In this document: piece after piece, positions 1 through 64,000 of the stretch | Layout: each line of letters begins with the position of its first letter | Position numbering within the stretch: the first letter of the stretch is position 1 | DNA from: a virus | Strand: one strand, 5' to 3' | Length of the DNA: 64,000 bases | Virus record (IMG/VR): IMGVR_UViG_3300033149_001989 | Coordinates: 69,761-133,760 of that record | Made by a program: the position numbers and the translations under genes | Notes under the pieces: generated by a model | Database searches by the model: none | Told to the model about the DNA's origin: nothing | What the model saw: the letters and a program-made list of their open reading frames with translations, nothing else

Positions 1-132
1 AATCTGGAAGACGGTGACGAGCTAGACGTTTTTCACCACGAATGTGGCAAGTGTGGTTATCATACTGAGATAACCGTACGCCGAGGAAACAAGGAAATCG
101 CATCTCTAGGAGATGCGGTTCGGCTGCTTGAT

Positions 133-399
133 ATGAAAGATGAAGTATATGGTGGAGTTGTTGTTGACAAACAGGGCAATACTCTGCCCGACCCACGCAG
201 GATAACTCATATAATTCCTAACGATAAAAGTGGGATGACCAAAGATAGATATTATTATGTTGGAATGTGCGGCAAAGTGCTGAGGGGTGACCACAACTAC
301 ACTTTCATAACCTTCCCTTCTAATATGTCATATCTAAGTAAGAGAGAAAGAGAGACACTTTGTAAGGATTGTTTGAAAGAGTATGAAAAGCAGAAATAA
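133..399 (+). CDS. hypothetical protein
   Basis: 88 aa ORF on the coding strand; no recognisable family. Confidence 0.6.
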   Translation: MKDEVYGGVVVDKQGNTLPDPRRITHIIPNDKSGMTKDRYYYVGMCGKVLRGDHNYTFITFPSNMSYLSKRERETLCKDCLKEYEKQK

Positions 400-497
400 A
401 TGTAATAAAAGAATACCCATCAGCCGCAGAGGCGTGTAGAATTACTGGAATTTCACATATTGATGATGTCGCTTCTGGTAGGAGATTGAGTGGTTTT
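400..497 (+). pseudogene. NUMOD1-like homing-endonuclease DNA-binding domain remnant
   Basis: Translates as NVIKEYPSAAEACRITGISHIDDVASGRRLSG, resembling NUMOD1; no intact gene. Confidence 0.45.
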
Positions 498-499
498 AA

Positions 500-1027
500 T
501 TGGAGGTGGAAACAATGATACCCTCAGAAGCGTGGGTTTTGCCACGTCCAGGTAAATCTAAGTACGTAGGAGCCTTTCCCCTCCACTTTGAACGTAAATT
601 ATTAAGGGAACTAAACATTGACCACGAAAAAGACAAGATACTCCATCCATTTGGTGGTAAGGCTGAGTTTGGAACTAGATGCGATATTAACCCAGAAGTA
701 GAACCTGATATAGTCTGTGATGCACACGATTTGCCATTTGAGGATAATACTTTTGACCTTGTGATTCTTGACCCACCATATAGTGAGGATTATGCTGAGA
801 GATTGTATAATACCAAAAAGCACGGAAAACTGCGGTTCAAAAAATATACGGCAGAAGCGGTTAGAGTGACGAAAGTCGGTGGGTTCATCACTATGTACCA
901 CTATCTTGCTACACCAGCTATACGAGACACGATTCTAGTAAAAAGAATTCTAATGGAGACAAGGGTTTGGCACAAAGCAAGAATAATACACATACATCAG
1001 AAAAGACCAGAACTATGGCAAAAGTAG
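500..1027 (+). CDS. SAM-dependent amino-methyltransferase (probable DNA N6A/N4C MTase)
   Basis: LHPFGG motif I-like, DAHDLPF, DLVILDPPY catalytic motif. Confidence 0.75.
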   Translation: MEVETMIPSEAWVLPRPGKSKYVGAFPLHFERKLLRELNIDHEKDKILHPFGGKAEFGTRCDINPEVEPDIVCDAHDLPFEDNTFDLVILDPPYSEDYAERLYNTKKHGKLRFKKYTAEAVRVTKVGGFITMYHYLATPAIRDTILVKRILMETRVWHKARIIHIHQKRPELWQK

Positions 1028-1587
1028 TGCGTTATAAGACTATCTATGCTGACCCTCCCTGGAAGTATAGGAACAACAAGGCGGATTCGGCTAGGTTAGG
1101 AGCGGCTACTTCAGCTTACCCTGTTATGAAATTGGAGGATATAATGGCTTTACCAGTTTCTAATATAGCTGATAGGGATGCTACATTATTATTATGGGTT
1201 ACTATGCCTATGCTCCAAGATGGTTTGCGGGTTATAAAGGCTTGGGGTTTTACTTATAAAACTTGTGCCTTTGTTTGGGTAAAACTCAACCCCTCTGGTA
1301 TAGGTGTCTATAGTGGTTTAGGGCACTGGGTTAATGGTAATGCTGAGTTAGTTCTCCTAGCCAACAGAGGTCATCCATTGAGGCTGAGGAAAGATATTAA
1401 GCAAATAGTAATGGCGCCCAGAGGAGCACACTCCATTAAACCAGATGAGGTTAGGAAGAGAATAGAACTACTATTTGAACCTCCAAGAATAGAATTATTT
1501 GCCAGAAGGAAACATGATGGATGGGATTGTTGGGGCAATGAAATTGATTCTGACATAAATATAGAGGATTACTTAGGGAAGAATTAA
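1015..1587 (+). CDS. MT-A70 family adenine methyltransferase
   Basis: IYADPPW, LLLWVT, FVWVK, HSIKP, RIELFAR, GWDCWGNE; start moved to ATG 1015. Confidence 0.92.
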   Translation: MAKVVRYKTIYADPPWKYRNNKADSARLGAATSAYPVMKLEDIMALPVSNIADRDATLLLWVTMPMLQDGLRVIKAWGFTYKTCAFVWVKLNPSGIGVYSGLGHWVNGNAELVLLANRGHPLRLRKDIKQIVMAPRGAHSIKPDEVRKRIELLFEPPRIELFARRKHDGWDCWGNEIDSDINIEDYLGKN

Positions 1588-1589
1588 CA

Positions 1590-2123
1590 ATGCACATGGT
1601 AGTTAGAGTCCTAGTATTTGCCAAAGATGCGGAGGAGGCAGTGAAGATAGCAGGAGATGCTCTTTACAGTATGTGTGGAGACGGTATGCCTTTTGATTAC
1701 TACAATTTGTTTGATAACGAGGCTGCTTCTGAAAGGTGGGGTGAACTACCAGTTGTTATGAGGGTGTGCAATAAGATGGGAACAAAAAGATGTGATAACT
1801 GCCCCGACCGCTTCAAATGCTATACAGATAGGCAAGCCTACGACCTGCTCGAAGAAGGGATACAGGCTTCAGAGAGGGAATTTTATCGCTATCTAACCGA
1901 CCTACGTAAATGCTTTTACAAGAAAGACAAAAAGAAACTAATAGATGATGGTCATTTTAGATACCTCTGCTATAAACTTGGTGAATATGGGGGTTCGTCT
2001 ATTTACTTGTATAATGAAGAAGGAGAAGGTATACGTTCTCGAAAAGAATTAGAAGATATTCTGGTGCACGCTGATAGAGAAGATGAAATTCTATATATAA
2101 TTCCAGCAGATGTGCATTATTAA
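1590..2123 (+). CDS. hypothetical protein with internal Cys tag
   Basis: CDNCPDRFKCYT at 1791-1826. Confidence 0.8.
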   Translation: MHMVVRVLVFAKDAEEAVKIAGDALYSMCGDGMPFDYYNLFDNEAASERWGELPVVMRVCNKMGTKRCDNCPDRFKCYTDRQAYDLLEEGIQASEREFYRYLTDLRKCFYKKDKKKLIDDGHFRYLCYKLGEYGGSSIYLYNEEGEGIRSRKELEDILVHADREDEILYIIPADVHY

Positions 2124-2129
2124 AAGGGC

Positions 2130-2158
2130 TTGACTTCACACTTGGCATATTGTATTAT
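2130..2158 (+). promoter_or_regulatory. sigma70-type promoter
   Basis: TTGACT-N17-TATTAT, intergenic, GGCATA in spacer. Confidence 0.75.
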
Positions 2159-2249
2159 AAAGTATTATGTATAATATAATTATGACTGTTTCCATTAGAG
2201 CGAAAGGGTCTACTGGAAATCAAAAATTTTAATTTGAAATTAGAGGAAA

Positions 2250-3134
2250 ATGGCTTGCTTAACAGTAACTAAGTATATCGAACTGAGAAAATATCTGAGG
2301 GCTTTTAGAAAGCGGCACATTGGGTTGCTTATTGTGGTGTCTAGGGCTGGTCTAGGTAAAACTTCTTTAGTGGAAGAGGAATTAGAAGTGGAAGCACCAT
2401 TGATACTCAATTCTCATATTACCCCGTTAGCCTTTTACAAGATGCTGGCTGAAAAAGTAAAAGAGGAAAAAGATTGTTTTGTTGTTATTGACGAAGCAGA
2501 AATAATGTTTAGCAATCCAAAATTAAAGACTATGCTAAAATTGTTATGCGATACTAGAAAAGAAAAAATTGTGCAATATAGTTCCACTACACCATTACTT
2601 AGGGGTTTACCTAAAGAAATTCATACCGAAGCCAAAGTGATAATGCTAATAAATACGCTTGAACCGAAAGATGAGCATATAAAGGCTATTATGTCTAGAG
2701 GACATCTAATATCCTTCGAACCTCCTGATATGGAAATATTTAACTACTTGGATAATTCTTTATGGGTTGAGGACAAAGAAGTTATCAAGTTTATAAAAGG
2801 TTATGCAAACTTGTCTAAATCTATGTCTCTTAGAACATATGTTAAGGCAGTGGAAAGCAAAATGTCTAATCTTGATTGGCAAGCCATTGTATTAAATGAT
2901 ATGGAATTAGATAATAGATTGCTTGTTGTTCAAAGAATACTACAAGATAAAAGTATTAGAAAAGAGGCAAAGCGGATTGAACAGTGGCGCACCCTGACTG
3001 GTGACAGTCAAGCACAATACTATCGTTATAGAAAAATGTATCTCACTAAAGTCCTTGGAAAGAAATTGGATGATGAAATTGACAAAGAATTTATCAATTT
3101 ATCACCAAATACAAACAATGCACAACCTCAGTAG
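2250..3134 (+). CDS. P-loop/AAA-type ATPase
   Basis: Walker A-like SRAGLGKT, Walker B VVIDEAE, arginine-finger-like IMSRG. Confidence 0.75.
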   Translation: MACLTVTKYIELRKYLRAFRKRHIGLLIVVSRAGLGKTSLVEEELEVEAPLILNSHITPLAFYKMLAEKVKEEKDCFVVIDEAEIMFSNPKLKTMLKLLCDTRKEKIVQYSSTTPLLRGLPKEIHTEAKVIMLINTLEPKDEHIKAIMSRGHLISFEPPDMEIFNYLDNSLWVEDKEVIKFIKGYANLSKSMSLRTYVKAVESKMSNLDWQAIVLNDMELDNRLLVVQRILQDKSIRKEAKRIEQWRTLTGDSQAQYYRYRKMYLTKVLGKKLDDEIDKEFINLSPNTNNAQPQ

Positions 3135-3570
3135 TGAACTTTACATTATGTCAAGCGGGTCGTGAACTTTGTTATATTTTATAATTTCTGTCATAATTGT
3201 TGTAATTGCATCGTTTATCATTACGTTACTTGGGAAAAATCCTTACTCTAATCAAGTTAAATTGAAGAAAAATCGTCGAAAAAGTAAATCTCATGGCTTT
3301 AGTGATGGTGTGGGATGGAGATAATTGTTATTGCATTTATTGTCGCCCTAGTAATTGTTTTCTGTTGTAAAAGATGACTGGAAAGAAGTTGGCTGGCAGG
3401 GAGATTATTCCCAATGATAAGCAAAAATAAGAAGGTAATAACAGTGAGAAAATTCACCAAAGAAACAAAGAACCTAAAGGAAAGGCATTGAAACTGGTAA
3501 CTCTTTATATAAGAAGGTTATCCAGTAAAAGCGGAACTAATTGTAGACGACTTTCTCGACCTTATAGAGG

Positions 3571-3690
3571 AGGATATGCTCAAGGCTGGCTTTAGGAGTG
3601 TGGAGCTATGAAAAGGTATGAATATGCAGAGCAGGAAGGACATCATATCAAAGAAGATAATAGATTAACAGAAGTTGTATATGTCGAGTG
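3571..3690 (+). repeat. diverged duplication, copy 1 (copy 2 at about 13551-13670)
   Basis: ATGCTCAAGG(C/T)TGG..TTTAGGAG..ATGAA..GAATAT..CAGGA.GG.CATCA..ACAGAAGTTGTATA shared between copies. Confidence 0.85.
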
Positions 3691-3802
3691 TGAAGGTTGT
3701 GGGATAACTTCCAATGACCTTACTGGTTGGGGGTGTCTTTATGATGATAGGGATGATGTGTGGTATTATCTTTGTCCTTCGTGTCAAGAGGTGGAGTTAT
3801 GA
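3608..3802 (+). CDS. small zinc-ribbon protein
   Basis: CEGC...CPSC. Confidence 0.6.
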   Translation: MKRYEYAEQEGHHIKEDNRLTEVVYVECEGCGITSNDLTGWGCLYDDRDDVWYYLCPSCQEVEL

Positions 3803-3978
3803 TAACGGTATTATGCCCAATATGTAACGGTGATGGGGAAGTAGAAAAGCGACAAGGTTCATCAGTAACCACAAAGATTAAATGTGTGAAGTGTGACGGG
3901 AAAGGATACATAGAGGCAAAAGAGGAATTTGTATTTTACCAGCCTTCTATTTCCCAACTCAAACATATGTTTGAGTAA
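3799..3978 (+). CDS. DnaJ-type zinc-finger small protein
   Basis: CPICNGDG...CVKCDGKG. Confidence 0.6.
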   Translation: MITVLCPICNGDGEVEKRQGSSVTTKIKCVKCDGKGYIEAKEEFVFYQPSISQLKHMFE

Positions 3979-4295
3979 TGTCTTAACTCTAGGCTTATGG
4001 TAAGGATAGAAACGAGCTACCACTTACGGGTTGCCCAAAGGCAGCCACTATGGTACTTATTGTCAGGTCTGAAGCTAAAGGAGGTTAGAATGAACCAAGA
4101 TGAACTAATTAAGTACAAGCTGACGGATAACCAATTGAAACAAAATTTGGGATGACACCGAAAGCTATGACAGTATGGATGATTGGCGGAAAAAGGTTCG
4201 TAGAAATATAGCCGAAGACCAACTTCGCAAAGTAATTATTTCTGTTATCCGACAAGAAATTGCCGATGAGTTGAAATGTAAAAAGGAGGTAAAAA

Positions 4296-4787
4296 ATGAA
4301 AACCTATAGAGCCTTATGTATTCTTATCTATACGTCCATTGGTTTCCTCTTAGGTTGGTGTCTATGCCCTCAGTTCATAGAACCTGAAGTTGTGCCTGTA
4401 GGTTACTATACAGTAGTCCTAGTTGACCGCCCAGTACCTGAGCCTTACGCCGTACCAGTTGAGAGGGTAATAGTCAAAACCGAATATGTTAGAATACCTC
4501 AGCCATTGCGCAACTTTGAGACTGTAAACGAGTTAAAGGATTTCCTCTCAAGAACCAACGTTGACGAAACCACGATTATAATGAATGACCCGAAGGAGAA
4601 AGCGGACTGCGATGACTATGCTCTACTTCTTATTAAGTATGCCCATAGGGAAGGGTATGCTTTACATTTTCAGATAGACAAAATAGGGCACCGAGGACAC
4701 GCCCTTTGCTGTGCTCTGATTGGGAATGAGGTATACTTCATCGAGCCTTCTACTGATGAATATTGGAAAGTAGCAAACATAGATTAA
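4296..4787 (+). CDS. membrane-anchored papain/transglutaminase-like protein
   Basis: N-terminal hydrophobic segment; DCDDYA...GHA...FIEP Cys-His-Glu pattern. Confidence 0.6.
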   Translation: MKTYRALCILIYTSIGFLLGWCLCPQFIEPEVVPVGYYTVVLVDRPVPEPYAVPVERVIVKTEYVRIPQPLRNFETVNELKDFLSRTNVDETTIIMNDPKEKADCDDYALLLIKYAHREGYALHFQIDKIGHRGHALCCALIGNEVYFIEPSTDEYWKVANID

Positions 4788-4798
4788 CCTTAATAAAA

Positions 4799-5227
4799 AT
4801 GGCCATGGACGAAAAAGAATTGAACCAGAAAATAAAAGACGGGAGGTGTATTTGTGATGCTTGTGCCAGACGGTTTATCTGTTGGACACAAAAAAGAGCG
4901 TTCAGTGAACCAGCTTATCAATCTTTATATGAGGTTCATATCCAAGAGGGTAAAAGTCATGAAGAGGCTATTGCTCAGGTAAGAAGTTTTGTTGAACATG
5001 AATGTTCTACTGCAATACAAATAGCCGAAAGAGGCAAAAGAGCAGAAGTGAAGGATTGTTGGGTTAAAGAACGGAAATTGCATCCCTCATATTCGAAGCA
5101 AGATAGGTGGGTATATGATAAATTATCATCGGTTAGAGACTCAACGAGGTCGGTTGATGAGTTTAAAAAAGAAATAACAGATTTAAAAAAGAAAATGCGG
5201 AAAGCGTTTTATGGAAAAGATGCCTAG
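4799..5227 (+). CDS. hypothetical protein with Cys tag; paralog of 46776-47117
   Basis: CDACARRFICWT at 4853-4888 followed by QKRAFSEPAYQSLYE. Confidence 0.8.
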   Translation: MAMDEKELNQKIKDGRCICDACARRFICWTQKRAFSEPAYQSLYEVHIQEGKSHEEAIAQVRSFVEHECSTAIQIAERGKRAEVKDCWVKERKLHPSYSKQDRWVYDKLSSVRDSTRSVDEFKKEITDLKKKMRKAFYGKDA

Positions 5228-6716
5228 AGCAAACTGTGATGTTTGCACACTAAAGGATTCAGTATTTGTTCCATCCGAGATTAATGACTCAGGGGTTTTA
5301 ATTTTGGTAGAGGCACCAGGATACCACGAGTCTAAAGAAGGTAAGCCGTTAGTGGGGGTTGCTGGTCACGACTTGGAAAGTATTATTAAAGAGTTGGGTT
5401 ATGAAAGAAAAGATGCTAGTTATATCAATGCAGTGACTTGTTTAACAAATCCTAGAGTAAGCATTTATACTTCTAAAGGATGGGTTATATGGAAAAGGTT
5501 GAAAGTTGGGGATTTGGTTCTTACTCATACTGGCAAGTTTAAACGAATTATCTCTAAGATTGAATTTTCGGCTAAAAAAGAAATATTTAAAGTAAAAACA
5601 AAGGCTGGTAATGTTTGGGTATCTAGTGACCATAGATTTAATACGAAAGATGGGTGGAAATTTGTATCTAAACTAAAGATTGGTGACAAAATTCAAGTTT
5701 TTGGCGAAAAGTGTCCTGTCTGCGATAAAATCTTCTATTCAAGAAATAAATTTTGTTCACCTAATTGTGAAAAAATAGATAGAAGTAAACGAATGGCGGA
5801 ACGTAATAAATTAGGGTTATCACTTGAAACGAGAGAAAAAATACGGAAATCTATGCTTACTCAGTATCAATCTGGATTAAGAAATCCACAAGAGATTACT
5901 AAACGTGCCCACGAAGTATATAAACAAGGATGTACTGGTTTAGGTGAAAATGAACTAAAAGGTTTATTATCTTTGTGGAATTATAATTTTATCCACCACG
6001 CAGAAGTTGATAAATGGCAAGTTGACTTTTTGTTAAATAACAAAATTATTGTAGAAATATGGACTGGTGGGTTAAGCGAGTGGCAAGAAATAGAAAGCAA
6101 AAGAAAATATTTAGAACCTTTGGGGTATACAGTATTAGATTATCATTTTTCTCTTGTATATAGGTATCCTGACTTAATACGTTACGAATTAGACAATATA
6201 AATAAAAATCATAATAAGGAATTTAGCTTTGATTTTGTTTCTATTGATAGTATTAAGAAAGGGAGTGGTGTATTTAGACGTAAGTTTTATTCATTAGAAG
6301 TGGAAGATGACGAATCTTTTGTGGCTAGAAATATTGTTCACCATAATTGTCGCCCGACTAAGCAGAGGGATGGGAAAACATATAACCGCACCCCTACCAA
6401 TAAGGAAATCGAGTGGTGTAACGAAAGGATGATTGCTGAAATTGAAAAGTTACATTCACAAATAATTGTTTGTATGGGTAAGATACCTTATGTTGCGTTG
6501 ACTGGTAACAAAGATGCAGTTATGCGTAATATTGTTGGTTCAACCTTTGAATGGCGGGGCAAGTTTGATGTAATTGTTACCTATCATCCAGCGGCGATAA
6601 CCCACTCAGGTGGTAGTGGAACAGAACGTGGAAGAATGATAAGAAATGAAATAAAGAATACCCTCCGCAAGGCTTTTGGAACAAAACCAAAGCCAAAGCA
6701 GTTAAAATTGTTATGA
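5211..6716 (+). CDS. family 4 uracil-DNA glycosylase-like protein, intein-containing
   Basis: CDVC, VEAPG..E...G.PLVG.AG, YINAVT/CRP...NRTP, TYHPAA. Confidence 0.9.
   Translation: MEKMPRANCDVCTLKDSVFVPSEINDSGVLILVEAPGYHESKEGKPLVGVAGHDLESIIKELGYERKDASYINAVTCLTNPRVSIYTSKGWVIWKRLKVGDLVLTHTGKFKRIISKIEFSAKKEIFKVKTKAGNVWVSSDHRFNTKDGWKFVSKLKIGDKIQVFGEKCPVCDKIFYSRNKFCSPNCEKIDRSKRMAERNKLGLSLETREKIRKSMLTQYQSGLRNPQEITKRAHEVYKQGCTGLGENELKGLLSLWNYNFIHHAEVDKWQVDFLLNNKIIVEIWTGGLSEWQEIESKRKYLEPLGYTVLDYHFSLVYRYPDLIRYELDNINKNHNKEFSFDFVSIDSIKKGSGVFRRKFYSLEVEDDESFVARNIVHHNCRPTKQRDGKTYNRTPTNKEIEWCNERMIAEIEKLHSQIIVCMGKIPYVALTGNKDAVMRNIVGSTFEWRGKFDVIVTYHPAAITHSGGSGTERGRMIRNEIKNTLRKAFGTKPKPKQLKLL
5439..6347 (+). 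mobile_element. intein with DUF559/Vsr-like endonuclease
   Basis: Starts CLTNPRVSIYT, block B VSSDHRF, ends YSLEVEDDESFVARNIVHHN followed by Cys+1; insert has VDFLLNNKIIVEI...LGYTVL. Confidence 0.88.
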
Positions 6717-7108
6717 AATCTTTATCTAAAGGAATCGTAAAAAAAGTTAAACCTATTGGGAAAGTTAATCGAAACATTGTAAGACCGATGGACGGAGAAC
6801 GCATTGTCTTTCGGGTAATAAGTAGACACCCAAAATTCTACTATGACCAAGACTATGGGTGCAAACCAGAAAAGGTAGAAGATTGCGATACTTGTCCCTA
6901 TAAATTCGAATGTTTTACCATAGGAAGGCATACCAATTGGGATGGTAGTGACCTTATTCAAATAGAATTTAAGGGTAAGACACTTGGTATTTTCCCAAGA
7001 TACTGGAAGACACCAGAACCAACAACAAACGAACTTGAGGCATATCTTTGGGGGGAGTCTAATGGTAGGCTTCAAATGAGGACTTCTAGGGGTAGTAGTT
7101 GGAGATAA
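6713..7108 (+). CDS. hypothetical protein with Cys tag
   Basis: CDTCPYKFECFT at 6884-6919. Confidence 0.8.
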   Translation: MKSLSKGIVKKVKPIGKVNRNIVRPMDGERIVFRVISRHPKFYYDQDYGCKPEKVEDCDTCPYKFECFTIGRHTNWDGSDLIQIEFKGKTLGIFPRYWKTPEPTTNELEAYLWGESNGRLQMRTSRGSSWR

Positions 7109-7132
7109 AAATAGATGTGTCGCAAAAAGGAC

Positions 7133-7161
7133 TTGACATTTAGCGTGGCATATGGTAGGAT
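7133..7161 (+). promoter_or_regulatory. sigma70-type promoter
   Basis: TTGACA-N17-TAGGAT, extended -10 TG, GGCATA in spacer. Confidence 0.7.
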
Positions 7162-7201
7162 AATAATATGACAGTAAAAGTATTTATTGTAGCGAAAGAG
7201 G

Positions 7202-7402
7202 TTGGGGACAACGAATCCAAACTTTGAAAGATTCAAAATAATGTCAGAACCTTGTGAAAGTACACTTTTTTCGGGGTACATATCGGTAGATGCCATGTTT
7301 TATCCCTGTTCATTTGCCGAAGGTGTGGGTGAGTGGTGTGAGGGAATAGATGTTATAAATAGTAATGATTTTGTTAAAGATGTATGGTGGTGGGGTAGTT
7401 GA
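7202..7402 (+). pseudogene. radical SAM C-terminal (twitch/SPASM-like) fragment
   Basis: EPCESTLFSGYISVDAMFYPCSF; no CxxxCxxC domain upstream. Confidence 0.5.
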
Positions 7403-7690
7403 AGACCTTGCTAAGTTAATCGCAACAAATGGTTGGGCTGAGGATTTTGGCCTAGAAGAGATTGACGATTATGATATAGAACGGGCAAAAATTTCATTAA
7501 AGAGAATGAAGGTAGAGTAGCTTATATATTTAGAATATCAGATTTCGGAGAGGAAACTGAATCCAGTATGAGAAGTGGTGATGTTTTTGATGGTGTGATT
7601 CCATACGATGCGTGGCTATGATGTCTATAGATAGAAAAGAACGCCGTAAAAAAGTAAGGAAAGCAGAAATCTTTTGTATGAGGTGAATCA

Positions 7691-7909
7691 ATGAAGGAAT
7701 TATTGAAGCAGTATGTCAATAAACAGGTGTCCATTATGGTAAAGGATAGTAACAAAGCCAAAGGTGGAATACTAGAGGTTGTGGGTGAAGATTGTATAGT
7801 GCTTAACCCAAGAACCAACCACGTAGACAGAATTATTATCGCAATCAGTGAGATAACAAGTATTTTAGTCAGTAAATCAGTAGGTGAAGACAATGGAAAT
7901 GGAAGGTAA
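7691..7909 (+). CDS. small Sm/LSm-like beta protein
   Basis: KQVSIMVK...GILEVVGEDCIVL...IIIAISEITSI pattern. Confidence 0.5.
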   Translation: MKELLKQYVNKQVSIMVKDSNKAKGGILEVVGEDCIVLNPRTNHVDRIIIAISEITSILVSKSVGEDNGNGR

Positions 7910-7983
7910 GAATAATCACTGGACAACGGTGCCAGATAGCATATTTAGGAAAATCGGTGTCCAGTTTACAATTTGGAGGTATA

Positions 7984-8343
7984 ATGAAGATTGAATATAA
8001 GACCATCGTTCACGGTATGGTTAAGGAGTTAAAGTGGCAAGATAGCAGAGAAGTTGTGCAGTGGGTTGCTTGTTGTGATAAAATGAGGTCTGCCATAGAG
8101 CGTAGAATCATTGAACCTTCTGGTGATGGTTTCTTGCTAATGAATGTGGAAAATGAATATGAATGTGGTTACTACCCATCAAGAGACCACCTTTGCCCTG
8201 GCAAGTTCTGTCCTTATTGTGGCACCGAGGTTGAATTAATTGAAGTAAAGAAAGTTAGACGAGAAACTAGAACCAGAAGGGTTAGAGCAAAAACAACACC
8301 TGCACACGCAGAAACATACACCGTCGAGGTGGGAGTAAAATGA
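7984..8343 (+). CDS. hypothetical Cys-containing protein
   Basis: CCDKM...FCPYCG; GGAGGT ribosome-binding site before ATG 7984. Confidence 0.7.
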   Translation: MKIEYKTIVHGMVKELKWQDSREVVQWVACCDKMRSAIERRIIEPSGDGFLLMNVENEYECGYYPSRDHLCPGKFCPYCGTEVELIEVKKVRRETRTRRVRAKTTPAHAETYTVEVGVK

Positions 8344-8506
8344 AAACAGCAGAAGAACATCCAACATATCTCAAATGCCCCAAATGTGATGAAAAATTTG
8401 AGGAAGACGAAGTACTTGCAATAACTACTTATAAAGGTGTCTGGGAAGAAGAACTTGTTTTCTTTATTCCAGCTTGCGGAATTGTAAAATCTAGGAGATA
8501 TATTTA

Positions 8507-8947
8507 GTGGGAGTTGGTAATAGGCAAAGATATAATGTGGTTTGTAGTGTTAGCATTTATAAGTCAAGAAGTGAGGAAATTGTTGCAACAAAAGAGGAGG
8601 CTGAGCGGCTTTTGGAGTCCCTACAGGATGAGGTTCGGGCAATGGTTGATATTGAGAAGGAATTGCGGGTACATGTTACCAAGAACAATTACTTGAAAGC
8701 AGGAGATTTTGTAAGAGTAAACCATAATGGGAAACCCTGTATAGCACGTATAATACGGCTACGAGAATACACTTACAGAGGTACAAAATATAACCTAACA
8801 CTTGATGCTGCTGGAACTATATTGAAAGTTAAATGCGGACTTCGTATTCCAAATAATATTGTTCTGGAATGGTTGTGCGATGGTAAATTATCAAATTACT
8901 GTAATGAGTGCGAAAACAGATTTTATTGTATGACGAGTAAAAGATGA
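8507..8947 (+). CDS. hypothetical protein with C-terminal Cys tag
   Basis: CNECENRFYCMT at 8900-8935. Confidence 0.8.
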   Translation: MGVGNRQRYNVVCSVSIYKSRSEEIVATKEEAERLLESLQDEVRAMVDIEKELRVHVTKNNYLKAGDFVRVNHNGKPCIARIIRLREYTYRGTKYNLTLDAAGTILKVKCGLRIPNNIVLEWLCDGKLSNYCNECENRFYCMTSKR

Positions 8948-9324
8948 AAATAAGAAATGGATTTGTAAGTAATAGTAGTAGTTCATCTTTTGTGGTGGCG
9001 TTACATGACCTATCACTTAAACAAGTAGGCATGATACTTAATCATCTTGAATGGGGTAAGAAGCTTGGTATAGAAGGTATAGAATACTGTAAGAGTGGTG
9101 ATACTTGGGACATAGAAGTTAAAAACGGTATTCTTGCAGGTGTAACCAGTATGGATAATTTTGATATGCAGAATTTTTTAGATAAGATTGGTGTCTCTAC
9201 CGCCAAGTTTGGTCACAGTAATGGTACGTGGCTTCTTAAAGAAGATTATCCTAATGAGTGTAATCAAGATTGTGAAAATTACCATATGAGGTTCATTTGC
9301 TTAACAAATGATTGGATAAGATAA
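8944..9324 (+). CDS. MKIRNGFVSNSSSSSF-family phage protein with C-terminal Cys-tag variant
   Basis: Characteristic N-terminus; C-terminal CNQDCENYHMRFICLT. Confidence 0.8.
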   Translation: MKIRNGFVSNSSSSSFVVALHDLSLKQVGMILNHLEWGKKLGIEGIEYCKSGDTWDIEVKNGILAGVTSMDNFDMQNFLDKIGVSTAKFGHSNGTWLLKEDYPNECNQDCENYHMRFICLTNDWIR

Positions 9325-9359
9325 GAAATTGTAAGTTACCGCACACGAAAGGATTATCA

Positions 9360-9604
9360 GTGGAAACGACAGAATGCGATAAAATGTTAGTAGTTCGAGG
9401 GCAGAGCCTAATTTGAGCGAGTTTGTAGATTGGCTTAATAGAAATGGTTATACTATATGCACCCTTGAGATAACTGACGGTTATCCGCAGTATATACACA
9501 TCGTGAATCTTATGAGCAGATATTTGCCAAGTATTTTGGTATTGACTTAGAAAAAGTAGAACAAGAAAAGCAGGTAATGCTGGCAGAAATTAAGAGGAAA
9601 AATA
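9360..9604 (+). pseudogene. frameshifted hypothetical phage gene
   Basis: Segments ECDKMLVVRGQS / SEFVDWLNRNGY / EQIFAKYFGIDLEKVEQEKQ read as one protein across frame changes. Confidence 0.4.
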
Positions 9605-9949
9605 GTGAAAGTGAAAGTGGACGAAGTTAAAGTTGTTTTGGAGTGTGGAGAAATTATTCACACTATGAAATGCGATAGTTGCCCACATAGATTTTTGTGT
9701 TGGACACATAAAGGAATAACGTTTTATCCAAATCAAATGGATATAACGGATAATCTTAATATGGGTAGAAGAGTTAATATAACAGTAAGTATTAATAGAG
9801 CACCCTGCATACCACAATCGAAAATGCTCGGTATACCTATGGTAATATATGTTGATAACGTACCTGCGTTTAAGGGAATTGTAACTAGACAATCATATGA
9901 GTTTTCTAAAGACGGGCAGGAAATGTCAATTTATGTCAATTTGTGGTGA
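9605..9949 (+). CDS. hypothetical protein with Cys tag
   Basis: CDSCPHRFLCWT at 9671-9706. Confidence 0.8.
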   Translation: MKVKVDEVKVVLECGEIIHTMKCDSCPHRFLCWTHKGITFYPNQMDITDNLNMGRRVNITVSINRAPCIPQSKMLGIPMVIYVDNVPAFKGIVTRQSYEFSKDGQEMSIYVNLW

Positions 9950-10158
9950 ATCAAATATTGGTCTGTGATACTTGTAAGTATAGGTTTCGTTGTTGGACAG
10001 TAAATGCAAACTATTGCCCGCTGACAAAATTAGAGAGTTTTCGGGGTAAATGGTTTAATGAGGTTGTACCTTATTTAAGACAAATGGAATTGGATGAGAT
10101 AATATTACTAAAAGATATGGGTTTAATAGATATTATTGTGGATGGTAGAAATGCCTAG
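9943..10158 (+). CDS. hypothetical protein with N-terminal Cys tag
   Basis: CDTCKYRFRCWT at 9964-9999. Confidence 0.8.
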   Translation: MVNQILVCDTCKYRFRCWTVNANYCPLTKLESFRGKWFNEVVPYLRQMELDEIILLKDMGLIDIIVDGRNA

Positions 10159-10657
10159 AATAAGAGAAGACCTCAAGAAAGAAATTAAGAAAGCGGAGAA
10201 GAGGGCACGAAAGGAAGCACTAAAACCAAAAAAGAGAAGGAGATATTCCACAAGGGTAACAAAACCTCAGCATCCGACTAGTAAATGGGTTGATGATGAG
10301 TGGGGGGAACAGGGTTGTATCTTTTTTGATGGTTATTGTCATTGGGTAATAGAACTAAGGAATTCTCGTGATTGTCTTCGTGTCGTAAACAGGGGACTAA
10401 CGGTAGAAGAGTGGAACAATTACACTAAAGGGAACTACAAAATACGGGAGAACGGTAGTTATGAATTTGGCGGAAAATATTTGGAACGAACAAGAAGTGC
10501 TGGACCTGCTAGGGGTGAACAAACGCCAACTGAGCAGACTTATAAGCAACGAAAACCTACCCGTAATAAGATTGGGAAATGCAAAAGTCTTCCTGGCAGA
10601 AAGTCTTCTAAATTGGTTAAAGGAAAAAGAAAAAGCAGGAAAATAGTAAAAAATTGA
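10151..10657 (+). CDS. basic hypothetical protein
   Basis: Lys/Arg-rich ORF; 3' part overlaps the HTH ORF in another frame. Confidence 0.5.
   Translation: MPRIREDLKKEIKKAEKRARKEALKPKKRRRYSTRVTKPQHPTSKWVDDEWGEQGCIFFDGYCHWVIELRNSRDCLRVVNRGLTVEEWNNYTKGNYKIRENGSYEFGGKYLERTRSAGPARGEQTPTEQTYKQRKPTRNKIGKCKSLPGRKSSKLVKGKRKSRKIVKN
10461..10646 (+). CDS. excisionase-like helix-turn-helix protein
   Basis: WNEQEVLDLLGVNKRQLSRLI...LPVIRLG...F...SLLNWL pattern. Confidence 0.7.
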   Translation: MNLAENIWNEQEVLDLLGVNKRQLSRLISNENLPVIRLGNAKVFLAESLLNWLKEKEKAGK

Positions 10658-10937
10658 TATAAAATGGTATATTATGTCCTATTTTGTAGCGATTTTGTAG
10701 GGTCATTTAATAACTAATACAAAAGTATAGGCATGTCCTTTTTTTTGAAGTTTGTGGAATGAGAATAGAAAAGCGACAACCTAAAAATGAAGTAAGAATT
10801 CATTTAGCCAGTGGTAAAATAGATGAAAAAGATTTCACCTTCTCACTACTTGGTGACGGTTCGGGTATACTTGTTGAGTTTACCGATGTATGTTACTTTG
10901 TATCTACAGAAGAATTAATTAAGGAAATATTGGTGGA

Positions 10938-11168
10938 ATGTGGCAAGATATAGCAATAGCAGTCGGGCAATTTGTGCTTGGGACAGCGTTAATACCAAGT
11001 GTTGTTAGTTCATTTAAACCGAATAAGAAAACGTGCTTAATTAGTTTAGTTGTAGTAATTGTGTTTGCTTTCACTTTTGCTAGTTTGGGGATGCCACTAT
11101 CAGTTGCTAGTTCTATAATGAACGTTGTATTGTGGGGTATATTATTAAAACAAGTAAATGCACAATAA
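10938..11168 (+). CDS. small membrane protein
   Basis: Three hydrophobic segments. Confidence 0.6.
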   Translation: MWQDIAIAVGQFVLGTALIPSVVSSFKPNKKTCLISLVVVIVFAFTFASLGMPLSVASSIMNVVLWGILLKQVNAQ

Positions 11169-11252
11169 ACAAACAAGTTTGGTATAACTGTAAACAAGAG
11201 CAAAGGAAGACGAAATATATAAAAAATATTCTACCTGCCCAAATAGATTTGA

Positions 11253-11750
11253 ATGTTGGACAAATTGATGGAAAAAAGAAAATTAGTAACGATACCAGAT
11301 ACGAGATTAAGGGAAACAGCATCGCCTGTCACAAACCAAGATATTAGTGAATTGGTTGAAGAAATGTCCCGAATAAGACAGGAAAATGGTGGTATAGGTA
11401 TTGCTGCACCGCAAGTGGGGGAGCTACTTAGAGTAATAAACGTTTTATTTCGTGGGCGTGAAGTTACTATTGTTAATCCTGTAATTTTGCACAAAAAGGG
11501 AAAACAAGTAATATACGAAGGATGCCTGAGTCTACCAGGAAAACTATACCGCACGACGAAATCGCAGAAATTAACAGTAATTGGGGCAGATATTTACGGT
11601 AAGCAAATCAAATTAAAATGCCGAGAAGATGAGGCACCCGTTCTGGAGCACGAAATTGACCACTTAGACGGCATTATGATAGATGAGAAGGGGACGTTGG
11701 TTGCCGAATTCAAACCAGTAGTGCAAGATAAATTAGCCTTCAGCGATTAA
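11253..11750 (+). CDS. def: peptide deformylase
   Basis: GIGIAAPQVG, EGCLS, HEIDHLDG. Confidence 0.95.
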   Translation: MLDKLMEKRKLVTIPDTRLRETASPVTNQDISELVEEMSRIRQENGGIGIAAPQVGELLRVINVLFRGREVTIVNPVILHKKGKQVIYEGCLSLPGKLYRTTKSQKLTVIGADIYGKQIKLKCREDEAPVLEHEIDHLDGIMIDEKGTLVAEFKPVVQDKLAFSD

Positions 11751-11751
11751 C

Positions 11752-11780
11752 TTGACAAGGGACTTGGCATAGTGTATAAT
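11752..11780 (+). promoter_or_regulatory. sigma70-type promoter
   Basis: TTGACA-N17-TATAAT consensus, GGCATA in spacer. Confidence 0.85.
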
Positions 11781-11857
11781 AAAGGAAGAAAACTACCAGA
11801 GCGTTTACGGTTCACCCCATTCTTGAATATTTGCTCAGTAATAACTAAGAGGTTGAA

Positions 11858-12355
11858 GTGAGCGCCGCAAAAATTCATAACTACAAGAATTCTGTAGTCG
11901 TTGCTAACGTAAAGGAGATGCACGAGGCTGGTAAAGTTGTGGTTGCAATCTCTGGTTACTTTGACCCACCTACACCAGCACATATAAGATATATGTGGGA
12001 GGCAAGACAATTAGGAGACAGGCTTGTTGTTATTCTAAACAATGACCACCAGTTATTATTGAAAAGGAAAGGAACGAGACTAGAGGGTAGAGTGAGGTAT
12101 CCATTTGCAGATAGAATGGAAATCATATCTAATCTAAGACCAGTTGACGATGTAGTTGAAAGCGTAGATGATGATGAAACAGTTGCAGAAACTATTAAAC
12201 TGCTATGTCCTGACGTTTTTGCTAAGGGTGGTGATAGAACACTAGAAACATTACCTAAAGCAGAAGTGGATGCTTGTGAAGTAGTGGGTTGTAAAATTGT
12301 ATGTAATGTTGGTGGTAAGAAGACACACTCTAGTTCTTGGTACAATTGGGAATGA
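11858..12355 (+). CDS. cytidylyltransferase-like (TagD/RfaE/RibL family)
   Basis: SGYFDP...HI, LVVILNND, FAKGGDR, HSSS. Confidence 0.88.
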   Translation: MSAAKIHNYKNSVVVANVKEMHEAGKVVVAISGYFDPPTPAHIRYMWEARQLGDRLVVILNNDHQLLLKRKGTRLEGRVRYPFADRMEIISNLRPVDDVVESVDDDETVAETIKLLCPDVFAKGGDRTLETLPKAEVDACEVVGCKIVCNVGGKKTHSSSWYNWE

Positions 12356-12897
12356 AAGTAATAAAACCAAAAAAACCGAAACAATATAATTATGAACTTC
12401 GAAAAAAGCGGTGGCAACAAACAGTTAAAATACACGGTTTTCCAATTACTGCTAGAATAAAACCTACAGCACACAAACAGTATTGTTTTTTATGTCGTAA
12501 ATTAATAGAAAAGGGTGAACCACAGATGTCGGTGGAGGCTGGTCTTTGGTACTCTTGGATAAAAAATGGTAAGTTAGAACATCACTTTGCTTACACTCCA
12601 CTTTACGATTCCCCTGTGTTGGTAAAACCAAGAATTATAAACTATGACGAAGTATCTGGTGTCTCAAAGAAAATATATGTTCAGAGAAAGATTTATTTAC
12701 ATACTGATTGTTACGCTTGCATTATGAACAGAATGTGGATAAAGATGGGGCTTAATTATTTGGTTAATCAAACACTATGTGATTCTTGTAAAAATAGGTT
12801 TAACTGCTATACAGGTAATCTTAATGTAAACCTAACTGATATAACATATCGTAAACCAACCTATATACCGTCAAGACCATGTGAGGTCAAGATGTAA
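12352..12897 (+). CDS. hypothetical protein with Cys tag
   Basis: CFLC...HTDC plus CDSCKNRFNCYT at 12778-12813. Confidence 0.8.
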   Translation: MKVIKPKKPKQYNYELRKKRWQQTVKIHGFPITARIKPTAHKQYCFLCRKLIEKGEPQMSVEAGLWYSWIKNGKLEHHFAYTPLYDSPVLVKPRIINYDEVSGVSKKIYVQRKIYLHTDCYACIMNRMWIKMGLNYLVNQTLCDSCKNRFNCYTGNLNVNLTDITYRKPTYIPSRPCEVKM

Positions 12898-12992
12898 GGT
12901 GACGGAGTTATAAACATTTCCAATCTTGGGCAATTAGTAATAAATGGTTTAAGATTAGGAAATACGAAAGTGGAACGCAACATGGTGGAGGA

Positions 12993-13256
12993 GCTTATGA
13001 TAGCTGACAGGATAGCAGAAACCTGCGAAGGTCATAAGTGAGCCTGGTGGGAAGTAAGCCGTAATGCAATAGGACTTTATGTAGGCTCAGGCAAAGGGAC
13101 TGGGGTGAGCACAAGATAGAGCTGGTGCGGTTTAAATGGGACAGAGACCTAACCATTGGTTAGAGTAGCCGAGTAGGAATACAGAAGCCAGCCCTAGTCC
13201 TCAAGGAAAATGGGCTTGGTGGGGTAGTAAGGTTAAAAACTTAGCCCCATCAAGCC
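12993..13256 (+). ncRNA. candidate structured RNA (four back-to-back helices)
   Basis: Inverted repeats of 8, 8, 11 and 13 bp with G-U pairs valid on the + strand, in an ORF-free gap. Confidence 0.5.
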
Positions 13257-13275
13257 ACAGTAGAGGGGGTAACTA

Positions 13276-13590
13276 ATGGACAAGTTGAGAGAGGAGATAG
13301 CAGAATACCTGTATGACTGTGATAATGGCATATTCCCAGACAGAACAGTCCTAATTGAATGGCGACTAGCTAGTGAGGGCAATAAAGCAGAGTATTATCG
13401 TAGGGCTAACCAAATCATGGCTCTAATCAAGCAGGCAGGCTACGTCAAGCTAGCAGAAGACCAGAGCTTGCCCCAAGTCCCAGAAGCACCGATATATTTT
13501 AGTCAAGAAGGAGCTGTTGGTTGGAGCAACGGATACCAGATTGCACAAGAGGGCATGCTCAAGGTTGGTTTTAGGAGGATAAAGTTATGA
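13276..13590 (+). CDS. hypothetical protein
   Basis: 104 aa ORF with GGGGG ribosome-binding site. Confidence 0.7.
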   Translation: MDKLREEIAEYLYDCDNGIFPDRTVLIEWRLASEGNKAEYYRRANQIMALIKQAGYVKLAEDQSLPQVPEAPIYFSQEGAVGWSNGYQIAQEGMLKVGFRRIKL

Positions 13591-13670
13591 AGAAACATGA
13601 ATATACAGAACAGGAGGGGCATCACATCATAGAGGGTGATAGATTTACAGAAGTTGTATACGTTGAGTGC
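13551..13670 (+). repeat. diverged duplication, copy 2
   Basis: Encodes MKKHEYTEQEGHHIIEGDRFTEVVYVEC versus MKRYEYAEQEGHHIKEDNRLTEVVYVEC at 3608. Confidence 0.85.
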
Positions 13671-14018
13671 AAATATAATACCATGCATTCTGTCTATCAT
13701 CGAGAAGACGCATCCAACCAGTAATGTCATTAGAAATCATTCCGCATTCCATGGCTAGAAATTGCTATGACTTTCTAAAGTTCCTTGAGTCTGAAAGGTG
13801 AAGATGATGGTTGACCCCAAGTATATCTTCTTAGTTTACCCCCGCTATCTTGTAATACTGGAGAAACTCCTTAGATGGATAAAGGACTTGGTATTACGGT
13901 AAACTCTGCAAGGAGATAGTAAATATGATTTACATGGAGGTGCTTAATGGCTCACGCAGAATTATGTCCTGTTTGTAATGGAAAAGGGACAGTCGCTTAA
14001 TACTAGGAGATAAATAGC

Positions 14019-14585
14019 GTGGTTAAGAAATATCAAATAATATATGCTGACCCACCTTGGTATTTTCCTGCAAACTACGGAAAGGTTGGAAAATCTAGGC
14101 TAAGTGGATTTGGTGCTAAATTGCGATATAATCTTATGACCGATAAAGAATTACTTGAGCTACCTATAAAAGATTATATTGACGATAATTGTGCTTTGTT
14201 TTTATGGGTAGTCAACTCACGGCTAGATTTTGGTATTGAGGTATTAAAACATTGGGGATTGTCATATAAAACAGTTGCTTTTAATTGGGTTAAGACTGCA
14301 AAGAATAGCGGTATTCCCAATTGTCGCCTGGGTTATTGGACACTGGGTGGTTCCGAGTTGTGTTTATTAGGGATTAAAGGCAAAATGAAGCCAGTTAAAC
14401 ATAATATTAGGCAAGTTGTGTTACACCATCGTATAGGGCACTCAGTTAAACCACCTATATTTAGAGAAAAGATAGTTGAGTTATTTGGAGACAGACCTAG
14501 ACTAGAGCTATTTGCCCGTCAGAAAGTGGAAGGCTGGGACTGTTGGGGCAATGAGGTAGAAAGTGATATTGACCTCAAGTGGTAG
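14019..14585 (+). CDS. MT-A70 family adenine methyltransferase
   Basis: IYADPPW, LFLWV, FNWVK, HSVKP, LELFAR, GWDCWGNE. Confidence 0.92.
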   Translation: MVKKYQIIYADPPWYFPANYGKVGKSRLSGFGAKLRYNLMTDKELLELPIKDYIDDNCALFLWVVNSRLDFGIEVLKHWGLSYKTVAFNWVKTAKNSGIPNCRLGYWTLGGSELCLLGIKGKMKPVKHNIRQVVLHHRIGHSVKPPIFREKIVELFGDRPRLELFARQKVEGWDCWGNEVESDIDLKW

Positions 14586-14611
14586 TATAGTTAAAGTAGG
14601 GGGGTTTAAGT

Positions 14612-15739
14612 ATGAATGATAATAATTTAGCCAAAAAACTATTTGGTAAAGATTACCAAGAATTCACTGAGCAAGACCCATTTAATCCGATGAACAGCCT
14701 ATCAGGATTCATATCTCGCAAATCCAATGAATACTATGGTGCACTACTAATTACTAAAATCAACGGTAAAACTACAGAACAGCTTATTATGGGTACACCC
14801 AAAATGCACTACCCATTTACCACAAGACAAGATGGTTCACGCAAATATGAGTTTCCTATAGCTAAGAACGTAGAGGTTTATGAGAAATTAGATGGTACTA
14901 ATATTCTTACCTACACCTATAAACATAATGGCAAAGATTATATCACATTTAAGACACGTCTCCGCCCCTTCGTAGCATCAGGGCGATTTGGTAATTTCTA
15001 TGAGATGTGGCAAGAGGTTGGTATACCTCATATTGACCAAATTAAAACCTTAATGGAAACCCACAAATGCAATCTTTCATTTGAGATTTATGGGGCTAGA
15101 AATCCTCACTTGATAATGTATCCTAATTCTCTAGATATAGCCCTACTCTTTGGAGTAACGAATACTGGGAGGATAATTAGTCCATCACAGTTTACAACCA
15201 GTTTACCCACCCCTCCGTTACTTGTTACCATTACTGCTGAATATCAAACCCATTATGAAAATATACAAAAACAATTACAGGATGGGCTAAAACAAGAGGA
15301 CGAGGGTTACTATTCAGGGCAAGAAGGTACCGTATGGTATCTAACTACCATTGATGGAAGATGTGTTCAACTAAAATGTAAACCTGAAACAATAGAAGCT
15401 ATCCACTTCTCGGCAGGGTGCGGTATTAATAAGAATGTGCTTCTTGCTACTTGTTGGAATGCCTTTGAGAATGTTGACAAATTGACGGTGGACTTTATCA
15501 AACAACTTTTGCTTGAGGAGTTTCCGCAACACGTTGTAGAAGCTAACCATGCTCTCATTCAGAAGTCCATCGCATTCGTTGAGGCTGAAGCAGAGTTTCG
15601 CCAAAAAGTAATTGAGAAATATAGAGTGTTTGGTAAAAACATCTTGTTGGATAAGGTAAAGGTTATGCGTCATATGTCGCAACTCTTTAACAAGAAAGAT
15701 ATGAGAAAGGTTCATAGCATAATAACCAACTTAGTATAG
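14612..15739 (+). CDS. RNA ligase (ATP-dependent nucleotidyltransferase superfamily)
   Basis: Motif I EKLDGTN, motif III FEIYG, motif IV EGTV, motif V LKCK. Confidence 0.8.
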   Translation: MNDNNLAKKLFGKDYQEFTEQDPFNPMNSLSGFISRKSNEYYGALLITKINGKTTEQLIMGTPKMHYPFTTRQDGSRKYEFPIAKNVEVYEKLDGTNILTYTYKHNGKDYITFKTRLRPFVASGRFGNFYEMWQEVGIPHIDQIKTLMETHKCNLSFEIYGARNPHLIMYPNSLDIALLFGVTNTGRIISPSQFTTSLPTPPLLVTITAEYQTHYENIQKQLQDGLKQEDEGYYSGQEGTVWYLTTIDGRCVQLKCKPETIEAIHFSAGCGINKNVLLATCWNAFENVDKLTVDFIKQLLLEEFPQHVVEANHALIQKSIAFVEAEAEFRQKVIEKYRVFGKNILLDKVKVMRHMSQLFNKKDMRKVHSIITNLV

Positions 15740-15782
15740 ATATTGGGTATATCACTTTAGAAAGGTGGAAGTATGAAAATAA

Positions 15783-17177
15783 ATGTCGTTAAAGATTCAA
15801 GAGTGGAATAAAAAATACTTACTAAAGGAGCTAACTAGAAAGTTCAATGAGAAAGGCTTTAACCTGTACTTAGTAGGTGGTTTTGTTAGAGACACTATTA
15901 TGGGTAGAGAAACACACGATATAGATATGACTACAGATGCTCTCCCCCAAGATACTAAAGAAATTCTTGAAGAGCTTGGTAGTATTTATACAGTAGGTAA
16001 AGAGTTTGGAACTATTGGATTAAACTTGGATGGACAAACAATAGAAGTAACTACTTTTAGAAAAGAGGTCTATCCTACAGAAAGTAGAAAACCTATTGTT
16101 GAGTGGGGGACTTCTTTGGTTGATGACTTAGCAAGACGTGACTTTACTATTAACAGTATAGCCAGAAACGAACTCACGGGCGAAATAATTGACCCTTTTG
16201 GTGGAATAGAGGATATAAGGAAGAAAGTTGTTAGAGTGGTCGGTAGCAACGATAGATTTAACGAAGACCCGTTAAGGATGCTTCGTGCAATTCGTCTTGC
16301 CTGTGAACTTAATTTCAAACTACACATCAATATTTCTCACCCAGAAAGAATCAAGATAGTATCAAAAGAGAGAGTTCGTGATGAGCTAGTTAAGATACTA
16401 CTTTCAAGAAAACCAACATTTGGTATTAGAAAGTTGTGCAAGATTGGTTTGATGCAATATATTATACCAGAATTTGTGGAACTAAAGAATGTGGCACAAG
16501 GTAAAAATCATATTAAAGATGCCTTCGAGCACTCCTTGCTGGTTCTTTACAAGGGTTCTCACATAGACCATAACGAGAGAAATCTTGCATTTCGTCTTGC
16601 CTGCTTACTACATGATATTGGTAAATCAGATACTAAGATAATTGATGATGATGGTGTACACTTTTATGGTCACCACTCAGTTGGTGCCAGAAAAGTAAGA
16701 AAAATACTATGCAGGTTGCATTTCGACAGTAATATTGTTGAAGACGTTGCTATGCTAGTAAAGTATCATATGACACCAATTATGCTTCAAAGAGAAATAG
16801 TCAAGGGCAAGATAAAGAAGAGAATAATTATGAGGCTTGTCCGTAGGGTCGGGGTAAGTAATATTTATCTCCTGCTTGACCTTGTAAAATGCGATATACG
16901 CTCTTCGAAGAATCCAAGATATAAATTTGTGACTATCCTTACTAGGTTGGTAAACGAATGTATGGCAGAGAAACCAGAAACTCTAGTCTCTCCAATAGAT
17001 GGTCACGAGATTATGAAAGAATTTAATCTTAAACCAGGTGTATTCATAGGTGAAGTTAAGAACTATCTCACTAATTTAGTAATAGATGGTAAGTTAAAGA
17101 AGGGGGATAGAGAAGGTGCCTATGCCGAGGCTAGGAGATACATCTACAACAAAAGACGAAAAGTTGGAGTTGCTTAA
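15783..17177 (+). CDS. cca: CCA-adding tRNA nucleotidyltransferase with HD domain
   Basis: LVGGFVRD, HDIDMTT, EVTTFR, DLARRDFTINS, EDPLRMLRAIR, LLHDIGK. Confidence 0.92.
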   Translation: MSLKIQEWNKKYLLKELTRKFNEKGFNLYLVGGFVRDTIMGRETHDIDMTTDALPQDTKEILEELGSIYTVGKEFGTIGLNLDGQTIEVTTFRKEVYPTESRKPIVEWGTSLVDDLARRDFTINSIARNELTGEIIDPFGGIEDIRKKVVRVVGSNDRFNEDPLRMLRAIRLACELNFKLHINISHPERIKIVSKERVRDELVKILLSRKPTFGIRKLCKIGLMQYIIPEFVELKNVAQGKNHIKDAFEHSLLVLYKGSHIDHNERNLAFRLACLLHDIGKSDTKIIDDDGVHFYGHHSVGARKVRKILCRLHFDSNIVEDVAMLVKYHMTPIMLQREIVKGKIKKRIIMRLVRRVGVSNIYLLLDLVKCDIRSSKNPRYKFVTILTRLVNECMAEKPETLVSPIDGHEIMKEFNLKPGVFIGEVKNYLTNLVIDGKLKKGDREGAYAEARRYIYNKRRKVGVA

Positions 17178-17402
17178 AGCCAACTTTGAAATACTCGTCA
17201 AAGCAATCTTAGACAGTGGTCTTGATTTATTAAATGCAGTACGTTGTGCCAAATCTGCTAAAGAATTAAACGAGTCTGTTGACAAGTTTAAGGAGATGTT
17301 ACGTGAGCAGGAAAAGAGATTTAGTACCCGCTAAAAAGAAACCAAAACCTATAAAAATAGGAAAACCAAAACCAGTTTCAAAGGAGGAGAGGAAAGAACC
17401 TG

Positions 17403-17825
17403 GTGCAGATATTTGATTGTAATAACTGCCAGTATAGATTTAAATGTTTTACTAGCAAATATAGACCAAAAGTTGTAACACTAAATTGGAAAATATCTTT
17501 TAGGTGTGCAGATTGTAAACACGCTTATTTTAATGGTATAGTTACTGGTAGTTATAGTTGGGACGCTGGTCATGTTGGGTTGTGCCGATTAAGAAATATG
17601 ATAGTTCACAAGAATTCTTGTGCTTGTGACATCTTCTACACAGACAGTAAAGATATTTCACGTCACACTGCTGGCAGGGAAAGGTCAATAAAGCAAGCAC
17701 AAAAGGAGCTTAAGTCAGTATTAAATAGAAAGCACACCAGAACTAAATTACCAAAATATTGTCTAAATACTGAGGGAATTCCAAGGTCTCTACTAGAATA
17801 TTTAAGTAGTGATGATGATTTGTGA
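17403..17825 (+). CDS. Cys-rich protein with N-terminal Cys tag (tandem paralog 1)
   Basis: CNNCQYRFKCFT at 17418-17453. Confidence 0.8.
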   Translation: MQIFDCNNCQYRFKCFTSKYRPKVVTLNWKISFRCADCKHAYFNGIVTGSYSWDAGHVGLCRLRNMIVHKNSCACDIFYTDSKDISRHTAGRERSIKQAQKELKSVLNRKHTRTKLPKYCLNTEGIPRSLLEYLSSDDDL

Positions 17826-18177
17826 TAATTGTAAGTATCGTTATAAATGTTATACTGTACCTGATAAGAGTAGACCGCAGATAGTAAACGGTGTAAGATG
17901 GCAACCAGCACTTAGGTGTGGTATGTGCAGTTACGGTGAATTTAAAAAGAAGAAAAAGAGAGGGGCATGGGGTTGGTTTACAGTTCTTGACCCAGTTGGT
18001 AAGTGTACACTCCACAACTATGTAGTACATCAATATTCTGCTAGTTGTAATGACTTTGTTGGAAAAACATCAATAAGACAGGACAAGGTTAAAAAAGGTT
18101 TAATGCAAGCTCTTAAAAAACGAAAAAATAGATTCAGATTACCTACTTATTGTGTGGACGACAATGAACATAAATAA
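17809..18177 (+). CDS. Cys-rich protein with N-terminal Cys tag (tandem paralog 2)
   Basis: CDNCKYRYKCYT at 17821-17856. Confidence 0.8.
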   Translation: MMMICDNCKYRYKCYTVPDKSRPQIVNGVRWQPALRCGMCSYGEFKKKKKRGAWGWFTVLDPVGKCTLHNYVVHQYSASCNDFVGKTSIRQDKVKKGLMQALKKRKNRFRLPTYCVDDNEHK

Positions 18178-18692
18178 AATAATAAGAGAACATTGTTATT
18201 TGCAAGGGGAATTTCACTTATCCAGCGGTGGTTGGGACACAAATTATATTGATTTGTGGCAAATTTTAACAAGAAAATTTTATGTTAAGCAAATAGCAGA
18301 ACTCATTATCAAAAAACCTGTATGCTCCCATACGATACAGTGGGTGGTTGCGAATTAGCTGCTATGCCGATAGCAGATGCTATTATGTTTTCGAGTACCA
18401 CAGTCAATCGGACACTCTTAGTGAGAAAGAAAATGAAGGGGCACGGAACAAACAGAATGATTGAGGAGAAATTATCCCAAAATCGTGCGTCCTTGTGGTT
18501 GAAGATGTAGCCAGCACAGGACAAAGTGCGGCACACGCAATTCAGGTTTTTCGAGATAGTGGTTTGTCTGTGATTGGTGCAATTACTATTGTTGATAGAG
18601 AAGAAGGTGCTAGAGAGTTTCTTTTAAACAGGTTTGGGATTGAACTTATGTCATTAACAACATTAAAGGCAATAAAGAATGTAAATAAATAA
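18164..18692 (+). pseudogene. pyrE: orotate phosphoribosyltransferase, two frameshifts
   Basis: GEFHLSSG..NYID / LVRKKMKGHGT / VVEDVASTGQS..IVDREEGA split across three ORFs. Confidence 0.85.
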
Positions 18693-18710
18693 ATAACATT
18701 TAGGCAAAAT

Positions 18711-18740
18711 AAAAACCCAGAGAAATCTGGGTTTCTTTTT
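18711..18740. terminator. bidirectional intrinsic terminator
   Basis: AAACCCAGA-GAAA-TCTGGGTTT hairpin with flanking A and T tracts at the convergence of the two arms. Confidence 0.88.
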
Positions 18741-18748
18741 ATGCCATT

Positions 18749-19138
18749 TTATAAAGCAGAACTTAGTATTAAAATTACTTCTTCCTTTTCAACATCATTA
18801 AGAGGACGACATTCAATTCCTCTACAATGGGATATTACATCTTCTTCTGGTTGCAATTCATAATGTCCCGTTACAACACCATCACAATAAAACCTAAGAT
18901 GTATTTGATAATCAGCATCCAATACCTTTCTTGTAGTAAATACTTGTTTGCGATAGGTTGTAGACATATAGTTATATTGATGACAATTTCTAGCCAACGT
19001 ATCGTATAGAGGTTTAATATCAACGGGTATTGGTATATGACAAATATAAAAATCCTCCCTTCTCTCTTGGAGCCCACAAAAAAATATTCTAAACTGTCTT
19101 GTAAATCTAACAAGATTATATAAATAATTCATAGCCAC
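18749..19138 (-). CDS. hypothetical protein
   Basis: 129 aa ORF ending at the terminator; QIHLRFY..GHYE. Confidence 0.7.
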   Translation of the reverse strand: MAMNYLYNLVRFTRQFRIFFCGLQERREDFYICHIPIPVDIKPLYDTLARNCHQYNYMSTTYRKQVFTTRKVLDADYQIHLRFYCDGVVTGHYELQPEEDVISHCRGIECRPLNDVEKEEVILILSSAL

Positions 19139-19221
19139 TATTCAATCACCCGAACCCCAGTCTATTATAATTTCTACTACAAATTAAGACCCTTTTTGCA
19201 GTATCTAATTAAAAAGAATTG

Positions 19222-19592
19222 CAAGCAAGCCCGTAAGCGGGATTCTGTTTTATGTGAACATTTATCTTGGTTCAATGTTACCATTAAACTCTTTGCCACC
19301 CACCCGAAAGCTAGCCGAGCACATCATTGCTTTCTGCTTGGTGTTGCACCAGATGGAGTTTACCTCTCCTACTTACCTTAAACAAGTCTTGTTAGAACTA
19401 TTTTTGGTCGTAAGTTTTTATAGTCCCACACACGTCACCCTGCCCAGTTATCCGTTTACACATAAACTTCGTGGTAGAGATAAGTAGGAGTTTAGCACTT
19501 GTCGTCAGGTTACCCTGCCAGGGTGTTACCCTGCATCCTGCTCGGTGGTGTCCCGACTTTCCTCCCCGTAGGGCGTCCACTCAGCTTGCTCA
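19222..19592 (-). ncRNA. rnpB: RNase P RNA
   Basis: GAGGAAAGUCGGGAC (CR-I), GGUAAACUCC, AGAUAAAUG (CR-IV), AACAGAAUCCCGCUUA (CR-V); P1 and P4 pair with compensatory changes. Confidence 0.92.
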
Positions 19593-19822
19593 CAATCTCT
19601 TTTGTATACTGTCCTCCCGTAATTTATCCGATTCCAGATTCTTTCAAATCCAAAATGTAACCCGAAACAAATACCCTCAACAACAAGGGCTAACCCCAAA
19701 GCAATTTTAAGGTCAGGAATAAAGAAGGAAAATATAAGAGTATCTATTGCTATTTCAATTGCTCTAAACGAAATCGCTTTTGCTAGTGACCGCTTCTTTG
19801 TTTCGTGTACTTTTAATTCCAA
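19526..19822 (-). CDS. DUF2061-like membrane protein
   Basis: ETKKRSLAKAISFR...FERIWNRINYG; 3' end runs into rnpB. Confidence 0.7.
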   Translation of the reverse strand: MELKVHETKKRSLAKAISFRAIEIAIDTLIFSFFIPDLKIALGLALVVEGICFGLHFGFERIWNRINYGRTVYKRDCEQAEWTPYGEESRDTTEQDAG

Positions 19823-19834
19823 TTATTTTCCTTT

Positions 19835-19922
19835 TGGCGGAGGGGGAGGGATTCGAACCCTCGGTGGTTTGACCCACGTCAGTTTTCAAGACTGCTCCTT
19901 TAATCCGCTCAGGCACCCCTCC
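19835..19922 (-). tRNA. tRNA-Ser(TGA)
   Basis: Cloverleaf, loop CTTGAAA, long variable arm, G73, CCA. Confidence 0.95.
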
Positions 19923-20001
19923 TATAGTAATATCCCAACCTGTACTCTTTGTCATAACTTTTATTGGACAACTCTCCGATATTTACCTATCCTATTTTTT
20001 A

Positions 20002-20685
20002 TCACAGTAAACTTCTTATAACTTTTTTAGTATCTGTAACACTATCTACCTTAATACACTTTACTCCAACTTCTTTAACCGCAAAATCATTACCGATAAA
20101 TAAAATTTCCTTCTTTTTGAAGCCCTGCTCCATAATTTTTGAAATAGCGAATGCTTTATTAATACCCTTCTTAGTAATATCTATTGAAGTTGTTCCACCT
20201 ATTTTTATCTCTAGACCAACAAGTAAAGCCTCAAGTCTCGCACACATTATTTTACGTTTTGAGGCATCCGCATCCCATTTACTTTTTAATTCAAGTGGTG
20301 CATTCCGACCTAACGCTGAGAACGTTATTTGTGTTCCTCTATCCTCTATAATATCCCCGTAAGAATTCCCCCAAGAAATATCAATACCAACTGAGGCTGT
20401 TTCTAACGCTCTATAGATTTTATTCTTAACATTTTCGTTTAGGTTATCTTCATAAATACATTTGTAATGCCCATCGTACATCTTAGAACCGTTTGTGGGA
20501 AATAGCATCAATTTATCGTGTTCAATAGTTAACTGAGAAATAAATTGTTTTATATCACCACCAGAAATAACTGCCACAAAATACTTATCAAGTAATTTAT
20601 ATAACAGTTCTTTCATTTCACTATCAACCAAACATTTACTTTCGGTTAATGTACCATCAAGGTCAAAAACAATTACTTTCTTCAT
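20002..20685 (-). CDS. HAD-IIB hydrolase (phosphomannomutase-like)
   Basis: FDLDGTL, ISGG, IEDRGTQITFSALG, GGTTSIDIT, NKAFA. Confidence 0.9.
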   Translation of the reverse strand: MKKVIVFDLDGTLTESKCLVDSEMKELLYKLLDKYFVAVISGGDIKQFISQLTIEHDKLMLFPTNGSKMYDGHYKCIYEDNLNENVKNKIYRALETASVGIDISWGNSYGDIIEDRGTQITFSALGRNAPLELKSKWDADASKRKIMCARLEALLVGLEIKIGGTTSIDITKKGINKAFAISKIMEQGFKKKEILFIGNDFAVKEVGVKCIKVDSVTDTKKVIRSLL

Positions 20686-20686
20686 G

Positions 20687-20759
20687 CTGCCGAGGGTGGA
20701 CTCGAACCACCAATTACAGGTTCAAAGCCTGCTGTCCTTACCAATTAGACTACTCGGCA
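20687..20759 (-). tRNA. tRNA-Gln(TTG)
   Basis: Loop CTTTGAA, U1:A72; no encoded CCA. Confidence 0.93.
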
Positions 20760-21031
20760 TTTGTTAAGCACATAAATTTATGTTCGCAATACTTACATTT
20801 TTGTACTAGTTGTTTTGTTCTTACTTTATTTTCCCAACATTCCCAACAAGGACGTAATTGCCTTGAATAGTTTGCATTGTGATATTTATTTGGACATAAA
20901 TGGTGAACCTCATTACTAAATCCATATTTTACATCCCACTTAAAGAATTCTCTGCAAGTTAAACAGAATCCATACTTAGGATTAAAATCTTTCCATCGAG
21001 GCTGTTTCCAATTTGTTATTAAGTCATCCAT
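20750..21031 (-). CDS. hypothetical protein with C-terminal Cys tag
   Basis: Start at MDDLIT; CKYCEHKFMCLT at 20762-20797. Confidence 0.75.
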   Translation of the reverse strand: MDDLITNWKQPRWKDFNPKYGFCLTCREFFKWDVKYGFSNEVHHLCPNKYHNANYSRQLRPCWECWENKVRTKQLVQKCKYCEHKFMCLTNAE

Positions 21032-21033
21032 TG

Positions 21034-21115
21034 AGCCGCCAGCAGGACTCGAACCCGCAATGAGTTTCCTCAGCATTTTACAAGAATGCTGCACTACCAA
21101 TTGTGCGATGGCGGC
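21034..21115 (-). tRNA. tRNA-Thr(TGT) with long variable arm
   Basis: Loop CTTGTAA; extra arm TGAG-GAAA-CTCA; no CCA. Confidence 0.88.
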
Positions 21116-21224
21116 TAATAACTTTTACCTCGACGTATCTTTGACACCGATAGTTTTTCCGCCTTCTCTATTTTTGGATTTATATGATACACAATCAAAT
21201 GGTTCAAGCAATATCATTTCATTT

Positions 21225-21300
21225 TGGTGGGGGTAGGGGGATTCGAACCCCCACTGACAGATTGAAGGTCTGTCATCCTAGCCTTTTAGATTATACCCCC
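21225..21300 (-). tRNA. tRNA-Glu(TTC), C33
   Basis: ACAGA-CCTTCAA-TCTGT; CCA. Confidence 0.8.
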
Positions 21301-21477
21301 ATTTTTCTCAAACCATTTTTTAAGTTCTTTGACATTACCTGCTAAACTATTTAGATACTTTACTACATTACCAAGTTCAGTAATTGCTTCATTCAAATGT
21401 TTTTCACAGTCCTTTGTTCTCTCTTTCCCCAACTCCAAATTCATTTGTTCTAACGTAATATCATCAAATTCACCCAT
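21286..21477 (-). CDS. small coiled-coil hypothetical protein
   Basis: Start MGEFDD with GAGG ribosome-binding site. Confidence 0.55.
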   Translation of the reverse strand: MGEFDDITLEQMNLELGKERTKDCEKHLNEAITELGNVVKYLNSLAGNVKELKKWFEKNGGII

Positions 21478-21502
21478 TTCAACCTCAACGCAAGTTACTA
21501 TC

Positions 21503-21563
21503 TGGTCTGGGTGGTTGAATTCGAACCAACGACCTCCTGGCTCTGTCACTAACGTACACCCAG
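21503..21563 (-). pseudogene. internally deleted tRNA (Pro-like)
   Basis: Acceptor CTGGGTG/CACCCAG-A-CCA and T arm intact; D arm and anticodon largely missing. Confidence 0.7.
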
Positions 21564-21564
21564 A

Positions 21565-21640
21565 TGGTCAGGGTGGGAGAATTTGAATCTCCTCTAAATG
21601 CTCCCAAAGCACTTGTGCTACCGTTAAACACTACACCCTG
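21565..21640 (-). tRNA. tRNA-Pro(TGG)
   Basis: Loop TTTGGGA, C1:G72, CCA. Confidence 0.92.
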
Positions 21641-21674
21641 TACATTCCGATTACCTAACACATATTCCTCTTCT

Positions 21675-22274
21675 TTAATAATCAATTACTATTGGTTTGT
21701 TAACCAAATGATAACATTCATTGACCACCGAAGCGTTTATAAATCTAGTTTCACGATTATACTTCTCTCCATACGCTTCGTGAATATGACCAAAAACGTG
21801 AAATTGCGGTTTAATTTCCCTTACCTTGTCCAATAATGATTGCGAACCAGCACAAACGTTCCCAATTGTTCTATCCAAGAATCCCCTTGGTGGCGAGTGA
21901 GTTATCAAAATATCCGTTCCTCTTGGTATCTGTTCCCACATCTTTGCAAGTTCTTTTTCACCAGTCATAAAAGCCCAAGCACCAAATTTAGGGCTAAACG
22001 GGGAAGCCCAAACCTTTATTCCTTTAAACTTTAGCGGCTCGTTTATCAAGGTTATTGCATTCTTTAATTGCCTATCTCTCGTAACAAACCTGAAATCGTG
22101 GTTACCTGGTGTAAAGATTATATAATTAAATGGCAACGTTCCCAACCAAGCATCAAACATATCAACTTCCTCATCATTGCCCATCATGGTGGCATCACCA
22201 GCGTGGATTAAAACATCACCTTCTGGTAACTCTGGTGTTAACCCATGTGTATCTGATATAATTACTAATCTCAT
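21675..22274 (-). CDS. calcineurin-like metallophosphoesterase
   Basis: SDTH, HAGD, GNHD, THSPP, FGHIHE. Confidence 0.92.
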   Translation of the reverse strand: MRLVIISDTHGLTPELPEGDVLIHAGDATMMGNDEEVDMFDAWLGTLPFNYIIFTPGNHDFRFVTRDRQLKNAITLINEPLKFKGIKVWASPFSPKFGAWAFMTGEKELAKMWEQIPRGTDILITHSPPRGFLDRTIGNVCAGSQSLLDKVREIKPQFHVFGHIHEAYGEKYNRETRFINASVVNECYHLVNKPIVIDY

Positions 22275-22348
22275 TGGTGGAGGTTACGAGACTCGAACTC
22301 GTCTTAATGCCTTGCAAGGGCATTGTTCTCCCGCTGAACTAAACCCCC
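22275..22348 (-). tRNA. tRNA-Ala(TGC)
   Basis: Loop CTTGCAA, G3:U70, CCA. Confidence 0.95.
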
Positions 22349-22454
22349 TTTATTTAATATCTCTTCCCAAGTCAAACCGAGATTACGCATACACCAATGT
22401 ACTGCCTTGTGGCAAATACCACATTTGTGCGTCAGTTATACTATAATCATCCAT

Positions 22455-22546
22455 TGGTGGGAGAGGTAGGACTTGAACCTACAACGTTTACCCTGTGGGT
22501 GGGAGTTTTACAGACTCCTGCCTTCACCAATTCGGCTCACTCTCCC
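22455..22546 (-). tRNA. tRNA-Tyr(GTA)
   Basis: Loop CTGTAAA, long variable arm, CCA. Confidence 0.95.
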
Positions 22547-22592
22547 TAATGTTCCCAAATTGAGGTGGTTTAAATTCTTTAGAGCTACCTCT

Positions 22593-22727
22593 CAGGGTTT
22601 TCAGCAGACCATCTACCTTCCACAGCGGATACAGCACCATGATGATTGCCGTTCACTCAAACTGGTTAGATTTTCCCGCACCTGCCCCTAGCTACGGCTA
22701 GTTAGGTGTATCTGCTTACTAACCCTG
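22593..22727 (-). ncRNA. candidate structured RNA between tRNA-Leu and tRNA-Tyr
   Basis: Terminal pairing CAGGGUU/AACCCUG and AGCAGAU/GUCUGCU; internal CUAGC-CGUA-GCUAG hairpin. Confidence 0.4.
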
Positions 22728-22802
22728 TGTCGGTGATGAGATTCGAACTCACACTGAGTAGATTTTAAGTCTACTACCTCTGCCAAATTGGGTTACACCG
22801 AC
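22728..22802 (-). tRNA. tRNA-Leu(TAA), short variable loop
   Basis: Loop CTTAAAA, A73; no CCA. Confidence 0.88.
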
Positions 22803-23135
22803 TTAATCCAACCAACCTTTCAGGTATCGTGACTTTCTAATTGCCAAATCAACTTCTGCAAACTGGTCAATCACATCTAGCATCTGACGTGCTTCTCTAA
22901 TAGGAATATAACCCCAATGCCTTCGAGGATTACCGCACACACAACAAGAACAGGGAACTCTGGTTTTTCTATAAATTCCTAGAAATCTCTCAATTTCATA
23001 ATCTGTAAACTTGTACCTTGTACCAGATTGTTTTTTATTTCTAGGATTAAACCCGTGCCATTTCTTGAAAACTTTGGTGGCTACCTTATTGGCAATGACT
23101 AATCTATTTCCACGCACGAAACCTCCGTTGCTCAA
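22803..23135 (-). CDS. hypothetical phage protein
   Basis: PCSCCVCGNPRRHWG motif. Confidence 0.65.
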   Translation of the reverse strand: MSNGGFVRGNRLVIANKVATKVFKKWHGFNPRNKKQSGTRYKFTDYEIERFLGIYRKTRVPCSCCVCGNPRRHWGYIPIREARQMLDVIDQFAEVDLAIRKSRYLKGWLD

Positions 23136-23168
23136 TCTACATATTTATCGCTATCACCTCAGTTGGCT

Positions 23169-23247
23169 TGGCGGGAGTGGAAGGACTTGAACCCTCATTA
23201 CCTCGTTTTGGAGACGAATATTTTTTATCCAATTAAACTACACTCCC
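23169..23247 (-). tRNA. tRNA-Trp(CCA)
   Basis: Loop CTCCAAA, G73, CCA. Confidence 0.9.
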
Positions 23248-23254
23248 TTAATAG

Positions 23255-23328
23255 TACCCAGGGAGAGATTCGAACTCTCAAAATCTCGCTTTTGAGGCGA
23301 ACACGTCTACCAATTGCGTCACCTGGGC
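23255..23328 (-). tRNA. tRNA-Leu(CAA), short variable loop
   Basis: Loop CTCAAAA, A73; no CCA. Confidence 0.88.
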
Positions 23329-23484
23329 TTATAGGTTTTTTCGTTCACAATATATGATATAAGACTTTTATTTATCGCACAACAGGGTATATGACACCCC
23401 ACACCTTCTTGCTAATCTAATTTCCTCGGCTTGTTCTTCGATATTCTTCTTCATTATGACAAGGTATAATCACTACCGCATCTG

Positions 23485-23557
23485 AGCGGGTGATGGGTTT
23501 CGAACCCACTACCTTCTGGACGGCAACCAAACGTTCATCCAAATGAACTTCACCCGC
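23485..23557 (-). tRNA. tRNA-Gly(GCC)
   Basis: Loop TTGCCGT, U73; no CCA. Confidence 0.9.
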
Positions 23558-23700
23558 TTATTTCTTTTTCCACTTTATGTTTGCTCTCAAGAATTCAAAC
23601 CAAGTGTCAAAATTTACATAATGCACAACTTCTTTGTTTTGTGTATAGCAAGAAAACCTGATAGGACAACACTCACAACCCCTCTGAACATTCTACTGTG
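23558..23700 (-). pseudogene. frameshifted small gene carrying the Cys tag
   Basis: CECCPIRFSCYT at 23642-23677 reads on to a TAA; no in-frame start found. Confidence 0.55.
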
Positions 23701-23761
23701 AAGGGGTATATTCCTGCTAATGCTTTATCCCTGTATCAATGTATAATTCCATTATTCCATT

Positions 23762-23836
23762 TGGGGTGAGCGGTGGGTATCGAACCCACTTCAAGAGGGT
23801 CACAACCTCTTATTCTGCTTTTGAACTACGCCCACC
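23762..23836 (-). tRNA. tRNA-His(GTG)
   Basis: Loop TTGTGAC, G-1:C73, CCA. Confidence 0.93.
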
Positions 23837-23837
23837 A

Positions 23838-24033
23838 TTTCTACCAGCGAATGTCTCAATCTGACTATTACAGTTTGGGCAGAGAGGTCTCAAGTTCTCT
23901 AGTCTAGAATTGTCTCTTACACCGTTTTTATGGTCAAGAATAAGAACCATAGGTTTGCCTTGCCAAATAGGTTCTAATCCACAAATTGCACATTAGATAA
24001 TTGCTATATCTTACTTCTTTTCCTACGTTTCAT
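23838..24033 (-). pseudogene. HNH endonuclease remnant
   Basis: CAICG...LDHKNGVRDNSRLENLRPLCPNC; 5' end disrupted. Confidence 0.8.
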
Positions 24034-24038
24034 ACTTA

Positions 24039-24536
24039 TCACACCAAAATTTTAGTAAACGTTAGCTGACTGGGTAAGGGTATCTTATATGTAAACCACG
24101 CTGTTGCAAACCAAGGTATTTGCTTACCAGACGGTATTTCGAACTTTACTCTCTTATTCATCAAAAGAAGACTAATCCCATATCGTGAGAATAATTCCTG
24201 TCTTGCTTCCGATTCCAAAGCCGTTAAAGGAAGAAGTAAAGCGAATGGTTTACCAAGACTGTAACATCGCTCCAGCACTCTTGTCTTAATGGAGTAAGGT
24301 GGATTACTGACAATGGCATCAAAGTTATCGGGACATTTAGTCAAACAGTCATAATTAGTACCAATAACCTTAAATCCTTTCTCACGCAAAACAGTAGTAA
24401 CATTACCAGTAGCTTCCGAAAGTTCCCAAATAGTCCACACCTTATTCAGGTAAGGAATTAGTGGTTCCACCGCATAATTAGGAGTATATACTTCATCCTG
24501 TTTTTTGTTATGTAATAATCTAAGTTTACTATCCAT
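24039..24536 (-). CDS. small amino-methyltransferase (probable DNA adenine MTase)
   Basis: DEVYTP, IVSNPPYS, GKPFALLLP. Confidence 0.8.
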   Translation of the reverse strand: MDSKLRLLHNKKQDEVYTPNYAVEPLIPYLNKVWTIWELSEATGNVTTVLREKGFKVIGTNYDCLTKCPDNFDAIVSNPPYSIKTRVLERCYSLGKPFALLLPLTALESEARQELFSRYGISLLLMNKRVKFEIPSGKQIPWFATAWFTYKIPLPSQLTFTKILV

Positions 24537-24584
24537 AGTTTTTTCGTCTTACTCTACAATACTTTTTATCTTCTTTCATATTAA

Positions 24585-24613
24585 ATAGTACCACGTGCCC
24601 GACAAAAAGTCAA
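24585..24613 (-). promoter_or_regulatory. sigma70-type promoter
   Basis: TTGACT-N17-TACTAT, extended -10 TG, GGCACG in spacer. Confidence 0.7.
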
Positions 24614-24633
24614 GTACATCCTTTCAGCCGAAA

Positions 24634-24710
24634 TGGTGGAGATAACAGGATTCGAACCTGTACTAAATTGGTTCTTAGCCAATTGCCTCTACCAATTGGG
24701 CTATATCTCC
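24634..24710 (-). tRNA. tRNA-Leu(AAG), short variable loop
   Basis: ATTGG-CTAAGAA-CCAAT, A73, CCA. Confidence 0.88.
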
Positions 24711-24753
24711 AGAGTGGTCACTAAAATAAAAACTTTATGCTTCAATATATCAA

Positions 24754-24828
24754 TGGTTCCCAAGTGAGGATTCGAACCTCAAATTCAACGTTCAGAGCGT
24801 TACGTCCTACCTGTTAGACTACTTGGGA
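24754..24828 (-). tRNA. tRNA-Gln(CTG)
   Basis: Loop CTCTGAA, CCA. Confidence 0.92.
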
Positions 24829-24833
24829 ATAAT

Positions 24834-24890
24834 TGGTTGCGGTAACTGGGATTCGAACCATCGGTTAACAGCCGAGTCTATTATACCGCA
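24834..24890 (-). pseudogene. internally deleted tRNA-Asn(GTT)
   Basis: Acceptor stem, loop CTGTTAA, TTCGAAT and CCA present; D arm and variable region missing. Confidence 0.7.
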
Positions 24891-24930
24891 AAATATTCTT
24901 TCCTTTACAATCTATTACGTTCGGCAGGAA

Positions 24931-25449
24931 TTAGATTTGTCCAGTACTAAACTTTTCTAACATTTCTTTTTGTTCGTCAGTTAAAGCTTTTGGTAGAACT
25001 ACCCTTAAAATAAAGTAGTATTTATTATTACCATCTTGTACATGTATTATTTGTCCATTTTGGGACAATTCTGGTATTTTTAAAGAAATTTTTTTACCAA
25101 TATCAACAACCTTCACCCCACCAAGAATCATTGTTAACCAGTCCACTGGGATTTCTATCTGAACAGTTCTGACAGTATACCCACTACCCCAACGGGCAAA
25201 AACATCATCAAATGGATTACTAAAATTAAACTCCCTGTAAAATATATCAAACGGGTTTATATTTTGCCTATGTTTTAGTCGCTTCGTTAACCCCTCGTAG
25301 GCTTCGTTGATTTCTTTGAACCTATTCTCTGCTTCGATAGATTTATTCACATCAGGATGCCACTTTCGTGCTAACCTACGATATGCCTTCTTAATCTCAT
25401 CAAGTGAGGCATTTCTGTTTACCCCTAGTATCTTATAGTAATCCTTCAT
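24931..25449 (-). CDS. DnaJ-class chaperone (J domain plus partial C domain)
   Basis: [32 protein letters not shown]. Confidence 0.92.
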
Positions 25450-25475
25450 ATTTCCCTCATAATACGTGGATTTGC

Positions 25476-25868
25476 TTATGAGACAAACCTAGTTATAGCC
25501 CTCCCCTTTAATATATTCACTAACGTAGGAAAAGGAATATGCTTTGCTCCTGGCAAATCATAAAGCATCATTTTAGCACCAGCATAATTTAGGGTGTGTA
25601 TTATAATTTGCTTACTTCTTATATTATTATCAGCGATATATTTAGCTACCCACCACCCAGTATTGGGGTCAAGTGAATCTACATAAACCTTTCCACCCAA
25701 GTCGTGGTCTAGAAACATAATATCAAAGTCATTTTCATTCTTTAAGATTTCAATTGCTGTATCTCTGGAGTCCGCCACAAAAATCACAGATTCATTAATC
25801 ACGTCTTTCAACAGTCTCAACAGAGTGTTTTGTCGTTCTACCATATCATCTAAGATAAATATTTTCAT
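25476..25868 (-). CDS. receiver-like domain (cyclic-phosphate-processing type)
   Basis: [29 protein letters not shown]; start reset to ATG 25868. Confidence 0.75.
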
Positions 25869-25870
25869 TT

Positions 25871-25947
25871 TGGCTCTGGTGGCTAGGCTCGAACTAGCAT
25901 ATTTCTCCTTAACAGGGAGGTTCATTACCTTATTATGATACACCAGA
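25871..25947 (-). tRNA. tRNA-Asn(GTT)
   Basis: Loop CTGTTAA, G73, CCA. Confidence 0.9.
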
Positions 25948-25951
25948 ATCG

Positions 25952-26026
25952 AGGCACGGGTGGGAATTGAATCCACGTATGCGGTCTTGCAAACCGCCGC
26001 CTAAACCTAACTCGGACCACCGTGCC
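25952..26026 (-). tRNA. tRNA-Cys(GCA)
   Basis: Loop TTGCAAG, U73; no CCA. Confidence 0.9.
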
Positions 26027-26068
26027 ACTTTCTTCATTTTATCTTTATACGGTATTTATTTTTCTATG

Positions 26069-26143
26069 CCCCCCGTAGCGGACTTGAACCGCTAATCTCT
26101 CTGCTCGACAGGCAGGTATTTTAGCCGATTAAACTAACGAGGG
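26069..26143 (-). tRNA. tRNA-Asp(GTC)
   Basis: Loop CTGTCGA, G73; no CCA. Confidence 0.9.
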
Positions 26144-26169
26144 ATGTTGCTCAACCAACACTAATGACC

Positions 26170-26553
26170 TTATTTCTCTTTTCTATAAAGAGTACCTTCT
26201 ATATTAACTGTATTAGGAAACTTGACCCACGCATATTTCACAAAAACTTTTCTTTCATCCGTTGGAAACAATTTAGCATATGGAAAACCATGGTCATCAA
26301 ACCAGGCACCACCATCATTCAAATGCTTTAACAGCCCTAATCTTAAACATTTTGGAACAACAAATTTAGCTTCAAAGTAATACCAGCTACACTGCTGATA
26401 TTTTCTGTCTATTTCAAGTTTGAAATTTACAGGGTCAACGTTGATTATATTACTAGTGAAACATTCAAATCTATGAATACAATTCTCGCAATCACTTGGA
26501 ATATTCCACTTTCTTTTTAATGTAACATCACAAATGCTGATTCGCAGTTCCAT
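26170..26553 (-). CDS. hypothetical protein with Cys tag
   Basis: CENCIHRFECFT at 26455-26490. Confidence 0.8.
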   Translation of the reverse strand: MELRISICDVTLKRKWNIPSDCENCIHRFECFTSNIINVDPVNFKLEIDRKYQQCSWYYFEAKFVVPKCLRLGLLKHLNDGGAWFDDHGFPYAKLFPTDERKVFVKYAWVKFPNTVNIEGTLYRKEK

Positions 26554-26557
26554 ATTT

Positions 26558-26637
26558 TGGTGCTGGTAGCAAGATTCGAACTTGCAACATTTCGGGTCTA
26601 AGCCGAACGCCTCTGCCTTTGTTTGGGCTATACCAGC
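26558..26637 (-). tRNA. tRNA-Leu(TAG), short variable loop
   Basis: Loop CTTAGAC, A73, CCA. Confidence 0.88.
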
Positions 26638-26695
26638 AATATGCGGGGAGGCTTATAACGAATTAGTGACTTGCTCCCCAATTTGTGTCCTCCCG

Positions 26696-26775
26696 ACCCA
26701 CCGACGAGATTTGAACTCGTATTTTCAGTTCCATTTACGGCTAAGAGTTTAGGAAACTCCCCCGACTACGGCGGG
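26696..26775 (-). ncRNA. D-armless tRNA-like RNA with CCT anticodon-like loop
   Basis: Acceptor CCCGCCG/CGGTGGG, T arm ACGAG-TTCAAAT-CTCGT, stem-loop GGAGT-TTCCTAA-ACTCT only about 8 nt after the acceptor strand. Confidence 0.7.
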
Positions 26776-27018
26776 TTATCTAGTCCAACAAGCAAATCTT
26801 AGCGGACACTGGTTACACTGTTTATCTAAGTCATCAAAGTTTATTCTCTTCTTTGCTATTTTATAATAACTTTTCCTACCAGTAAAATACCACCGACAAG
26901 ATAGAACATAATTATTACAATACTTACAAACAAGGTCACCAGTACTAATTGGTCTAGTATCTCTATCTGTTTCCTGTATTGTTAAAAACTTGCCACAATA
27001 CTCGCAATAATAATACAT
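26776..27018 (-). CDS. zinc-ribbon protein with C-terminal Cys tag
   Basis: CEYC..CKYC; ends CNQCPLRFACWTR*. Confidence 0.8.
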   Translation of the reverse strand: MYYYCEYCGKFLTIQETDRDTRPISTGDLVCKYCNNYVLSCRWYFTGRKSYYKIAKKRINFDDLDKQCNQCPLRFACWTR

Positions 27019-27224
27019 TATCTTGTCCAACATTCGTAGCGATTTTTACATTTTTCACAAATTTTTGGTCGCTTCGTTTGTGGAACTTCAACAACTTTGA
27101 TATTATCTAATGCCTTGCCACCAACGCAGTTAGACGAATATAAGCACAACTCAAGGTTATAAATATTCATCCAACCTTCCCCCAACTTTTCATCCCATCT
27201 TACTTTAAATATCTTTTCATACAT
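27018..27224 (-). CDS. hypothetical protein with C-terminal Cys tag
   Basis: Ends CEKCKNRYECWTR*. Confidence 0.8.
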   Translation of the reverse strand: MYEKIFKVRWDEKLGEGWMNIYNLELCLYSSNCVGGKALDNIKVVEVPQTKRPKICEKCKNRYECWTR

Positions 27225-27227
27225 AAT

Positions 27228-27302
27228 TGGCACCCCCGATAGGACTCGAACCTACATATCATCGGGTAGAAGCCGATTGCTGTTCCATTCAGCTACGGGG
27301 GC
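27228..27302 (-). tRNA. tRNA-Arg(TCT)
   Basis: Loop CTTCTAC, CCA. Confidence 0.93.
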
Positions 27303-27351
27303 AACTATCGTTTTGGACACTATCACAAAGTTCTTTTTCATTTATACATAT

Positions 27352-27431
27352 TGGACCCCCTAGCGGGACTCGAACCCACAACTAACCGAAGTTCGTAGCT
27401 TCGTGCTCTAAATCCATTGAGCTATAGGGGG
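27352..27431 (-). tRNA. tRNA-Arg(ACG)
   Basis: Loop CTACGAA, CCA. Confidence 0.92.
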
Positions 27432-27467
27432 TAATGTGTTCTATTTATTCTTTACAAACCTAACATG

Positions 27468-27541
27468 TAGGTGCGAAGGGAGTCGAACCCTTACTGCCCT
27501 GCTTAAGAGGCAGGTATTCTAACCAATTGAACTACGCACCC
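27468..27541 (-). tRNA. tRNA-Lys(CTT)
   Basis: Loop CTCTTAA; no CCA. Confidence 0.93.
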
Positions 27542-27568
27542 GCTAATCATACCCATTAATCTCATCTG

Positions 27569-27658
27569 TAGGCGTGGTAGGAATCGAACCTACTCCTTGG
27601 GTATATCAGACCCTAAACGGCTTATAAGACCGCTGCTCATCCATAGAGCTTCACGCCC
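27569..27658 (-). tRNA. tRNA-Ile(TAT) with long variable arm
   Basis: GCGGT-CTTATAA-GCCGT; extra arm containing GGGT...ACCC; no CCA. Confidence 0.85.
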
Positions 27659-27659
27659 A

Positions 27660-28058
27660 TTATTTCCATCCTTTTATGTGATGAATTGGTTTTGCCCGCT
27701 TCTTGCAACAAACCATACCTTTATCATTCAAATACAATAATTCACTATTTTTAAAAAAGAAGGTTTCGTGCTGCTTTCCGTGATATTTAATCCTATAAAA
27801 TCTCCCACCCTCTTGCACCATCGCATATTGAATTATTCTACCTCTAACATCACCAAATGCTCTCAGTTCCAAATCGTGGTCTACGTACGTAGTTATTGTT
27901 TGGTTTTGCCATACATCATCATTTAAAATACTAGAATCTAAGATGCCAGCCCAACAATTAAAACGTATCTTACATAAATCACAATTACCAAAACAATAAA
28001 AGGCAAAATCATCTAGCATAATAAATTTTGGTTCGTTTGGTTTTATTGTCTCATTCAT
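27660..28058 (-). CDS. hypothetical protein with Cys tag
   Basis: CDLCKIRFNCWA at 27948-27983. Confidence 0.8.
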   Translation of the reverse strand: MNETIKPNEPKFIMLDDFAFYCFGNCDLCKIRFNCWAGILDSSILNDDVWQNQTITTYVDHDLELRAFGDVRGRIIQYAMVQEGGRFYRIKYHGKQHETFFFKNSELLYLNDKGMVCCKKRAKPIHHIKGWK

Positions 28059-28186
28059 ATGGTAGCCTGGGGTATGCGGCTGCGGCGTCGCCGATACCGA
28101 TAGCGACGGTGATGGGGTGCCCGACTGTAATGACGGGTGTGCACTCAGTCATAGTAAAGTCTCTCTACTTTCCATCCCACAATAAC

Positions 28187-28215
28187 ATCCTATCATATGC
28201 CCACCGAAATGTCAA
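28187..28215 (-). promoter_or_regulatory. sigma70-type promoter
   Basis: TTGACA-N17-TAGGAT, extended -10 TG, GGCATA in spacer. Confidence 0.7.
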
Positions 28216-28225
28216 GTATTATTTC

Positions 28226-28316
28226 TGGCGGAGAGGGAGAGATTCGAACTCTCGGAAGCCTGGCTAACTTCAGACGGTTAGCAACCACCCACAATAAACC
28301 ACTCTGCCACCTCTCC
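28226..28316 (-). tRNA. tRNA-Ser(GCT)
   Basis: Loop TTGCTAA, long variable arm, G73, CCA. Confidence 0.93.
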
Positions 28317-28317
28317 G

Positions 28318-28390
28318 TCCAAGCGGAAGGATTCGAACCTTCATCCTCCTGCATATCAGACAGGTGCCCCACCAGTTGAGCCACGCTTGG
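28318..28390 (-). tRNA. tRNA-Ile(GAT)
   Basis: Loop CTGATAT; one C separates it from tRNA-Ser. Confidence 0.9.
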
Positions 28391-28809
28391 TTCTAAGTCT
28401 TAGCTGTTTATGAGTTTCATTACAATCTTTACATCTACAATCAGTAGCCGTACCATACGGCATCCCAATTGAATACTTTTCACTCATATTTGACCTTTAT
28501 GAAAAATCCCTACTTTTGTAGGGATTAATGTGCATATACATATTAAACTAAATATTAATCCCCATTACGTTGAATTCCATATCAACAAGTTACTATCTTC
28601 AAAATGTTTCCTAAGTTTCGGGTCGGCTATCGGGAACAACATTTCATTACTTCTATAAAATATCTTGTCACACTGGTCACAATAATAAACTATGGCACCA
28701 CCACACCTCACGTTTGACGTGAATATTTCGTTCCCGCAGGAACACTTAATTGATAATTGTCCCATTAGTTCTATCATTTTATTTACAGTTTTTCCATCAT
28801 TACACTTAT

Positions 28810-28838
28810 ATTATACCATACAAATCGCTAGTTGTCAA
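28810..28838 (-). promoter_or_regulatory. sigma70-type promoter
   Basis: TTGACA-N17-TATAAT with extended -10 TG. Confidence 0.85.
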
Positions 28839-29070
28839 GCCCCAACGACACACTTTTTCAAGCAATATTATACTAATCAGTAGTATCAGATGTTGCTGGT
28901 TCTATTTTATTCTTCACGATGCCACTAGCATTTATAGGTTAATGTTGGTTTTTCCTTGCCTCGCAAAACCATCACGAAAACCAACTATAATTTGCTCACC
29001 TTTGTGGAACAATTTATCAAATCACCTATAGTTTAATAACGAATTTTTATTCAATTCCTCACCCTCTTTG

Positions 29071-29148
29071 TGGTAGGGGTGACAGGAGTCGAACCTGCAT
29101 TAATACTTCTTTGTAGGAGAAGCGTTTCACCAATTAAACTACACCCCT
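29071..29148 (-). tRNA. tRNA-Val(TAC), C33
   Basis: CTTCT-CCTACAA-AGAAG, A73, CCA. Confidence 0.88.
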
Positions 29149-29880
29149 AATCTGGTAATATATCCTTCTGTACATATAACAGGCTTCATACACCCAACTA
29201 CCCCGCATCTTTTTCTTTCTTCTTTACAAGAGGTCTCTTTGTTTCGTCTTGGACAACTTCATAATCTAAGTTCTTTTTAACAACACGAACCTTATATTTA
29301 TCCGCAGGGTCTCTCTTATTGGGAGCAAACTCTCTATCTATATCTTTTCCAGTTTGGTCTTTCATTGATTACACCTTATAGGGTACCCAAGTACCAATCT
29401 TATAATCCACATTTTCTACCAAGACGAAGTGAAAAGTAAGTTGCAGTTTTGTGGCAATGAGTACATTGCATAGGTACACCAAATTTTTCTGTCATTATTT
29501 AATCTTTTCTAACTGCTAGGACCTAAAAAATATTCTGTCTTATCTTCTTTAGTAATATCATCTACAATTTTTATTTTAGCAAACGGTTTCTGTTCGTCAC
29601 AAAATGCGGTAACGCCACGCTCTGTTTTTAACGTTACATGGAATACCTTCTTTGTTCTAAGAATAGAACCATCAGGTGCTAGTTTAATTCCATAGACACC
29701 ACTGACTTCATACATTCCTCTACCTCAACCCTTGTTATTTTCCCTTTATTTTTAAGAATATCCTCCATTTCTTTGGTGGATTCCTCTTTTATCATAACAC
29801 ACCACGTGTGCCATTTATCATCTTCAAAGTATCTAACATAATAAAACAAGGAAGGAAACAAACTCCAAAATTAAGGTTCC

Positions 29881-30156
29881 TTACCCGTAAACATCTCCAT
29901 TTTGATTCCTTTTTATATCTTCGTAGGGAGCCACAACCCTACGATAGAGTTCGTGCTTAACACACTCAAGAATACCTATAGCCCGATTAAACTTTGCGTA
30001 GCCGCCCATACCATAGAACGAGTCAATGATACGAGTTATTAGATAATTAACATCACCATCCTTAACGTCCCTGCCTAGAACCAGTGGAATTTCTTCCAGC
30101 AGATTATCTATTATGGGATTTAGGTTGTTTCTTGCCTCTCGGTCTATATACGGCAT
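29881..30156 (-). CDS. conserved phage hypothetical protein
   Basis: MPYI...GDVNYLIT...[27 protein letters not shown] pattern. Confidence 0.8.
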
Positions 30157-30374
30157 TTTCCATCCCCCTGTTGCTTACTTTTAATCTGCTTGTTCCTTTT
30201 CTTTCGTGTCCTCTCAACCGAAGGTTTCTCATAGAACTCACGCTTCTTTAATTCTCTCAAAATACCCGCCTCGTTGACACCACGTTTAAATCTAGATAAC
30301 AGAGACTCAAAAGCACCACTCTTGTTCCCTGTCTTGACCATTTCCTTTTCTACTCGATTTAATTTAACTTGCAT
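30144..30374 (-). CDS. rpsU: ribosomal protein bS21
   Basis: [10 protein letters not shown]...[23 protein letters not shown]. Confidence 0.9.
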
Positions 30375-30820
30375 TACGAATTTACCACTACAAATCTATC
30401 GTCTAAGTATTTTTTAAATAATGGTTTCACTTCAGTTAGCCAATCAAGTCTACCATTTCCACAACCAGCACGTGTTAAATAGAACCTACCGTGCTTCCAT
30501 GGAGTATTTGCCCAATGAACAAGTTGTTTCAAAGACCTCTCAATAAGTTCAAGGTCTGCTTGTTCTTTCCAATGGTGTTTTACTGGAAGGGTAATGATTT
30601 TAAAGTTACCAAACACGAATAAGTTGTTACCCTCCTTTCTGATAGCCGCTCCTAAAATATAGGGAAATTTGGGAAATCTGATTGCTGTTTGTTTAGCAAT
30701 ACCACGACCCATAACGCACGCACCATCTTTCCTTGTATCCCCATTAACTGTAATTATTATCCAACGTCCTTTAGAATAGTGTTCCCACAAATCACCTTTA
30801 ACTTCTAGCATTAACAACAC
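30374..30820 (-). CDS. macro-domain (ADP-ribose-binding/hydrolase) protein
   Basis: [29 protein letters not shown]. Confidence 0.85.
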
Positions 30821-30911
30821 CTCAACATCTTCTAAATGCCCAACTTATCATATAGTTCGCAAGTAGTTGCCTAGAACAGTTCAATTTACTGGCAACAATT
30901 ATTCTACATCT

Positions 30912-31118
30912 TTACTCCCTGGTCATTTTAGTTCCACACTTAGGACAATCAATCTTATTACAAGGTTGATTTACAGTATGAGAAATTGTTTTACCACAGC
31001 TCGGACAAACACATTTTCCACCTGGACCTGCACCAGGTTTATCTCCCATGTTCCTGCCAACACCAGCACTCCAAACCCTTCTCTGCCTCGGTTTGCCAAA
31101 TTGGTCTACATTCTCCAT
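30912..31118 (-). CDS. small Cys-rich zinc-ribbon protein
   Basis: GAGPGGKCVCPSCG...PCNKIDCPKCGTKM. Confidence 0.75.
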   Translation of the reverse strand: MENVDQFGKPRQRRVWSAGVGRNMGDKPGAGPGGKCVCPSCGKTISHTVNQPCNKIDCPKCGTKMTRE

Positions 31119-31291
31119 TTGATTCCTCCCTAATCCAAACAATTTTCTGCCTTTATACAATCCATCGCAAATTACAAAATTTATTTGGTACCTGACCAAA
31201 AGCATGTCTCGGTCTACCAAACTGGCCTACACACTGCAACATAGCTAGTTGCCTTCTACCAATTCCAAACAGTCTCCTAAAATTTCTATTT

Positions 31292-32680
31292 CTATTTCTC
31301 ATTTTTAAATGCCTCTATCCTTTTTATTGCCATGTTAAAATAATCTCTATCTATCTCATATCCAATACAATTGCGACCCAAAATCTCACAAGAAATTGCT
31401 GTAGTTCCTGAACCTAAGAACGGGTCTAGAACCGTATCACCTTCTCTACTGCCTAGAGTTATCAAGTAACTAAATAATTTTATTGGTTTTACTGTTGGAT
31501 GAAAATTCCCCGTAGGGGTTTCCCATTTCGGTTCTTTACAGCGACAAGTGTAGTCATCCGACAGTCCTTGCTTTATTTGCCATTTGCCACAGTTTAAGCA
31601 CTTACGATTATAAGTATTACTACCAGTTCCCCCAATCAAACCCTTATTTTTTTCACTTTTACTAGCCTTCGGGACTATCAAAAACGGGAAGGTCTTTCGT
31701 ACCGATTCAGGGAGTTGCTTTATCTTTTCTTCCCCCCACTTGTCTAAATCAAAGTAGCGGGAGAATGAACCTGAATCACCATAATTACTTGGTGCTTTTG
31801 GTTGATTATTTTTTATAAATCCCTCAACATTATATTGCTTGCCTCGATAAGAGTAAGGTTTATTCCCATAACTAATCTTTTTGCCATCATTTAACACATC
31901 ATCACTTGCTAACAGATTGGCTGAGAAACGACCATTGCTGTTGACTTGGGGGGCTTCCAACGATTTGAAACCATATTCACCATTTCCAGCACCGATGCGC
32001 CTACCTTTTATATTATGCCTACCACCTACACTCGGAGTAGCTCCACTATCATAAGGGATACGACAATCATCCAACCAAGTAATGCCCTTTCGATTCTTTA
32101 ATGCTTGGTCAACATAAGTCTTCTCTGATAGTGGTTTCATAGCAACTATGATTACCTCTACTGCTGGTTTCGGTTGAAACCCACCATAACTACCGTCTAA
32201 AGACTTAGCTTCCTCTGTTGAAGGAATTGTTATGTCAAACTCACCACCAAAAGTATTATTCCCTTGTTGTGCCATTTGATAACTTACCTTGGGTGTCTCT
32301 GGACTACCTAACTTCCCTTTACCAATAATCTTCCTCTTAGCCCCCAATCTCTTGTCAATTTGCTTCGCTATGTTTTGAGCTTTGGGGAATCCACTGGCAA
32401 ATGCGTGATATATTGGTGTAAAGTCAACCCTAAATCCAGCATCTTCAAGAGATATAATCATCCTTGATAAACAATCTGCTCTTGGAATACTCATTACAAA
32501 AGCGAAGGCACCAGGACGCAATACTCTAAAACACTCTTCCCAAACTCGTTTATCTGGCAACGCCCTATCCCAATTCTTACCCATAAACCCAATACCATAA
32601 GGTGGGTCAGTTACTATCAAATCAATACTATTATCTTCTATACGTGATAATCCATCTAAGCAATCACAATTTTCTATCAT
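31292..32680 (-). CDS. beta-class DNA N4C/N6A methyltransferase
   Basis: IVTDPPY, HPTVKP, VLDPFLGSGTT. Confidence 0.93.
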   Translation of the reverse strand: MIENCDCLDGLSRIEDNSIDLIVTDPPYGIGFMGKNWDRALPDKRVWEECFRVLRPGAFAFVMSIPRADCLSRMIISLEDAGFRVDFTPIYHAFASGFPKAQNIAKQIDKRLGAKRKIIGKGKLGSPETPKVSYQMAQQGNNTFGGEFDITIPSTEEAKSLDGSYGGFQPKPAVEVIIVAMKPLSEKTYVDQALKNRKGITWLDDCRIPYDSGATPSVGGRHNIKGRRIGAGNGEYGFKSLEAPQVNSNGRFSANLLASDDVLNDGKKISYGNKPYSYRGKQYNVEGFIKNNQPKAPSNYGDSGSFSRYFDLDKWGEEKIKQLPESVRKTFPFLIVPKASKSEKNKGLIGGTGSNTYNRKCLNCGKWQIKQGLSDDYTCRCKEPKWETPTGNFHPTVKPIKLFSYLITLGSREGDTVLDPFLGSGTTAISCEILGRNCIGYEIDRDYFNMAIKRIEAFKNEK

Positions 32681-33077
32681 CTTTTATTTCCAACAGTTCA
32701 TATTTAACTTTACCATTCTTTATTGCTTCTCTCACGCTTTTTTGTCTCTTAGTTACTTGACTCTTATTAGTTTTAACTTCTACAAAAATAATTTCTTTTA
32801 CATTATCCTTCGATAGTCCAGAAAATACGACATAATCCAATGGTGACGCTAAAAAACGGGCTTCTGAGGGAACATACTTCCACTCTGGAAAATGAGGTAC
32901 AAGCTGTTCCACCACTTGTCCTTCAATAACACTGCGGCTTCTCCTAATAGCATCTTTCCTCGTCTCTACTAGGTCAAGTTCGTGCTGTTTCTTCATCTGC
33001 TCGTTCTTAGTCTTTTGCCATACATATAATCCAAAGAACACCACGAACAATCCAACAAAAACTATAACTTCAAACAA
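32664..33077 (-). CDS. membrane-anchored Holliday-junction-resolvase-like endonuclease
   Basis: N-terminal TM; RSRSVIEGQVVEQLVP, PLDYVVF, FVEVKT. Confidence 0.85.
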   Translation of the reverse strand: MFEVIVFVGLFVVFFGLYVWQKTKNEQMKKQHELDLVETRKDAIRRSRSVIEGQVVEQLVPHFPEWKYVPSEARFLASPLDYVVFSGLSKDNVKEIIFVEVKTNKSQVTKRQKSVREAIKNGKVKYELLEIKDDRKL

Positions 33078-33118
33078 ACTAGTCCTCCGTATGAGACTTA
33101 ACTAGGAGTATAGTCCTT

Positions 33119-35164
33119 CTAAATCATCCTCACATCATTTTGTATTCTATCTATTCTGCCCTCTAACCACCTTTTCTTCCAGTGTTGAAACACTTCATCA
33201 ACAGTAGGATAGTCATACTGTATTAATTCGTCAGTTTCCTGCTTTAAAAACTCCTTATAATTATATGCTAATGGAATAATATAAACACCACGAACATTAT
33301 CCACCCGCCAAACATCAGCATATTTAGACAATTTTTGATAACCTTTTACCACTCCGTAACGTTCTTTAACAGAACCATTCTCATTATAATATATTTCCGA
33401 ATACTTCCCTTTTGTCTTCTTATAATCTTCCCGCATCTTTTCTTTTACATCAAGAGGAATTAAAACTGACGAATAACCTTTTGTAGTTCCCAAATATTCA
33501 AACCCGTCTAATCGATTATACATACTAGATTTGCCATAAAGAGACGTTACCGTCATCGCAGCCAGTGGATGACCATACTTTTCTTGAAAATGATGCTGCA
33601 CTAATTTAGTTTTAGCAGACAATGCACATAATTTACCAGTTAGATACTTGCTGAGTTCTGGTGTAGCAACACATTGACCACAAAAAACAAAATTATTATT
33701 ATACCCCACTAAAGCGGTATGAGTATCTTCCACCTCAAAATCAACAACATACCCAGGTTTATCAACTTTTTCTACTTTTATAATCCTATCATAGTAAATA
33801 TCGTTATATTTTTTTACTTTTGTAGACTTAATATACAGTATATATTGCGGTTTACGTATTATCTTACCGTTGGTTCTGCATCCTCTATCTTTTCGTTCAT
33901 AAGTAGCTCCTGTCTTGTAGGATACAGATACTGCATAATTTAACCTAATTGCAATCTCAGTCAACTGCTTAAATAATTTTGGTGCTACTGTTGTAATTAC
34001 TATTTTTTCTCCAGTTATTTTATTTTCAATATAACCATCACCTTTAACGTAGGAATCAAAAAACAACTTTATATTGTCTTTTAAAACAAAATCTGGAATA
34101 AGTTTATTTTCTCTAACACCAAAGGTATCTCTAACAAATCTCGCAAATTTAGCATTACTTATATTGATATGATTAGCACTAATATAATAGCTACATCCTA
34201 GCTGTGAACAAAGTTCTTTAACAAACAACAGTAGTTCACTATAATGTCTACTGGAAGGAGATTGCCCTATATCTACATAATTATTTGTAACACAACCCTC
34301 TGACAAGTACCAACCAGCAAATTTTATCATATCTGACATCTTTACGTGAATTTTATAAGACTCTTTTAATCTACGTGTTACATCTCTATAGTCATAATCA
34401 AAATAATCTTTAAAACTATTGTGTAACCCACCAAGCAAATTACTTTGATACGGTATCGGAATAACATCACCAACTTCAAGTTCTTCTGCTGTTAAATTTA
34501 TCCACCCTTCACGTTTCTTTCTATCTAAATGTGAACCATTCTTAATACCTATCATATGATGCCCACCAGTCACTAATATCTGCCCACCTTGTCTTGTAGA
34601 TATTTTAAGCATTGATTCATTCGTTGTTTTTTTATTTACCCATAAAACAGGTTTTTCTACTATATTACCATTTCTATCAATACTATAAACAACATCGTTA
34701 GGTACAATATCTTTTACATACTTAATACCATCAGTAGTTAAAATACTATTATCAGGATGAAAACAGTGCTGGATATTCATTAGATAGTTAATCCTTTTAC
34801 CAGCCCACTTATTTTTGTGAGTCCATCCGATATACTTATCACGTATCGGAATGGTTAAATCAGAAGCCAAACCGACAATACCAAGAACAAAACCTGTTTT
34901 TTTATCTCTCACAAGATAATGAATCCTGCGACCAACCTCTCCACTCAGCGGTGCTGATGACACCTTCACTCTACCAAACCACCATAAATCTCTCAAATCC
35001 TGCGAGTTACAAAATTCCACATACGGTTCTATTTTTTCTACATTCGGTATGTCACTTTGAATGTTTTCCCATCTTGGTCTAATTGCTTCCAATCTGTCTT
35101 TATGCTTCTGAACATATTGTTCTTTTGCCTCTAGTAATTTTTCCCTTAACTCTTCCTTATCCAT
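33119..35164 (-). CDS. DUF4338 / Druantia DruA-like protein, intein-containing
   Basis: GRRIHYLVRD..G.VLG...RDKYIGW, GKLCAL, TSLYGKSSMYNRL, GTTKG. Confidence 0.75.
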   Translation of the reverse strand: MDKEELREKLLEAKEQYVQKHKDRLEAIRPRWENIQSDIPNVEKIEPYVEFCNSQDLRDLWWFGRVKVSSAPLSGEVGRRIHYLVRDKKTGFVLGIVGLASDLTIPIRDKYIGWTHKNKWAGKRINYLMNIQHCFHPDNSILTTDGIKYVKDIVPNDVVYSIDRNGNIVEKPVLWVNKKTTNESMLKISTRQGGQILVTGGHHMIGIKNGSHLDRKKREGWINLTAEELEVGDVIPIPYQSNLLGGLHNSFKDYFDYDYRDVTRRLKESYKIHVKMSDMIKFAGWYLSEGCVTNNYVDIGQSPSSRHYSELLLFVKELCSQLGCSYYISANHINISNAKFARFVRDTFGVRENKLIPDFVLKDNIKLFFDSYVKGDGYIENKITGEKIVITTVAPKLFKQLTEIAIRLNYAVSVSYKTGATYERKDRGCRTNGKIIRKPQYILYIKSTKVKKYNDIYYDRIIKVEKVDKPGYVVDFEVEDTHTALVGYNNNFVFCGQCVATPELSKYLTGKLCALSAKTKLVQHHFQEKYGHPLAAMTVTSLYGKSSMYNRLDGFEYLGTTKGYSSVLIPLDVKEKMREDYKKTKGKYSEIYYNENGSVKERYGVVKGYQKLSKYADVWRVDNVRGVYIIPLAYNYKEFLKQETDELIQYDYPTVDEVFQHWKKRWLEGRIDRIQNDVRMI
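33674..34765 (-). mobile_element. LAGLIDADG intein ending in Gln
   Basis: Starts CFHPDNSILT, VTGGHHM, FAGWYLSEG and YVKGDG helices, ends VVDFEVEDTHT..FCGQ followed by Cys+1. Confidence 0.9.
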
Positions 35165-35417
35165 CCATCCTTTCTCGCTCTTCTGAAGATAAATTATCTT
35201 TTAAGCCAACTTTAATTTTAGGTTTTCGCTTTATTCCTGTTATTCCTCTTGCTTCTGTAGTATAAAAGCCTGCTCCCTTATAATGAATAGGGGTCACAAA
35301 AATAACTCGATAAAGTGCGCCACCGCACTCACATATCTTTAGAGGTTCTTCATCAAATTTTTGTTTGACTTCTATTTCCCTACCGCAAGATTTGCATCTA
35401 TAAACGTAGTTTGGCAT
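35157..35417 (-). CDS. FmdB-family zinc-ribbon protein
   Basis: MPNYVYRCKSCG...CECGG...YKGAGFYTTE. Confidence 0.88.
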   Translation of the reverse strand: MPNYVYRCKSCGREIEVKQKFDEEPLKICECGGALYRVIFVTPIHYKGAGFYTTEARGITGIKRKPKIKVGLKDNLSSEERERMDG

Positions 35418-35821
35418 TACCACTCCTTCCTAGCTTTCCTAAACCATTTCACAAAATCTCTATTCGCTTTTTCCTGAGCCTCATTCCATTCTTTCATTGA
35501 GGGATGGTCATCGCTTACGATTTCTATACTATTAATAAATTTCTCTAATTCCTTATCATTTACCCACCTATCGTGGAAATTCCACTCAAAAAATTGACGA
35601 ACATTATGAGCAACTACTTTTAGCTTATCCCAAAGAATCTGACGGAGGGGGACAAAAAACGCAGCGTCTCTTTCAGTACTCTCTGACCACATAAAGTGTG
35701 GACAACCACCATTTGTTAAACAAAACGGAGTAGGATATTTTCGTCCGCAAGGATTGTTACCTTGCTTATCTTCCCTACCGAAACAAATGCCTTCTATTAC
35801 GATGTTATTCCAATATTTCAT
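35417..35821 (-). CDS. hypothetical protein
   Basis: 134 aa ORF coupled to neighbours. Confidence 0.7.
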   Translation of the reverse strand: MKYWNNIVIEGICFGREDKQGNNPCGRKYPTPFCLTNGGCPHFMWSESTERDAAFFVPLRQILWDKLKVVAHNVRQFFEWNFHDRWVNDKELEKFINSIEIVSDDHPSMKEWNEAQEKANRDFVKWFRKARKEW

Positions 35822-36147
35822 ACTCTATCCCAATAATACGGGTCAGCCATACCTATTAATCCTTGAAATGTTCCGATTAAATCATCTTTTGATTCTACTA
35901 GACATCCCCATTTATTATAACAAGGAATACCAGGAAAATCCTCTGGATAATAATACTTTCTGCCGTGATTTTCCACTATTTTGGTTATCTTACCCTTCTC
36001 AACAATAACATAACCCCCCTCACGTAAAAGAACTATATATTTATCTAAGCCAAAGTCTGGAACAATATCTCCCACCACCTTAGTAGACATATCACAATTC
36101 CACAACTTAACTTGGCTTCCTTTGGGGAAGCAATTATATGTACCCAT
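35818..36147 (-). CDS. hypothetical protein
   Basis: 109 aa ORF with GGGGG ribosome-binding site. Confidence 0.7.
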   Translation of the reverse strand: MGTYNCFPKGSQVKLWNCDMSTKVVGDIVPDFGLDKYIVLLREGGYVIVEKGKITKIVENHGRKYYYPEDFPGIPCYNKWGCLVESKDDLIGTFQGLIGMADPYYWDRV

Positions 36148-36320
36148 TTAATCCCCCTTGAACGTTGGTCTCTTCTTCTCATTTTCTCAATATTACGACA
36201 CTTATCACAACGGCATCTATTCTTGTGAGCACTAGAAGATGGGTGAACCCGCTTTGCCCTCCTCCTCTATCCATTTTTAACATCCGTTATTGATGAACAG
36301 TTCATTTGCGGTAACCAACT

Positions 36321-36343
36321 TGGTAGCGGGTTTGGTAGCGGGT
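36321..36343. repeat. tandem duplication of the tRNA-Met 3' end
   Basis: TGGTAGCGGGT occurs twice (36321 and 36333). Confidence 0.8.
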
Positions 36344-36408
36344 GTGGGTTCCGCCCCCACTCCCCTTGCTTATGAGGCAAGTGACTTATCTAATTTGTCC
36401 TACCCGCA
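36333..36408 (-). tRNA. atypical initiator-like tRNA-Met(CAT)
   Basis: Loop CTCATAA, unpaired 1:72, A11:U24, CCA; T loop GGCGGAA and D loop without GG. Confidence 0.75.
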
Positions 36409-36653
36409 TCATTTACCAAAATTATAAAAAACCGTCGTTCTTTTTCGAATCTCGCTTCAACTCTGGCAATATCCTTAGTTTCTTCTATAACTCTATTAAT
36501 AATGTCTGTACCTCTATCCGAATGAACAATTTCACGCCCACGAAAGAAAATAGAAACCATTACTTTATCTTTATTAAGTAACCGTTTAATATGCTTTAAT
36601 TTAACCTGAAAGTCGTGTTCCGCAATAGCCGTTCTTATTTTTATCTCTTTCAA
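36390..36653 (-). CDS. infC: translation initiation factor IF3, C-terminal domain only
   Basis: KEIKIR..IAEHDFQVKLKH...DKVMVSIFFRGRE; TTG start after GAGGT. Confidence 0.88.
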   Translation of the reverse strand: MKEIKIRTAIAEHDFQVKLKHIKRLLNKDKVMVSIFFRGREIVHSDRGTDIINRVIEETKDIARVEARFEKERRFFIILVNDAGRTN

Positions 36654-36694
36654 ATAAACCTCTTTTGTCGGTTCATAATTACCATTATTATACG

Positions 36695-36766
36695 AGCGTC
36701 CTCTGGGGGTCAAACCCAGTACTCAACTTTGGAAAAGTTGCGTGTAATCATCAACACTTAGGACGC
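36695..36766 (-). tRNA. tRNA-Gly(TCC)
   Basis: CAACT-TTTCCAA-AGTTG, U73; degenerate D and T loops; no CCA. Confidence 0.78.
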
Positions 36767-36771
36767 ATATC

Positions 36772-37000
36772 CCTACCGACAGGATGAATATCAAGTATTT
36801 GCCAAACACCCAACACCCATCACACGAATAAACGAGTAACTCTACTATGTCGCCTCAACACAAGGGCTAATAGTGAATGAAACAACACTACATTGCAGTA
36901 AGTAAAAGATAGCAAACACTATCCATTCGCCCTGTCGGTAAGTTTGACAACTAGATAGGCTACATTTACCACACCTCTCGTGAGTACCCTATTAGTTGTC
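36772..37000 (-). ncRNA. candidate structured RNA with repeated GUGUU motifs
   Basis: Helix GACAACUA/UAGUUGUC then helix UACCGACAGG/CCUGUCGGUA enclosing about 140 nt with five GUGUU. Confidence 0.55.
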
Positions 37001-37007
37001 TGAGGGA

Positions 37008-37292
37008 TTAAACCCACCCTGTCAACTCTTGCAAATCCTGCTCGCTCAAACCGACAACATCCTTTTCAAGATTTGTCCTTGAGATTGCGACCCCAAGTTT
37101 AGTATGGAGACGAGACAGTTTCCTGATTTCTTCGTGGTTTTTGTCAAAGTCAAAGTTAGGAACCAATTCGGCATCGGGTGCTTCTCTTGTCCTATATGAC
37201 CAAGACCTTTGATTTTCGAGACCCCTCTTATGAGAAATCTCTTGCTCTATTGCTTTCTGTGCTTGAAGTGCTTGTGAAATTTTAATTCCCAT
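37008..37292 (-). CDS. small helical protein, DIP1984-like
   Basis: IKISQAL...PNFDF...KLGVAISRTN pattern. Confidence 0.6.
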   Translation of the reverse strand: MGIKISQALQAQKAIEQEISHKRGLENQRSWSYRTREAPDAELVPNFDFDKNHEEIRKLSRLHTKLGVAISRTNLEKDVVGLSEQDLQELTGWV

Positions 37293-37322
37293 TGTTCCCC
37301 CGAAAATTTCTTTTCGTTATAT

Positions 37323-37351
37323 ATTATAACACATAATAAGGGAGTTGTCAA
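37323..37351 (-). promoter_or_regulatory. sigma70-type promoter
   Basis: TTGACA-N17-TATAAT with extended -10 TG. Confidence 0.85.
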
Positions 37352-37444
37352 GCCCCCTGCACCTTAATTTCTGACCATTTTACATACATCATTCATTCTT
37401 TTCTTCTAACTATCGCAGCAGTCGCACCAATTGTTTTCATCATT

Positions 37445-37473
37445 ATTATGACATATACCGTTAGAAAAGTCAA
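37445..37473 (-). promoter_or_regulatory. sigma70-type promoter
   Basis: TTGACT-N17-CATAAT, GGTATA in spacer. Confidence 0.6.
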
Positions 37474-37478
37474 GCCCA

Positions 37479-37706
37479 TTATCGGGCAAAACATCTGAAC
37501 CTAAACTCACAGTCATTACAGTAATCTCCTAACTTTCTAGAACATAAATACAACGCAACAAAATCGAGAACTTTACCGCAACCAGGACAAGTAAACTTAT
37601 CTCCACTTAATAACAAACTAAGCAACTGTGTAACACTATGCCAGGATACAACATAACCACACGATTGGCATTTAACAAACGATTTAACAGCATTGTCAAT
37701 ATCCAT
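37479..37706 (-). CDS. zinc-ribbon protein with C-terminal Cys tag
   Basis: CQSC..CPGC; ends CNDCEFRFRCFAR*. Confidence 0.8.
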   Translation of the reverse strand: MDIDNAVKSFVKCQSCGYVVSWHSVTQLLSLLLSGDKFTCPGCGKVLDFVALYLCSRKLGDYCNDCEFRFRCFAR

Positions 37707-37900
37707 TATTTTCTCCAACAATCCTGGCACAAATATCTTGCTGGTTTTATCTTCTTTCCTCCATTCCTTATTCTCCTCAAAGTAACACCAGACTTGCCGC
37801 ACTCAGCACAGCAAAGAGTCCGTTGAAGATTAATATTCAACGTAATACTTGCAGGGTCAACATCCGATTTTCTAACTTGGTCGAGTTTTTCTATTGGCAT
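37706..37900 (-). CDS. small zinc-finger protein
   Basis: CAECG...CQDC. Confidence 0.6.
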   Translation of the reverse strand: MPIEKLDQVRKSDVDPASITLNINLQRTLCCAECGKSGVTLRRIRNGGKKIKPARYLCQDCWRK

Positions 37901-38156
37901 TTTCTAATCTGTTCTCCAACCTACCAAATTTTTCATCCCTCATTTTATCCCATTCATCATAACCAACAATATAACGCATCTGATAAAGCATAGCTTCAAC
38001 ATCAATCATTTCTTCCACCACCTTCTTAATGGGGATACGACCACGACGCCACTTACAAACAGCATCAATAACCTCTGCACACTCCTCTATTACCATATCT
38101 TCCTGTAGTTTCTCACCCCAAGTTTCTACTGCTCTCTCAAATAATGTATCGTCCAC
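37872..38156 (-). CDS. MazG-like NTP pyrophosphohydrolase
   Basis: WG...Q..MVIEECAE...EEMIDV. Confidence 0.8.
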   Translation of the reverse strand: MDDTLFERAVETWGEKLQEDMVIEECAEVIDAVCKWRRGRIPIKKVVEEMIDVEAMLYQMRYIVGYDEWDKMRDEKFGRLENRLENANRKTRPS

Positions 38157-39904
38157 TATACACGCACCACCTTTCGTCCTTTCTTTAAAACAATCTCGAT
38201 ATTTCTTAAGTCTCTTCCCTGAAAATATGCAACGGCATAACCGTGCTCAATTACAGGTAAAGATATTATAAATGTGTTTAAATGAAATTTAAGTTTGTAT
38301 CTATGAACATGACCGCAGATATAAATTTTTGGTATGAAATAATTAAGCATCTCCTCAAAAACGGATTCCCCAACTTTATTAAACAACCCTGTTGGTGGTT
38401 GGTGAGTAACCAATATATCAACATCTCTTAAGTGTGAAAGATACAAGACCTCCCTAAATGAGATATTATTGGGTGTATCTTTTAAGAATGTTCGTGATTT
38501 TAGCATTCCATTAAGACCTGATACCTTAATACCACGTATTTCTTGTAAGACATCAAGTTGATTAAAGAATTGAACATTATCGTGATTACCGCAATTGCCA
38601 GTAAAAAACGGTCTTCCATTACGCATTGCTAGAAAGTTACCACAGGAAGTAGTAAAATCAAACACTTTACCACTATAATCTACCAAAGAAAAGTCACGAC
38701 CAGCAACTTTGACATCCTTACATTTGCGCAACGATACTGCATATGACTTAAATCTGCCACGTTGCCTGAAAGATAGTGTACTAGAAATACCAATAAGCTG
38801 TGCCATAGTTACTAATTGCTCGGCTAACCTTTCATTACTGGTGTAGCAAATGTTATTATAGCCATCCCCCTTTAAAAATGTATTTAAGAATAAGGGTTTT
38901 TGCCTTTTTGATAACTTATTAATTATTGGAGATATGTCAAGTTTGTCTGGTAGAATATTTCTTATAAATTTTGAATCTTTCACACATATATAAAATACTT
39001 TGTAGTGTTTGTTTCTATTATCAGTATACTTACTCCATCTATAACCAAGGGTATTTAGGATACTTTCTATCTCATTAGCATAATTTAAGTTACTTTGATA
39101 GATTTGTATAGCCCCCGTCTTCAAGTAAGTTCCTTCTGTAACAACCCAAGCCAACAACCGCACAAAATCATCCGACAGTGTTGCATCTATGTCACTAACT
39201 AATTCTCTAGCCATTGGAATAGATATTTGAGATTCTTTACCTAAAGATAGATATTCCCTAACCTGATGGTATGACAATCTCTTTGACTTAGTTAGTTTAA
39301 CGATAAAGTGGTCTGGTGTTAAGAGTTGTTTCTGTACCTTATTTTCTATTTGGACCATTTTACCATTAAAATCCATTACTTGTATACTCTTAACTTCAAC
39401 CCAATCCGAGTGGTTTTTATCTATCATACCAAGAACTTTATCACCAACTTTTACTTTATCATAAGTCACCCACCCATTTGGTGTTAATACTTTAGTATCG
39501 TCAGATAAACACACAAAGTACCCCTTTTCACGCCACTTCTCTATCAGATGAAGGTTTTGTGGGGTTACATCTTTTAATGAACCAACATCACCAACAGAAA
39601 TAAAGAAATCAAATGGTTCTTCGGAACTCAATACCCTATTTAAATCACCAAACCTGCCATGACAGTCCCCAACTAAAATTATCTTGTTTTCCCTAACCAA
39701 AGATGTGAACAGCGAACTTCCCAAACCAACATTATCACTATTTCGTCCAAAACAATCATCGCACAAAGTTATATAGTCTTGGGTACAAGTGTCCAAATTT
39801 ATAAAACCATATACACGCAGGTCTACAAACCTCTTGCCACAAACCTTACATGTCCACCTATCCCTCTTCTTTATTCTCTCCACTAGTGATTTTTCCATTT
39901 TCAT
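38156..39904 (-). CDS. degenerate HNH domain fused to metallophosphoesterase, intein-containing
   Basis: RDRWTCKVCG..ITLCDDC; GDCHG, VGDVG, /CGNHD, THQPP, CGHVH. Confidence 0.85.
   Translation of the reverse strand: MKMEKSLVERIKKRDRWTCKVCGKRFVDLRVYGFINLDTCTQDYITLCDDCFGRNSDNVGLGSSLFTSLVRENKIILVGDCHGRFGDLNRVLSSEEPFDFFISVGDVGSLKDVTPQNLHLIEKWREKGYFVCLSDDTKVLTPNGWVTYDKVKVGDKVLGMIDKNHSDWVEVKSIQVMDFNGKMVQIENKVQKQLLTPDHFIVKLTKSKRLSYHQVREYLSLGKESQISIPMARELVSDIDATLSDDFVRLLAWVVTEGTYLKTGAIQIYQSNLNYANEIESILNTLGYRWSKYTDNRNKHYKVFYICVKDSKFIRNILPDKLDISPIINKLSKRQKPLFLNTFLKGDGYNNICYTSNERLAEQLVTMAQLIGISSTLSFRQRGRFKSYAVSLRKCKDVKVAGRDFSLVDYSGKVFDFTTSCGNFLAMRNGRPFFTGNCGNHDNVQFFNQLDVLQEIRGIKVSGLNGMLKSRTFLKDTPNNISFREVLYLSHLRDVDILVTHQPPTGLFNKVGESVFEEMLNYFIPKIYICGHVHRYKLKFHLNTFIISLPVIEHGYAVAYFQGRDLRNIEIVLKKGRKVVRV
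38594..39511 (-). mobile_element. LAGLIDADG intein
   Basis: Starts CLSDDTKVLTPNGW, LTPDH, LLAWVVTEG and FLKGDG, ends FLAMRNGRPFFTGN followed by Cys+1. Confidence 0.92.
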
Positions 39905-40301
39905 TTACCTTAAAATTAAGGATACTAGTATTTTTACCAAGAGCACAACCTCTATTAATAACTTCCCAACAAAACTTCTCTTCTGCTTCTGTCAATGGTC
40001 GTTTTAATCTCCTACTAACCTCTTCTAATATTTTATCATCTTGATATTGTTTACCCAAAAAATTAGCAATCTTAGAAGATATTACGGAAAGACGATTATT
40101 TATTGCAGACCTTTTAATTCCAACCATTCTAGAAATATCACTTGCCGTAGCTTGCTCTATGGTTAGTGCAATTTGAAGTAAATCTCTCTCGTTAAGCTCA
40201 CCTGATTTAGACAATGTTTCTATTGCAATGTCAAGGTCTAGCTTTGTACTCTCATCTAAGTCATAATAATTTTTCAAATATCCCCGAACAATCGCTGACA
40301 T
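39858..40301 (-). CDS. helix-turn-helix protein (sigma region 4-like)
   Basis: LNERDL...ASDISRMVGIKRSAINNRL. Confidence 0.55.
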   Translation of the reverse strand: MSAIVRGYLKNYYDLDESTKLDLDIAIETLSKSGELNERDLLQIALTIEQATASDISRMVGIKRSAINNRLSVISSKIANFLGKQYQDDKILEEVSRRLKRPLTEAEEKFCWEVINRGCALGKNTSILNFKVNENGKITSGENKEEG

Positions 40302-40307
40302 ACTCTA

Positions 40308-41045
40308 TTACCATCTTCCAATCTTCCGTTCCTTACCTAAACATTCCTCCAAAAAGTAACATCTTGCACAGCCCCTACCAATATTTCTAACAAACACATT
40401 TGTTTTAATCTTACGCTCAATCTTATTTATCTCACTTTCTAGAATAGCAAAATCTTCATCACATCGCTTTGTTTCCATATCCCTCATTGTTCCTAAGTGA
40501 CGCAAAATTAAACCATTCTCTTCTTTACCAAATAAATGTCTATATGCATAACTATACAAAGTAAACTGTAAGTCCAAATCAAGTTCAAGAACCGTTGGTT
40601 TGGCACCAGTTTTATAATCAATAACATTGCCAGCAGCATCTATTTGGTCAAGAACACCAATAACTATGTGCCGACCAATATGAACTGGATTGCTTCTACC
40701 AAAAAAGAACTCAGTAACAATTGGTGCAGGGTGTTTTTTAACATACTTATTATAATATTTCCTTAATAATTCCTGCCCTTGTTTGAACTTTTTTAAGTAT
40801 TCACCTTCACTAGTATAAACAATGTCTTTACTCGAAGTAAGAGTTACCCACTCACTTTTAAAGACACTAGCCCAATCATCCGCTTTGGTCAAATTGTTGT
40901 CATAACCAATCTTTATTGCTCTATGAACAGCAGTACCATAAACTGACGCTGCCCCCTCTTTGATAGGAATCCTTTTAACATATCTTAAATAGTAACAATA
41001 TTCGCACTGCATAAAGTTACTGAGCATCGTATAACTAATTTCCAC
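40308..41045 (-). CDS. Cas4/RecB-like PD-(D/E)XK exonuclease
   Basis: ISYT..F.QC, GTAVH, GVLD, IDYKTG, QFTLY, CARCYFLEEC. Confidence 0.9.
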   Translation of the reverse strand: MEISYTMLSNFMQCEYCYYLRYVKRIPIKEGAASVYGTAVHRAIKIGYDNNLTKADDWASVFKSEWVTLTSSKDIVYTSEGEYLKKFKQGQELLRKYYNKYVKKHPAPIVTEFFFGRSNPVHIGRHIVIGVLDQIDAAGNVIDYKTGAKPTVLELDLDLQFTLYSYAYRHLFGKEENGLILRHLGTMRDMETKRCDEDFAILESEINKIERKIKTNVFVRNIGRGCARCYFLEECLGKERKIGRW

Positions 41046-41050
41046 AATAT

Positions 41051-41413
41051 TTACTCCTCATTACTACCACCAAAACCCTCTCTGCCAGTAACTTGATGAT
41101 AACTATCAGTTCTATATAAATCCTTACCAGCCTTCCAAGCTTCTATTTTACCCCACAAAATCCTAATAGCTTTCTTTCTCTCATTAATACTGGCTTTCAA
41201 CCCATCAAGAACTCTTTGCTCTTCATCGTTATTACCAAGAATTTTTACGCAGTCTATTTCTCTACTTTTTGCTCCTCTCTGGATAGCCCCACGAATATTT
41301 ATTGCTACCTTTTTGTCATACTCATACTCTAGCTTATTAAGGTCATCTTGTAAATCAGCAAGAGTATCTACATATTTAATAAATTCTTCAACATCTGGTC
41401 TTTCTGGATACAT
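41051..41413 (-). CDS. helical protein next to RecA (possible recombination mediator)
   Basis: Coiled-coil character and position only. Confidence 0.5.
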   Translation of the reverse strand: MYPERPDVEEFIKYVDTLADLQDDLNKLEYEYDKKVAINIRGAIQRGAKSREIDCVKILGNNDEEQRVLDGLKASINERKKAIRILWGKIEAWKAGKDLYRTDSYHQVTGREGFGGSNEE

Positions 41414-41569
41414 TACTCCAACCCCTTTAGGCTATGACGTCCGCTAAGTTTAGGTGTCAACTTTACATAAAGATACTTAAATGCGTCCCACATTGTTATA
41501 TCATTTCTAAGATATGGTCTATCCTCTGAAAGTTCCCACAATTCAAGACACGCCTCATACCATAATTCA

Positions 41570-42586
41570 TTAAGTGTTTTCATTTATCCTCTCCCGCTCT
41601 TTTAATTCTTTATCAATTTCTATACTAACAGTCGATTGAAGTGCCTTATCGTACAAGTCCTTTCTTAATTTTTCATCTTCTCTAAGAGCCTGAGCAAAAT
41701 TTGCCAACCCTTGAAATTTTAATTCACCATACTGATACCACGCACCAGCCTTATTAACAATCCCAGCCCTCTCACAAACACCAACAATATCACGCTCAAT
41801 GTCTATCCCCTTGCCGTGTTCCATAAATAAGGAAGTAGTACTATAAGGAACCACCGACCACTCTTTGCCCTTGTTTATCGTAACTTTTGATTCTACACTA
41901 CCAGTAGCCTTATTCTCAGAACCCCACATAGATATTTTAACATCAGTATAATACTGTAATGCCATTCCACCAGCAGGTGCTAAACCAGAAGAAAATGCAC
42001 CTATTTTTGAACGCAATTGATTTACCGCTACAAAGATTGCTTCCTTTCGTCTAATTGGTTGTTGTAATTGCTCTACAAAATAACCTGTCGTCCTTGCTTT
42101 AGCACCTACATTAGGACCTTTATCTAAATTATCGGTCGGTTGCTTTTTTTCAATATTTGCTCTTGGCACCGCAGCAGTTATTGAATCCATTACAATAACT
42201 TTAAGATTATGGTTTCGTATACCCTCGATACAAACATTAAATACCTCTTCCGCAAAATCTCCAGAGAAGTGATTAAAAAACTTAGACTCAACATCCACTC
42301 CACACGCTTGAGCGTACAACCTATCGTAACCTTCTAATCCAACAAACAAAGTTGGTAACTCTAATTTAACAGCCTGAGCAACCATATGGTATGCAAGTGT
42401 TGTTTTGCCCGCTTTCTCAGGTCCATATATCTGAGTAATTGTCCCACCTGGAATACCACCACCAAGGCACCTATCCAATGACGGAACACCGATGGGAAGC
42501 CGCCAAGTAGCCCTCCCTTCTGGAACGTATATTCTCTCTGTTCTTTTTAAGACAGCCTCTATCAATTCCCTAATATCTTTACCCAT
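41570..42586 (-). CDS. recA: RecA/UvsX recombinase
   Basis: LDRCLGGGIPGG, YGPEKAGKTT, VMDS, NQLRSKIG, GGMAL, KAGAWY. Confidence 0.93.
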   Translation of the reverse strand: MGKDIRELIEAVLKRTERIYVPEGRATWRLPIGVPSLDRCLGGGIPGGTITQIYGPEKAGKTTLAYHMVAQAVKLELPTLFVGLEGYDRLYAQACGVDVESKFFNHFSGDFAEEVFNVCIEGIRNHNLKVIVMDSITAAVPRANIEKKQPTDNLDKGPNVGAKARTTGYFVEQLQQPIRRKEAIFVAVNQLRSKIGAFSSGLAPAGGMALQYYTDVKISMWGSENKATGSVESKVTINKGKEWSVVPYSTTSLFMEHGKGIDIERDIVGVCERAGIVNKAGAWYQYGELKFQGLANFAQALREDEKLRKDLYDKALQSTVSIEIDKELKERERINENT

Positions 42587-43166
42587 TATTTACCTCTTCT
42601 TCAGTAATAACATCTAATTGAACACCAGCCAACTCAAACAATTTCTCCGACAGCGGAAAGTTATAACCCCTTTTGTCTGGATTATCACCATCCTTAATTT
42701 TGTCAACAGTTCTAATATATTCCCTGCTTCCACTTTTACCAAGACAAACGACACGTTTTATTCCTGCTTGGATAATTTCCTTAGCACAATTGATACAAGG
42801 AGTGCCACAATAACAATATAAGATTGCCCCGTCCGTTGGTATACCCATTTTTGCAGCCTGCATTATTGGATTTATCTCTGCATGAATGGATACACAATAT
42901 TCCATTCCACAACCGCTTTCAAATCCCATTCTCTTTCTAGGACATTTATCCGATACAAAATGGTCTGTATAATTACCACAATCATCCCTATAATCACAAT
43001 GTGGTACACCTGATGGAGGTCCATTACACCCAGTTGCTATCACGTACTTATCCTTTACCAAAACAGAACCAATTTTTCTTGAGCGGCACTTACTTCTTTG
43101 CATCCACAATTTTGCCTCTTTCATAAAATGAATATCCCACACTTTTTGTGGTGTATACTTATCCAT
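42579..43166 (-). CDS. dCMP deaminase
   Basis: NGPPSG, HAEINP, PCINC. Confidence 0.92.
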   Translation of the reverse strand: MDKYTPQKVWDIHFMKEAKLWMQRSKCRSRKIGSVLVKDKYVIATGCNGPPSGVPHCDYRDDCGNYTDHFVSDKCPRKRMGFESGCGMEYCVSIHAEINPIMQAAKMGIPTDGAILYCYCGTPCINCAKEIIQAGIKRVVCLGKSGSREYIRTVDKIKDGDNPDKRGYNFPLSEKLFELAGVQLDVITEEEVNNG

Positions 43167-43713
43167 TTTTCCTCTCCTTATTTCTAGCAATATTACGTAT
43201 CATTTCAGCCAACAAAGAAAAGTTGTCCCTAACAAATCCATCCGTATTTTTACGGGCATACTTCCAAGGTATAGAAAAGAACACATTATCGGTGTTTACT
43301 GAGTTTTTAATGTTACGCTGGAGTTTAGCAAATTGTTTTATATAGTCAAATGTCGCACAAAAAAATGAATCTATATCCTTATTTGTTTTCAGATATATAT
43401 CAAATTGCTTACTCCTAACCTTTCTTGCTGGAATACTTAATCCTCTAGGAAACCTTTCTTCTGATGGTAATTTCCCCTTCCAATCAGTAATTGTTAATGC
43501 CGTTTCAAATTCAATATACAACAAATCGACGCCATTTTTACTAACAACGGCATCATGAGTAAATTTTTTATTGTTATGCATCCTAAAAGTGAACTCTGGC
43601 AGTAACTCCTTTAGCTTCTTTAATATCTTCAACTCATAAGGCGATGCTTTACGTGCCAAATCATCTTTGTCCTTATTCCAAGGTTTGGGTTTAAAGATGT
43701 CTTTCTTATTCAT
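43159..43713 (-). CDS. putative PD-(D/E)XK endonuclease
   Basis: HDAVV...YIEFET spacing; directly downstream of a Dam-like MTase. Confidence 0.45.
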   Translation of the reverse strand: MNKKDIFKPKPWNKDKDDLARKASPYELKILKKLKELLPEFTFRMHNNKKFTHDAVVSKNGVDLLYIEFETALTITDWKGKLPSEERFPRGLSIPARKVRSKQFDIYLKTNKDIDSFFCATFDYIKQFAKLQRNIKNSVNTDNVFFSIPWKYARKNTDGFVRDNFSLLAEMIRNIARNKERKNG

Positions 43714-44518
43714 TAAAAACAACAACCTCTTCCACCTTCTTTATTTTGCCTTTACTGTACGAACTCTTAGCAGTATGAATAATTGGTATCTTCTCAACTA
43801 TATCATTACGAAAAACAGTATCAATATACTCATTATTATCCATTGATACACACCAATGTGGAAAATTTGACAAAACTATTCGTAAATCAATTAAATTATC
43901 AACAGTATAACCACAATTATACCAAGATTGACCATAAGCTAAATATGGTGGGTCGGCGTAAACAAAATCTGCTGAAGTTCTCTTTAATAAATTTACTGCG
44001 TCATCCTTACTAACAGTAACAATACGACCACGAAGAATATTATATGCTAAATCTATCTTCATTATTATATTGGCCGAGTTCCAATAACAACCAACCTTCC
44101 AATTACCTTGTTGAGACACACCACCAATTGGTAACCGTTGCGTAATATAACCATTATAAGATGTTTTATTCAAGAAAATCATTTTGAATGCCCAGTCTAA
44201 ACCTGTTTCGGGAACAGTATCAAAAATATGATTATATAAGTCTATATTTGGTTTTGTATCTTTTATTTTATCATACAAATTACTCATATCTTGTGGAGTC
44301 GCCTTATAGAAAAACTCCCAAAAATTGTAGACTAATTCATTATTGTCATTAATGTAAAATGACCACTTTGGAAAATCTTTAGCCATATTGATTAGCGAAC
44401 CACCACCACCAACGAAAGCATCAATGGCCACCCAATTGCTATCGCAATTATAGCGGTTACCAATTAGACCATTAATCTTCTTCATTAAACGTAATTTACC
44501 ACCTGGATAACGAAACAC
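43706..44518 (-). CDS. Dam/D12-class DNA adenine methyltransferase
   Basis: RYPGGK, DAFVGGGG, FLNKTSYNG, YADPPY. Confidence 0.92.
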   Translation of the reverse strand: MFRYPGGKLRLMKKINGLIGNRYNCDSNWVAIDAFVGGGGSLINMAKDFPKWSFYINDNNELVYNFWEFFYKATPQDMSNLYDKIKDTKPNIDLYNHIFDTVPETGLDWAFKMIFLNKTSYNGYITQRLPIGGVSQQGNWKVGCYWNSANIIMKIDLAYNILRGRIVTVSKDDAVNLLKRTSADFVYADPPYLAYGQSWYNCGYTVDNLIDLRIVLSNFPHWCVSMDNNEYIDTVFRNDIVEKIPIIHTAKSSYSKGKIKKVEEVVVFNE

Positions 44519-44847
44519 TACTTTACTCCCTCATAAATTACCTCTATTCTTGAACTAGCGCAAGCAAACCTAAATTCACAGTTTTCACACTTTTCTTCCA
44601 AGCCAGGTAATTCTTCATTAGTAACTTTACATAGGTATCGTGGTATATCGCTTTTACATTCTGGACACCATTCTATATCTGGTTTGGTAGAATCGTAACG
44701 ATTAAAACTGGTTCCACTAAAAGTTATAAGACCACTTAGTGATATTCCAATTTCCCCATCCTTCATATACTTATAAATTACCGCCCCTCTACAATTCCTA
44801 CAAATAGCCACCACACAAATAGTATTATCCTTAGTCTCCGTTACCAC
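44518..44847 (-). CDS. zinc-ribbon protein with Cys tag
   Basis: CRNC..CPEC; CENCEFRFACAS at 44554-44589. Confidence 0.8.
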   Translation of the reverse strand: MVTETKDNTICVVAICRNCRGAVIYKYMKDGEIGISLSGLITFSGTSFNRYDSTKPDIEWCPECKSDIPRYLCKVTNEELPGLEEKCENCEFRFACASSRIEVIYEGVK

Positions 44848-46795
44848 TTAGCCCCCATCCTGGTGGAATCAACAAAAGTTGTTGTCCCTCGATGCCATCA
44901 CCAACTCCATCATCTTTCCACCAATTATCCCTAATTTTAACATCAACAATAATTGGTACTTTAGTTAATAACTTGCGACCCGCTACAATCATCTTGCTCC
45001 TAACAAGATGGGCTACTTCGATTGCATGTTCTTCTGGTACTTCAACAACCAATTCATCATGAACACAATTAACCATAGTTGCCCCAAAATTCCTCAAAGG
45101 ATTATATAGTAAAACCATAGCAATCTTTAGCATATCACCATCAGTACCAAGAATAGGATGATTTCTACCTACCCGTTCATAAAAGGAGCGCAACCTCTTG
45201 TAGTTCTTATCGCTCGTAGCAAGAGAGGGAAACCAACGATAACGACCACCAAGCGTCCTTGCCCAACCACGTTCCAGAGCCAATTTAGATTGTTCATCAA
45301 GCCAGTCCATAAGGACTTTATAAGTCTCACGATACTTGGTCATCAAATCTTCAGCCTCTGTAGAACTGCAACCAAGTCTATCCTTTAGCGAGTTTAAATA
45401 CATCCCATAAATAATGCCAAAATTGATGATTTTAGCTGCCTTTCGCTGCGAAGGTGTAACCTGGTCTATAGGAACTTTAAACATCAGTGAGGCAGTTGCC
45501 TTGTGAATGTCCCCACTGGGGTCAGAGAAGGCAAATAACATCACGGGGTCACCGCTCATTTCAGCCGCAATTCTTAAATGCAACTGTGAATAATCAGCAA
45601 TAACAAATTTCTTTCCCTTTTCTGGAACGAAACAAGACCTTAACAAAAAACCCTCTTCACCCTTCTTCTGGATATTCTGAAGATTAGGGTCATAACTAGA
45701 AAATCTGCCAGCATCAGTACCCATCTGGTCGAACCTGGCATGTATCCTACCATCCCACTTGATGTGTTCTATTAAATTATCACCAAACGTCTTTTCAACC
45801 TGTTTTAGACCACGATATTTTATAATATTTGCCAAAATTTCACGTTTATCATCGTCATACAAACTCATCGCATATTTAAGAGTATTAACATTGGTGACAC
45901 CCTTACGTGTCTTTTTATTAGCATCATATAAATTTATACCAACTTGAGAACATGCCCACGCTACCTGTTGCCAACTATCAAGATTAAGAACAGGTGGTGG
46001 TTTGAACTTCGCCGTATTAGCATAAGGTGTACCATCTTTCTTCAATCTTATTGGTTTAGGTGGTGGAGCAGGTAGGTTAGGTAAACTATTTCTTAGTTTA
46101 GTACCAACTTTAAAAATCTTCTTCCGAGTACTTTGTATCCCTTTACTCCACAAATCAGCATCAAGTTTAAACCCAGTAAGTTCCATTTCACCCACGGCTT
46201 GAGTAAGCAAAAACTCAATTTCAGCAATCGGAATTAAACCATACTGTTTAAGACAGTTCCACTGTCGTATCCTAATTTCAGGCAACACTAAAACATCATT
46301 AGCAGCATACTTAATTTGTTCCTCAGTAAATGGGGCATCATATGGGTGCTCAAAGAATGTCTCTACAGTACTCTTGTCCAACTTAAGTTCTAAATATCGA
46401 AAAGCCAAATCCTCTAAAGAATTACCCTTTTTCATACCAGCGGTTAGTAAATTTTCCGCAATTTTAGTATCAAAAACGGTCTGCAAGGATAATCCACGCT
46501 TTGCTTTCAGCATCTTATAATCATATACTGCGTTCTGAAGAGTTTTAATCCATCTATTACTCTCAACTAACTCTCTTAGCAAGGTAACATCTGTTTTTCT
46601 GGCATCAATCACGTAAGCTCTGTCCCCAATACCAACCTGAACTAAAAGTAGTTTAACATTCGGACTGAGCGGGTCTAAACCACCACTATTCTCAGTATCG
46701 AGAGATACGTGCGTATAATCTCTGGCATCATCTAAGACCAAAGACAAATCTTTATTATTTTCAATAAATTCACACTTACCTAGAGCAACATCCAT
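44831..46795 (-). CDS. polA: family A DNA polymerase with 3'-5' exonuclease
   Basis: SLDTE, YAANDV, GRFSSYDPNLQNI, ADYSQLHLR, RKAAKIINFGIIYG, VHDE; start at ATG 46795. Confidence 0.96.
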   Translation of the reverse strand: MDVALGKCEFIENNKDLSLVLDDARDYTHVSLDTENSGGLDPLSPNVKLLLVQVGIGDRAYVIDARKTDVTLLRELVESNRWIKTLQNAVYDYKMLKAKRGLSLQTVFDTKIAENLLTAGMKKGNSLEDLAFRYLELKLDKSTVETFFEHPYDAPFTEEQIKYAANDVLVLPEIRIRQWNCLKQYGLIPIAEIEFLLTQAVGEMELTGFKLDADLWSKGIQSTRKKIFKVGTKLRNSLPNLPAPPPKPIRLKKDGTPYANTAKFKPPPVLNLDSWQQVAWACSQVGINLYDANKKTRKGVTNVNTLKYAMSLYDDDKREILANIIKYRGLKQVEKTFGDNLIEHIKWDGRIHARFDQMGTDAGRFSSYDPNLQNIQKKGEEGFLLRSCFVPEKGKKFVIADYSQLHLRIAAEMSGDPVMLFAFSDPSGDIHKATASLMFKVPIDQVTPSQRKAAKIINFGIIYGMYLNSLKDRLGCSSTEAEDLMTKYRETYKVLMDWLDEQSKLALERGWARTLGGRYRWFPSLATSDKNYKRLRSFYERVGRNHPILGTDGDMLKIAMVLLYNPLRNFGATMVNCVHDELVVEVPEEHAIEVAHLVRSKMIVAGRKLLTKVPIIVDVKIRDNWWKDDGVGDGIEGQQLLLIPPGWGLSGNGD

Positions 46796-47117
46796 GCCAA
46801 CTAACTTCCTCTCCCGTGCGCATTGTATATGATACATTAATACTATTAGTACTATCACTATATAATGGGGAGATTGTAATATTAGGTAATACACCAACCA
46901 CATCACCCATAGGTATTCTACCCATTCTAAACTTAAGCTCCGCCACTACTTCGTCAAGAGCCCCTTCCTTTGTTCTACCCTTTCCGATTAGTGCCTCATA
47001 CAATCCTTGATACAACGGGTCAGAGAAGATTCTCTCTTGAGTAAAACACTGAAAACGCAACGGACACTTTGAGCACAAACACTCCTCGTCTAACGCTTTA
47101 GTTTTATGCTTATCCAC
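46776..47117 (-). CDS. hypothetical protein with Cys tag; paralog of 4799-5227
   Basis: CSKCPLRFQCFT at 47040-47075 followed by QERIFSDPLYQGLYE. Confidence 0.8.
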   Translation of the reverse strand: MDKHKTKALDEECLCSKCPLRFQCFTQERIFSDPLYQGLYEALIGKGRTKEGALDEVVAELKFRMGRIPMGDVVGVLPNITISPLYSDSTNSINVSYTMRTGEEVSWHGCCSR

Positions 47118-47505
47118 GTCCTATTATCCTCCTTGCATCCTCAACACTATAGACCATATCATTTAACTCATCTGGCAATTGCCCTTCTTCAATTAGCCTT
47201 TTAGTTTCAATAAAAGCAAAAATATTCCACGCAACGGCAATCTCGTGGTCTTCATCTGTCAAACCTTCTTTGACAGCACATAAATGCCTTTCAGCACTAT
47301 CAATATACCTACTTAAATTTTGCCCCAGAATCCAATTCCAATCACCATACTTCTTAGCACCATTCTCATAGTGCTTCGCAAGTCTTCTTAATGGATAACT
47401 GGGTATCAAATCAAAACGCCCCTTGCCCTCTCTAGTATCCCGCTTACTACCAGTAATAAATTCCTGCCGCTTACCACTATCTTTCACTTCCTCGAAATCG
47501 TGCAT
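47110..47505 (-). CDS. DUF5664 / dATP-dGTP diphosphohydrolase-like protein
   Basis: GKGRFDLIP, GAKKYGDWNW, SAERHL, EDH..AVAWN. Confidence 0.85.
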   Translation of the reverse strand: MHDFEEVKDSGKRQEFITGSKRDTREGKGRFDLIPSYPLRRLAKHYENGAKKYGDWNWILGQNLSRYIDSAERHLCAVKEGLTDEDHEIAVAWNIFAFIETKRLIEEGQLPDELNDMVYSVEDARRIIGRG

Positions 47506-47926
47506 CCCCCCTCCTTTCTTTTTCCTTCAACGTAGTTTTCTGGGCTAATTCATTGGCTTCCTCATTCAAACCTCTTTTTAAATGCTTAAACATAACACTA
47601 AACGAGGCTTTATTACACATATTACGTACATCACTGTTAAGCTTCAGTAGATGCTCAAAATTTATTTTCCAACCTAAGACCAATTGCCCGTAAACTATCT
47701 TACTATCAGTATAAATTACGCAATTCTCATTAAGAGTATTATTTTCGAGTAACCACTCTAACGCTGTTATAACAGCAAGATATTCAACTTCATTATTAGT
47801 AACATAATCACCAATTATTTTTGAAAAGTCGGAAACATACTTACCGTTACGATAAAAAACAACAGCCACTCCACCTAAACCTGGATTACCGTTACGAACT
47901 GAACCATCTACCCAAACCTCTATCAT
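47477..47926 (-). CDS. rnhA: ribonuclease HI
   Basis: VDGSVRNGNPG, TNNEVEY, TDS, NEEANELA. Confidence 0.9.
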   Translation of the reverse strand: MIEVWVDGSVRNGNPGLGGVAVVFYRNGKYVSDFSKIIGDYVTNNEVEYLAVITALEWLLENNTLNENCVIYTDSKIVYGQLVLGWKINFEHLLKLNSDVRNMCNKASFSVMFKHLKRGLNEEANELAQKTTLKEKERRGDARFRGSER

Positions 47927-48276
47927 TGAACACCTTCTACAATGTTTGGCATATTAACCGCATCAATTACAATTCGTGGATGGTCACCTTTTAATATTCT
48001 ACAACCAAAAGATTGAACACCACGCAATACCTCATCCATAAAGATAACCCTTGAATTAGTAAAATTACCATCACTTATAATAGTATAAATAGCTTTGATA
48101 ATCAGACGGTCCAAATCACCAACAACCCCATCTACCTCTGCAACGCACCCGTCCTGCTCAATTGCTATTGTACAAAGATTATAATCAATCTCTTTGCCCT
48201 CTTTCCATATTTTAGTATTTTGCCAACTACCGTCACCCTCAATACGATACATCTCTACACCCCTACTGGATTCCAC
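47923..48276 (-). CDS. hypothetical protein
   Basis: Internal two-fold repeat (IEGDGSWQNTKI / IISDGNFTNSRV). Confidence 0.65.
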   Translation of the reverse strand: MESSRGVEMYRIEGDGSWQNTKIWKEGKEIDYNLCTIAIEQDGCVAEVDGVVGDLDRLIIKAIYTIISDGNFTNSRVIFMDEVLRGVQSFGCRILKGDHPRIVIDAVNMPNIVEGVQ

Positions 48277-49301
48277 TCTGGTATATATAATTGAGTACCA
48301 AAAGCATACTCTCTGGTTAAATCGAAATTAGTTTGACCATTTTCCTGAACGACTGTAACATAACCATTAACCTGTGGTTTTGAGTAAAAATTGACTACCG
48401 CATAATCAGGAATCCTACAAAGACATCCACTCTCCATAATCTTTACTTCGCCACCAAAACGATATGTGGCACCTAACATATGAGTATGCGATTGGACTAC
48501 CAACCTATAATCATCAAGACCTAGCGTCCTCTTCCATTCAAGAATGAAGTTAGATGCATTTACACCAGCTTTCAAATCAACCTTTGAAAAATACTCTGCG
48601 TGCGTAAATATCGCATCATTTATTTGAACTATCGGTAAATCCAAAACAACAATATTACTAAATGGGCGAGCCAGTAATTCTAACATATTCTTTTTAACAA
48701 GGAATAACAACGACTGCGGAACACCTGTCGTAAACCTCTTTGTAATTCTCTTCTCGTGATTACCCGCAACCACAAAAATCAATGGGAAGGTATCGCTCAA
48801 ATACTCATAGTACCTTACAATATTATCAACCTCGACCTCAAACGGGATGCTTAAATTCTTGTTAAATCTTGATATTGAATAACAATCCGATAACTCAACA
48901 GCAACAACCGCATCCGCCGCTTTATTACGATTTACAGCAATTTGTACCTGCTCATCATCTTGGAACGGAATATGTAAATCACCAAGATGTAATATTTTTA
49001 ATCTGTCTTTTAGAAGATTAATAACAAGCTGATTGTCACCAACCTCAAACTCTTTGGGAACTGGACCTTCTGACTGTATAATATCCCTATATTTATTGTA
49101 ATATGGCATTATATTAGTCACTGGTTTATCAAGCAATTCCCTAAGATTGAGTCTAGTTATCTTATTATGAACGGCATCTCTGCTAAACACCTCACCAAAT
49201 TCTTCGCTCATAATATTAGCAATTTGACTTTCACTATATTTTTCTGGACTGCAAAAAAGTTCTTGTAATCTAGCAGATTTCTTAAAATCCCAATCTATCA
49301 T
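48255..49301 (-). CDS. HTH plus metallophosphoesterase
   Basis: GDLHIPF, GNHE, FTH, SHTH, ESGCLC. Confidence 0.88.
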   Translation of the reverse strand: MIDWDFKKSARLQELFCSPEKYSESQIANIMSEEFGEVFSRDAVHNKITRLNLRELLDKPVTNIMPYYNKYRDIIQSEGPVPKEFEVGDNQLVINLLKDRLKILHLGDLHIPFQDDEQVQIAVNRNKAADAVVAVELSDCYSISRFNKNLSIPFEVEVDNIVRYYEYLSDTFPLIFVVAGNHEKRITKRFTTGVPQSLLFLVKKNMLELLARPFSNIVVLDLPIVQINDAIFTHAEYFSKVDLKAGVNASNFILEWKRTLGLDDYRLVVQSHTHMLGATYRFGGEVKIMESGCLCRIPDYAVVNFYSKPQVNGYVTVVQENGQTNFDLTREYAFGTQLYIPEWNPVGV

Positions 49302-49506
49302 TCACGCTCTCCTCTATATCTTTTACCTGTTTGTTTAGGACATTTACGCCACAGACGATACAACTCCGCCCTACACTTCCTTTCCATACGCTTATCACAC
49401 GGTACCAAATTAGCGTAGTAACAATTAACCGCCCTCCGCTCCTCCTCATTAGGTATATCTTTCTTGGTAAATAGTTTATAATACTGGTTTTCTTTCAATA
49501 TAGCAC

Positions 49507-49791
49507 CTATTTGCTATTACTTCCATTCATCTGCTTTCTCTTAAAATACATCCTGTCACCAAAGTACCATAGAACAGTTCCCATTGTTAATGCTGTTAAA
49601 GCTTGATAATATTTATCTAGTGCCAACGATACCATAACATCCATACCATTTAACACTCCCCAAACAATCACAAATGCTGTTACACCAGACCACACTGCTG
49701 TGAGCATTTTTGTTATAACAGGTCTAACTTTGGCACGAATCAATTCTATTTGTAGATTTGTAGCACTCTCTTCACCCATTTTCCACCTCAA
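49507..49791 (-). CDS. two-TM membrane protein (holin-like)
   Basis: VRPVIT...WYFGDR with two hydrophobic segments. Confidence 0.55.
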   Translation of the reverse strand: MRWKMGEESATNLQIELIRAKVRPVITKMLTAVWSGVTAFVIVWGVLNGMDVMVSLALDKYYQALTALTMGTVLWYFGDRMYFKRKQMNGSNSK

Positions 49792-49995
49792 TAAAAACCT
49801 TTTTCTTTCATTCTAAGAAAATATCGGCATCATCATATAAACATGAAAACAGCTTATCCACATAGCTTATTAAAGATAACCTCCACACTTCCACCAATTT
49901 TTAAAATAGCACGAAATTCTCTAAGTTTTGCACCCAACAAAATTTGCTATTAAATATCCACCATCAGATACCGTATTAAAAATTCCTCATTAACA

Positions 49996-50616
49996 TCATA
50001 TTTTCTGCTTCTGTATCTCATCATATATATCATCAAATAGAACAGGTATCTTATTATGAAGCTCCTCAAGTAAAGAAGTCATAATTTGTCTAATTTGGGG
50101 ATGTGCGTTATTACTACACCTAAGTCTTAGTATATGTCTAAGTTCTCTAATATTAGCTGTCATTACAATCTCTGTTTTTACACAAATAGGGAGAAATCCC
50201 CTTGCTTGTTGCGGAGTCTGCCCCTGTGCTATTTTTCTATTATAGTATTCCTCTACAGATTCAAGATATGTCAAATCATCAGCATCAAAACCCCATAATG
50301 GTTCTATAAATGTCATACCCATCTTACTATAATTACAGTATCTACTACTTTCCTGCGAATAAGCACAAAGTCTATGCCGAACAAGCTCGTGGGTCATTCC
50401 TCTGTCACAAATAAACCTTACAGTTATACTTTCGTGTTCTAAAATACTCTCGTGACCTCGCTCTATAGCTTTTTTTAAGAACTTAGCGGCTGAATCTAAA
50501 GTTATCTTATCCTCAGATTTGTAACAAACCCTGCCGTAACGTTCTAAATTAGATACTATCCTTTCTCCATTTATATCCGTTTCTATAACATGATATGGTT
50601 TAACTATATTCACCAT
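49996..50616 (-). CDS. thyX: flavin-dependent thymidylate synthase
   Basis: GHESILEH, HELVRHR, SQESSRY, AHPQIR. Confidence 0.96.
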   Translation of the reverse strand: MVNIVKPYHVIETDINGERIVSNLERYGRVCYKSEDKITLDSAAKFLKKAIERGHESILEHESITVRFICDRGMTHELVRHRLCAYSQESSRYCNYSKMGMTFIEPLWGFDADDLTYLESVEEYYNRKIAQGQTPQQARGFLPICVKTEIVMTANIRELRHILRLRCSNNAHPQIRQIMTSLLEELHNKIPVLFDDIYDEIQKQKI

Positions 50617-50733
50617 ACCGCCCCTTTCTTTATATAATAACCAGAACACCTTTTCTTATAGTTTTTACTATTTCTCTCTCTACGAGCCTGTTTCAAAAGT
50701 CTATCATCAACAAAGTCGAGCTGTTCTTCTAAT

Positions 50734-51183
50734 CTATGCCTTTCTCTGCATCGCTTGCTCATTTGCAACCTCTTCTCTAAGGACTTGCAACTCCTGCCAC
50801 ATATTATCCATTTCAAGAATCAATTCTCTCATTGTGCTATGTGGAATCAAGACGAACTTACTCATTCCATCCTCAGTAGCAAATTTAAACTTCATTGAGA
50901 AGAACGGAAAAAGCCCAAATGCTCGTGCTTGGGTCATGTGCTTTTCAAACCACTCCCTATTAAGAGTTATATATTTACCCTTCCCGCTCTTCCTACCATA
51001 TCCATGCTTACATTCCCCTGAAAGATTTTTACTGAACCAAGGGAATCGCCACTGAACATCTCCCACTAATGTGTCTATACCCTCCATAGTACCAACTGCG
51101 CCCGACTTAGTCATCCTTTTGCCATATTTTCCTGCAAGTTCTGCCGTTTCCTTTTCAAACGCTTTCCCCTTTTTGTACGCCAT
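50734..51183 (-). CDS. Holliday junction resolvase-like PD-(D/E)XK nuclease
   Basis: KGKAFEKE, SGA, GDV, ECK. Confidence 0.75.
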   Translation of the reverse strand: MAYKKGKAFEKETAELAGKYGKRMTKSGAVGTMEGIDTLVGDVQWRFPWFSKNLSGECKHGYGRKSGKGKYITLNREWFEKHMTQARAFGLFPFFSMKFKFATEDGMSKFVLIPHSTMRELILEMDNMWQELQVLREEVANEQAMQRKA

Positions 51184-52765
51184 TATTTTCTTTCTCTCCT
51201 GAAATTAAAAAACTTAATTTTTGCTCACTATCAGCCGCTAAACTATGACCATTACCTTCTCCAGTAGAATTATCACCTTCATCGGTGAACACCTCAGTAA
51301 ATTTAAGTGTTTGGTCATTAAATCTAAGACGCACACACTCAGTTAAAAGACCTTGGCGATTCTTCTCTATTTTATACCAACCGTGCTTTCGTCCTTCCAC
51401 AGCAGTAACACTATCTCTATGCAATAAAATAACACTATCAGAGAAGTTTTCAATATCACCACTTTCTTTCAAGTCATACAACCTTGGTTCTTCATCTGCA
51501 CTACGCCTTAACTGGCTAACAACAATAAATGCCACATTATTATCTTTTGCAAAAGAACAAAACTTTTCCATTATATCCGTAATGGCTTTCTTAGTATTAT
51601 CACCATAATATTTTATTTTCTGAAGATAATCCACCACCACCACATCAACACCATGATTTAGCATATGTTTTTTAACACTACTTAATATAAATCCACAAGT
51701 TTGTGAACCCCTATCTTCAATAAACAAATTGTCACTGTATGCCATTAACTCGTCTTTCTTCTTAACAATTCGATTAAATTCTGTTTCTTCCAATAAATGA
51801 GCCGCTTTCCAATTATCTATAGGCACATTAGCTAAAGAACATAACATCCTATCAATATACTCTTCCTTATCAAGTTCTGGTGTGAAAACAAGCGTCCTTA
51901 CACCATTACGAATTAAATTACCAACAATCTGAGATACAAATATACTCTTCCCTCTAGTAGTTTTCGCCCCAACGGTACAAACACGCCTCTTGGTTACCAC
52001 CTTACCTTTATTGAGCCACACAAAACCAGTATCAAATCCTTCGTATTGCTCAGGATTAGCCTTTCTATCCTTAAATCTATTATAAGAATCGGCTAACAAA
52101 GTATCAAGCCCCACCAAACCATACTTATTTAGTGCAGAATCGGTAAGAACCCGTTGAATATCAGAAATCTTATCAACCATTTTCTCTTCATCAAATGTTC
52201 GTTGACCGATAAACCACCTTGCAAGGTCTTTAATCTTGTTCAAACGATAACGTTCAAAAACAATATCAACATAACCTTGGGCAACCTTAATATCTATAAC
52301 CTGTGGTGTACACTCAACTATCCTATTAATCTCAGAAAGACCACCAATTGCCTCAAGTTGATTAACACCATCTTTGGTTACTTTCTTTTCAAGTTTATCA
52401 GAAACCAAATCAAAATTGCACACCTTATTATCTTGCCAGACACGCATAGCGGCAGAAAATATATATTGGTTCTTTATCTTTTGAAAATGTGATGCCAGCA
52501 GACCGCTCTGTGCCACCATTGTAGCAACATCAACATCCTGAACAATCATACTTAACAAAGCCTCTTCAGCATTCTGATATGATACTGGAATCTTAGTCTC
52601 ATCGGCTGTCTCAATTTCAGTTAGACTCCAGGCAACCTCTGATTCATCCATCGGTGCGGGTGGATTATCATCACGTTCTGGGAGTGTGCTGGTTATATTG
52701 CTCTTTTCAAGCTTACTTTCTTCTTGCACCTTTTCTTCCCTCCAATTGTAGCCACTCTTCAACAT
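51155..52765 (-). CDS. dnaB: DnaB-like replicative helicase
   Basis: GAKTTRGKS, VVDYLQ, VSQLRR, DLKESGDIE, KNRQG. Confidence 0.92.
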   Translation of the reverse strand: MLKSGYNWREEKVQEESKLEKSNITSTLPERDDNPPAPMDESEVAWSLTEIETADETKIPVSYQNAEEALLSMIVQDVDVATMVAQSGLLASHFQKIKNQYIFSAAMRVWQDNKVCNFDLVSDKLEKKVTKDGVNQLEAIGGLSEINRIVECTPQVIDIKVAQGYVDIVFERYRLNKIKDLARWFIGQRTFDEEKMVDKISDIQRVLTDSALNKYGLVGLDTLLADSYNRFKDRKANPEQYEGFDTGFVWLNKGKVVTKRRVCTVGAKTTRGKSIFVSQIVGNLIRNGVRTLVFTPELDKEEYIDRMLCSLANVPIDNWKAAHLLEETEFNRIVKKKDELMAYSDNLFIEDRGSQTCGFILSSVKKHMLNHGVDVVVVDYLQKIKYYGDNTKKAITDIMEKFCSFAKDNNVAFIVVSQLRRSADEEPRLYDLKESGDIENFSDSVILLHRDSVTAVEGRKHGWYKIEKNRQGLLTECVRLRFNDQTLKFTEVFTDEGDNSTGEGNGHSLAADSEQKLSFLISGEKENNGVQKGESV

Positions 52766-53711
52766 TGATAGCAGCCTTTATCATTTTATCAAAAACTCTA
52801 ATTCCACCCTCTTTTAATAGTAATGAATCAATATCCACCTTTTCATTACAACCTAACCACTGAAGAAACGTAACTTTAAGTTTAGGTAATTCTTTACTAA
52901 TTGTCTTAGCCATTAAGTAAGCTGGTGAACGTATTCCATACACTTGGTCAAAATCAGCCGCCAAAATAACTTCTTTATCTTTCAATAATTTAGACCACTC
53001 CTTTTGCCAACCAAATATTCCAGGTGTGGCAACCACTGGAAAACCAAATTGGTTAGCAACAATCGCTTTGAACTCCCCCTCGGTCAAAATAACTCTGTCA
53101 CTTTTACTTATAATATCGTGATTAAATAAAAAAGTCGCCCCTCTTGACGAGTGACTACCAGATAATCCTACATATGTAGGAGTATTACTTTTGTAAGTAA
53201 AACAAGAATCAAGAATACGACCACGAATATCAGTAACTTCACCACTAACCAAATAAGGAATTATAGCCCTGTTGCTAAGAATTGGATACCCCTGATAAAC
53301 CAAACCCGCATCTTCCGCTAAACTGTTAGAATATTCATCATAAAAATCATCCGAACAGAACCCAAGTTGAAACTTATCTATAGTATCATCAGTTAAACCA
53401 CGTTTCTTAAGATAATTAATAACTGGTTGTATCATTGTACCACGACAAGACTTGGTAAATGAAGAATACAAGTCCCTAACCTTTGGAATATCAAGGACTG
53501 GGGCTGGCTGTTCAACAATTTTATAACCCTCTTTAGCAATAATCCTCCCTCTACCAGTACAATGCCAACAACGCCAAGTAAGTTTCCCCACATTAAAATT
53601 AGCATCACGACAGTTGCAAATTGGGCAAACACCGAGAATCTCGTGACCTCTCCTTTTACGAATTTCCAGGTCGTTAACTAAATCTATGCTAATATTTAAT
53701 ATATTATCCAT
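52713..53711 (-). CDS. dnaG: DnaG-type primase
   Basis: CPIC..CWHC zinc finger, YLKKRGL, TEGEFKA, DFD, DID TOPRIM motifs. Confidence 0.9.
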   Translation of the reverse strand: MDNILNISIDLVNDLEIRKRRGHEILGVCPICNCRDANFNVGKLTWRCWHCTGRGRIIAKEGYKIVEQPAPVLDIPKVRDLYSSFTKSCRGTMIQPVINYLKKRGLTDDTIDKFQLGFCSDDFYDEYSNSLAEDAGLVYQGYPILSNRAIIPYLVSGEVTDIRGRILDSCFTYKSNTPTYVGLSGSHSSRGATFLFNHDIISKSDRVILTEGEFKAIVANQFGFPVVATPGIFGWQKEWSKLLKDKEVILAADFDQVYGIRSPAYLMAKTISKELPKLKVTFLQWLGCNEKVDIDSLLLKEGGIRVFDKMIKAAINVEEWLQLEGRKGARRK

Positions 53712-54312
53712 TACATTCCTGAGTTATGTTATGTATAGACCAAACCGACAAACTACAGTTGTGATAGTGAGCCAAATGTTGTTTAATATCTCTTATTGAG
53801 TAATTATCATCAGCCCTTAACTCAACAATTTTATCACGAATATCATTAGTAACTTTCAGTGGTCTACCTCTCCTATCGGTACCCTTTTTGAAGTTATTAG
53901 AGTCGTTTGCCTCAACCTTTTTCCAAGAAACGGGCTTAGATTTTCTCTTTTTATCATTTTCTGGGGACGATTGCCAAGAACGTTGCCTTGACGGATGATT
54001 AGTACGCCAAATGTTTAAAGCAGTAGTTTTGACATACTTCCAAAGACGAAACCTATTATCACGCTCTTTGGGGGATAGTGCACAAGTCGATATAACCGCA
54101 TCCCACACTGTGGGAAGGTCAGTCATCTTTATCAACTCAATCAAATCCTCTTTAGGAATGTCCACATCAAGGATGTGATGTATCCCCCGCTTGAGCTTCT
54201 TAACAAGGTCTTGCCTCATACTAACAGGCATACTGTTCCAATCTTCACTTAATCTAAGCTGCTTCCACCACCACGTAAGGTTGTTGTTCTTTTCAGATAG
54301 GTCTGAATCCAT
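53704..54312 (-). CDS. hypothetical protein with C-terminal HTH
   Basis: RGRPLKV...SIRDIK...SVWSIHNI. Confidence 0.6.
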   Translation of the reverse strand: MDSDLSEKNNNLTWWWKQLRLSEDWNSMPVSMRQDLVKKLKRGIHHILDVDIPKEDLIELIKMTDLPTVWDAVISTCALSPKERDNRFRLWKYVKTTALNIWRTNHPSRQRSWQSSPENDKKRKSKPVSWKKVEANDSNNFKKGTDRRGRPLKVTNDIRDKIVELRADDNYSIRDIKQHLAHYHNCSLSVWSIHNITQECNG

Positions 54313-55079
54313 TATTCATTACTCTTGTTACTGCTAACAACACTATAGTAATCTTCACCATTTAGTATCCTCTTCGTAAGCTCTGGGTCTAATGGTTTAA
54401 CAAGTTCTTTAATGTTGAAAAGACTATCGCGCCAATCCTTACCAACTGCCTCTTCCATATCAATCTTAGTTTTCTGCTTCGGAACGCAAGTAGTCATAGT
54501 ATCACTACCCTTTCCTCTAGTATCAATCTTAATGTCATACTCACAAAGGTTACCAAGTTCTGGTTCAGCCTCAAAAGACTTGAACTGGTCTATAATTCTC
54601 TTACCCTTCTGCATAATAACTATCTTGTTACGGGGAGTTGGGTCAATACCAGTTATATCTTGCCCGCACTCACACTCTTCAGGATATGTGTTATTAGTAG
54701 CGTAATATTCAACGCCACAGACTGGGCAAACAACTACTGGTGTTCTATCCAGCACATTAAATGTGTAGACTCTTCTTGGCTTCAGCAAGTCAGAAGTATC
54801 GGGGTCTTTTGCTCTTTGCTTGTCGTTCCACTCACAAAGTGGACAGCCCTTATCACGCCCTGGGCACATAAAAGACATCCCCTTCCCGTTATTTGTATTC
54901 GGGAAAGCGTGATGTCTCTTCGGCACAAAGTGCTGTAAGCTGCTTTCTGGTTTCTCGTCTAAAACTCTAATTGTTGTTGAGTGGTCACTTGTAAGCTTAA
55001 GAAAGTCTGAACTGAATCTTGCTTTAGGACTATTCTGCCTCTTTTCACTTTCCTCTAAAACTTTTCCAAATTCGCTCAT
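54312..55079 (-). CDS. gp32-like single-stranded DNA-binding protein
   Basis: FLKL..TIRVL, H..C..CPLC, YTFNVLDR, YDIKI..G.G..T; position in replication block. Confidence 0.7.
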   Translation of the reverse strand: MSEFGKVLEESEKRQNSPKARFSSDFLKLTSDHSTTIRVLDEKPESSLQHFVPKRHHAFPNTNNGKGMSFMCPGRDKGCPLCEWNDKQRAKDPDTSDLLKPRRVYTFNVLDRTPVVVCPVCGVEYYATNNTYPEECECGQDITGIDPTPRNKIVIMQKGKRIIDQFKSFEAEPELGNLCEYDIKIDTRGKGSDTMTTCVPKQKTKIDMEEAVGKDWRDSLFNIKELVKPLDPELTKRILNGEDYYSVVSSNKSNE

Positions 55080-55111
55080 AATATTTTTCTCCTATTTCAC
55101 TTTATATTTCT

Positions 55112-55140
55112 ATTATACCACATAACTGGCTACTTGTCAA
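55112..55140 (-). promoter_or_regulatory. sigma70-type promoter for replication block
   Basis: TTGACA-N17-TATAAT with extended -10 TG. Confidence 0.88.
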
Positions 55141-55199
55141 GCCTTTTCGTGGCTTTTTGAAAACTGTGTTTTCCAAACCTTGCCTTATCTTTCTAATAA

Positions 55200-55228
55200 A
55201 TTATATCATACAAAACCTAAGTTGTCAA
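55200..55228 (-). promoter_or_regulatory. tandem sigma70-type promoter
   Basis: TTGACA-N17-TATAAT with extended -10 TG. Confidence 0.85.
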
Positions 55229-55240
55229 CCCCCCCCACGT

Positions 55241-56365
55241 CTAACCGACATCATTTATTTGAGAAATATCTTCCCAATCTATTCTATTAACTTGAGCAAT
55301 AGTTGCCGCTTCCATACCATCTACTTCGGCAATATTAGGACCAGACCAAGACTTTCTGTAAGCAATGTAAAGTCGGGTACCATAATTTGGAGAACTACTC
55401 CAACTATCGCAAGTTCTTCCACATCCACTTGAGTGTGTAGAACGGTCATCGTGGTCATCAACAAAAATTAGTAGAGCGTTACCGCTAACCCAATCACCAC
55501 GATTAATAATTTCATTAGCCACTGCTCCAAATGGTGGACAAGGATGCCAAGTTGCCCCCCAATCAGCAATATCATCCCAATCAACCTGTTCTGTTGTCCT
55601 AGCAATTGCCCAATATTCTGTTTCGTCGGTTGGTGCAGCAACATTGGCTTCATCCGCCCCCCTAATTCTAGCATAAACTGGATTACCATAAGTATTGGCT
55701 GGTGATTTTATATCAAGTATTGCCCACTCAACTATGGCACCTTGTGGAATAGCGACATTTTGGAATCTAAAATAACCACCTCCTTTAATAAAGGAAGAAG
55801 AATTATAACCAATTATAACATCTTGATTATATTGAAACACCCAAGATGAGCCATTCCAATAGCAACGACCATCATCTCCTGTCTGAGCAATCTGGTAAGA
55901 CAAAAAAGTTAGGACGTGGGTCATACCAAGAACAGCGTGGACATTGGAACTTGCAGAATAGGATTGCTCACCAGCATCAAACTGGTCACCAGATGCGCTA
56001 TACGACATAACACCACCAACTCCAGTACTACCAACCATAGGGGCAGAGTCTATAGAACCAGTTTCGTAATAAATACCAATATAATCACCAACCTCAACCT
56101 CAAAACTAACATCGTGTTCCTGAATTCCAGAATCAACAGCACCTATTGTAGTATAATCCCTACAGGTAAAAGTGTTGCCATTGGTCTTGATAAATGAACC
56201 AACTTTTACCGCAGTAGCAGCACTATCAAAATGAGTACGAACTTTTGTAATTGTATCAGCTTCAGTGGCTGGATTAATCATATTAATACGAGTGCTGCCA
56301 GGTGGTGCTGTAGTATACATATCGAAAGCACCAAATCCTATAATCATTAGCCTATTCTTCTCCAA
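55241..56365 (-). CDS. virion/tail-associated beta-rich protein
   Basis: GYFRFQNVAIPQGA..AIL jelly-roll-like domain; end of tail module. Confidence 0.7.
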   Translation of the reverse strand: MEKNRLMIIGFGAFDMYTTAPPGSTRINMINPATEADTITKVRTHFDSAATAVKVGSFIKTNGNTFTCRDYTTIGAVDSGIQEHDVSFEVEVGDYIGIYYETGSIDSAPMVGSTGVGGVMSYSASGDQFDAGEQSYSASSNVHAVLGMTHVLTFLSYQIAQTGDDGRCYWNGSSWVFQYNQDVIIGYNSSSFIKGGGYFRFQNVAIPQGAIVEWAILDIKSPANTYGNPVYARIRGADEANVAAPTDETEYWAIARTTEQVDWDDIADWGATWHPCPPFGAVANEIINRGDWVSGNALLIFVDDHDDRSTHSSGCGRTCDSWSSSPNYGTRLYIAYRKSWSGPNIAEVDGMEAATIAQVNRIDWEDISQINDVG

Positions 56366-56405
56366 ACTTTATTAACTTTGGCAATTCTGTACCAATCCAA
56401 TCCCA

Positions 56406-57416
56406 TTATGCCCTCTTTATCACAGTATTGTCAGGATTAAACCAAACTATATTAGTTTTATGTGAAAAACCAGCACGCTTCACATAATCACCAGAATCTG
56501 AAGGCTGGCCATTTGATAGCTGTCCACTAATCACATCAAACCACAAACCGCTACCAGTTGCAAAACTCCAGCTATCGTTACGCATATAGCCCATAAGTAA
56601 CAGCCATATCATCGAATCAGCATCGTTACCTGAAACGACAATAGCTACGTGGGCATCTATTGTATCACCATCGGTTGCGGTAGTCTTCTTCCACTTGCTA
56701 TCACCACCATAGTAAACAGTATTACCAAATACCAAGGATTCTCCCGCAACTCCGCTACAAATTATTCCTGCATAATCCCCATCACTAGAGAGGGAACTTT
56801 CAACACAAATGGTTTTAACAAATTCAACGGCATCTTCATCCTCATTAATGGCAACTACTTTATGTTTCTGACCAACAAAACTTGCAGGTGTATCATCGAG
56901 GTCTAAGAAGTCTTGAACATCACTACCTCCACCTCCACCCGATACTAAAATTTTCTGACCATCAGTCCAAACTTCAGTACCACCTACACCAGAGATTTGA
57001 ATATCTCCTTGTAAGTTATTCAAAGAATCAACATCAAAACCGCCAGTAGTCTCAGCCACAACAATAGTCTGACCACTGACAGTTACTATAATTCCAGCAC
57101 CTCCAGAGATAGTCACAACACCAGTTAAAGTATTAAGTGAGTCAACATCAGGAACATCTTGTCCTGAAACTACGATTATTTGACCTTCTTCAGTTACTTC
57201 TACGATACCTGCTCCTGATAGGGTAACCGAACCAATCAACTCATTAATGGAGTCAACACCAACCCCGTAGCCACCAATAAAAATTCCACCAGAAATAGCG
57301 CCATCTCCCAAATAAAGCTTCTTCTCATCAGTAGCCCATACTGGTTCACCACTTTCAGGAACAATAGCTTCAATTTGAGAGCGTGTTCCTCTTCTAAAAT
57401 ATATTTTTGTTGCCAT
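56406..57416 (-). CDS. tail fibre protein
   Basis: RRGT...GEPVWATDEKKLYLGDG N-terminus; three VDS(I/L)N.L.G.(V/I).(L/I)SG repeats. Confidence 0.8.
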   Translation of the reverse strand: MATKIYFRRGTRSQIEAIVPESGEPVWATDEKKLYLGDGAISGGIFIGGYGVGVDSINELIGSVTLSGAGIVEVTEEGQIIVVSGQDVPDVDSLNTLTGVVTISGGAGIIVTVSGQTIVVAETTGGFDVDSLNNLQGDIQISGVGGTEVWTDGQKILVSGGGGGSDVQDFLDLDDTPASFVGQKHKVVAINEDEDAVEFVKTICVESSLSSDGDYAGIICSGVAGESLVFGNTVYYGGDSKWKKTTATDGDTIDAHVAIVVSGNDADSMIWLLLMGYMRNDSWSFATGSGLWFDVISGQLSNGQPSDSGDYVKRAGFSHKTNIVWFNPDNTVIKRA

Positions 57417-57418
57417 CT

Positions 57419-58561
57419 TTATCCACCTCTAACAAAGTCCGTCCATATTATACTAACCCCAACACAAGCAGGGTTACTCAACTCATCACCTGTTGGAGTT
57501 ATAGCCATCAGCTCCAAAGTAGCACAATCACCAGGGTCAATCTCTGAGAATGGTATTATCATTGCTTCAGTACAATACGCTATCTGCTCCGTAGTAGACG
57601 ATGATTCATAAATATCCTCAATAGTTAATGTTGACTCCCCTGAGTTAACATTTTCATTTACGCCATTTATAACAAGATATTTTATCTGCCACTTTACACG
57701 CTTGCCCGAATCATCTGACCCAATTGAACTCCGTGTCCAATGAATACGTATCGAAATATCCGTACCAACAACCCAATTATCTGGTATATGGAATTTATAA
57801 TAAGCCTTATCATTATCAACTGTAAATTCAAGTGCCGAACAGATACCATAAATATCTATAGCTGGTGGTGAGACAGGATTTTTACCAAGACCATCAGCAG
57901 GAACTAGCAAATGCTCAGTAGTTACTTGTGGTGTTCCATCAAGAATGTCATCCATGGTGGCAGAGCCCCCATCAACCGCAGTCCTATCTACTTCTACCGC
58001 ACCAGAATATGTTTCATTAATACCCCCACCATCATAATACTCAACTGGTCTCCATTCTAATCCAACCTCAGCTTCGTTTACAGTGGGAACTTGTCTATAT
58101 TTATTCCAGTAACTATCTGGTGTATCGATTAGGTCAAGAAAAGTTATAGCCCCGATTACCTCAAAAATCTCGTGCAAAACGGCTTCTACATCCGTTCCGC
58201 TAAAGTCACCCTCGGCATCGTGAACACCAATTAAACTAGCACCAAAGTTTTCCTCTGTTGATTCTAACCCAGACATAGTAGGAACCTCTGCTTCACCCCC
58301 AGTACCAAGTTTAACTGTACCACGCTCCGATAGGGTGGCTACTCTTACTTTTGTTCCCCTTATATCAGCATTTTGGTTTATGTGCCTATCCCAAATGGCA
58401 CCGTTGGCTATGGAACCACCATATGTCTGTGTTCCAGAAACGGTTCCCACAGGAGATTTACTTAAATCAAGTTTATTATCAGTTACATAGGGAAATCTTC
58501 TTTTAAGAAATTCCTGAACAACCCAATCTACAATTTGTTTTGATTCTCTTCTAGTAAGCAT
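57419..58561 (-). CDS. tail-associated protein
   Basis: ATLSERGTVKL, GTDVEAVLHEI, FLDLIDTPDSY fibre-type motifs. Confidence 0.7.
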   Translation of the reverse strand: MLTRRESKQIVDWVVQEFLKRRFPYVTDNKLDLSKSPVGTVSGTQTYGGSIANGAIWDRHINQNADIRGTKVRVATLSERGTVKLGTGGEAEVPTMSGLESTEENFGASLIGVHDAEGDFSGTDVEAVLHEIFEVIGAITFLDLIDTPDSYWNKYRQVPTVNEAEVGLEWRPVEYYDGGGINETYSGAVEVDRTAVDGGSATMDDILDGTPQVTTEHLLVPADGLGKNPVSPPAIDIYGICSALEFTVDNDKAYYKFHIPDNWVVGTDISIRIHWTRSSIGSDDSGKRVKWQIKYLVINGVNENVNSGESTLTIEDIYESSSTTEQIAYCTEAMIIPFSEIDPGDCATLELMAITPTGDELSNPACVGVSIIWTDFVRGG

Positions 58562-61257
58562 TATGTATAAATTATACCTCTAATTGATGGAATATACAAA
58601 GCATAATCGTCATCATTCTGAAGAAATAGTTCATCCTCACACCCCATAGCATCACCACCACCAAAAACAGACACCATCGCTTCCTCTCGATTAAATATCC
58701 TATCAGTTGGGATTTGACCAGCAGTACCATAAAAACCAATATAATCACCTTCGAAAATAGATAAAGCAACTGGTAACGCACGGAATCCGCTAGACACGGT
58801 ACCTAAACTAACATAAGACCTACAAGTATAGTATCCACTTGCTGCTTCCCCCTCTGTTCTGTAAAATATTCCAATCTTGCAATTGCTCACATCTGAAAGA
58901 AAGCGTGCCTGTACCACTCTTACAGTACCGCTCTGCGGTGCTGGATGCGCTAAATTAATCCAAGTACTACCAACAAGCGTGGAAATCCACCTATCAATCG
59001 GGGAAGTACCAACTATGCTAACATTCTCACCTTCTGGGTATACTTCAATGTAAATTTTATCAATAAAAGAGTGACCATGACTACCAGTAGAAGTAAGTCT
59101 ATGTCCCATTTTAATATTGTTAAGTTGTGACTTTGTAAACTTTTCACCAGTATATGGATTATTAATAAAAGCTATAGACTTTAAAGTCATACTACCTGCT
59201 GATAACGGTAATTCACCACAATCCCCTTGGTATCTATTACCATAAGTACTTAACAATGGTATTACATCACCATAGGGATAAGTACTTCTTCCACCATAGA
59301 AACAAAATCTCAACTCAGCAATTTCAACGTCAGCATCTAAGTCCTCAAACTTACACATATAACGTGTCCAGTATTGTTCATTGTAATGAACATATCTACC
59401 ACTGTAAGTGCCCCAAACATAATCTCCTGGTGGTTCCCAAACAGCGTCCTTATCTCTCAACTCTGTCCAACAAATTGGGTATTCACCTCCACAAGCATCC
59501 CCTGCTGCTGGTTGCGTATTAGTTGACTTAAGCTTCTGAGTCGAAGGAGAACAAACTATGTCTGGGTCATCTGCCACTGCACCGTGATTACCATCACCAT
59601 TAGGTAACAAGACATAAGCACTAATAACTGGAAACTCAGCACTAATAACCTCATTTCCGCCCAAAGCCACATCAGCAACAGGAACATTCAAAACCTCAGC
59701 CACAGTTTGACCAAAATTGATTGTTTTGTATAATTTCTCAGTAGTACCAATAAGAGTTACTACCGATTCCCAATCAACATCAATTCGTGTAATCAAACCG
59801 CTTACAGTAGCTGCGGGTATATAACTGAAACCTTCTAATTCTTCACCACTGTGAGTATATAATTTTTCATTTCCACCAACTACAGAATCATTCTCATTCT
59901 CAAGATTAAAACCAACATCTCTCGCTGTTGAAATACCTGATATTGTAGCTGCATACCAAGTAACACCAAAATCGGGGCTTCTATATACTGCTCCACCACC
60001 GAACGTTGCTTGAATCTCATCGTCACGAACAAACAAGCCAGTAAAATCTTGACCACCTGGATTGCTTCTTGCTAATGTCCAACTTGTACCACCATCAACC
60101 GAAACATACACACCACCACTAACAGTACCAACTGCTACCTTATTTGGGTCAAGGTCACTTGACATAATTTCAACAACCATACTGTCAAAATCATAAACAT
60201 TATTCCAAGAAGTAAGCGAGTTCAAACTTCGATATAGTTCACCAGCCTCAGTACCAAAATAAGCAATTTCGTCCCAAGGATAATCTTGAAAGTTACGTTT
60301 GTAATCCATCCAAACAGAGGTAATCGCAGATTCGGCTTCATATACCTTAGTCCACTGTCCACCACCACTCCAACAGTACCATAAGTTTCCACTGTCAGTA
60401 CCAGCAATTGCCATTTTAGCCTTCGGGTCAGCGGCAACACAATTAACAAAAGACCCCATCCCAGATGTTATAACATCCTCACCTGGAACCCATTGTTCAG
60501 TACCGCCAGAATAAATAATTTTAAGCCAGGGGCAAGGTGAACAACATTTTATTGGTCTGCCATACTCATCCGTAGTTGGGTAACCTGACGGTGTCTCATC
60601 ACAATAGGCACCAATAGGACCATAAATAGCAATAACCGCTTCTTGGTCATATGCGGTGGGACGGGTATCATAATTCCAATCTAATGGTTTATCATAACTT
60701 GGAGACAGTCTAAGAGCAATCCTATCAAGACCACCATCAATCGCATATTGCACAGCTTCTGTAACATCGGCAGCAGTCATCCAATGATGCCCATAAGCCA
60801 AGAAATCGATGTAAAATTGATTGAAATCTTCGATTGATGTTATTTTATTCCAAGATGTATCATAGTCATCCTCATCTAACGTCTCGTAGGGAAATACAGT
60901 CGGGTCTGCCGCACCAATATAATGATATATATCAATATCTTGATACGACATCGCAACATTCATATGGAGATTAATACCACCCATACGAAGATAAAGTTCT
61001 GCCGAAACAACTTCACCGCTTGCTGTTGTAGGTAATAAAAACTTCAAGTATGTATGATAAGTAAAACACCAATAATGGTCAGAAATCAAATCAAGCGGAA
61101 ATAGCCAGTCTTTTAGGCACTGAAATCCAATGAGATAGTTTTCATTAACAGTGTTAACATCATAAACACCAGTATCATCACCATCCCATCCATAACTTAT
61201 ATAACCACCTGCTCCAATATTTTTTGGTTGGTCTACCCACCAAACTTGTGTCGTCAT
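58561..61257 (-). CDS. large tail protein with BNR/Asp-box beta-propeller
   Basis: SVDGGTSW, SPDFGVTW, TINFGQT repeats; start at MTTQVWW. Confidence 0.75.
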   Translation of the reverse strand: MTTQVWWVDQPKNIGAGGYISYGWDGDDTGVYDVNTVNENYLIGFQCLKDWLFPLDLISDHYWCFTYHTYLKFLLPTTASGEVVSAELYLRMGGINLHMNVAMSYQDIDIYHYIGAADPTVFPYETLDEDDYDTSWNKITSIEDFNQFYIDFLAYGHHWMTAADVTEAVQYAIDGGLDRIALRLSPSYDKPLDWNYDTRPTAYDQEAVIAIYGPIGAYCDETPSGYPTTDEYGRPIKCCSPCPWLKIIYSGGTEQWVPGEDVITSGMGSFVNCVAADPKAKMAIAGTDSGNLWYCWSGGGQWTKVYEAESAITSVWMDYKRNFQDYPWDEIAYFGTEAGELYRSLNSLTSWNNVYDFDSMVVEIMSSDLDPNKVAVGTVSGGVYVSVDGGTSWTLARSNPGGQDFTGLFVRDDEIQATFGGGAVYRSPDFGVTWYAATISGISTARDVGFNLENENDSVVGGNEKLYTHSGEELEGFSYIPAATVSGLITRIDVDWESVVTLIGTTEKLYKTINFGQTVAEVLNVPVADVALGGNEVISAEFPVISAYVLLPNGDGNHGAVADDPDIVCSPSTQKLKSTNTQPAAGDACGGEYPICWTELRDKDAVWEPPGDYVWGTYSGRYVHYNEQYWTRYMCKFEDLDADVEIAELRFCFYGGRSTYPYGDVIPLLSTYGNRYQGDCGELPLSAGSMTLKSIAFINNPYTGEKFTKSQLNNIKMGHRLTSTGSHGHSFIDKIYIEVYPEGENVSIVGTSPIDRWISTLVGSTWINLAHPAPQSGTVRVVQARFLSDVSNCKIGIFYRTEGEAASGYYTCRSYVSLGTVSSGFRALPVALSIFEGDYIGFYGTAGQIPTDRIFNREEAMVSVFGGGDAMGCEDELFLQNDDDYALYIPSIRGIIYT

Positions 61258-61264
61258 ATATCTC

Positions 61265-62890
61265 CTAATAAAGCTCCTGTTGTATCCAACCTGCTCCACC
61301 ACTATCAGAGCAATATACATACCTATCAGAAGCAACAAAAATAGTTTTCCAGTTTATTTCATCCTCACCAAATTGAACATAAATCTCGTGGGACACCGAA
61401 TTACTCAACGGTGGTGTCCCTTGGTCCTGTACTGTAAGTGTAACATATATAATACCCCCTTCCTCAATAAAGAAATTATGAATTGAACCGCTCGCTGTTT
61501 GTAAACTATCAAACATAGTACCAGAGTACGTCCAAGTAAACAGCAATTCCTCAAAAGGTCCATCTGGGTCATAGGATGACCCACCATCTAAGAACACTTC
61601 GTAAATACCACTCCCATTTGCCAATGTCTCACCCTCAATTCGCCACGTAAACATAGCAATAGGTGAAATATTACCAATAGGAGCCGAACCCTCACCAATA
61701 CCACCCACTAGATTTAAATCCATTAACCATTCACCAGCCGCAAATTGACTTGTATAGTCATAAAGAAAGTAATTAACGGCTGATAGTGTAGCAAACGCAT
61801 CATATACAGACAGAGTTTGTCCAATCTCTAATCTGGAATCACCCTCAATCGTTGCTCTAGCAGTGTACCTTAATCTATTCAAATCGGTATAAATACCAGA
61901 CGCCACCGCAACTACTAATTCAGGAGTATCTAATAAGTAAGACCTAATCTCTGTTCTACGATACGTGGGTGGAGTTGGAACATAATCTGACTCACCAGCC
62001 ACAGTAGCACTAATACCATCATAACCATAAACAGTAACCCAGTTTCTTAAATCGTCATCTTTACTGGCACTCAACGATATTAAATTACCTTCTTGGGTAA
62101 CCGTCCACGAACCATCTTCGTCATATTCCTCAATTTGGCTCTTATACTGCTGTGCGTAAGTATTACTAGCAATTGGTCTAACTTCTCGGCACTGAATGTA
62201 ACCGCTCTTATCTGCCCAGAGACGATAACCAATCAAATCACAAATACGAACGCACGCCTCCATTGCCGATTCATATACAAAAACAGCGGTAGCATTATTA
62301 CCAATAACATATGACCCCGATGCTGGATACTCTTCAAAGTCCAGCATTAATTTGTTTTCTGGGATGCCGCTTTCGGTAAGCAAATCTGTAATAACCTTTT
62401 GAACCTGTCTATCATAAACACTCTGACCACCCATAGGATTGCCACTCTCATCTAACTCACTACTATCAGCAATTGCAGAATATACCTTTCTGTTTGAGTT
62501 GATAAGGTAATTATCTTGGGCAAGTTTAAGTATATCACGACATTCCAATCTAACAATTTCTGGTGGGTTAGAATATTCTACTCTATCTATAAAACCGAAG
62601 AAAACTGTCCTAAAAGTTGAACGCTTCGTCCACCCCTGTTCTATTTCAACTCTACCCATTGGAGCAAAACGAACATAACTACCATCAATTTCCATTGGAG
62701 TTTTCAACTCTAAAGAGCAAGTGGTACTTGCTTGGTCAAATCCGTAAGTTATATTACACGAAATAACTTCTGGATAATATCTTCTTCCCAAAGCAGTAAC
62801 ACTCGGTTTTTGCCCATCAAGAAATTTAGTAACCGTGACTCTTATTATTGGAGTTTTTACTTTTTTGGTATATTCTTCAATGTACCCCAT
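61265..62890 (-). CDS. tail hub/baseplate-like protein with PKD domain
   Basis: VFFGFIDRV, GDSRLEIGQ, LDGGSSYDPDG...VTLTVQD. Confidence 0.7.
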   Translation of the reverse strand: MGYIEEYTKKVKTPIIRVTVTKFLDGQKPSVTALGRRYYPEVISCNITYGFDQASTTCSLELKTPMEIDGSYVRFAPMGRVEIEQGWTKRSTFRTVFFGFIDRVEYSNPPEIVRLECRDILKLAQDNYLINSNRKVYSAIADSSELDESGNPMGGQSVYDRQVQKVITDLLTESGIPENKLMLDFEEYPASGSYVIGNNATAVFVYESAMEACVRICDLIGYRLWADKSGYIQCREVRPIASNTYAQQYKSQIEEYDEDGSWTVTQEGNLISLSASKDDDLRNWVTVYGYDGISATVAGESDYVPTPPTYRRTEIRSYLLDTPELVVAVASGIYTDLNRLRYTARATIEGDSRLEIGQTLSVYDAFATLSAVNYFLYDYTSQFAAGEWLMDLNLVGGIGEGSAPIGNISPIAMFTWRIEGETLANGSGIYEVFLDGGSSYDPDGPFEELLFTWTYSGTMFDSLQTASGSIHNFFIEEGGIIYVTLTVQDQGTPPLSNSVSHEIYVQFGEDEINWKTIFVASDRYVYCSDSGGAGWIQQELY

Positions 62891-62891
62891 T

Positions 62892-63299
62892 TTACATCTT
62901 TACCAAAGTAATTTCCACGTCATACGTATCCTCACCAGAACCTGGGAAAGTACCCGTAGTTGGATGAACATTAGCCACCATTGCAATTATAAAACAATTA
63001 AAGGCAGGATGAGTCGGATAGAGGTGGTCTCTACAATTATAGATAATCTGCTTCCTCAAGTAAAAGTCACGCAATTTTCTAGTCATTGTACCAGTAATCG
63101 CAGTAAATGAAATAGTTCGTCTAGCTCCGTGAAAACCGTCAATCTGTATATTAGGAGTGTTAGCCCCAATAATTTCTAATTCAGCCATTCGTGGTTCATA
63201 AATCCAACCAGAATCACCACCATATCTATCTGGGTTTCGTGGGAAAGTGTATTCATTATCTCCACCGACATCAAATTTCCATCTAATAACAGTAGTCAT
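62892..63299 (-). CDS. distal-tail-like protein
   Basis: Position between tape-measure-like and hub genes. Confidence 0.5.
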   Translation of the reverse strand: MTTVIRWKFDVGGDNEYTFPRNPDRYGGDSGWIYEPRMAELEIIGANTPNIQIDGFHGARRTISFTAITGTMTRKLRDFYLRKQIIYNCRDHLYPTHPAFNCFIIAMVANVHPTTGTFPGSGEDTYDVEITLVKM

Positions 63300-63300
63300 A

Positions 63301-64000
63301 TTAACCTCTTCTTGTACCTAGCGAACTTATACCAACATAGTCTGCTCTCGTAATTTTCTCAAATTCTGAACGACCTTCGGTACTAGTTCTTGATTTGTTA
63401 ATTGCGTATCTCAATGACTGTATCTCCTGTCTCAAACCAAGAATCCCCAAGTTAATGCTTGACAAGAATTGCTGCGATATTAACAAGGCTCTATACTGAT
63501 TACTCAAGATAGAATTAGTACTTGTTAATGCCTCACCAGAGACAACAACTTCACGCTTATGTAAATAGTATGGACCAGTTTCTCTAACCAGACCACCATG
63601 CTGCATACTACGATTAGAAACAAATTCCATCCATAAATCCCACAAACCTTGTTGCTGAGGACCAAAACCACCATATTCAGAACCGAGAGTACGCATTGCC
63701 CAATATCTATTTGGACGCTGATACCAACTAGGAAGATTGTACTCTACTTCAAGCATCTTCTCTTGAGTCCTAGTATTCTCCTGAACGATTCTACCAAGCA
63801 TTTCGAGAGCTAATGTATTTTCTTCTAATCTTAGCATATCACCAGTTAGTGGGTCAACCAGTGTTAACACAGATTCTTCCATCTTACCAAGTGACCTTGC
63901 TAACGCTGTTAACCCCCCTAACCTACCAAGCTGTTCCCTGTATGCTTGGATAGTTTCAGCACCTACCAATCTAACTTGAGTTGGTCTTTGAAACTCAGCA
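63301..64000 (-). CDS. tape-measure-like protein, C-terminal part (truncated by window)
   Basis: Helical; MQHGGLVRETGPYYLHKREVV motif typical of tape-measure C-termini. Confidence 0.6.
   Translation of the reverse strand, partial: AEFQRPTQVRLVGAETIQAYREQLGRLGGLTALARSLGKMEESVLTLVDPLTGDMLRLEENTLALEMLGRIVQENTRTQEKMLEVEYNLPSWYQRPNRYWAMRTLGSEYGGFGPQQQGLWDLWMEFVSNRSMQHGGLVRETGPYYLHKREVVVSGEALTSTNSILSNQYRALLISQQFLSSINLGILGLRQEIQSLRYAINKSRTSTEGRSEFEKITRADYVGISSLGTRRG

Follow-up and report, generated by a model that had tools for sequence, protein, structure and literature searches.

Why does one short cysteine-containing peptide, C-x2-C-x2-R-F-x-C-[WYF]-T, recur on some 19 mostly unrelated proteins within a single stretch of phage DNA, and what could it do there? 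The window, i.e., the whole stretch of 64,000 nucleotides that was analyzed (positions 69,761 to 133,760 of IMG/VR record IMGVR_UViG_3300033149_001989), was scanned in six frames with the pattern C..C..[RK][FY].C.., which resulted in 18 matches, each within an open frame and on its coding strand. These comprise every strict copy of the original prediction, with the same positions and peptides, and the variant CNQDCENYHMRFICLT was confirmed as well (Table 1). The observation is larger than first noted, as the copies in the window are part of a genome- and clade-wide set: the complete 133,760-bp phage genome contains 32 strict and 2 degenerate copies, and five related genomes of 134–153 kb carry 30–62 copies each. 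The strict pattern was absent from 20 second-order Markov simulations of the genome (mean 0, maximum 0, vs. 32 real copies), the plain C..C.....C spacing occurred 47 times compared to a simulated mean of 6.45 (maximum 9), and a DNA-level pattern of the motif had 30 matches in the genome, whereas its reversed control had none. Chance matching is thus excluded as the origin of the copies. The motif is restricted to one uncultured lineage of large phages, and its reuse was not seen in the other phages searched. All copies are located between genome positions 40,971 and 116,880, with the structural block at 1–40 kb, and these positions lend no support to the virion-packaging route that had been suggested among the possible functions.

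Table 1. Copies of the cysteine tag in the window. Positions refer to the window; distances of the fourth Cys are in residues upstream of the motif.
Tag	Position	Strand	Carrier ORF	Length (aa)	Location in carrier	Remarks
CDNCPDRFKCYT	1791..1826	+	1590-2123	177	internal	fourth Cys at 7; carrier is PF25958 (database-precomputed assignment)
CDACARRFICWT	4853..4888	+	4763-5227		near N-terminus	upstream Cys 1 residue off (C-x-C); carrier is paralog of ORF 46776-47117, in 7-member conserved cluster
CDTCPYKFECFT	6884..6919	+	6713-7108	131	internal	fourth Cys at 7
CNECENRFYCMT	8900..8935	+	8507-8947	146	C-terminus	fourth Cys at 7
CNQDCENYHMRFICLT	9259..9306	+	8944-9324		C-terminus	degenerate; second triad Cys replaced by Tyr, His adjoining; 8.8 bits (tag HMM)
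CDSCPHRFLCWT	9671..9706	+	9605-9949	114		fourth Cys at 8; 28.9 bits, top tag-HMM score of the genome
CDTCKYRFRCWT	9964..9999	+	9943-10158	71	N-terminus	
CDSCKNRFNCYT	12778..12813	+	12337-12897	186	near C-terminus	8 Cys, including two CxxC pairs
CNNCQYRFKCFT	17418..17453	+	17403-17825	140	N-terminus	upstream Cys absent, more Cys downstream; carrier is paralog of ORF 17809-18177
CDNCKYRYKCYT	17821..17856	+	17809-18177	122	N-terminus	
CKYCEHKFMCLT	20762..20797	-	20750-21100	116	C-terminus	9 Cys; within tRNA array
CECCPIRFSCYT	23642..23677	-				44-codon open frame between tRNA-Gly and tRNA-His; 17.1 bits (tag HMM)
CENCIHRFECFT	26455..26490	-	26170-26553	127		tag kept in orthologs in L002 and L093
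CNQCPLRFACWT	26782..26817	-	26776-27033	85	C-terminus	followed by R and stop; 8 Cys; sub-threshold zinc-ribbon matches upstream of tag
CEKCKNRYECWT	27024..27059	-	27018-27233	71	C-terminus	followed by R and stop
CDLCKIRFNCWA	27948..27983	-	27660-28058	132		fourth Cys at 3
CNDCEFRFRCFA	37485..37520	-	37479-37802	107	C-terminus	followed by R and stop; 9 Cys; fourth Cys at 7
CENCEFRFACAS	44554..44589	-	44518-44847	109	near C-terminus	directly downstream of DNA polymerase gene
CSKCPLRFQCFT	47040..47075	-	46776-47117		near N-terminus	directly upstream of DNA polymerase gene; Cys at 1

The degenerate copy at 9259 is the ortholog of a canonical C-x3-CDDCHMRFICYT in a related genome (L016). At 23642, an in-frame TAG lies immediately before the copy and no start codon (ATG, GTG, or TTG) precedes the motif, so that this copy may be a remnant left by a frameshift. 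The flanking of the DNA polymerase gene by tagged genes recurs in four clade members examined. Elsewhere in this genome, five tagged genes in a row lie directly downstream of the genes for a MoxR-type AAA protein and for a DUF2201/VWA protein.

The original prediction assumed three cysteines and thus one ligand site left open. This is not supported by the cysteine content of the carriers, according to which the motif is a four-cysteine site with the consensus C-x(1-14)-C-x2-C-x2-R-F-x-C-[WYF]-T. All 19 carriers in the window have at least four Cys, and carriers with no more than three are rare (6 of 279). A further Cys is found within 14 residues upstream of the motif in 194/279 carriers (249 if any upstream distance is accepted), compared to 31/279 for an equal span downstream. 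The commonest Cys count per carrier is four (98/279), with further peaks at 8 (39 carriers) and 12 (9 carriers). The distance of the fourth Cys is highly variable, ranging from 1 to more than 70 residues upstream, and sometimes this residue lies downstream. The extended core of the module, C-x(1-14)-C-[DEN]-x-C-x2-R-F-x-C-[WYF]-T-x-R, encompasses about 20–25 residues; the second triad Cys is followed by K, P, or E, and Gly is not among the top residues at this position.

In agreement with the earlier statement that the motif is not a described family, no Pfam or NCBIfam family covers it, and a domain search detected no nuclease domain in the carriers. When 150 tag windows were scanned alone, scattered sub-threshold matches were obtained to Fe-S families (EndIII_4Fe-2S, n = 3; Whib, n = 2; RseC, n = 1; Cas4, n = 1) and to zinc fingers or zinc-finger-like transposase ends (DDE_Tnp_1_6, n = 5; GATA, n = 1; C2H2 types). 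Among the families found here, the extended signature of the tag (C..C..RF.CW) is shared only by the Cas4-domain exonuclease. The IMG/VR single-hit loci L015, L017, L019, L041, L056, L072, L080, and L099 code for proteins of 284–299 amino acids with a C-terminal triad that conforms to the tag; of these, L015 and L041 were scanned, and both match phrog_1990 ‘Cas4-domain exonuclease’ (E 6e-35 and 4.6e-31). Among the best 120 of 4109 relatives, 117 contain C-x-F-C-x-[YF]-R-[FY]-x-C-W (R in 111 and K in 6, F in 85 and Y in 16, W in 117). Profile–profile comparison aligned the tag on this triad with a probability of 92.7% (E 4.3e-7, 19 columns), a likeness that is partly selected for because the tag's own DNA pattern had served to find the exonuclease seeds, and that holds family-wide (best 120 of 4109). 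In six genomes phrog_1990 was not found (in one search the control, too, found nothing anywhere), and the PD-(D/E)XK nuclease of the clade itself has another triad, C..C[YF]F.EHCL. An account of Cas4 proteins describes a [4Fe-4S] or [2Fe-2S] cluster held by one N-terminal Cys and a C-terminal C-x2-C-x5-C, exemplified by Cys200, Cys203, and Cys209 (PMC4176176), and the CX5CX2CX5C motif of RseC is reported to form an oxygen-sensitive cluster whose spectrum resembles that of [4Fe-4S] (PMC11729352).

Based on the cysteine composition and the likeness to the exonuclease triad, the metal or Fe-S role originally proposed is the most reasonable reading. The motif is probably an intramolecular four-Cys metal clasp (probability about 0.6), most likely of the Fe-S type and less so with zinc. 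Four thiolates of the same protein would bind one metal center, for which the likeliest candidate is an Fe-S cluster with the C-Xn-C-X2-C-X5-C ‘iron-staple’ arrangement of Cas4/AddB nucleases. The conserved Arg and two aromatic residues would pack on and neutralize the site, Thr would begin the next helix, and the module would serve as a clasp that keeps a small or extended polypeptide together. In the AlphaFold2 model of ORF 1590-2123, which has low confidence at the tag (pLDDT 55–63 in context, 67 for the module alone), the first Cys is placed at a strand end and C-x2-C in a loop; R-F-x-C-Y forms a short strand, and Thr is immediately followed by a helix.

A structural zinc knuckle, in which Zn(Cys)4 would stabilize small proteins independently of redox state and iron, is a possible alternative that is less probable than the Fe-S clasp. 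It would account for the ordinary CxxC...CxxC pairs and sub-threshold zinc-ribbon matches in many carriers, for the genome-wide excess of CxxC pairs (400 observed vs. a simulated mean of 224), and for the weak matches of tag windows to zinc-finger models and the C-terminal end of DDE_Tnp_1_6/IS1182 transposases. It is also consistent with the modeled strand-loop-strand arrangement around the site, with the resemblance of C-x2-C-x2-R-F to GATA and C2H2 knuckles in a PDB profile search (E >1), and with the failure to find phage-encoded Fe-S assembly genes in the five genomes searched (no match to IscA, NifU, or glutaredoxin). The variant at 9259, with Tyr in place of Cys beside His, counts against Fe-S because Cys/His exchange is more typical of zinc sites. 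However, the one family found with C..C..RF.CW has a triad that is an established Fe-S ligand set, and so variable a position of the fourth ligand, which is common among Fe-S sites, is unusual in a compact zinc knuckle. Zinc knuckles usually read CxxCG, so that the K, P, or E after the second Cys of the tag is a further, weak point for Fe-S.

The docking or sorting tag envisaged by the original prediction, by which many proteins would be brought to a common partner, appears unlikely. In this reading, the partner could be a scaffold, protease, chaperone, or sensor, and the metal site would only shape the epitope. It could explain why the non-ligand R, F, aromatic residue, and T are conserved at about 90% across 178 otherwise unrelated clusters, why 91 of 279 tags occupy a terminal, presumably exposed position, and why 30–62 proteins per genome have the tag in common. 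The MoxR-type AAA and DUF2201/VWA genes upstream of the five tagged genes would fit as well, since MoxR/VWA-type pairs have been linked to metalloprotein maturation. Yet the exonuclease Fe-S triad, for which a shared partner is not expected, shows the same conservation of R, F/Y, and W, which suggests that the function of these residues lies in the metal site and not in partner binding. Moreover, the tag also occurs within folded domains as a loop insertion.

Such an insertion was seen in ORF 1590-2123, where alignment with the homolog P0032 revealed that the tag is missing from the latter; it is also missing in 143 of the best 150 relatives in the corresponding phage family, which is widespread (573 representatives). 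In the relatives L016, L074, and L014, the tag forms a C-terminal extension of uracil-DNA glycosylase (UDG; PF03167, E 3.8e-20), whereas the UDG of this genome ends without it. The absence of the tag from recognizable enzymes, as claimed earlier, therefore holds for the window but not for the relatives. Proteins resembling the bL12 C-terminal domain likewise carry the tag as a C-terminal add-on. With the motif masked, BLAST separated the 279 carriers into 178 clusters, 129 of them singletons, and among the 32 carriers of this genome recovered only the same two related pairs that had been recognized before. At the codon level, TGT and TGC are mixed at every Cys and six Arg codons are in use. 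The tag was kept in 385 of 392 homologous alignments across the motif; in 174 homologous pairs, 993 of 1044 cells at the six conserved residues were identical, and the codon was shared in only 52% of these. As judged from these alignments, purifying selection acts on the peptide rather than on a DNA repeat, and the motif is modular, occurring by loop insertion and terminal fusion on otherwise unrelated proteins; both had been proposed originally. Descent from one ancient paralog family that diverged past recognition, with the motif as inherited core and not a moving module, is accordingly improbable. Small phage proteins diverge fast, the ancestry of the singletons is untraceable, and tandem tagged families occur locally (e.g., five paralogs in L005 and L018), but a tag in the loop of a family largely without it, on some UDGs only, and on bL12 C-terminal-like domains speaks against this view, as does its varying placement (21 N-terminal, 167 internal, 91 C-terminal). 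Under the metal-clasp reading, one uncultured phage lineage (134–153 kb) would have copied the module into 30–62 cytoplasmic, non-virion proteins per genome by such insertions and fusions.

A metal-free thiol/disulfide redox switch or substrate motif of a modifying enzyme is very improbable: CxxC pairs are classical redox motifs and all tagged proteins are cytoplasmic and not part of the virion, but a tetrahedral site explains the dedicated fourth Cys and the Cys counts at multiples of four better than a disulfide pair does, and the five genomes searched yielded no glutaredoxin. Dozens of unrelated non-structural proteins per genome carry one short four-Cys module, and if it binds Fe-S, much of the early and replication protein set of the phage would require Fe-S assembly by the host and be sensitive to redox state.

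Several known systems resemble the tag in part. Zinc knuckles and ribbons (CCHC knuckle, GATA, C2H2, zinc ribbons) are small portable metal-stabilized modules reused on many proteins and share with the tag an aromatic residue at the fourth position behind the CxxC pair, but the tag has a single CxxC pair with the third ligand after five residues, and no zinc-finger model reaches the cut-off in the 19 carriers or the tag windows. The Fe-S loop of endonuclease III and MutY (PF10576; C-X6-C-X2-C-X5-C) likewise has four Cys in a compact site, which often lies at the very C-terminus and is surrounded by basic residues. In contrast, the x6 spacing is found in only 15/279 tags, PF10576 matches 3 of 150 tag windows (best E 0.049), and no HhH-GPD domain was found. 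WhiB-like proteins (PF02467; C-Xn-C-X2-C-X5-C, [4Fe-4S]), whose consensus frequently has Pro after the second Cys and Arg three residues after it, agree with the tag in Cys spacing and in both of these residues. However, the Whib model matches none of the 19 window carriers at E ≤1 and 2 of 150 tag windows (best E 0.014, below cut-off), and the tag is modeled, at low confidence, as strand-loop-strand and not as a helical bundle. The N-terminal motif of RseC/RnfF is described as a short four-Cys motif whose last three Cys form the conserved core (PMC11729352), but RseC is a membrane protein of a single family, PF04246 matches 1 of 150 tag windows (E 0.088), and the x5 spacing occurs in 11/279 tags.

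The phage Cas4-domain exonuclease triad (phrog_1990; Cas4/AddB) has in common with the tag the C-x2-C-x5-C with a fourth Cys, R and F/Y as third and fourth residues after the second Cys, and an aromatic residue (W) after the last Cys. The tag differs in that its carriers lack the PD-(D/E)XK domain, its fourth Cys is usually at most 14 residues away instead of at the far N-terminus, Thr follows the aromatic residue in 90% of tags compared to 5/117 exonucleases (among the best 120 of 4109), and it is found on about 30–60 different proteins per genome and not on one.

When scanned in six frames with the pattern C..C..[RK][FY].C.., the window yielded 18 strict matches to the tag (the cysteine motif C-x2-C-x2-R-F-x-C-[WYF]-T). 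All lie in open frames of the locally coding strand, and they coincide one for one with the 18 strict sites of the original prediction. The variant listed beside them, CNQDCENYHMRFICLT, is likewise present (positions 9259-9306, ORF 8944-9324); it is the ortholog of canonical C-x3-CDDCHMRFICYT, with tyrosine in place of the second cysteine of the triad (the last three tag cysteines, C-x2-C-x5-C) and the neighbouring histidine kept. Because a start codon is missing ahead of the motif, TAG stands immediately upstream and an ATG lies one frame off beside a run of four G, the copy at 23642 may be what a frameshift has left of a gene, or an artefact of assembly. The virus record, of which the window is the second half, is complete, with 133,760 bp, direct terminal repeats and a G+C content of 38%. 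Its 32 strict copies compare with none in 20 second-order Markov simulations, and its 47 occurrences of the bare spacing C..C.....C with a simulated mean of 6.45 and a maximum of 9; the tag pattern on the DNA level gave 30 matches on the genome and 0 in the reversed control. The full-genome HMM scan proposed as a check, with a profile trained on the copies of other genomes only and then scored on this one, ranked the 32 strict copies as its top 32 matches (13.1-28.9 bits), followed by degenerate copies, namely the 9259 variant (8.8 bits) and CEGCPQVFNCWT at genome 57138-57857 (8.0 bits). Tag copies span genome positions 40,971 to 116,880 only, with none past 116.9 kb and none at 1-40 kb, where long minus-strand ORFs make up what is taken to be the structural block.

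Tag statistics were derived from 279 distinct carriers (proteins bearing the tag), whose extended consensus reads [ED]-K-C-[DEN]-x-C-[KPE]-x-R-F-[KR]-C-[WYF]-T-x-R. The C-x2-C-x5-C triad is present in all 18 strict window copies and in all 279 carriers by construction of the scan. An additional cysteine lies at most 14 residues upstream of the tag in 194/279 carriers, compared with 31/279 for the same span downstream, and anywhere upstream in the protein in 249/279; the commonest spacings to the upstream cysteine are 3, 4, 7 and 9 residues. The number of cysteines per carrier peaks at 4 (98 carriers), 8 (39) and 12 (9). Since 273/279 carriers have four cysteines or more and just 6/279 have three, the three-cysteine site originally proposed could not be upheld; all 19 window carriers also have at least four. 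Of the 279 carriers, 167 have the tag internally, 91 at the C-terminus and 21 at the N-terminus; these classes are approximate, since the first Met in an open frame was taken as the gene start.

After masking of the motif, the 279 carriers fell into 178 BLAST clusters, 129 of them singletons, and the identified carriers come from different families, so that a single family of paralogs was not found. Among this genome's 32 carriers, masked BLAST connected only two related pairs, which are the two paralog pairs that had been noticed among otherwise unrelated proteins. The precomputed family of ORF 1590-2123 is PF25958, and a full HMMER search returned 573 representatives. In the alignment, the tag segment is precisely what homolog P0032 is missing, and among the best 150 of the 573 relatives only 7, the query included, carry the tag, the others having a short loop; tag-free carrier homologs of the kind that had been suggested as a check thus exist for this ORF. 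In the IMG/VR loci L016, L074 and L014 the tag sits on a C-terminal extension of uracil-DNA glycosylase (UDG; PF03167, E 3.8e-20), and the UDG of this genome ends without it. It is also found at the C-terminus of bL12 C-terminal-like domains (PF00542). Some other carriers resemble SWIM-type fingers by eye, with no match in Pfam, and some give weak kinase-like matches. One ortholog of a small tagged SWIM-like protein contains an insertion which, because it matches LAGLIDADG_3 (E 3.7e-8) and Intein_splicing (E 1.5e-4), is an intein in a protein of ~125 residues.

TGT and TGC are mixed at every tag cysteine and six Arg codons are in use. A DNA-level repeat or mobile element was rejected for want of a conserved nucleotide sequence, as the 32 copies of this genome have a mean DNA identity of 57% and, at their conserved residues, a third-position identity of 51%. 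Across 174 homologous pairs, each drawn from two genomes, the same amino acid stands at the six conserved positions in 993 of 1044 cells, and only 52% of those 993 identical cells share the codon, which agrees with the predicted conservation of a peptide rather than of a DNA repeat. Within the lineage the tag is kept in 385 of 392 homologous alignments spanning the motif; a low-complexity locus is involved in 4 of the 7 alignments without it.

The Trp variant of the tag occurs in at least 118 stretches of IMG/VR. At least 10 many-copy contigs are among the matches listed, to which the polymerase search added an eleventh; one locus, L018, holds 22 copies within 12.9 kb. Whole-record counts with an Arg-only DNA pattern, controlled by the reversed pattern, gave 30 (G000), 62 (G001), 48 (G002), 40 (G003), 48 (G004) and 30 (G005) copies in six records comprising this genome and five relatives, with 0 control matches in the first five records and 1 in G005. 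The polymerases of tag-bearing genomes are 49-59% identical to that of the window; the next polymerase relatives found have at most 28% identity, and tags are absent over 9-21 kb around their gene. Among cultured phages, those of Pseudanabaena have the most similar polymerases (28% identity), and phage PA-SR01 (137 kb) contains 0 copies. A DNA search of a phage collection gave no match, and neither did a single-protein locus search with the polymerase. In one genome for each of 185,579 prokaryotic species the D/CWT variant was found in six single stretches, a scan that single cellular copies could have escaped since this variant matches only about one tenth of the copies. Four of the six give the motif only in odd frames (28-78 codons) and two never translate to it, and all are read as chance. 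The tag profile found 31 proteins at E ≤ 1 among 5.8 billion, with no informative names (two 'hypothetical protein', one 'ribosomal protein S27E' from JGI, the remainder unnamed).

Pfam, searched with the 19 window carriers at E ≤ 1, placed no family at cut-off on the tag, and PHROGs gave no match for 8 carriers. Any one model of Pfam or NCBIfam matched at most 5 of 150 tag-only windows, all below cut-off, and hence no already characterised domain in these libraries accounts for the tag. These weak matches comprise Fe-S models (EndIII_4Fe-2S 3, Whib 2, RseC 1, Cas4 1, and SPASM types) and, for the remainder, zinc-finger or transposase-end models. Four known sites were rejected individually: the WhiB-like domain (PF02467), with 0/19 carriers at E ≤ 1 and 2/150 tag windows (best E 0.014, below cut-off); the endonuclease III FCL (PF10576), whose x6 spacing occurs in 15/279 tags and whose model matches 3/150 windows (best E 0.049); the SPASM/twitch auxiliary cluster, the pattern of which is CX2CX5CX3C, the further cysteine three residues past the triad having a frequency of 0.00 in the 279 carriers; and the zinc ribbon or knuckle with two CxxC (or CxxC/HxxH) knuckles, the tag consisting of a single CxxC and then a C five residues on. 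Zinc-ribbon matches in carriers are sub-threshold and lie outside the tag. A PDB sequence-profile search with the tag returned nothing below E 1 (best E 1.2), and Foldseek found no match to the model of ORF 1590-2123 in the PDB at E ≤ 0.001. ESM Atlas scores for ORF 4763-5227, at most 0.81, were uninformative. The AlphaFold2 model of ORF 1590-2123 (seven sequences) has a mean pLDDT of 70.7; in the tag, modelled at pLDDT 55-63, the first cysteine ends a strand, C-x2-C forms a loop, R-F-x-C-Y makes up a short strand, and the Thr is followed directly by a long helix. AlphaFold2 modelling of the 42-residue module alone (148 sequences) was not used for conclusions because of its pLDDT of 67 and a secondary structure unlike that of the in-context model.

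Features of the genomic surroundings are compiled in the table. The tRNA array is interleaved with six tagged small ORFs and includes tRNA-Cys(GCA), tRNA-Arg(TCT), tRNA-Thr(TGT) and tRNA-Trp; the commonest tag codons for Arg and Thr are AGA and ACA. The methyltransferases and the other recognisable genes in the same row of the table are all free of the tag. The true polymerase start probably lies downstream of that of the longest ORF, because relatives align from residue 24-47 onward only.

Coordinates of genes and insertions in the surroundings of the tag copies
Feature	Position	Strand	Locus	Observation
UDG	window 5211-6716	plus		interrupted by intein-like insertion of ~300 residues, beginning with Cys past ...INAVT and ending ...VHHN ahead of CRPT; weak HNH match in PHROGs
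MT-A70 and Dam-type methyltransferases, RNA ligase-like protein, tRNA nucleotidyltransferase, RecA, ThyX, metallophosphoesterase	window 14019-17177 and 41570-50649			
26 tRNA genes	window 19835-29148 and 36694-36766	minus		25 within 9.3 kb
PDDEXK_1 (Cas4/RecB-like) nuclease	window 40308-41045	minus		E 6.9e-23; one N-terminal Cys and classical C-terminal C-A-R-C-Y-F-L-E-E-C triad
Longest polymerase ORF	window 44831-46906	minus		overlaps upstream tagged ORF by ~130 bases
Minus-strand tagged ORF upstream of polymerase	window 46776-47117			
Small protein	genome 49526-50203		L122:11526-12203	PI3_PI4_kinase match E 6.8e-9; HipA_C weaker
ATP-dependent DNA ligase and Ku homolog (PF02735, E 6.4e-38)	genome 55592-56506 and 58163-58972		L122:17592-18506, L123:1163-1972	end-joining pair
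MoxR-type AAA and DUF2201 metallopeptidase/VWA-like proteins	genome 60263-62969		L123:3263-5969	immediately upstream of five-gene tagged run
Five-gene tagged run	genome 62971-65250			
Ortholog of small tagged SWIM-like protein (C-x-C...C-x-H by eye)		minus	L076:8766-10196	insertion of ~345 residues

A likeness to a nuclease family emerged from IMG/VR loci with a single tag hit (L015, L017, L019, L041, L056, L072, L080 and L099), which encode proteins of 284-299 residues with the C-terminal triad C-x-F-C-x-[FY]-R-F-x-C-W-T. The two scanned against PHROGs, from L015 and L041, matched phrog_1990 'Cas4-domain exonuclease' (E 6e-35 and 4.6e-31); PDDEXK_1 matched the same two weakly and those of L056 and L080 not at all. 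This exonuclease triad is present in 117 of the best 120 of 4109 relatives, with R in 111 and K in 6, F in 85 and Y in 16, and W in all 117. In a profile-profile comparison the tag aligns on it with a probability of 92.7% and an E of 4.3e-7 over 19 columns, the exonuclease seeds having come from the tag's own pattern. A PDB profile search with the exonuclease family gave no match, and none of the six genomes yielded a phrog_1990 match, a weak negative as the control also matched nothing anywhere. The lineage's own PDDEXK_1 nuclease has the triad C..C[YF]F.EHCL in all six genomes, a signature that is conserved in the five relatives searched and differs from the tag.

The best-supported reading of the tag is a putative intramolecular four-cysteine metal clasp, present through insertion or fusion in many cytoplasmic proteins of a single phage lineage. 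An Fe-S cluster is the favoured candidate for the metal, because the C..C..RF.CW signature is common to the tag and an Fe-S nuclease family and because the position of the fourth ligand is very variable. Zinc in the same four-cysteine site is a serious alternative: CxxC pairs are abundant in carriers and genome, some of the weak matches are zinc-finger models, the 9259 variant represents a Cys/His-type change, and no phage-encoded IscA/HesB, NifU or glutaredoxin, that is, no Fe-S assembly genes, were found in the five genomes searched. A wider reading, to which we give rather low odds, takes the tags for Fe-S clusters that are sensitive to oxygen or iron and gate about a quarter of the non-structural proteome together, or else has the same cluster surface connect the carriers to a single host hub, as with WhiB and the sigma factor. 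In the first case 30-62 proteins, among them UDG, bL12-like proteins and replisome neighbours, would be switched on, stabilised or destroyed together, depending on host Fe-S supply and redox state, and one reusable 20-residue cofactor module would gate the infection programme proteome-wide. Less probable still is a docking tag bringing the carriers to a common partner, as its main support, the conservation of non-ligand tag residues, is more simply explained by the needs of a metal site because the exonuclease triad conserves the same residues.

Four-cysteine metal sites and the CX2CX5C spacing are already well known; the tag signature, its independence from any host domain and its deployment on 30-62 proteins per genome in one uncultured lineage were not found described in the literature searched or in curated family libraries. 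A metal clasp of this kind would offer a first way to interpret hundreds of 'hypothetical' proteins in uncultured phages of 134-153 kb that form a deep-branching lineage, and would mean that a single tiny cofactor module can be spread by a phage lineage across its proteome, like zinc fingers in eukaryotes. If the cluster is indeed Fe-S, the demand on host Fe-S assembly would be very large and infection should depend on iron and oxygen. As a natural portable candidate Fe-S/Zn module of ~20 residues with hundreds of variants, the tag should also be useful for minimal metalloprotein design.

In Cas4, according to PMC4176176, one N-terminal cysteine and a C-terminal C-x2-C-x5-C bind [2Fe-2S] or [4Fe-4S] as an 'iron staple', the triad of Pcal_0546 being Cys200, Cys203 and Cys209. 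The CX5CX2CX5C of RseC gives rise to an oxygen-sensitive cluster (PMC11729352), and the same spacing is named for Dna2 and SPASM enzymes. Compared with the Cas4/AddB iron staple, the fourth cysteine of the tag is mostly close and not distant and N-terminal, and carriers have no PD-(D/E)XK (RecB-like) domain around the site: PDDEXK and Cas4 models gave no match in the 19 window carriers at E ≤ 1, and the real PDDEXK_1 nuclease of the genome is encoded by a gene of its own and differs in its triad signature. What the carriers do have in common with the iron staple is the C-x2-C-x5-C triad itself and a fourth cysteine that completes the candidate ligand set.

Follow-up and report, generated by a model that had tools for sequence, protein, structure and literature searches.

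Here we describe a phage gene for class A RNase P RNA in which the part of the ribozyme that reads the tRNA elbow is missing, and the segment found in its place is, with high confidence, the relic of a mobile HNH homing-endonuclease cassette. The 12-bp helix that closes this segment is shown to be the terminal inverted repeat of the cassette, and sequence alignment shows the 101 nt within the helix to correspond to the start of the putative HNH gene and the tail of a second cassette gene. The account that best explains the whole combines this cassette-relic origin with an RNA that would still cleave pre-tRNAs in an elbow-blind manner, and we give this combination an even chance of being correct. 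The gene lies in a window of 64,000 nt (the whole stretch of DNA analysed), which comprises bases 69761-133760 of a 133,760-bp phage record with direct terminal repeats and a rating of 100% complete.

The Rfam model RF00010 (RNaseP_bact_a) matched the minus strand of the window at 19218-19592 over the full model (positions 1-367), with 176 bits and an E-value of 4e-55, above the gathering score of 100 bits. These 375 nt constitute a bona fide class A RNase P RNA gene of the phage. A first-pass annotation made from the sequence had placed an RNase P RNA at 19222-19592; the gene is there, though this start is 4 nt short and the strand, which is the minus strand, had not been given. The same annotation described the catalytic-domain signatures as intact, and the Rfam score and the conserved regions bear this out. 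By Rfam alignment and motif search, CR-I (GAGGAAAGUC), the 5' strand of P4, lies at 19555-19564, the region with CR-IV (19259-19267) and CR-V (19234-19248) spans 19234-19267, and the GGU of the P15 loop is at 19277-19283, all on the minus strand. P4 is formed by AAG(U)CGGG paired with CCCGCUU, and the class A catalytic core (CR-I, CR-IV, CR-V and the P4 pairing) is thus present. Helices P7 to P11 are also intact in the Rfam alignment, with normal P10/P11 pairing that includes the AA bulge. The P10/P11 5' strand (GACGACAAGUGC, 19495-19506, minus strand) was paired by cmscan with the P11/P10 3' strand (GGUAAACUCC, 19355-19364, minus strand), which carries the bulged AA and was also found by motif search; both strands covary in relatives. 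Among the models of the RNase P clan, only RF00010 was listed for window positions 19100-19700, with one lower-scoring clan overlap left out, and a blastn search of the RNA against 50,697 phage records returned no match.

CR-II (J11/12) and CR-III (J12/13) form the T-loop module that binds the tRNA elbow. We scanned the 130 nt between the P10/P11 5' strand and the P11 3' strand for both, and these 130 nt contained no ACAGA(G/A)A with up to one substitution, no exact UGAAA, and no CR-II or CR-III of the family type with up to two substitutions. In the Rfam alignment, nine CR-II positions are deleted, and a partial GGUGA alone is placed inside the segment by way of an alternative P12 that is weaker and contains a C-C mismatch and four G-U pairs. 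A family S-domain covariance model built from six intact relatives scored 89.5 bits on the window, carried by P7-P11; its CR-II/CR-III columns had posteriors of 0.3-0.5 there, with no motif match. Covariance alignment, the check proposed with the first-pass annotation, therefore did not place CR-II and CR-III normally, and the original observation that neither can be found stands on the motif search, the Rfam deletions and the family model together. With CR-II and CR-III missing, elbow recognition cannot work in the usual way.

In their place is a segment of 125 nt (19366-19490) closed by a helix, exactly the size and position first described. The closing helix has 12 bp, is recovered in both the MFE and centroid folds, and encloses 101 nt. 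As DNA, the 13-nt arms at 19366-19378 and 19478-19490 are 92% complementary, and their lone mismatch becomes a U-G pair in the RNA. Helix search and motif search placed the 5' arm of the hairpin (CUCCUACUUAUC) at 19479-19490 and the 3' arm (GGUAAGUAGGAG) at 19366-19377, both on the minus strand. UAAA precedes the 5' arm where relatives carry CR-II, and a single A follows the 3' arm where relatives carry CR-III. The P12 position of the RNA is taken by the inverted repeat of the cassette, which is not homologous to the P12 of the relatives.

Relatives were found via the CCA-adding enzyme (61-70% identity) and conserved RNA words, and they include six distinct intact alleles (L003, L004, L006, L010, L011 and L015; the RNase P RNA of L012 is identical to that of L004). 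Where complete, these score 175-196 bits with RF00010. The S-domain is equally compact in all six, with CR-II, P12 and CR-III next to P11: CR-II has the form AACAG(A/U)GACGA and follows P11 directly, P12 is very variable in length, and CR-III (GUGAAACGGG) abuts the P11 3' strand. The class A elements P13 and P14 are absent, as CR-III abuts the P11 3' strand in L006, L011 and the unrelated L002, and all six intact alleles were read likewise. The RNase P RNA of L011 is just 279 nt long. CR-II and CR-III, the class A feature that the window RNA lacks, are present without variation in L002 and each of the six intact alleles. This invariance indicates strong selection in phage RNase P, and loss of the module should be costly.

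Several side findings came from the same comparison. L002 is an unrelated phage contig of 57% G+C, in which a class A RNase P RNA (1048-1430, minus strand, 151 bits) sits among tRNAs; it has CR-II and CR-III, lacks P13/P14, and carries a 57-nt insertion in P9. In L004, the expanded P12 holds a 43-codon ORF (20420-20551, minus strand) that starts after CR-II and whose UGA stop is the UGA of CR-III; this ORF may have arisen by chance or be a small gene lying within the ribozyme. L086 is a short contig that was binned with an Anaerolineae MAG. Just upstream of its tRNA genes, a non-coding stretch rich in G+C (330-560, plus strand) contains the exact P8/P9 20-mer and an ACAGAAUCGGGG word but is without CR-I. 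The family S-domain model gave no match to this stretch, and L086 was rejected as an RNase P RNA of this family. Pattern matches in L023, L025, L026 and L087 were likewise rejected as relatives and read as coding or chance.

The remaining four of the ten family alleles, the window among them, carry a cassette at this site. G001 is a complete phage (138.6 kb, terminal repeats, 100% complete) whose RNase P RNA is scored by Rfam in two pieces, interrupted at the same two junctions as in the window. The two alleles have identical flanks, 40 nt long at the 5' junction and 44 nt long at the 3' junction, as against 81% identity in the rest of the RNA. The G001 insert contains a 167-aa ORF with an HNH domain (PF01844, 26.7 bits against a cut-off of 21.4), with GAGG upstream and its stop codon within the 3' arm. 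The contig L016 has the same 5' junction, followed by a further copy of the HNH gene (PF01844, 26.8 bits; phrog_10822, E 6e-37) and an overlapping second gene, ORF2, that runs off the contig. The fourth carrier is a 153-nt contig from sequencing run X1, which differs from the window flanks at 1 of 89 and 1 of 41 letters. Inside its stem are only 8+23 nt, and by eye the 23 resemble the end of the G001 HNH region. An HNH gene therefore occupies the homologous site in two related alleles, and the length enclosed by the junctions is 31 nt in X1, 101 nt in the window, about 530 nt in G001 (HNH) and more than 1 kb in L016 (two genes). The cassette is found as HNH plus ORF2, as HNH alone, and as two distinct gene-less stubs, one of which is that of the window.

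The 5' arm of the window is identical in G001, and its first 11 nt are identical in L016; the 3' arm in G001 and the X1 contig is AUAAGUAGGAG. Across carriers the stem differs only by U-G versus U-A, with no compensatory change. The HNH genes of G001 and L016 agree at 436 of 500 nucleotides (87%) and 151 of 167 residues (90%), which indicates that HNH is under purifying selection as a working gene. We also searched 55 loci with more distant HNH relatives, none of which was matched by the S-domain model, leaving this phage group as the only one in which the RNase P-resident cassette was seen. In another virus, L028, ORF2 is present at its full length of 182 aa and partly overlaps a cytosine-5 DNA methyltransferase gene at the end of the latter (region 1965-3549, plus strand). 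The L028 ORF2 family had no Pfam, PHROG or NCBIfam match; in a protein atlas it falls near DruA/Mom-like clusters, a lead only, which hints at a DNA-modification role. The G001 RNase P RNA gene spans about 870 nt overall and has an extra insertion of about 80 nt in its P3 hairpin (L021 about 2270-2345, minus strand) that is absent from the other alleles.

No endonuclease gene is present in the window's own cassette, where the AUG plus three HNH codons and 19 ORF2 codons remain. The HNH gene start relic (19454-19463, minus strand) was identified by aligning window RNA positions 89-139 to the G001 HNH start, and the ribosome-binding GAGG that precedes the start in G001 has become GAAG in the window. 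The relic of the last ORF2 codons (Mom/DruA-like, as a lead only) lies at 19380-19443 on the minus strand. When full-length ORF2 from L028 was compared with the whole phage genome by tblastn, the best match fell in the RNase P segment (12 of 19 residues, query 162-180 of 182, E 0.007), with a UAA stop just before the 3' arm of the hairpin. The nucleotides of this relic also resemble the L016 end by eye. We had considered the interior as a decayed HNH gene, but the local alignment was not significant (437 of 500 shuffles were as good), and it matches the ORF2 tail instead. In the history that we propose, the elbow reader (CR-II, P12 and CR-III) would have been replaced by the mobile homing-endonuclease cassette, and both cassette genes would later have been lost from the window allele via internal deletion. 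There are at least three separate internal deletions (window, G001 and X1), and the stem and the RNase P flanks were spared in them.

The carrier alleles sit on different backgrounds. The P4 variant CGGGA/UCCCG of the intact alleles L010 and L015 recurs in the window and X1, while G001 has CCGAA/UUCGG, as in L006; P4 therefore covaries between the allele groups, as read from the alignment. The 5' part of L016 matches L011. In an allele tree of 164 columns, from which the cassette-proximal flanks were omitted, the window grouped with L010 and L015 (support 85/85) and G001 with L006 and L011 (82/89). Constraining the window and G001 together, a group chosen after the alignments had been viewed, cost 17.9 lnL (AU p 0.007), and on this phylogenetic evidence a presumed single origin of the carrier alleles is rejected. 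Four alleles, with three catalytic-domain backgrounds between them, contain the cassette at the same junctions; it hence spreads horizontally, so that it has both the presence/absence polymorphism and the horizontal spread of a homing cassette. This spread probably took place by homing, with the P10/P11 flanks co-converted. More speculatively, loss of CR-II and CR-III probably also removes the endonuclease's own target, and with that target gone the carrier alleles would be immune. Elsewhere in the window (23837-24034, minus strand), this HNH family is present in a second copy, which is broken. This copy has the start MKRRKRSKI followed by a stop, keeps the C-terminal HNH part after an internal deletion, and is 60% identical to G001 over 43 residues; its frame extends into the 5' half of tRNA-His.

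The first-pass annotation had viewed the specificity domain as rebuilt and the segment as possibly matched to non-canonical phage tRNAs nearby. The T-loop module is indeed missing while the rest is conserved, and the phage owns a large tRNA set: 26 tRNA genes on the minus strand form a cluster, and the RNase P gene is located at its edge. These tRNAs look ordinary, however: 25 of the 26 pass the Rfam tRNA threshold, and 24 have canonical T-loops that fit the T-loop pattern, the other two reading GAUUCAA, which is still T-loop-like. Nor does the segment look like a functional RNA module, as the interior ranges from 31 nt to more than 1 kb between alleles with no conservation, consists of coding-sequence debris, and yields no substitute motif with the family covariance model, whereas relatives keep CR-II, P12 and CR-III. 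A purpose-built specificity module for unusual phage tRNAs is thus close to refuted, and we consider it highly improbable. Alternatively, the segment might be taken out of the transcript by splicing as an intron, or RNase III might cut the stem; the RNase P RNA would then be shorter or in two pieces. Fragments of RNase P RNA can be put together again, and in rRNA intervening sequences the stem is cut by RNase III. The long perfect stem bounding an insert of variable size would fit such processing, as would the G001 and L016 inserts of 0.5 to more than 1 kb, lengths that might be too much for a compact ribozyme. Group I and group II introns were nevertheless rejected, with no Rfam intron match at window 19100-19700 (E up to 10) or in the G001 locus and L016 (E up to 0.001). 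The segment of the window is only 125 nt long, and in G001 the 29 nt before the ORF, with none after it, leave no space for a group I core. Removal would in any case not restore CR-II and CR-III, and we regard it as unlikely.

The cassette relic itself leaves two main prospects for the RNA. Based on the conservation of the remainder, we place the chance that the window RNA is active but elbow-blind at about even. It would still fold the catalytic domain and P7-P11, and with the host RnpA protein it could cleave by relying solely on contacts to the acceptor stem, the leader and CCA, at lower affinity and without reading the elbow. The other prospect, which we put somewhat short of even, is that the same cassette scar has left the RNA dead or badly crippled and that the phage relies on host RNase P. 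The remainder would then look intact because the event is recent or because homing keeps reaching fresh alleles. Of the 136 columns that show no variation across the six intact alleles, one is changed in the window and three are changed in G001, compared with 0-8 for intact alleles in a leave-one-out control, even though the HNH copies differ at 13% of nucleotides. The window has a short end branch on the allele tree (0.047) and three unique substitutions outside the cassette. Two of these form a compensatory change in P3 from U-A to C-G, which argues against a crippled RNA, but three substitutions sample little time, and the absence of decay outside the cassette may just reflect a recent event. 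The invariance of CR-II and CR-III in the six intact alleles and L002 also points toward loss of function, as does a hairpin stem with no compensatory change. In addition, horizontal spread of the cassette requires no benefit to the phage, since a homing element can spread a harmful allele. On the other hand, the window and X1 alleles have lost the endonuclease and are no longer driven, yet their flanks are intact, and two cassette alleles (window and G001) sit in complete phage genomes. That the three internal deletions left the stem and the flanks untouched likewise speaks for activity. Activity would hinge on a host protein, as the phage genome has no match to RnpA (PF00825). A specificity domain supplied in trans was rejected: motif pairs over the 133,760-bp genome looked like chance occurrences in coding DNA, none with the CR-II...CR-III family form, and across the 64-kb window the family S-domain model matched the RNase P gene only. 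Among the listed holders of the RNase P stretch in the sequencing runs searched, there was no RNA run.

The window RNA is class A by score and catalytic core and is without the CR-II/CR-III feature. With E. coli M1 RNA and bacterial type A (RF00010) in general it shares CR-I, CR-IV, CR-V, P4, P7-P11 and the P15-loop GGU. It differs in being phage-encoded and in belonging to a phage family that as a whole lacks P13/P14, and in this allele CR-II, the native P12 and CR-III are missing as well. Reduced RNase P RNAs similar to the intact phage alleles are those of CPR bacteria and Mycoplasma fermentans, for which the available portion of the source describes loss of P13, P14, P16 and P17 as "not unusual" and loss of P12 as "highly unusual" (PMC8172020). 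That portion reports neither loss of CR-II/CR-III nor an endonuclease cassette in these RNAs (PMC8172020). Provided that the window RNA is active, archaeal type T of the Thermoproteaceae would be its best functional analogy, as a natural RNase P RNA that, in the accessible part of its description, has no working specificity domain (PMC3579882). Compared with what that part describes, the window RNA is of another lineage and Rfam family, keeps P7-P11, and lost its module to mobile-element insertion rather than streamlining. With only RF00010 listed and P7-P11 retained, the window RNA was rejected as a member of type T. The E. coli C-domain alone cleaves with reduced efficiency according to the excerpt available (PMC5839562); the constructs described there are engineered and lack the whole S-domain, whereas the window RNA is natural and has P7-P11 with a foreign hairpin added. 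Should the window RNA be active, it would act in the manner of the archaeal type T and engineered C-domain ribozymes without belonging to them. As for the cassette, the closest likeness is phage nrdA split by a free-standing homing endonuclease, also a mobile element within a phage gene, which as "genes in pieces" still yields a functional product in the part of that report at hand (PMC3045599). There, a protein gene is split yet complete (PMC3045599), while here a ribozyme gene has had a conserved module deleted.

We found no published description of a phage-encoded RNase P RNA in the portion of the literature covered, and no report of a homing endonuclease inside an RNase P RNA gene among the titles in that portion. 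The locus presents a homing endonuclease colonizing a ribozyme gene without a protective intron, and it offers a natural test of whether the ribozyme can function without the part that reads the tRNA elbow. The phage RNAs are otherwise near-identical, but six alleles have the elbow reader and four lack it; this natural set of matched alleles makes the contribution of the elbow module directly measurable. A tentative extension, which on the comparative sequence data we think rather more apt to be wrong than right, is that a selfish HNH cassette homes on phage RNase P genes and protects its carriers through CR-II/CR-III deletion, and that the resulting RNAs still work. This would be the first natural bacterial-type RNase P to process tRNAs without the T-loop module, type T-like but made by a mobile element.

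The surroundings of the gene add to the evidence that large tRNA-rich phages carry a tRNA-maturation kit of RNase P RNA, CCA-adding enzyme and RNA ligase. The CCA-adding enzyme is encoded at 15783-17177 (PF01743, PF12627 and HD), and an RNA-ligase-like gene lies at 14612-15739 (phrog_562, with PF09414 at 21.2 bits, below the 27-bit cut-off). A 129-aa ORF just downstream of the RNase P gene (18749-19138) has no Pfam match. CCA is encoded by 15 of the 26 tRNA genes. Among the tRNA genes, on the minus strand, are a HAD-family phosphatase-like gene and a calcineurin-like phosphoesterase (20002-20685 and 21675-22274), which together with the RNA ligase and the CCA enzyme may form a tRNA repair set. 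Within the tRNA cluster (19835-29148), an ATG begins within five bases after the called 3' end in 11 of the 26 genes, namely those for Gln-ttg, Thr, Glu, Ala, Tyr, Gly-gcc, His, Asn, Arg-acg, Lys and Ile-tat.
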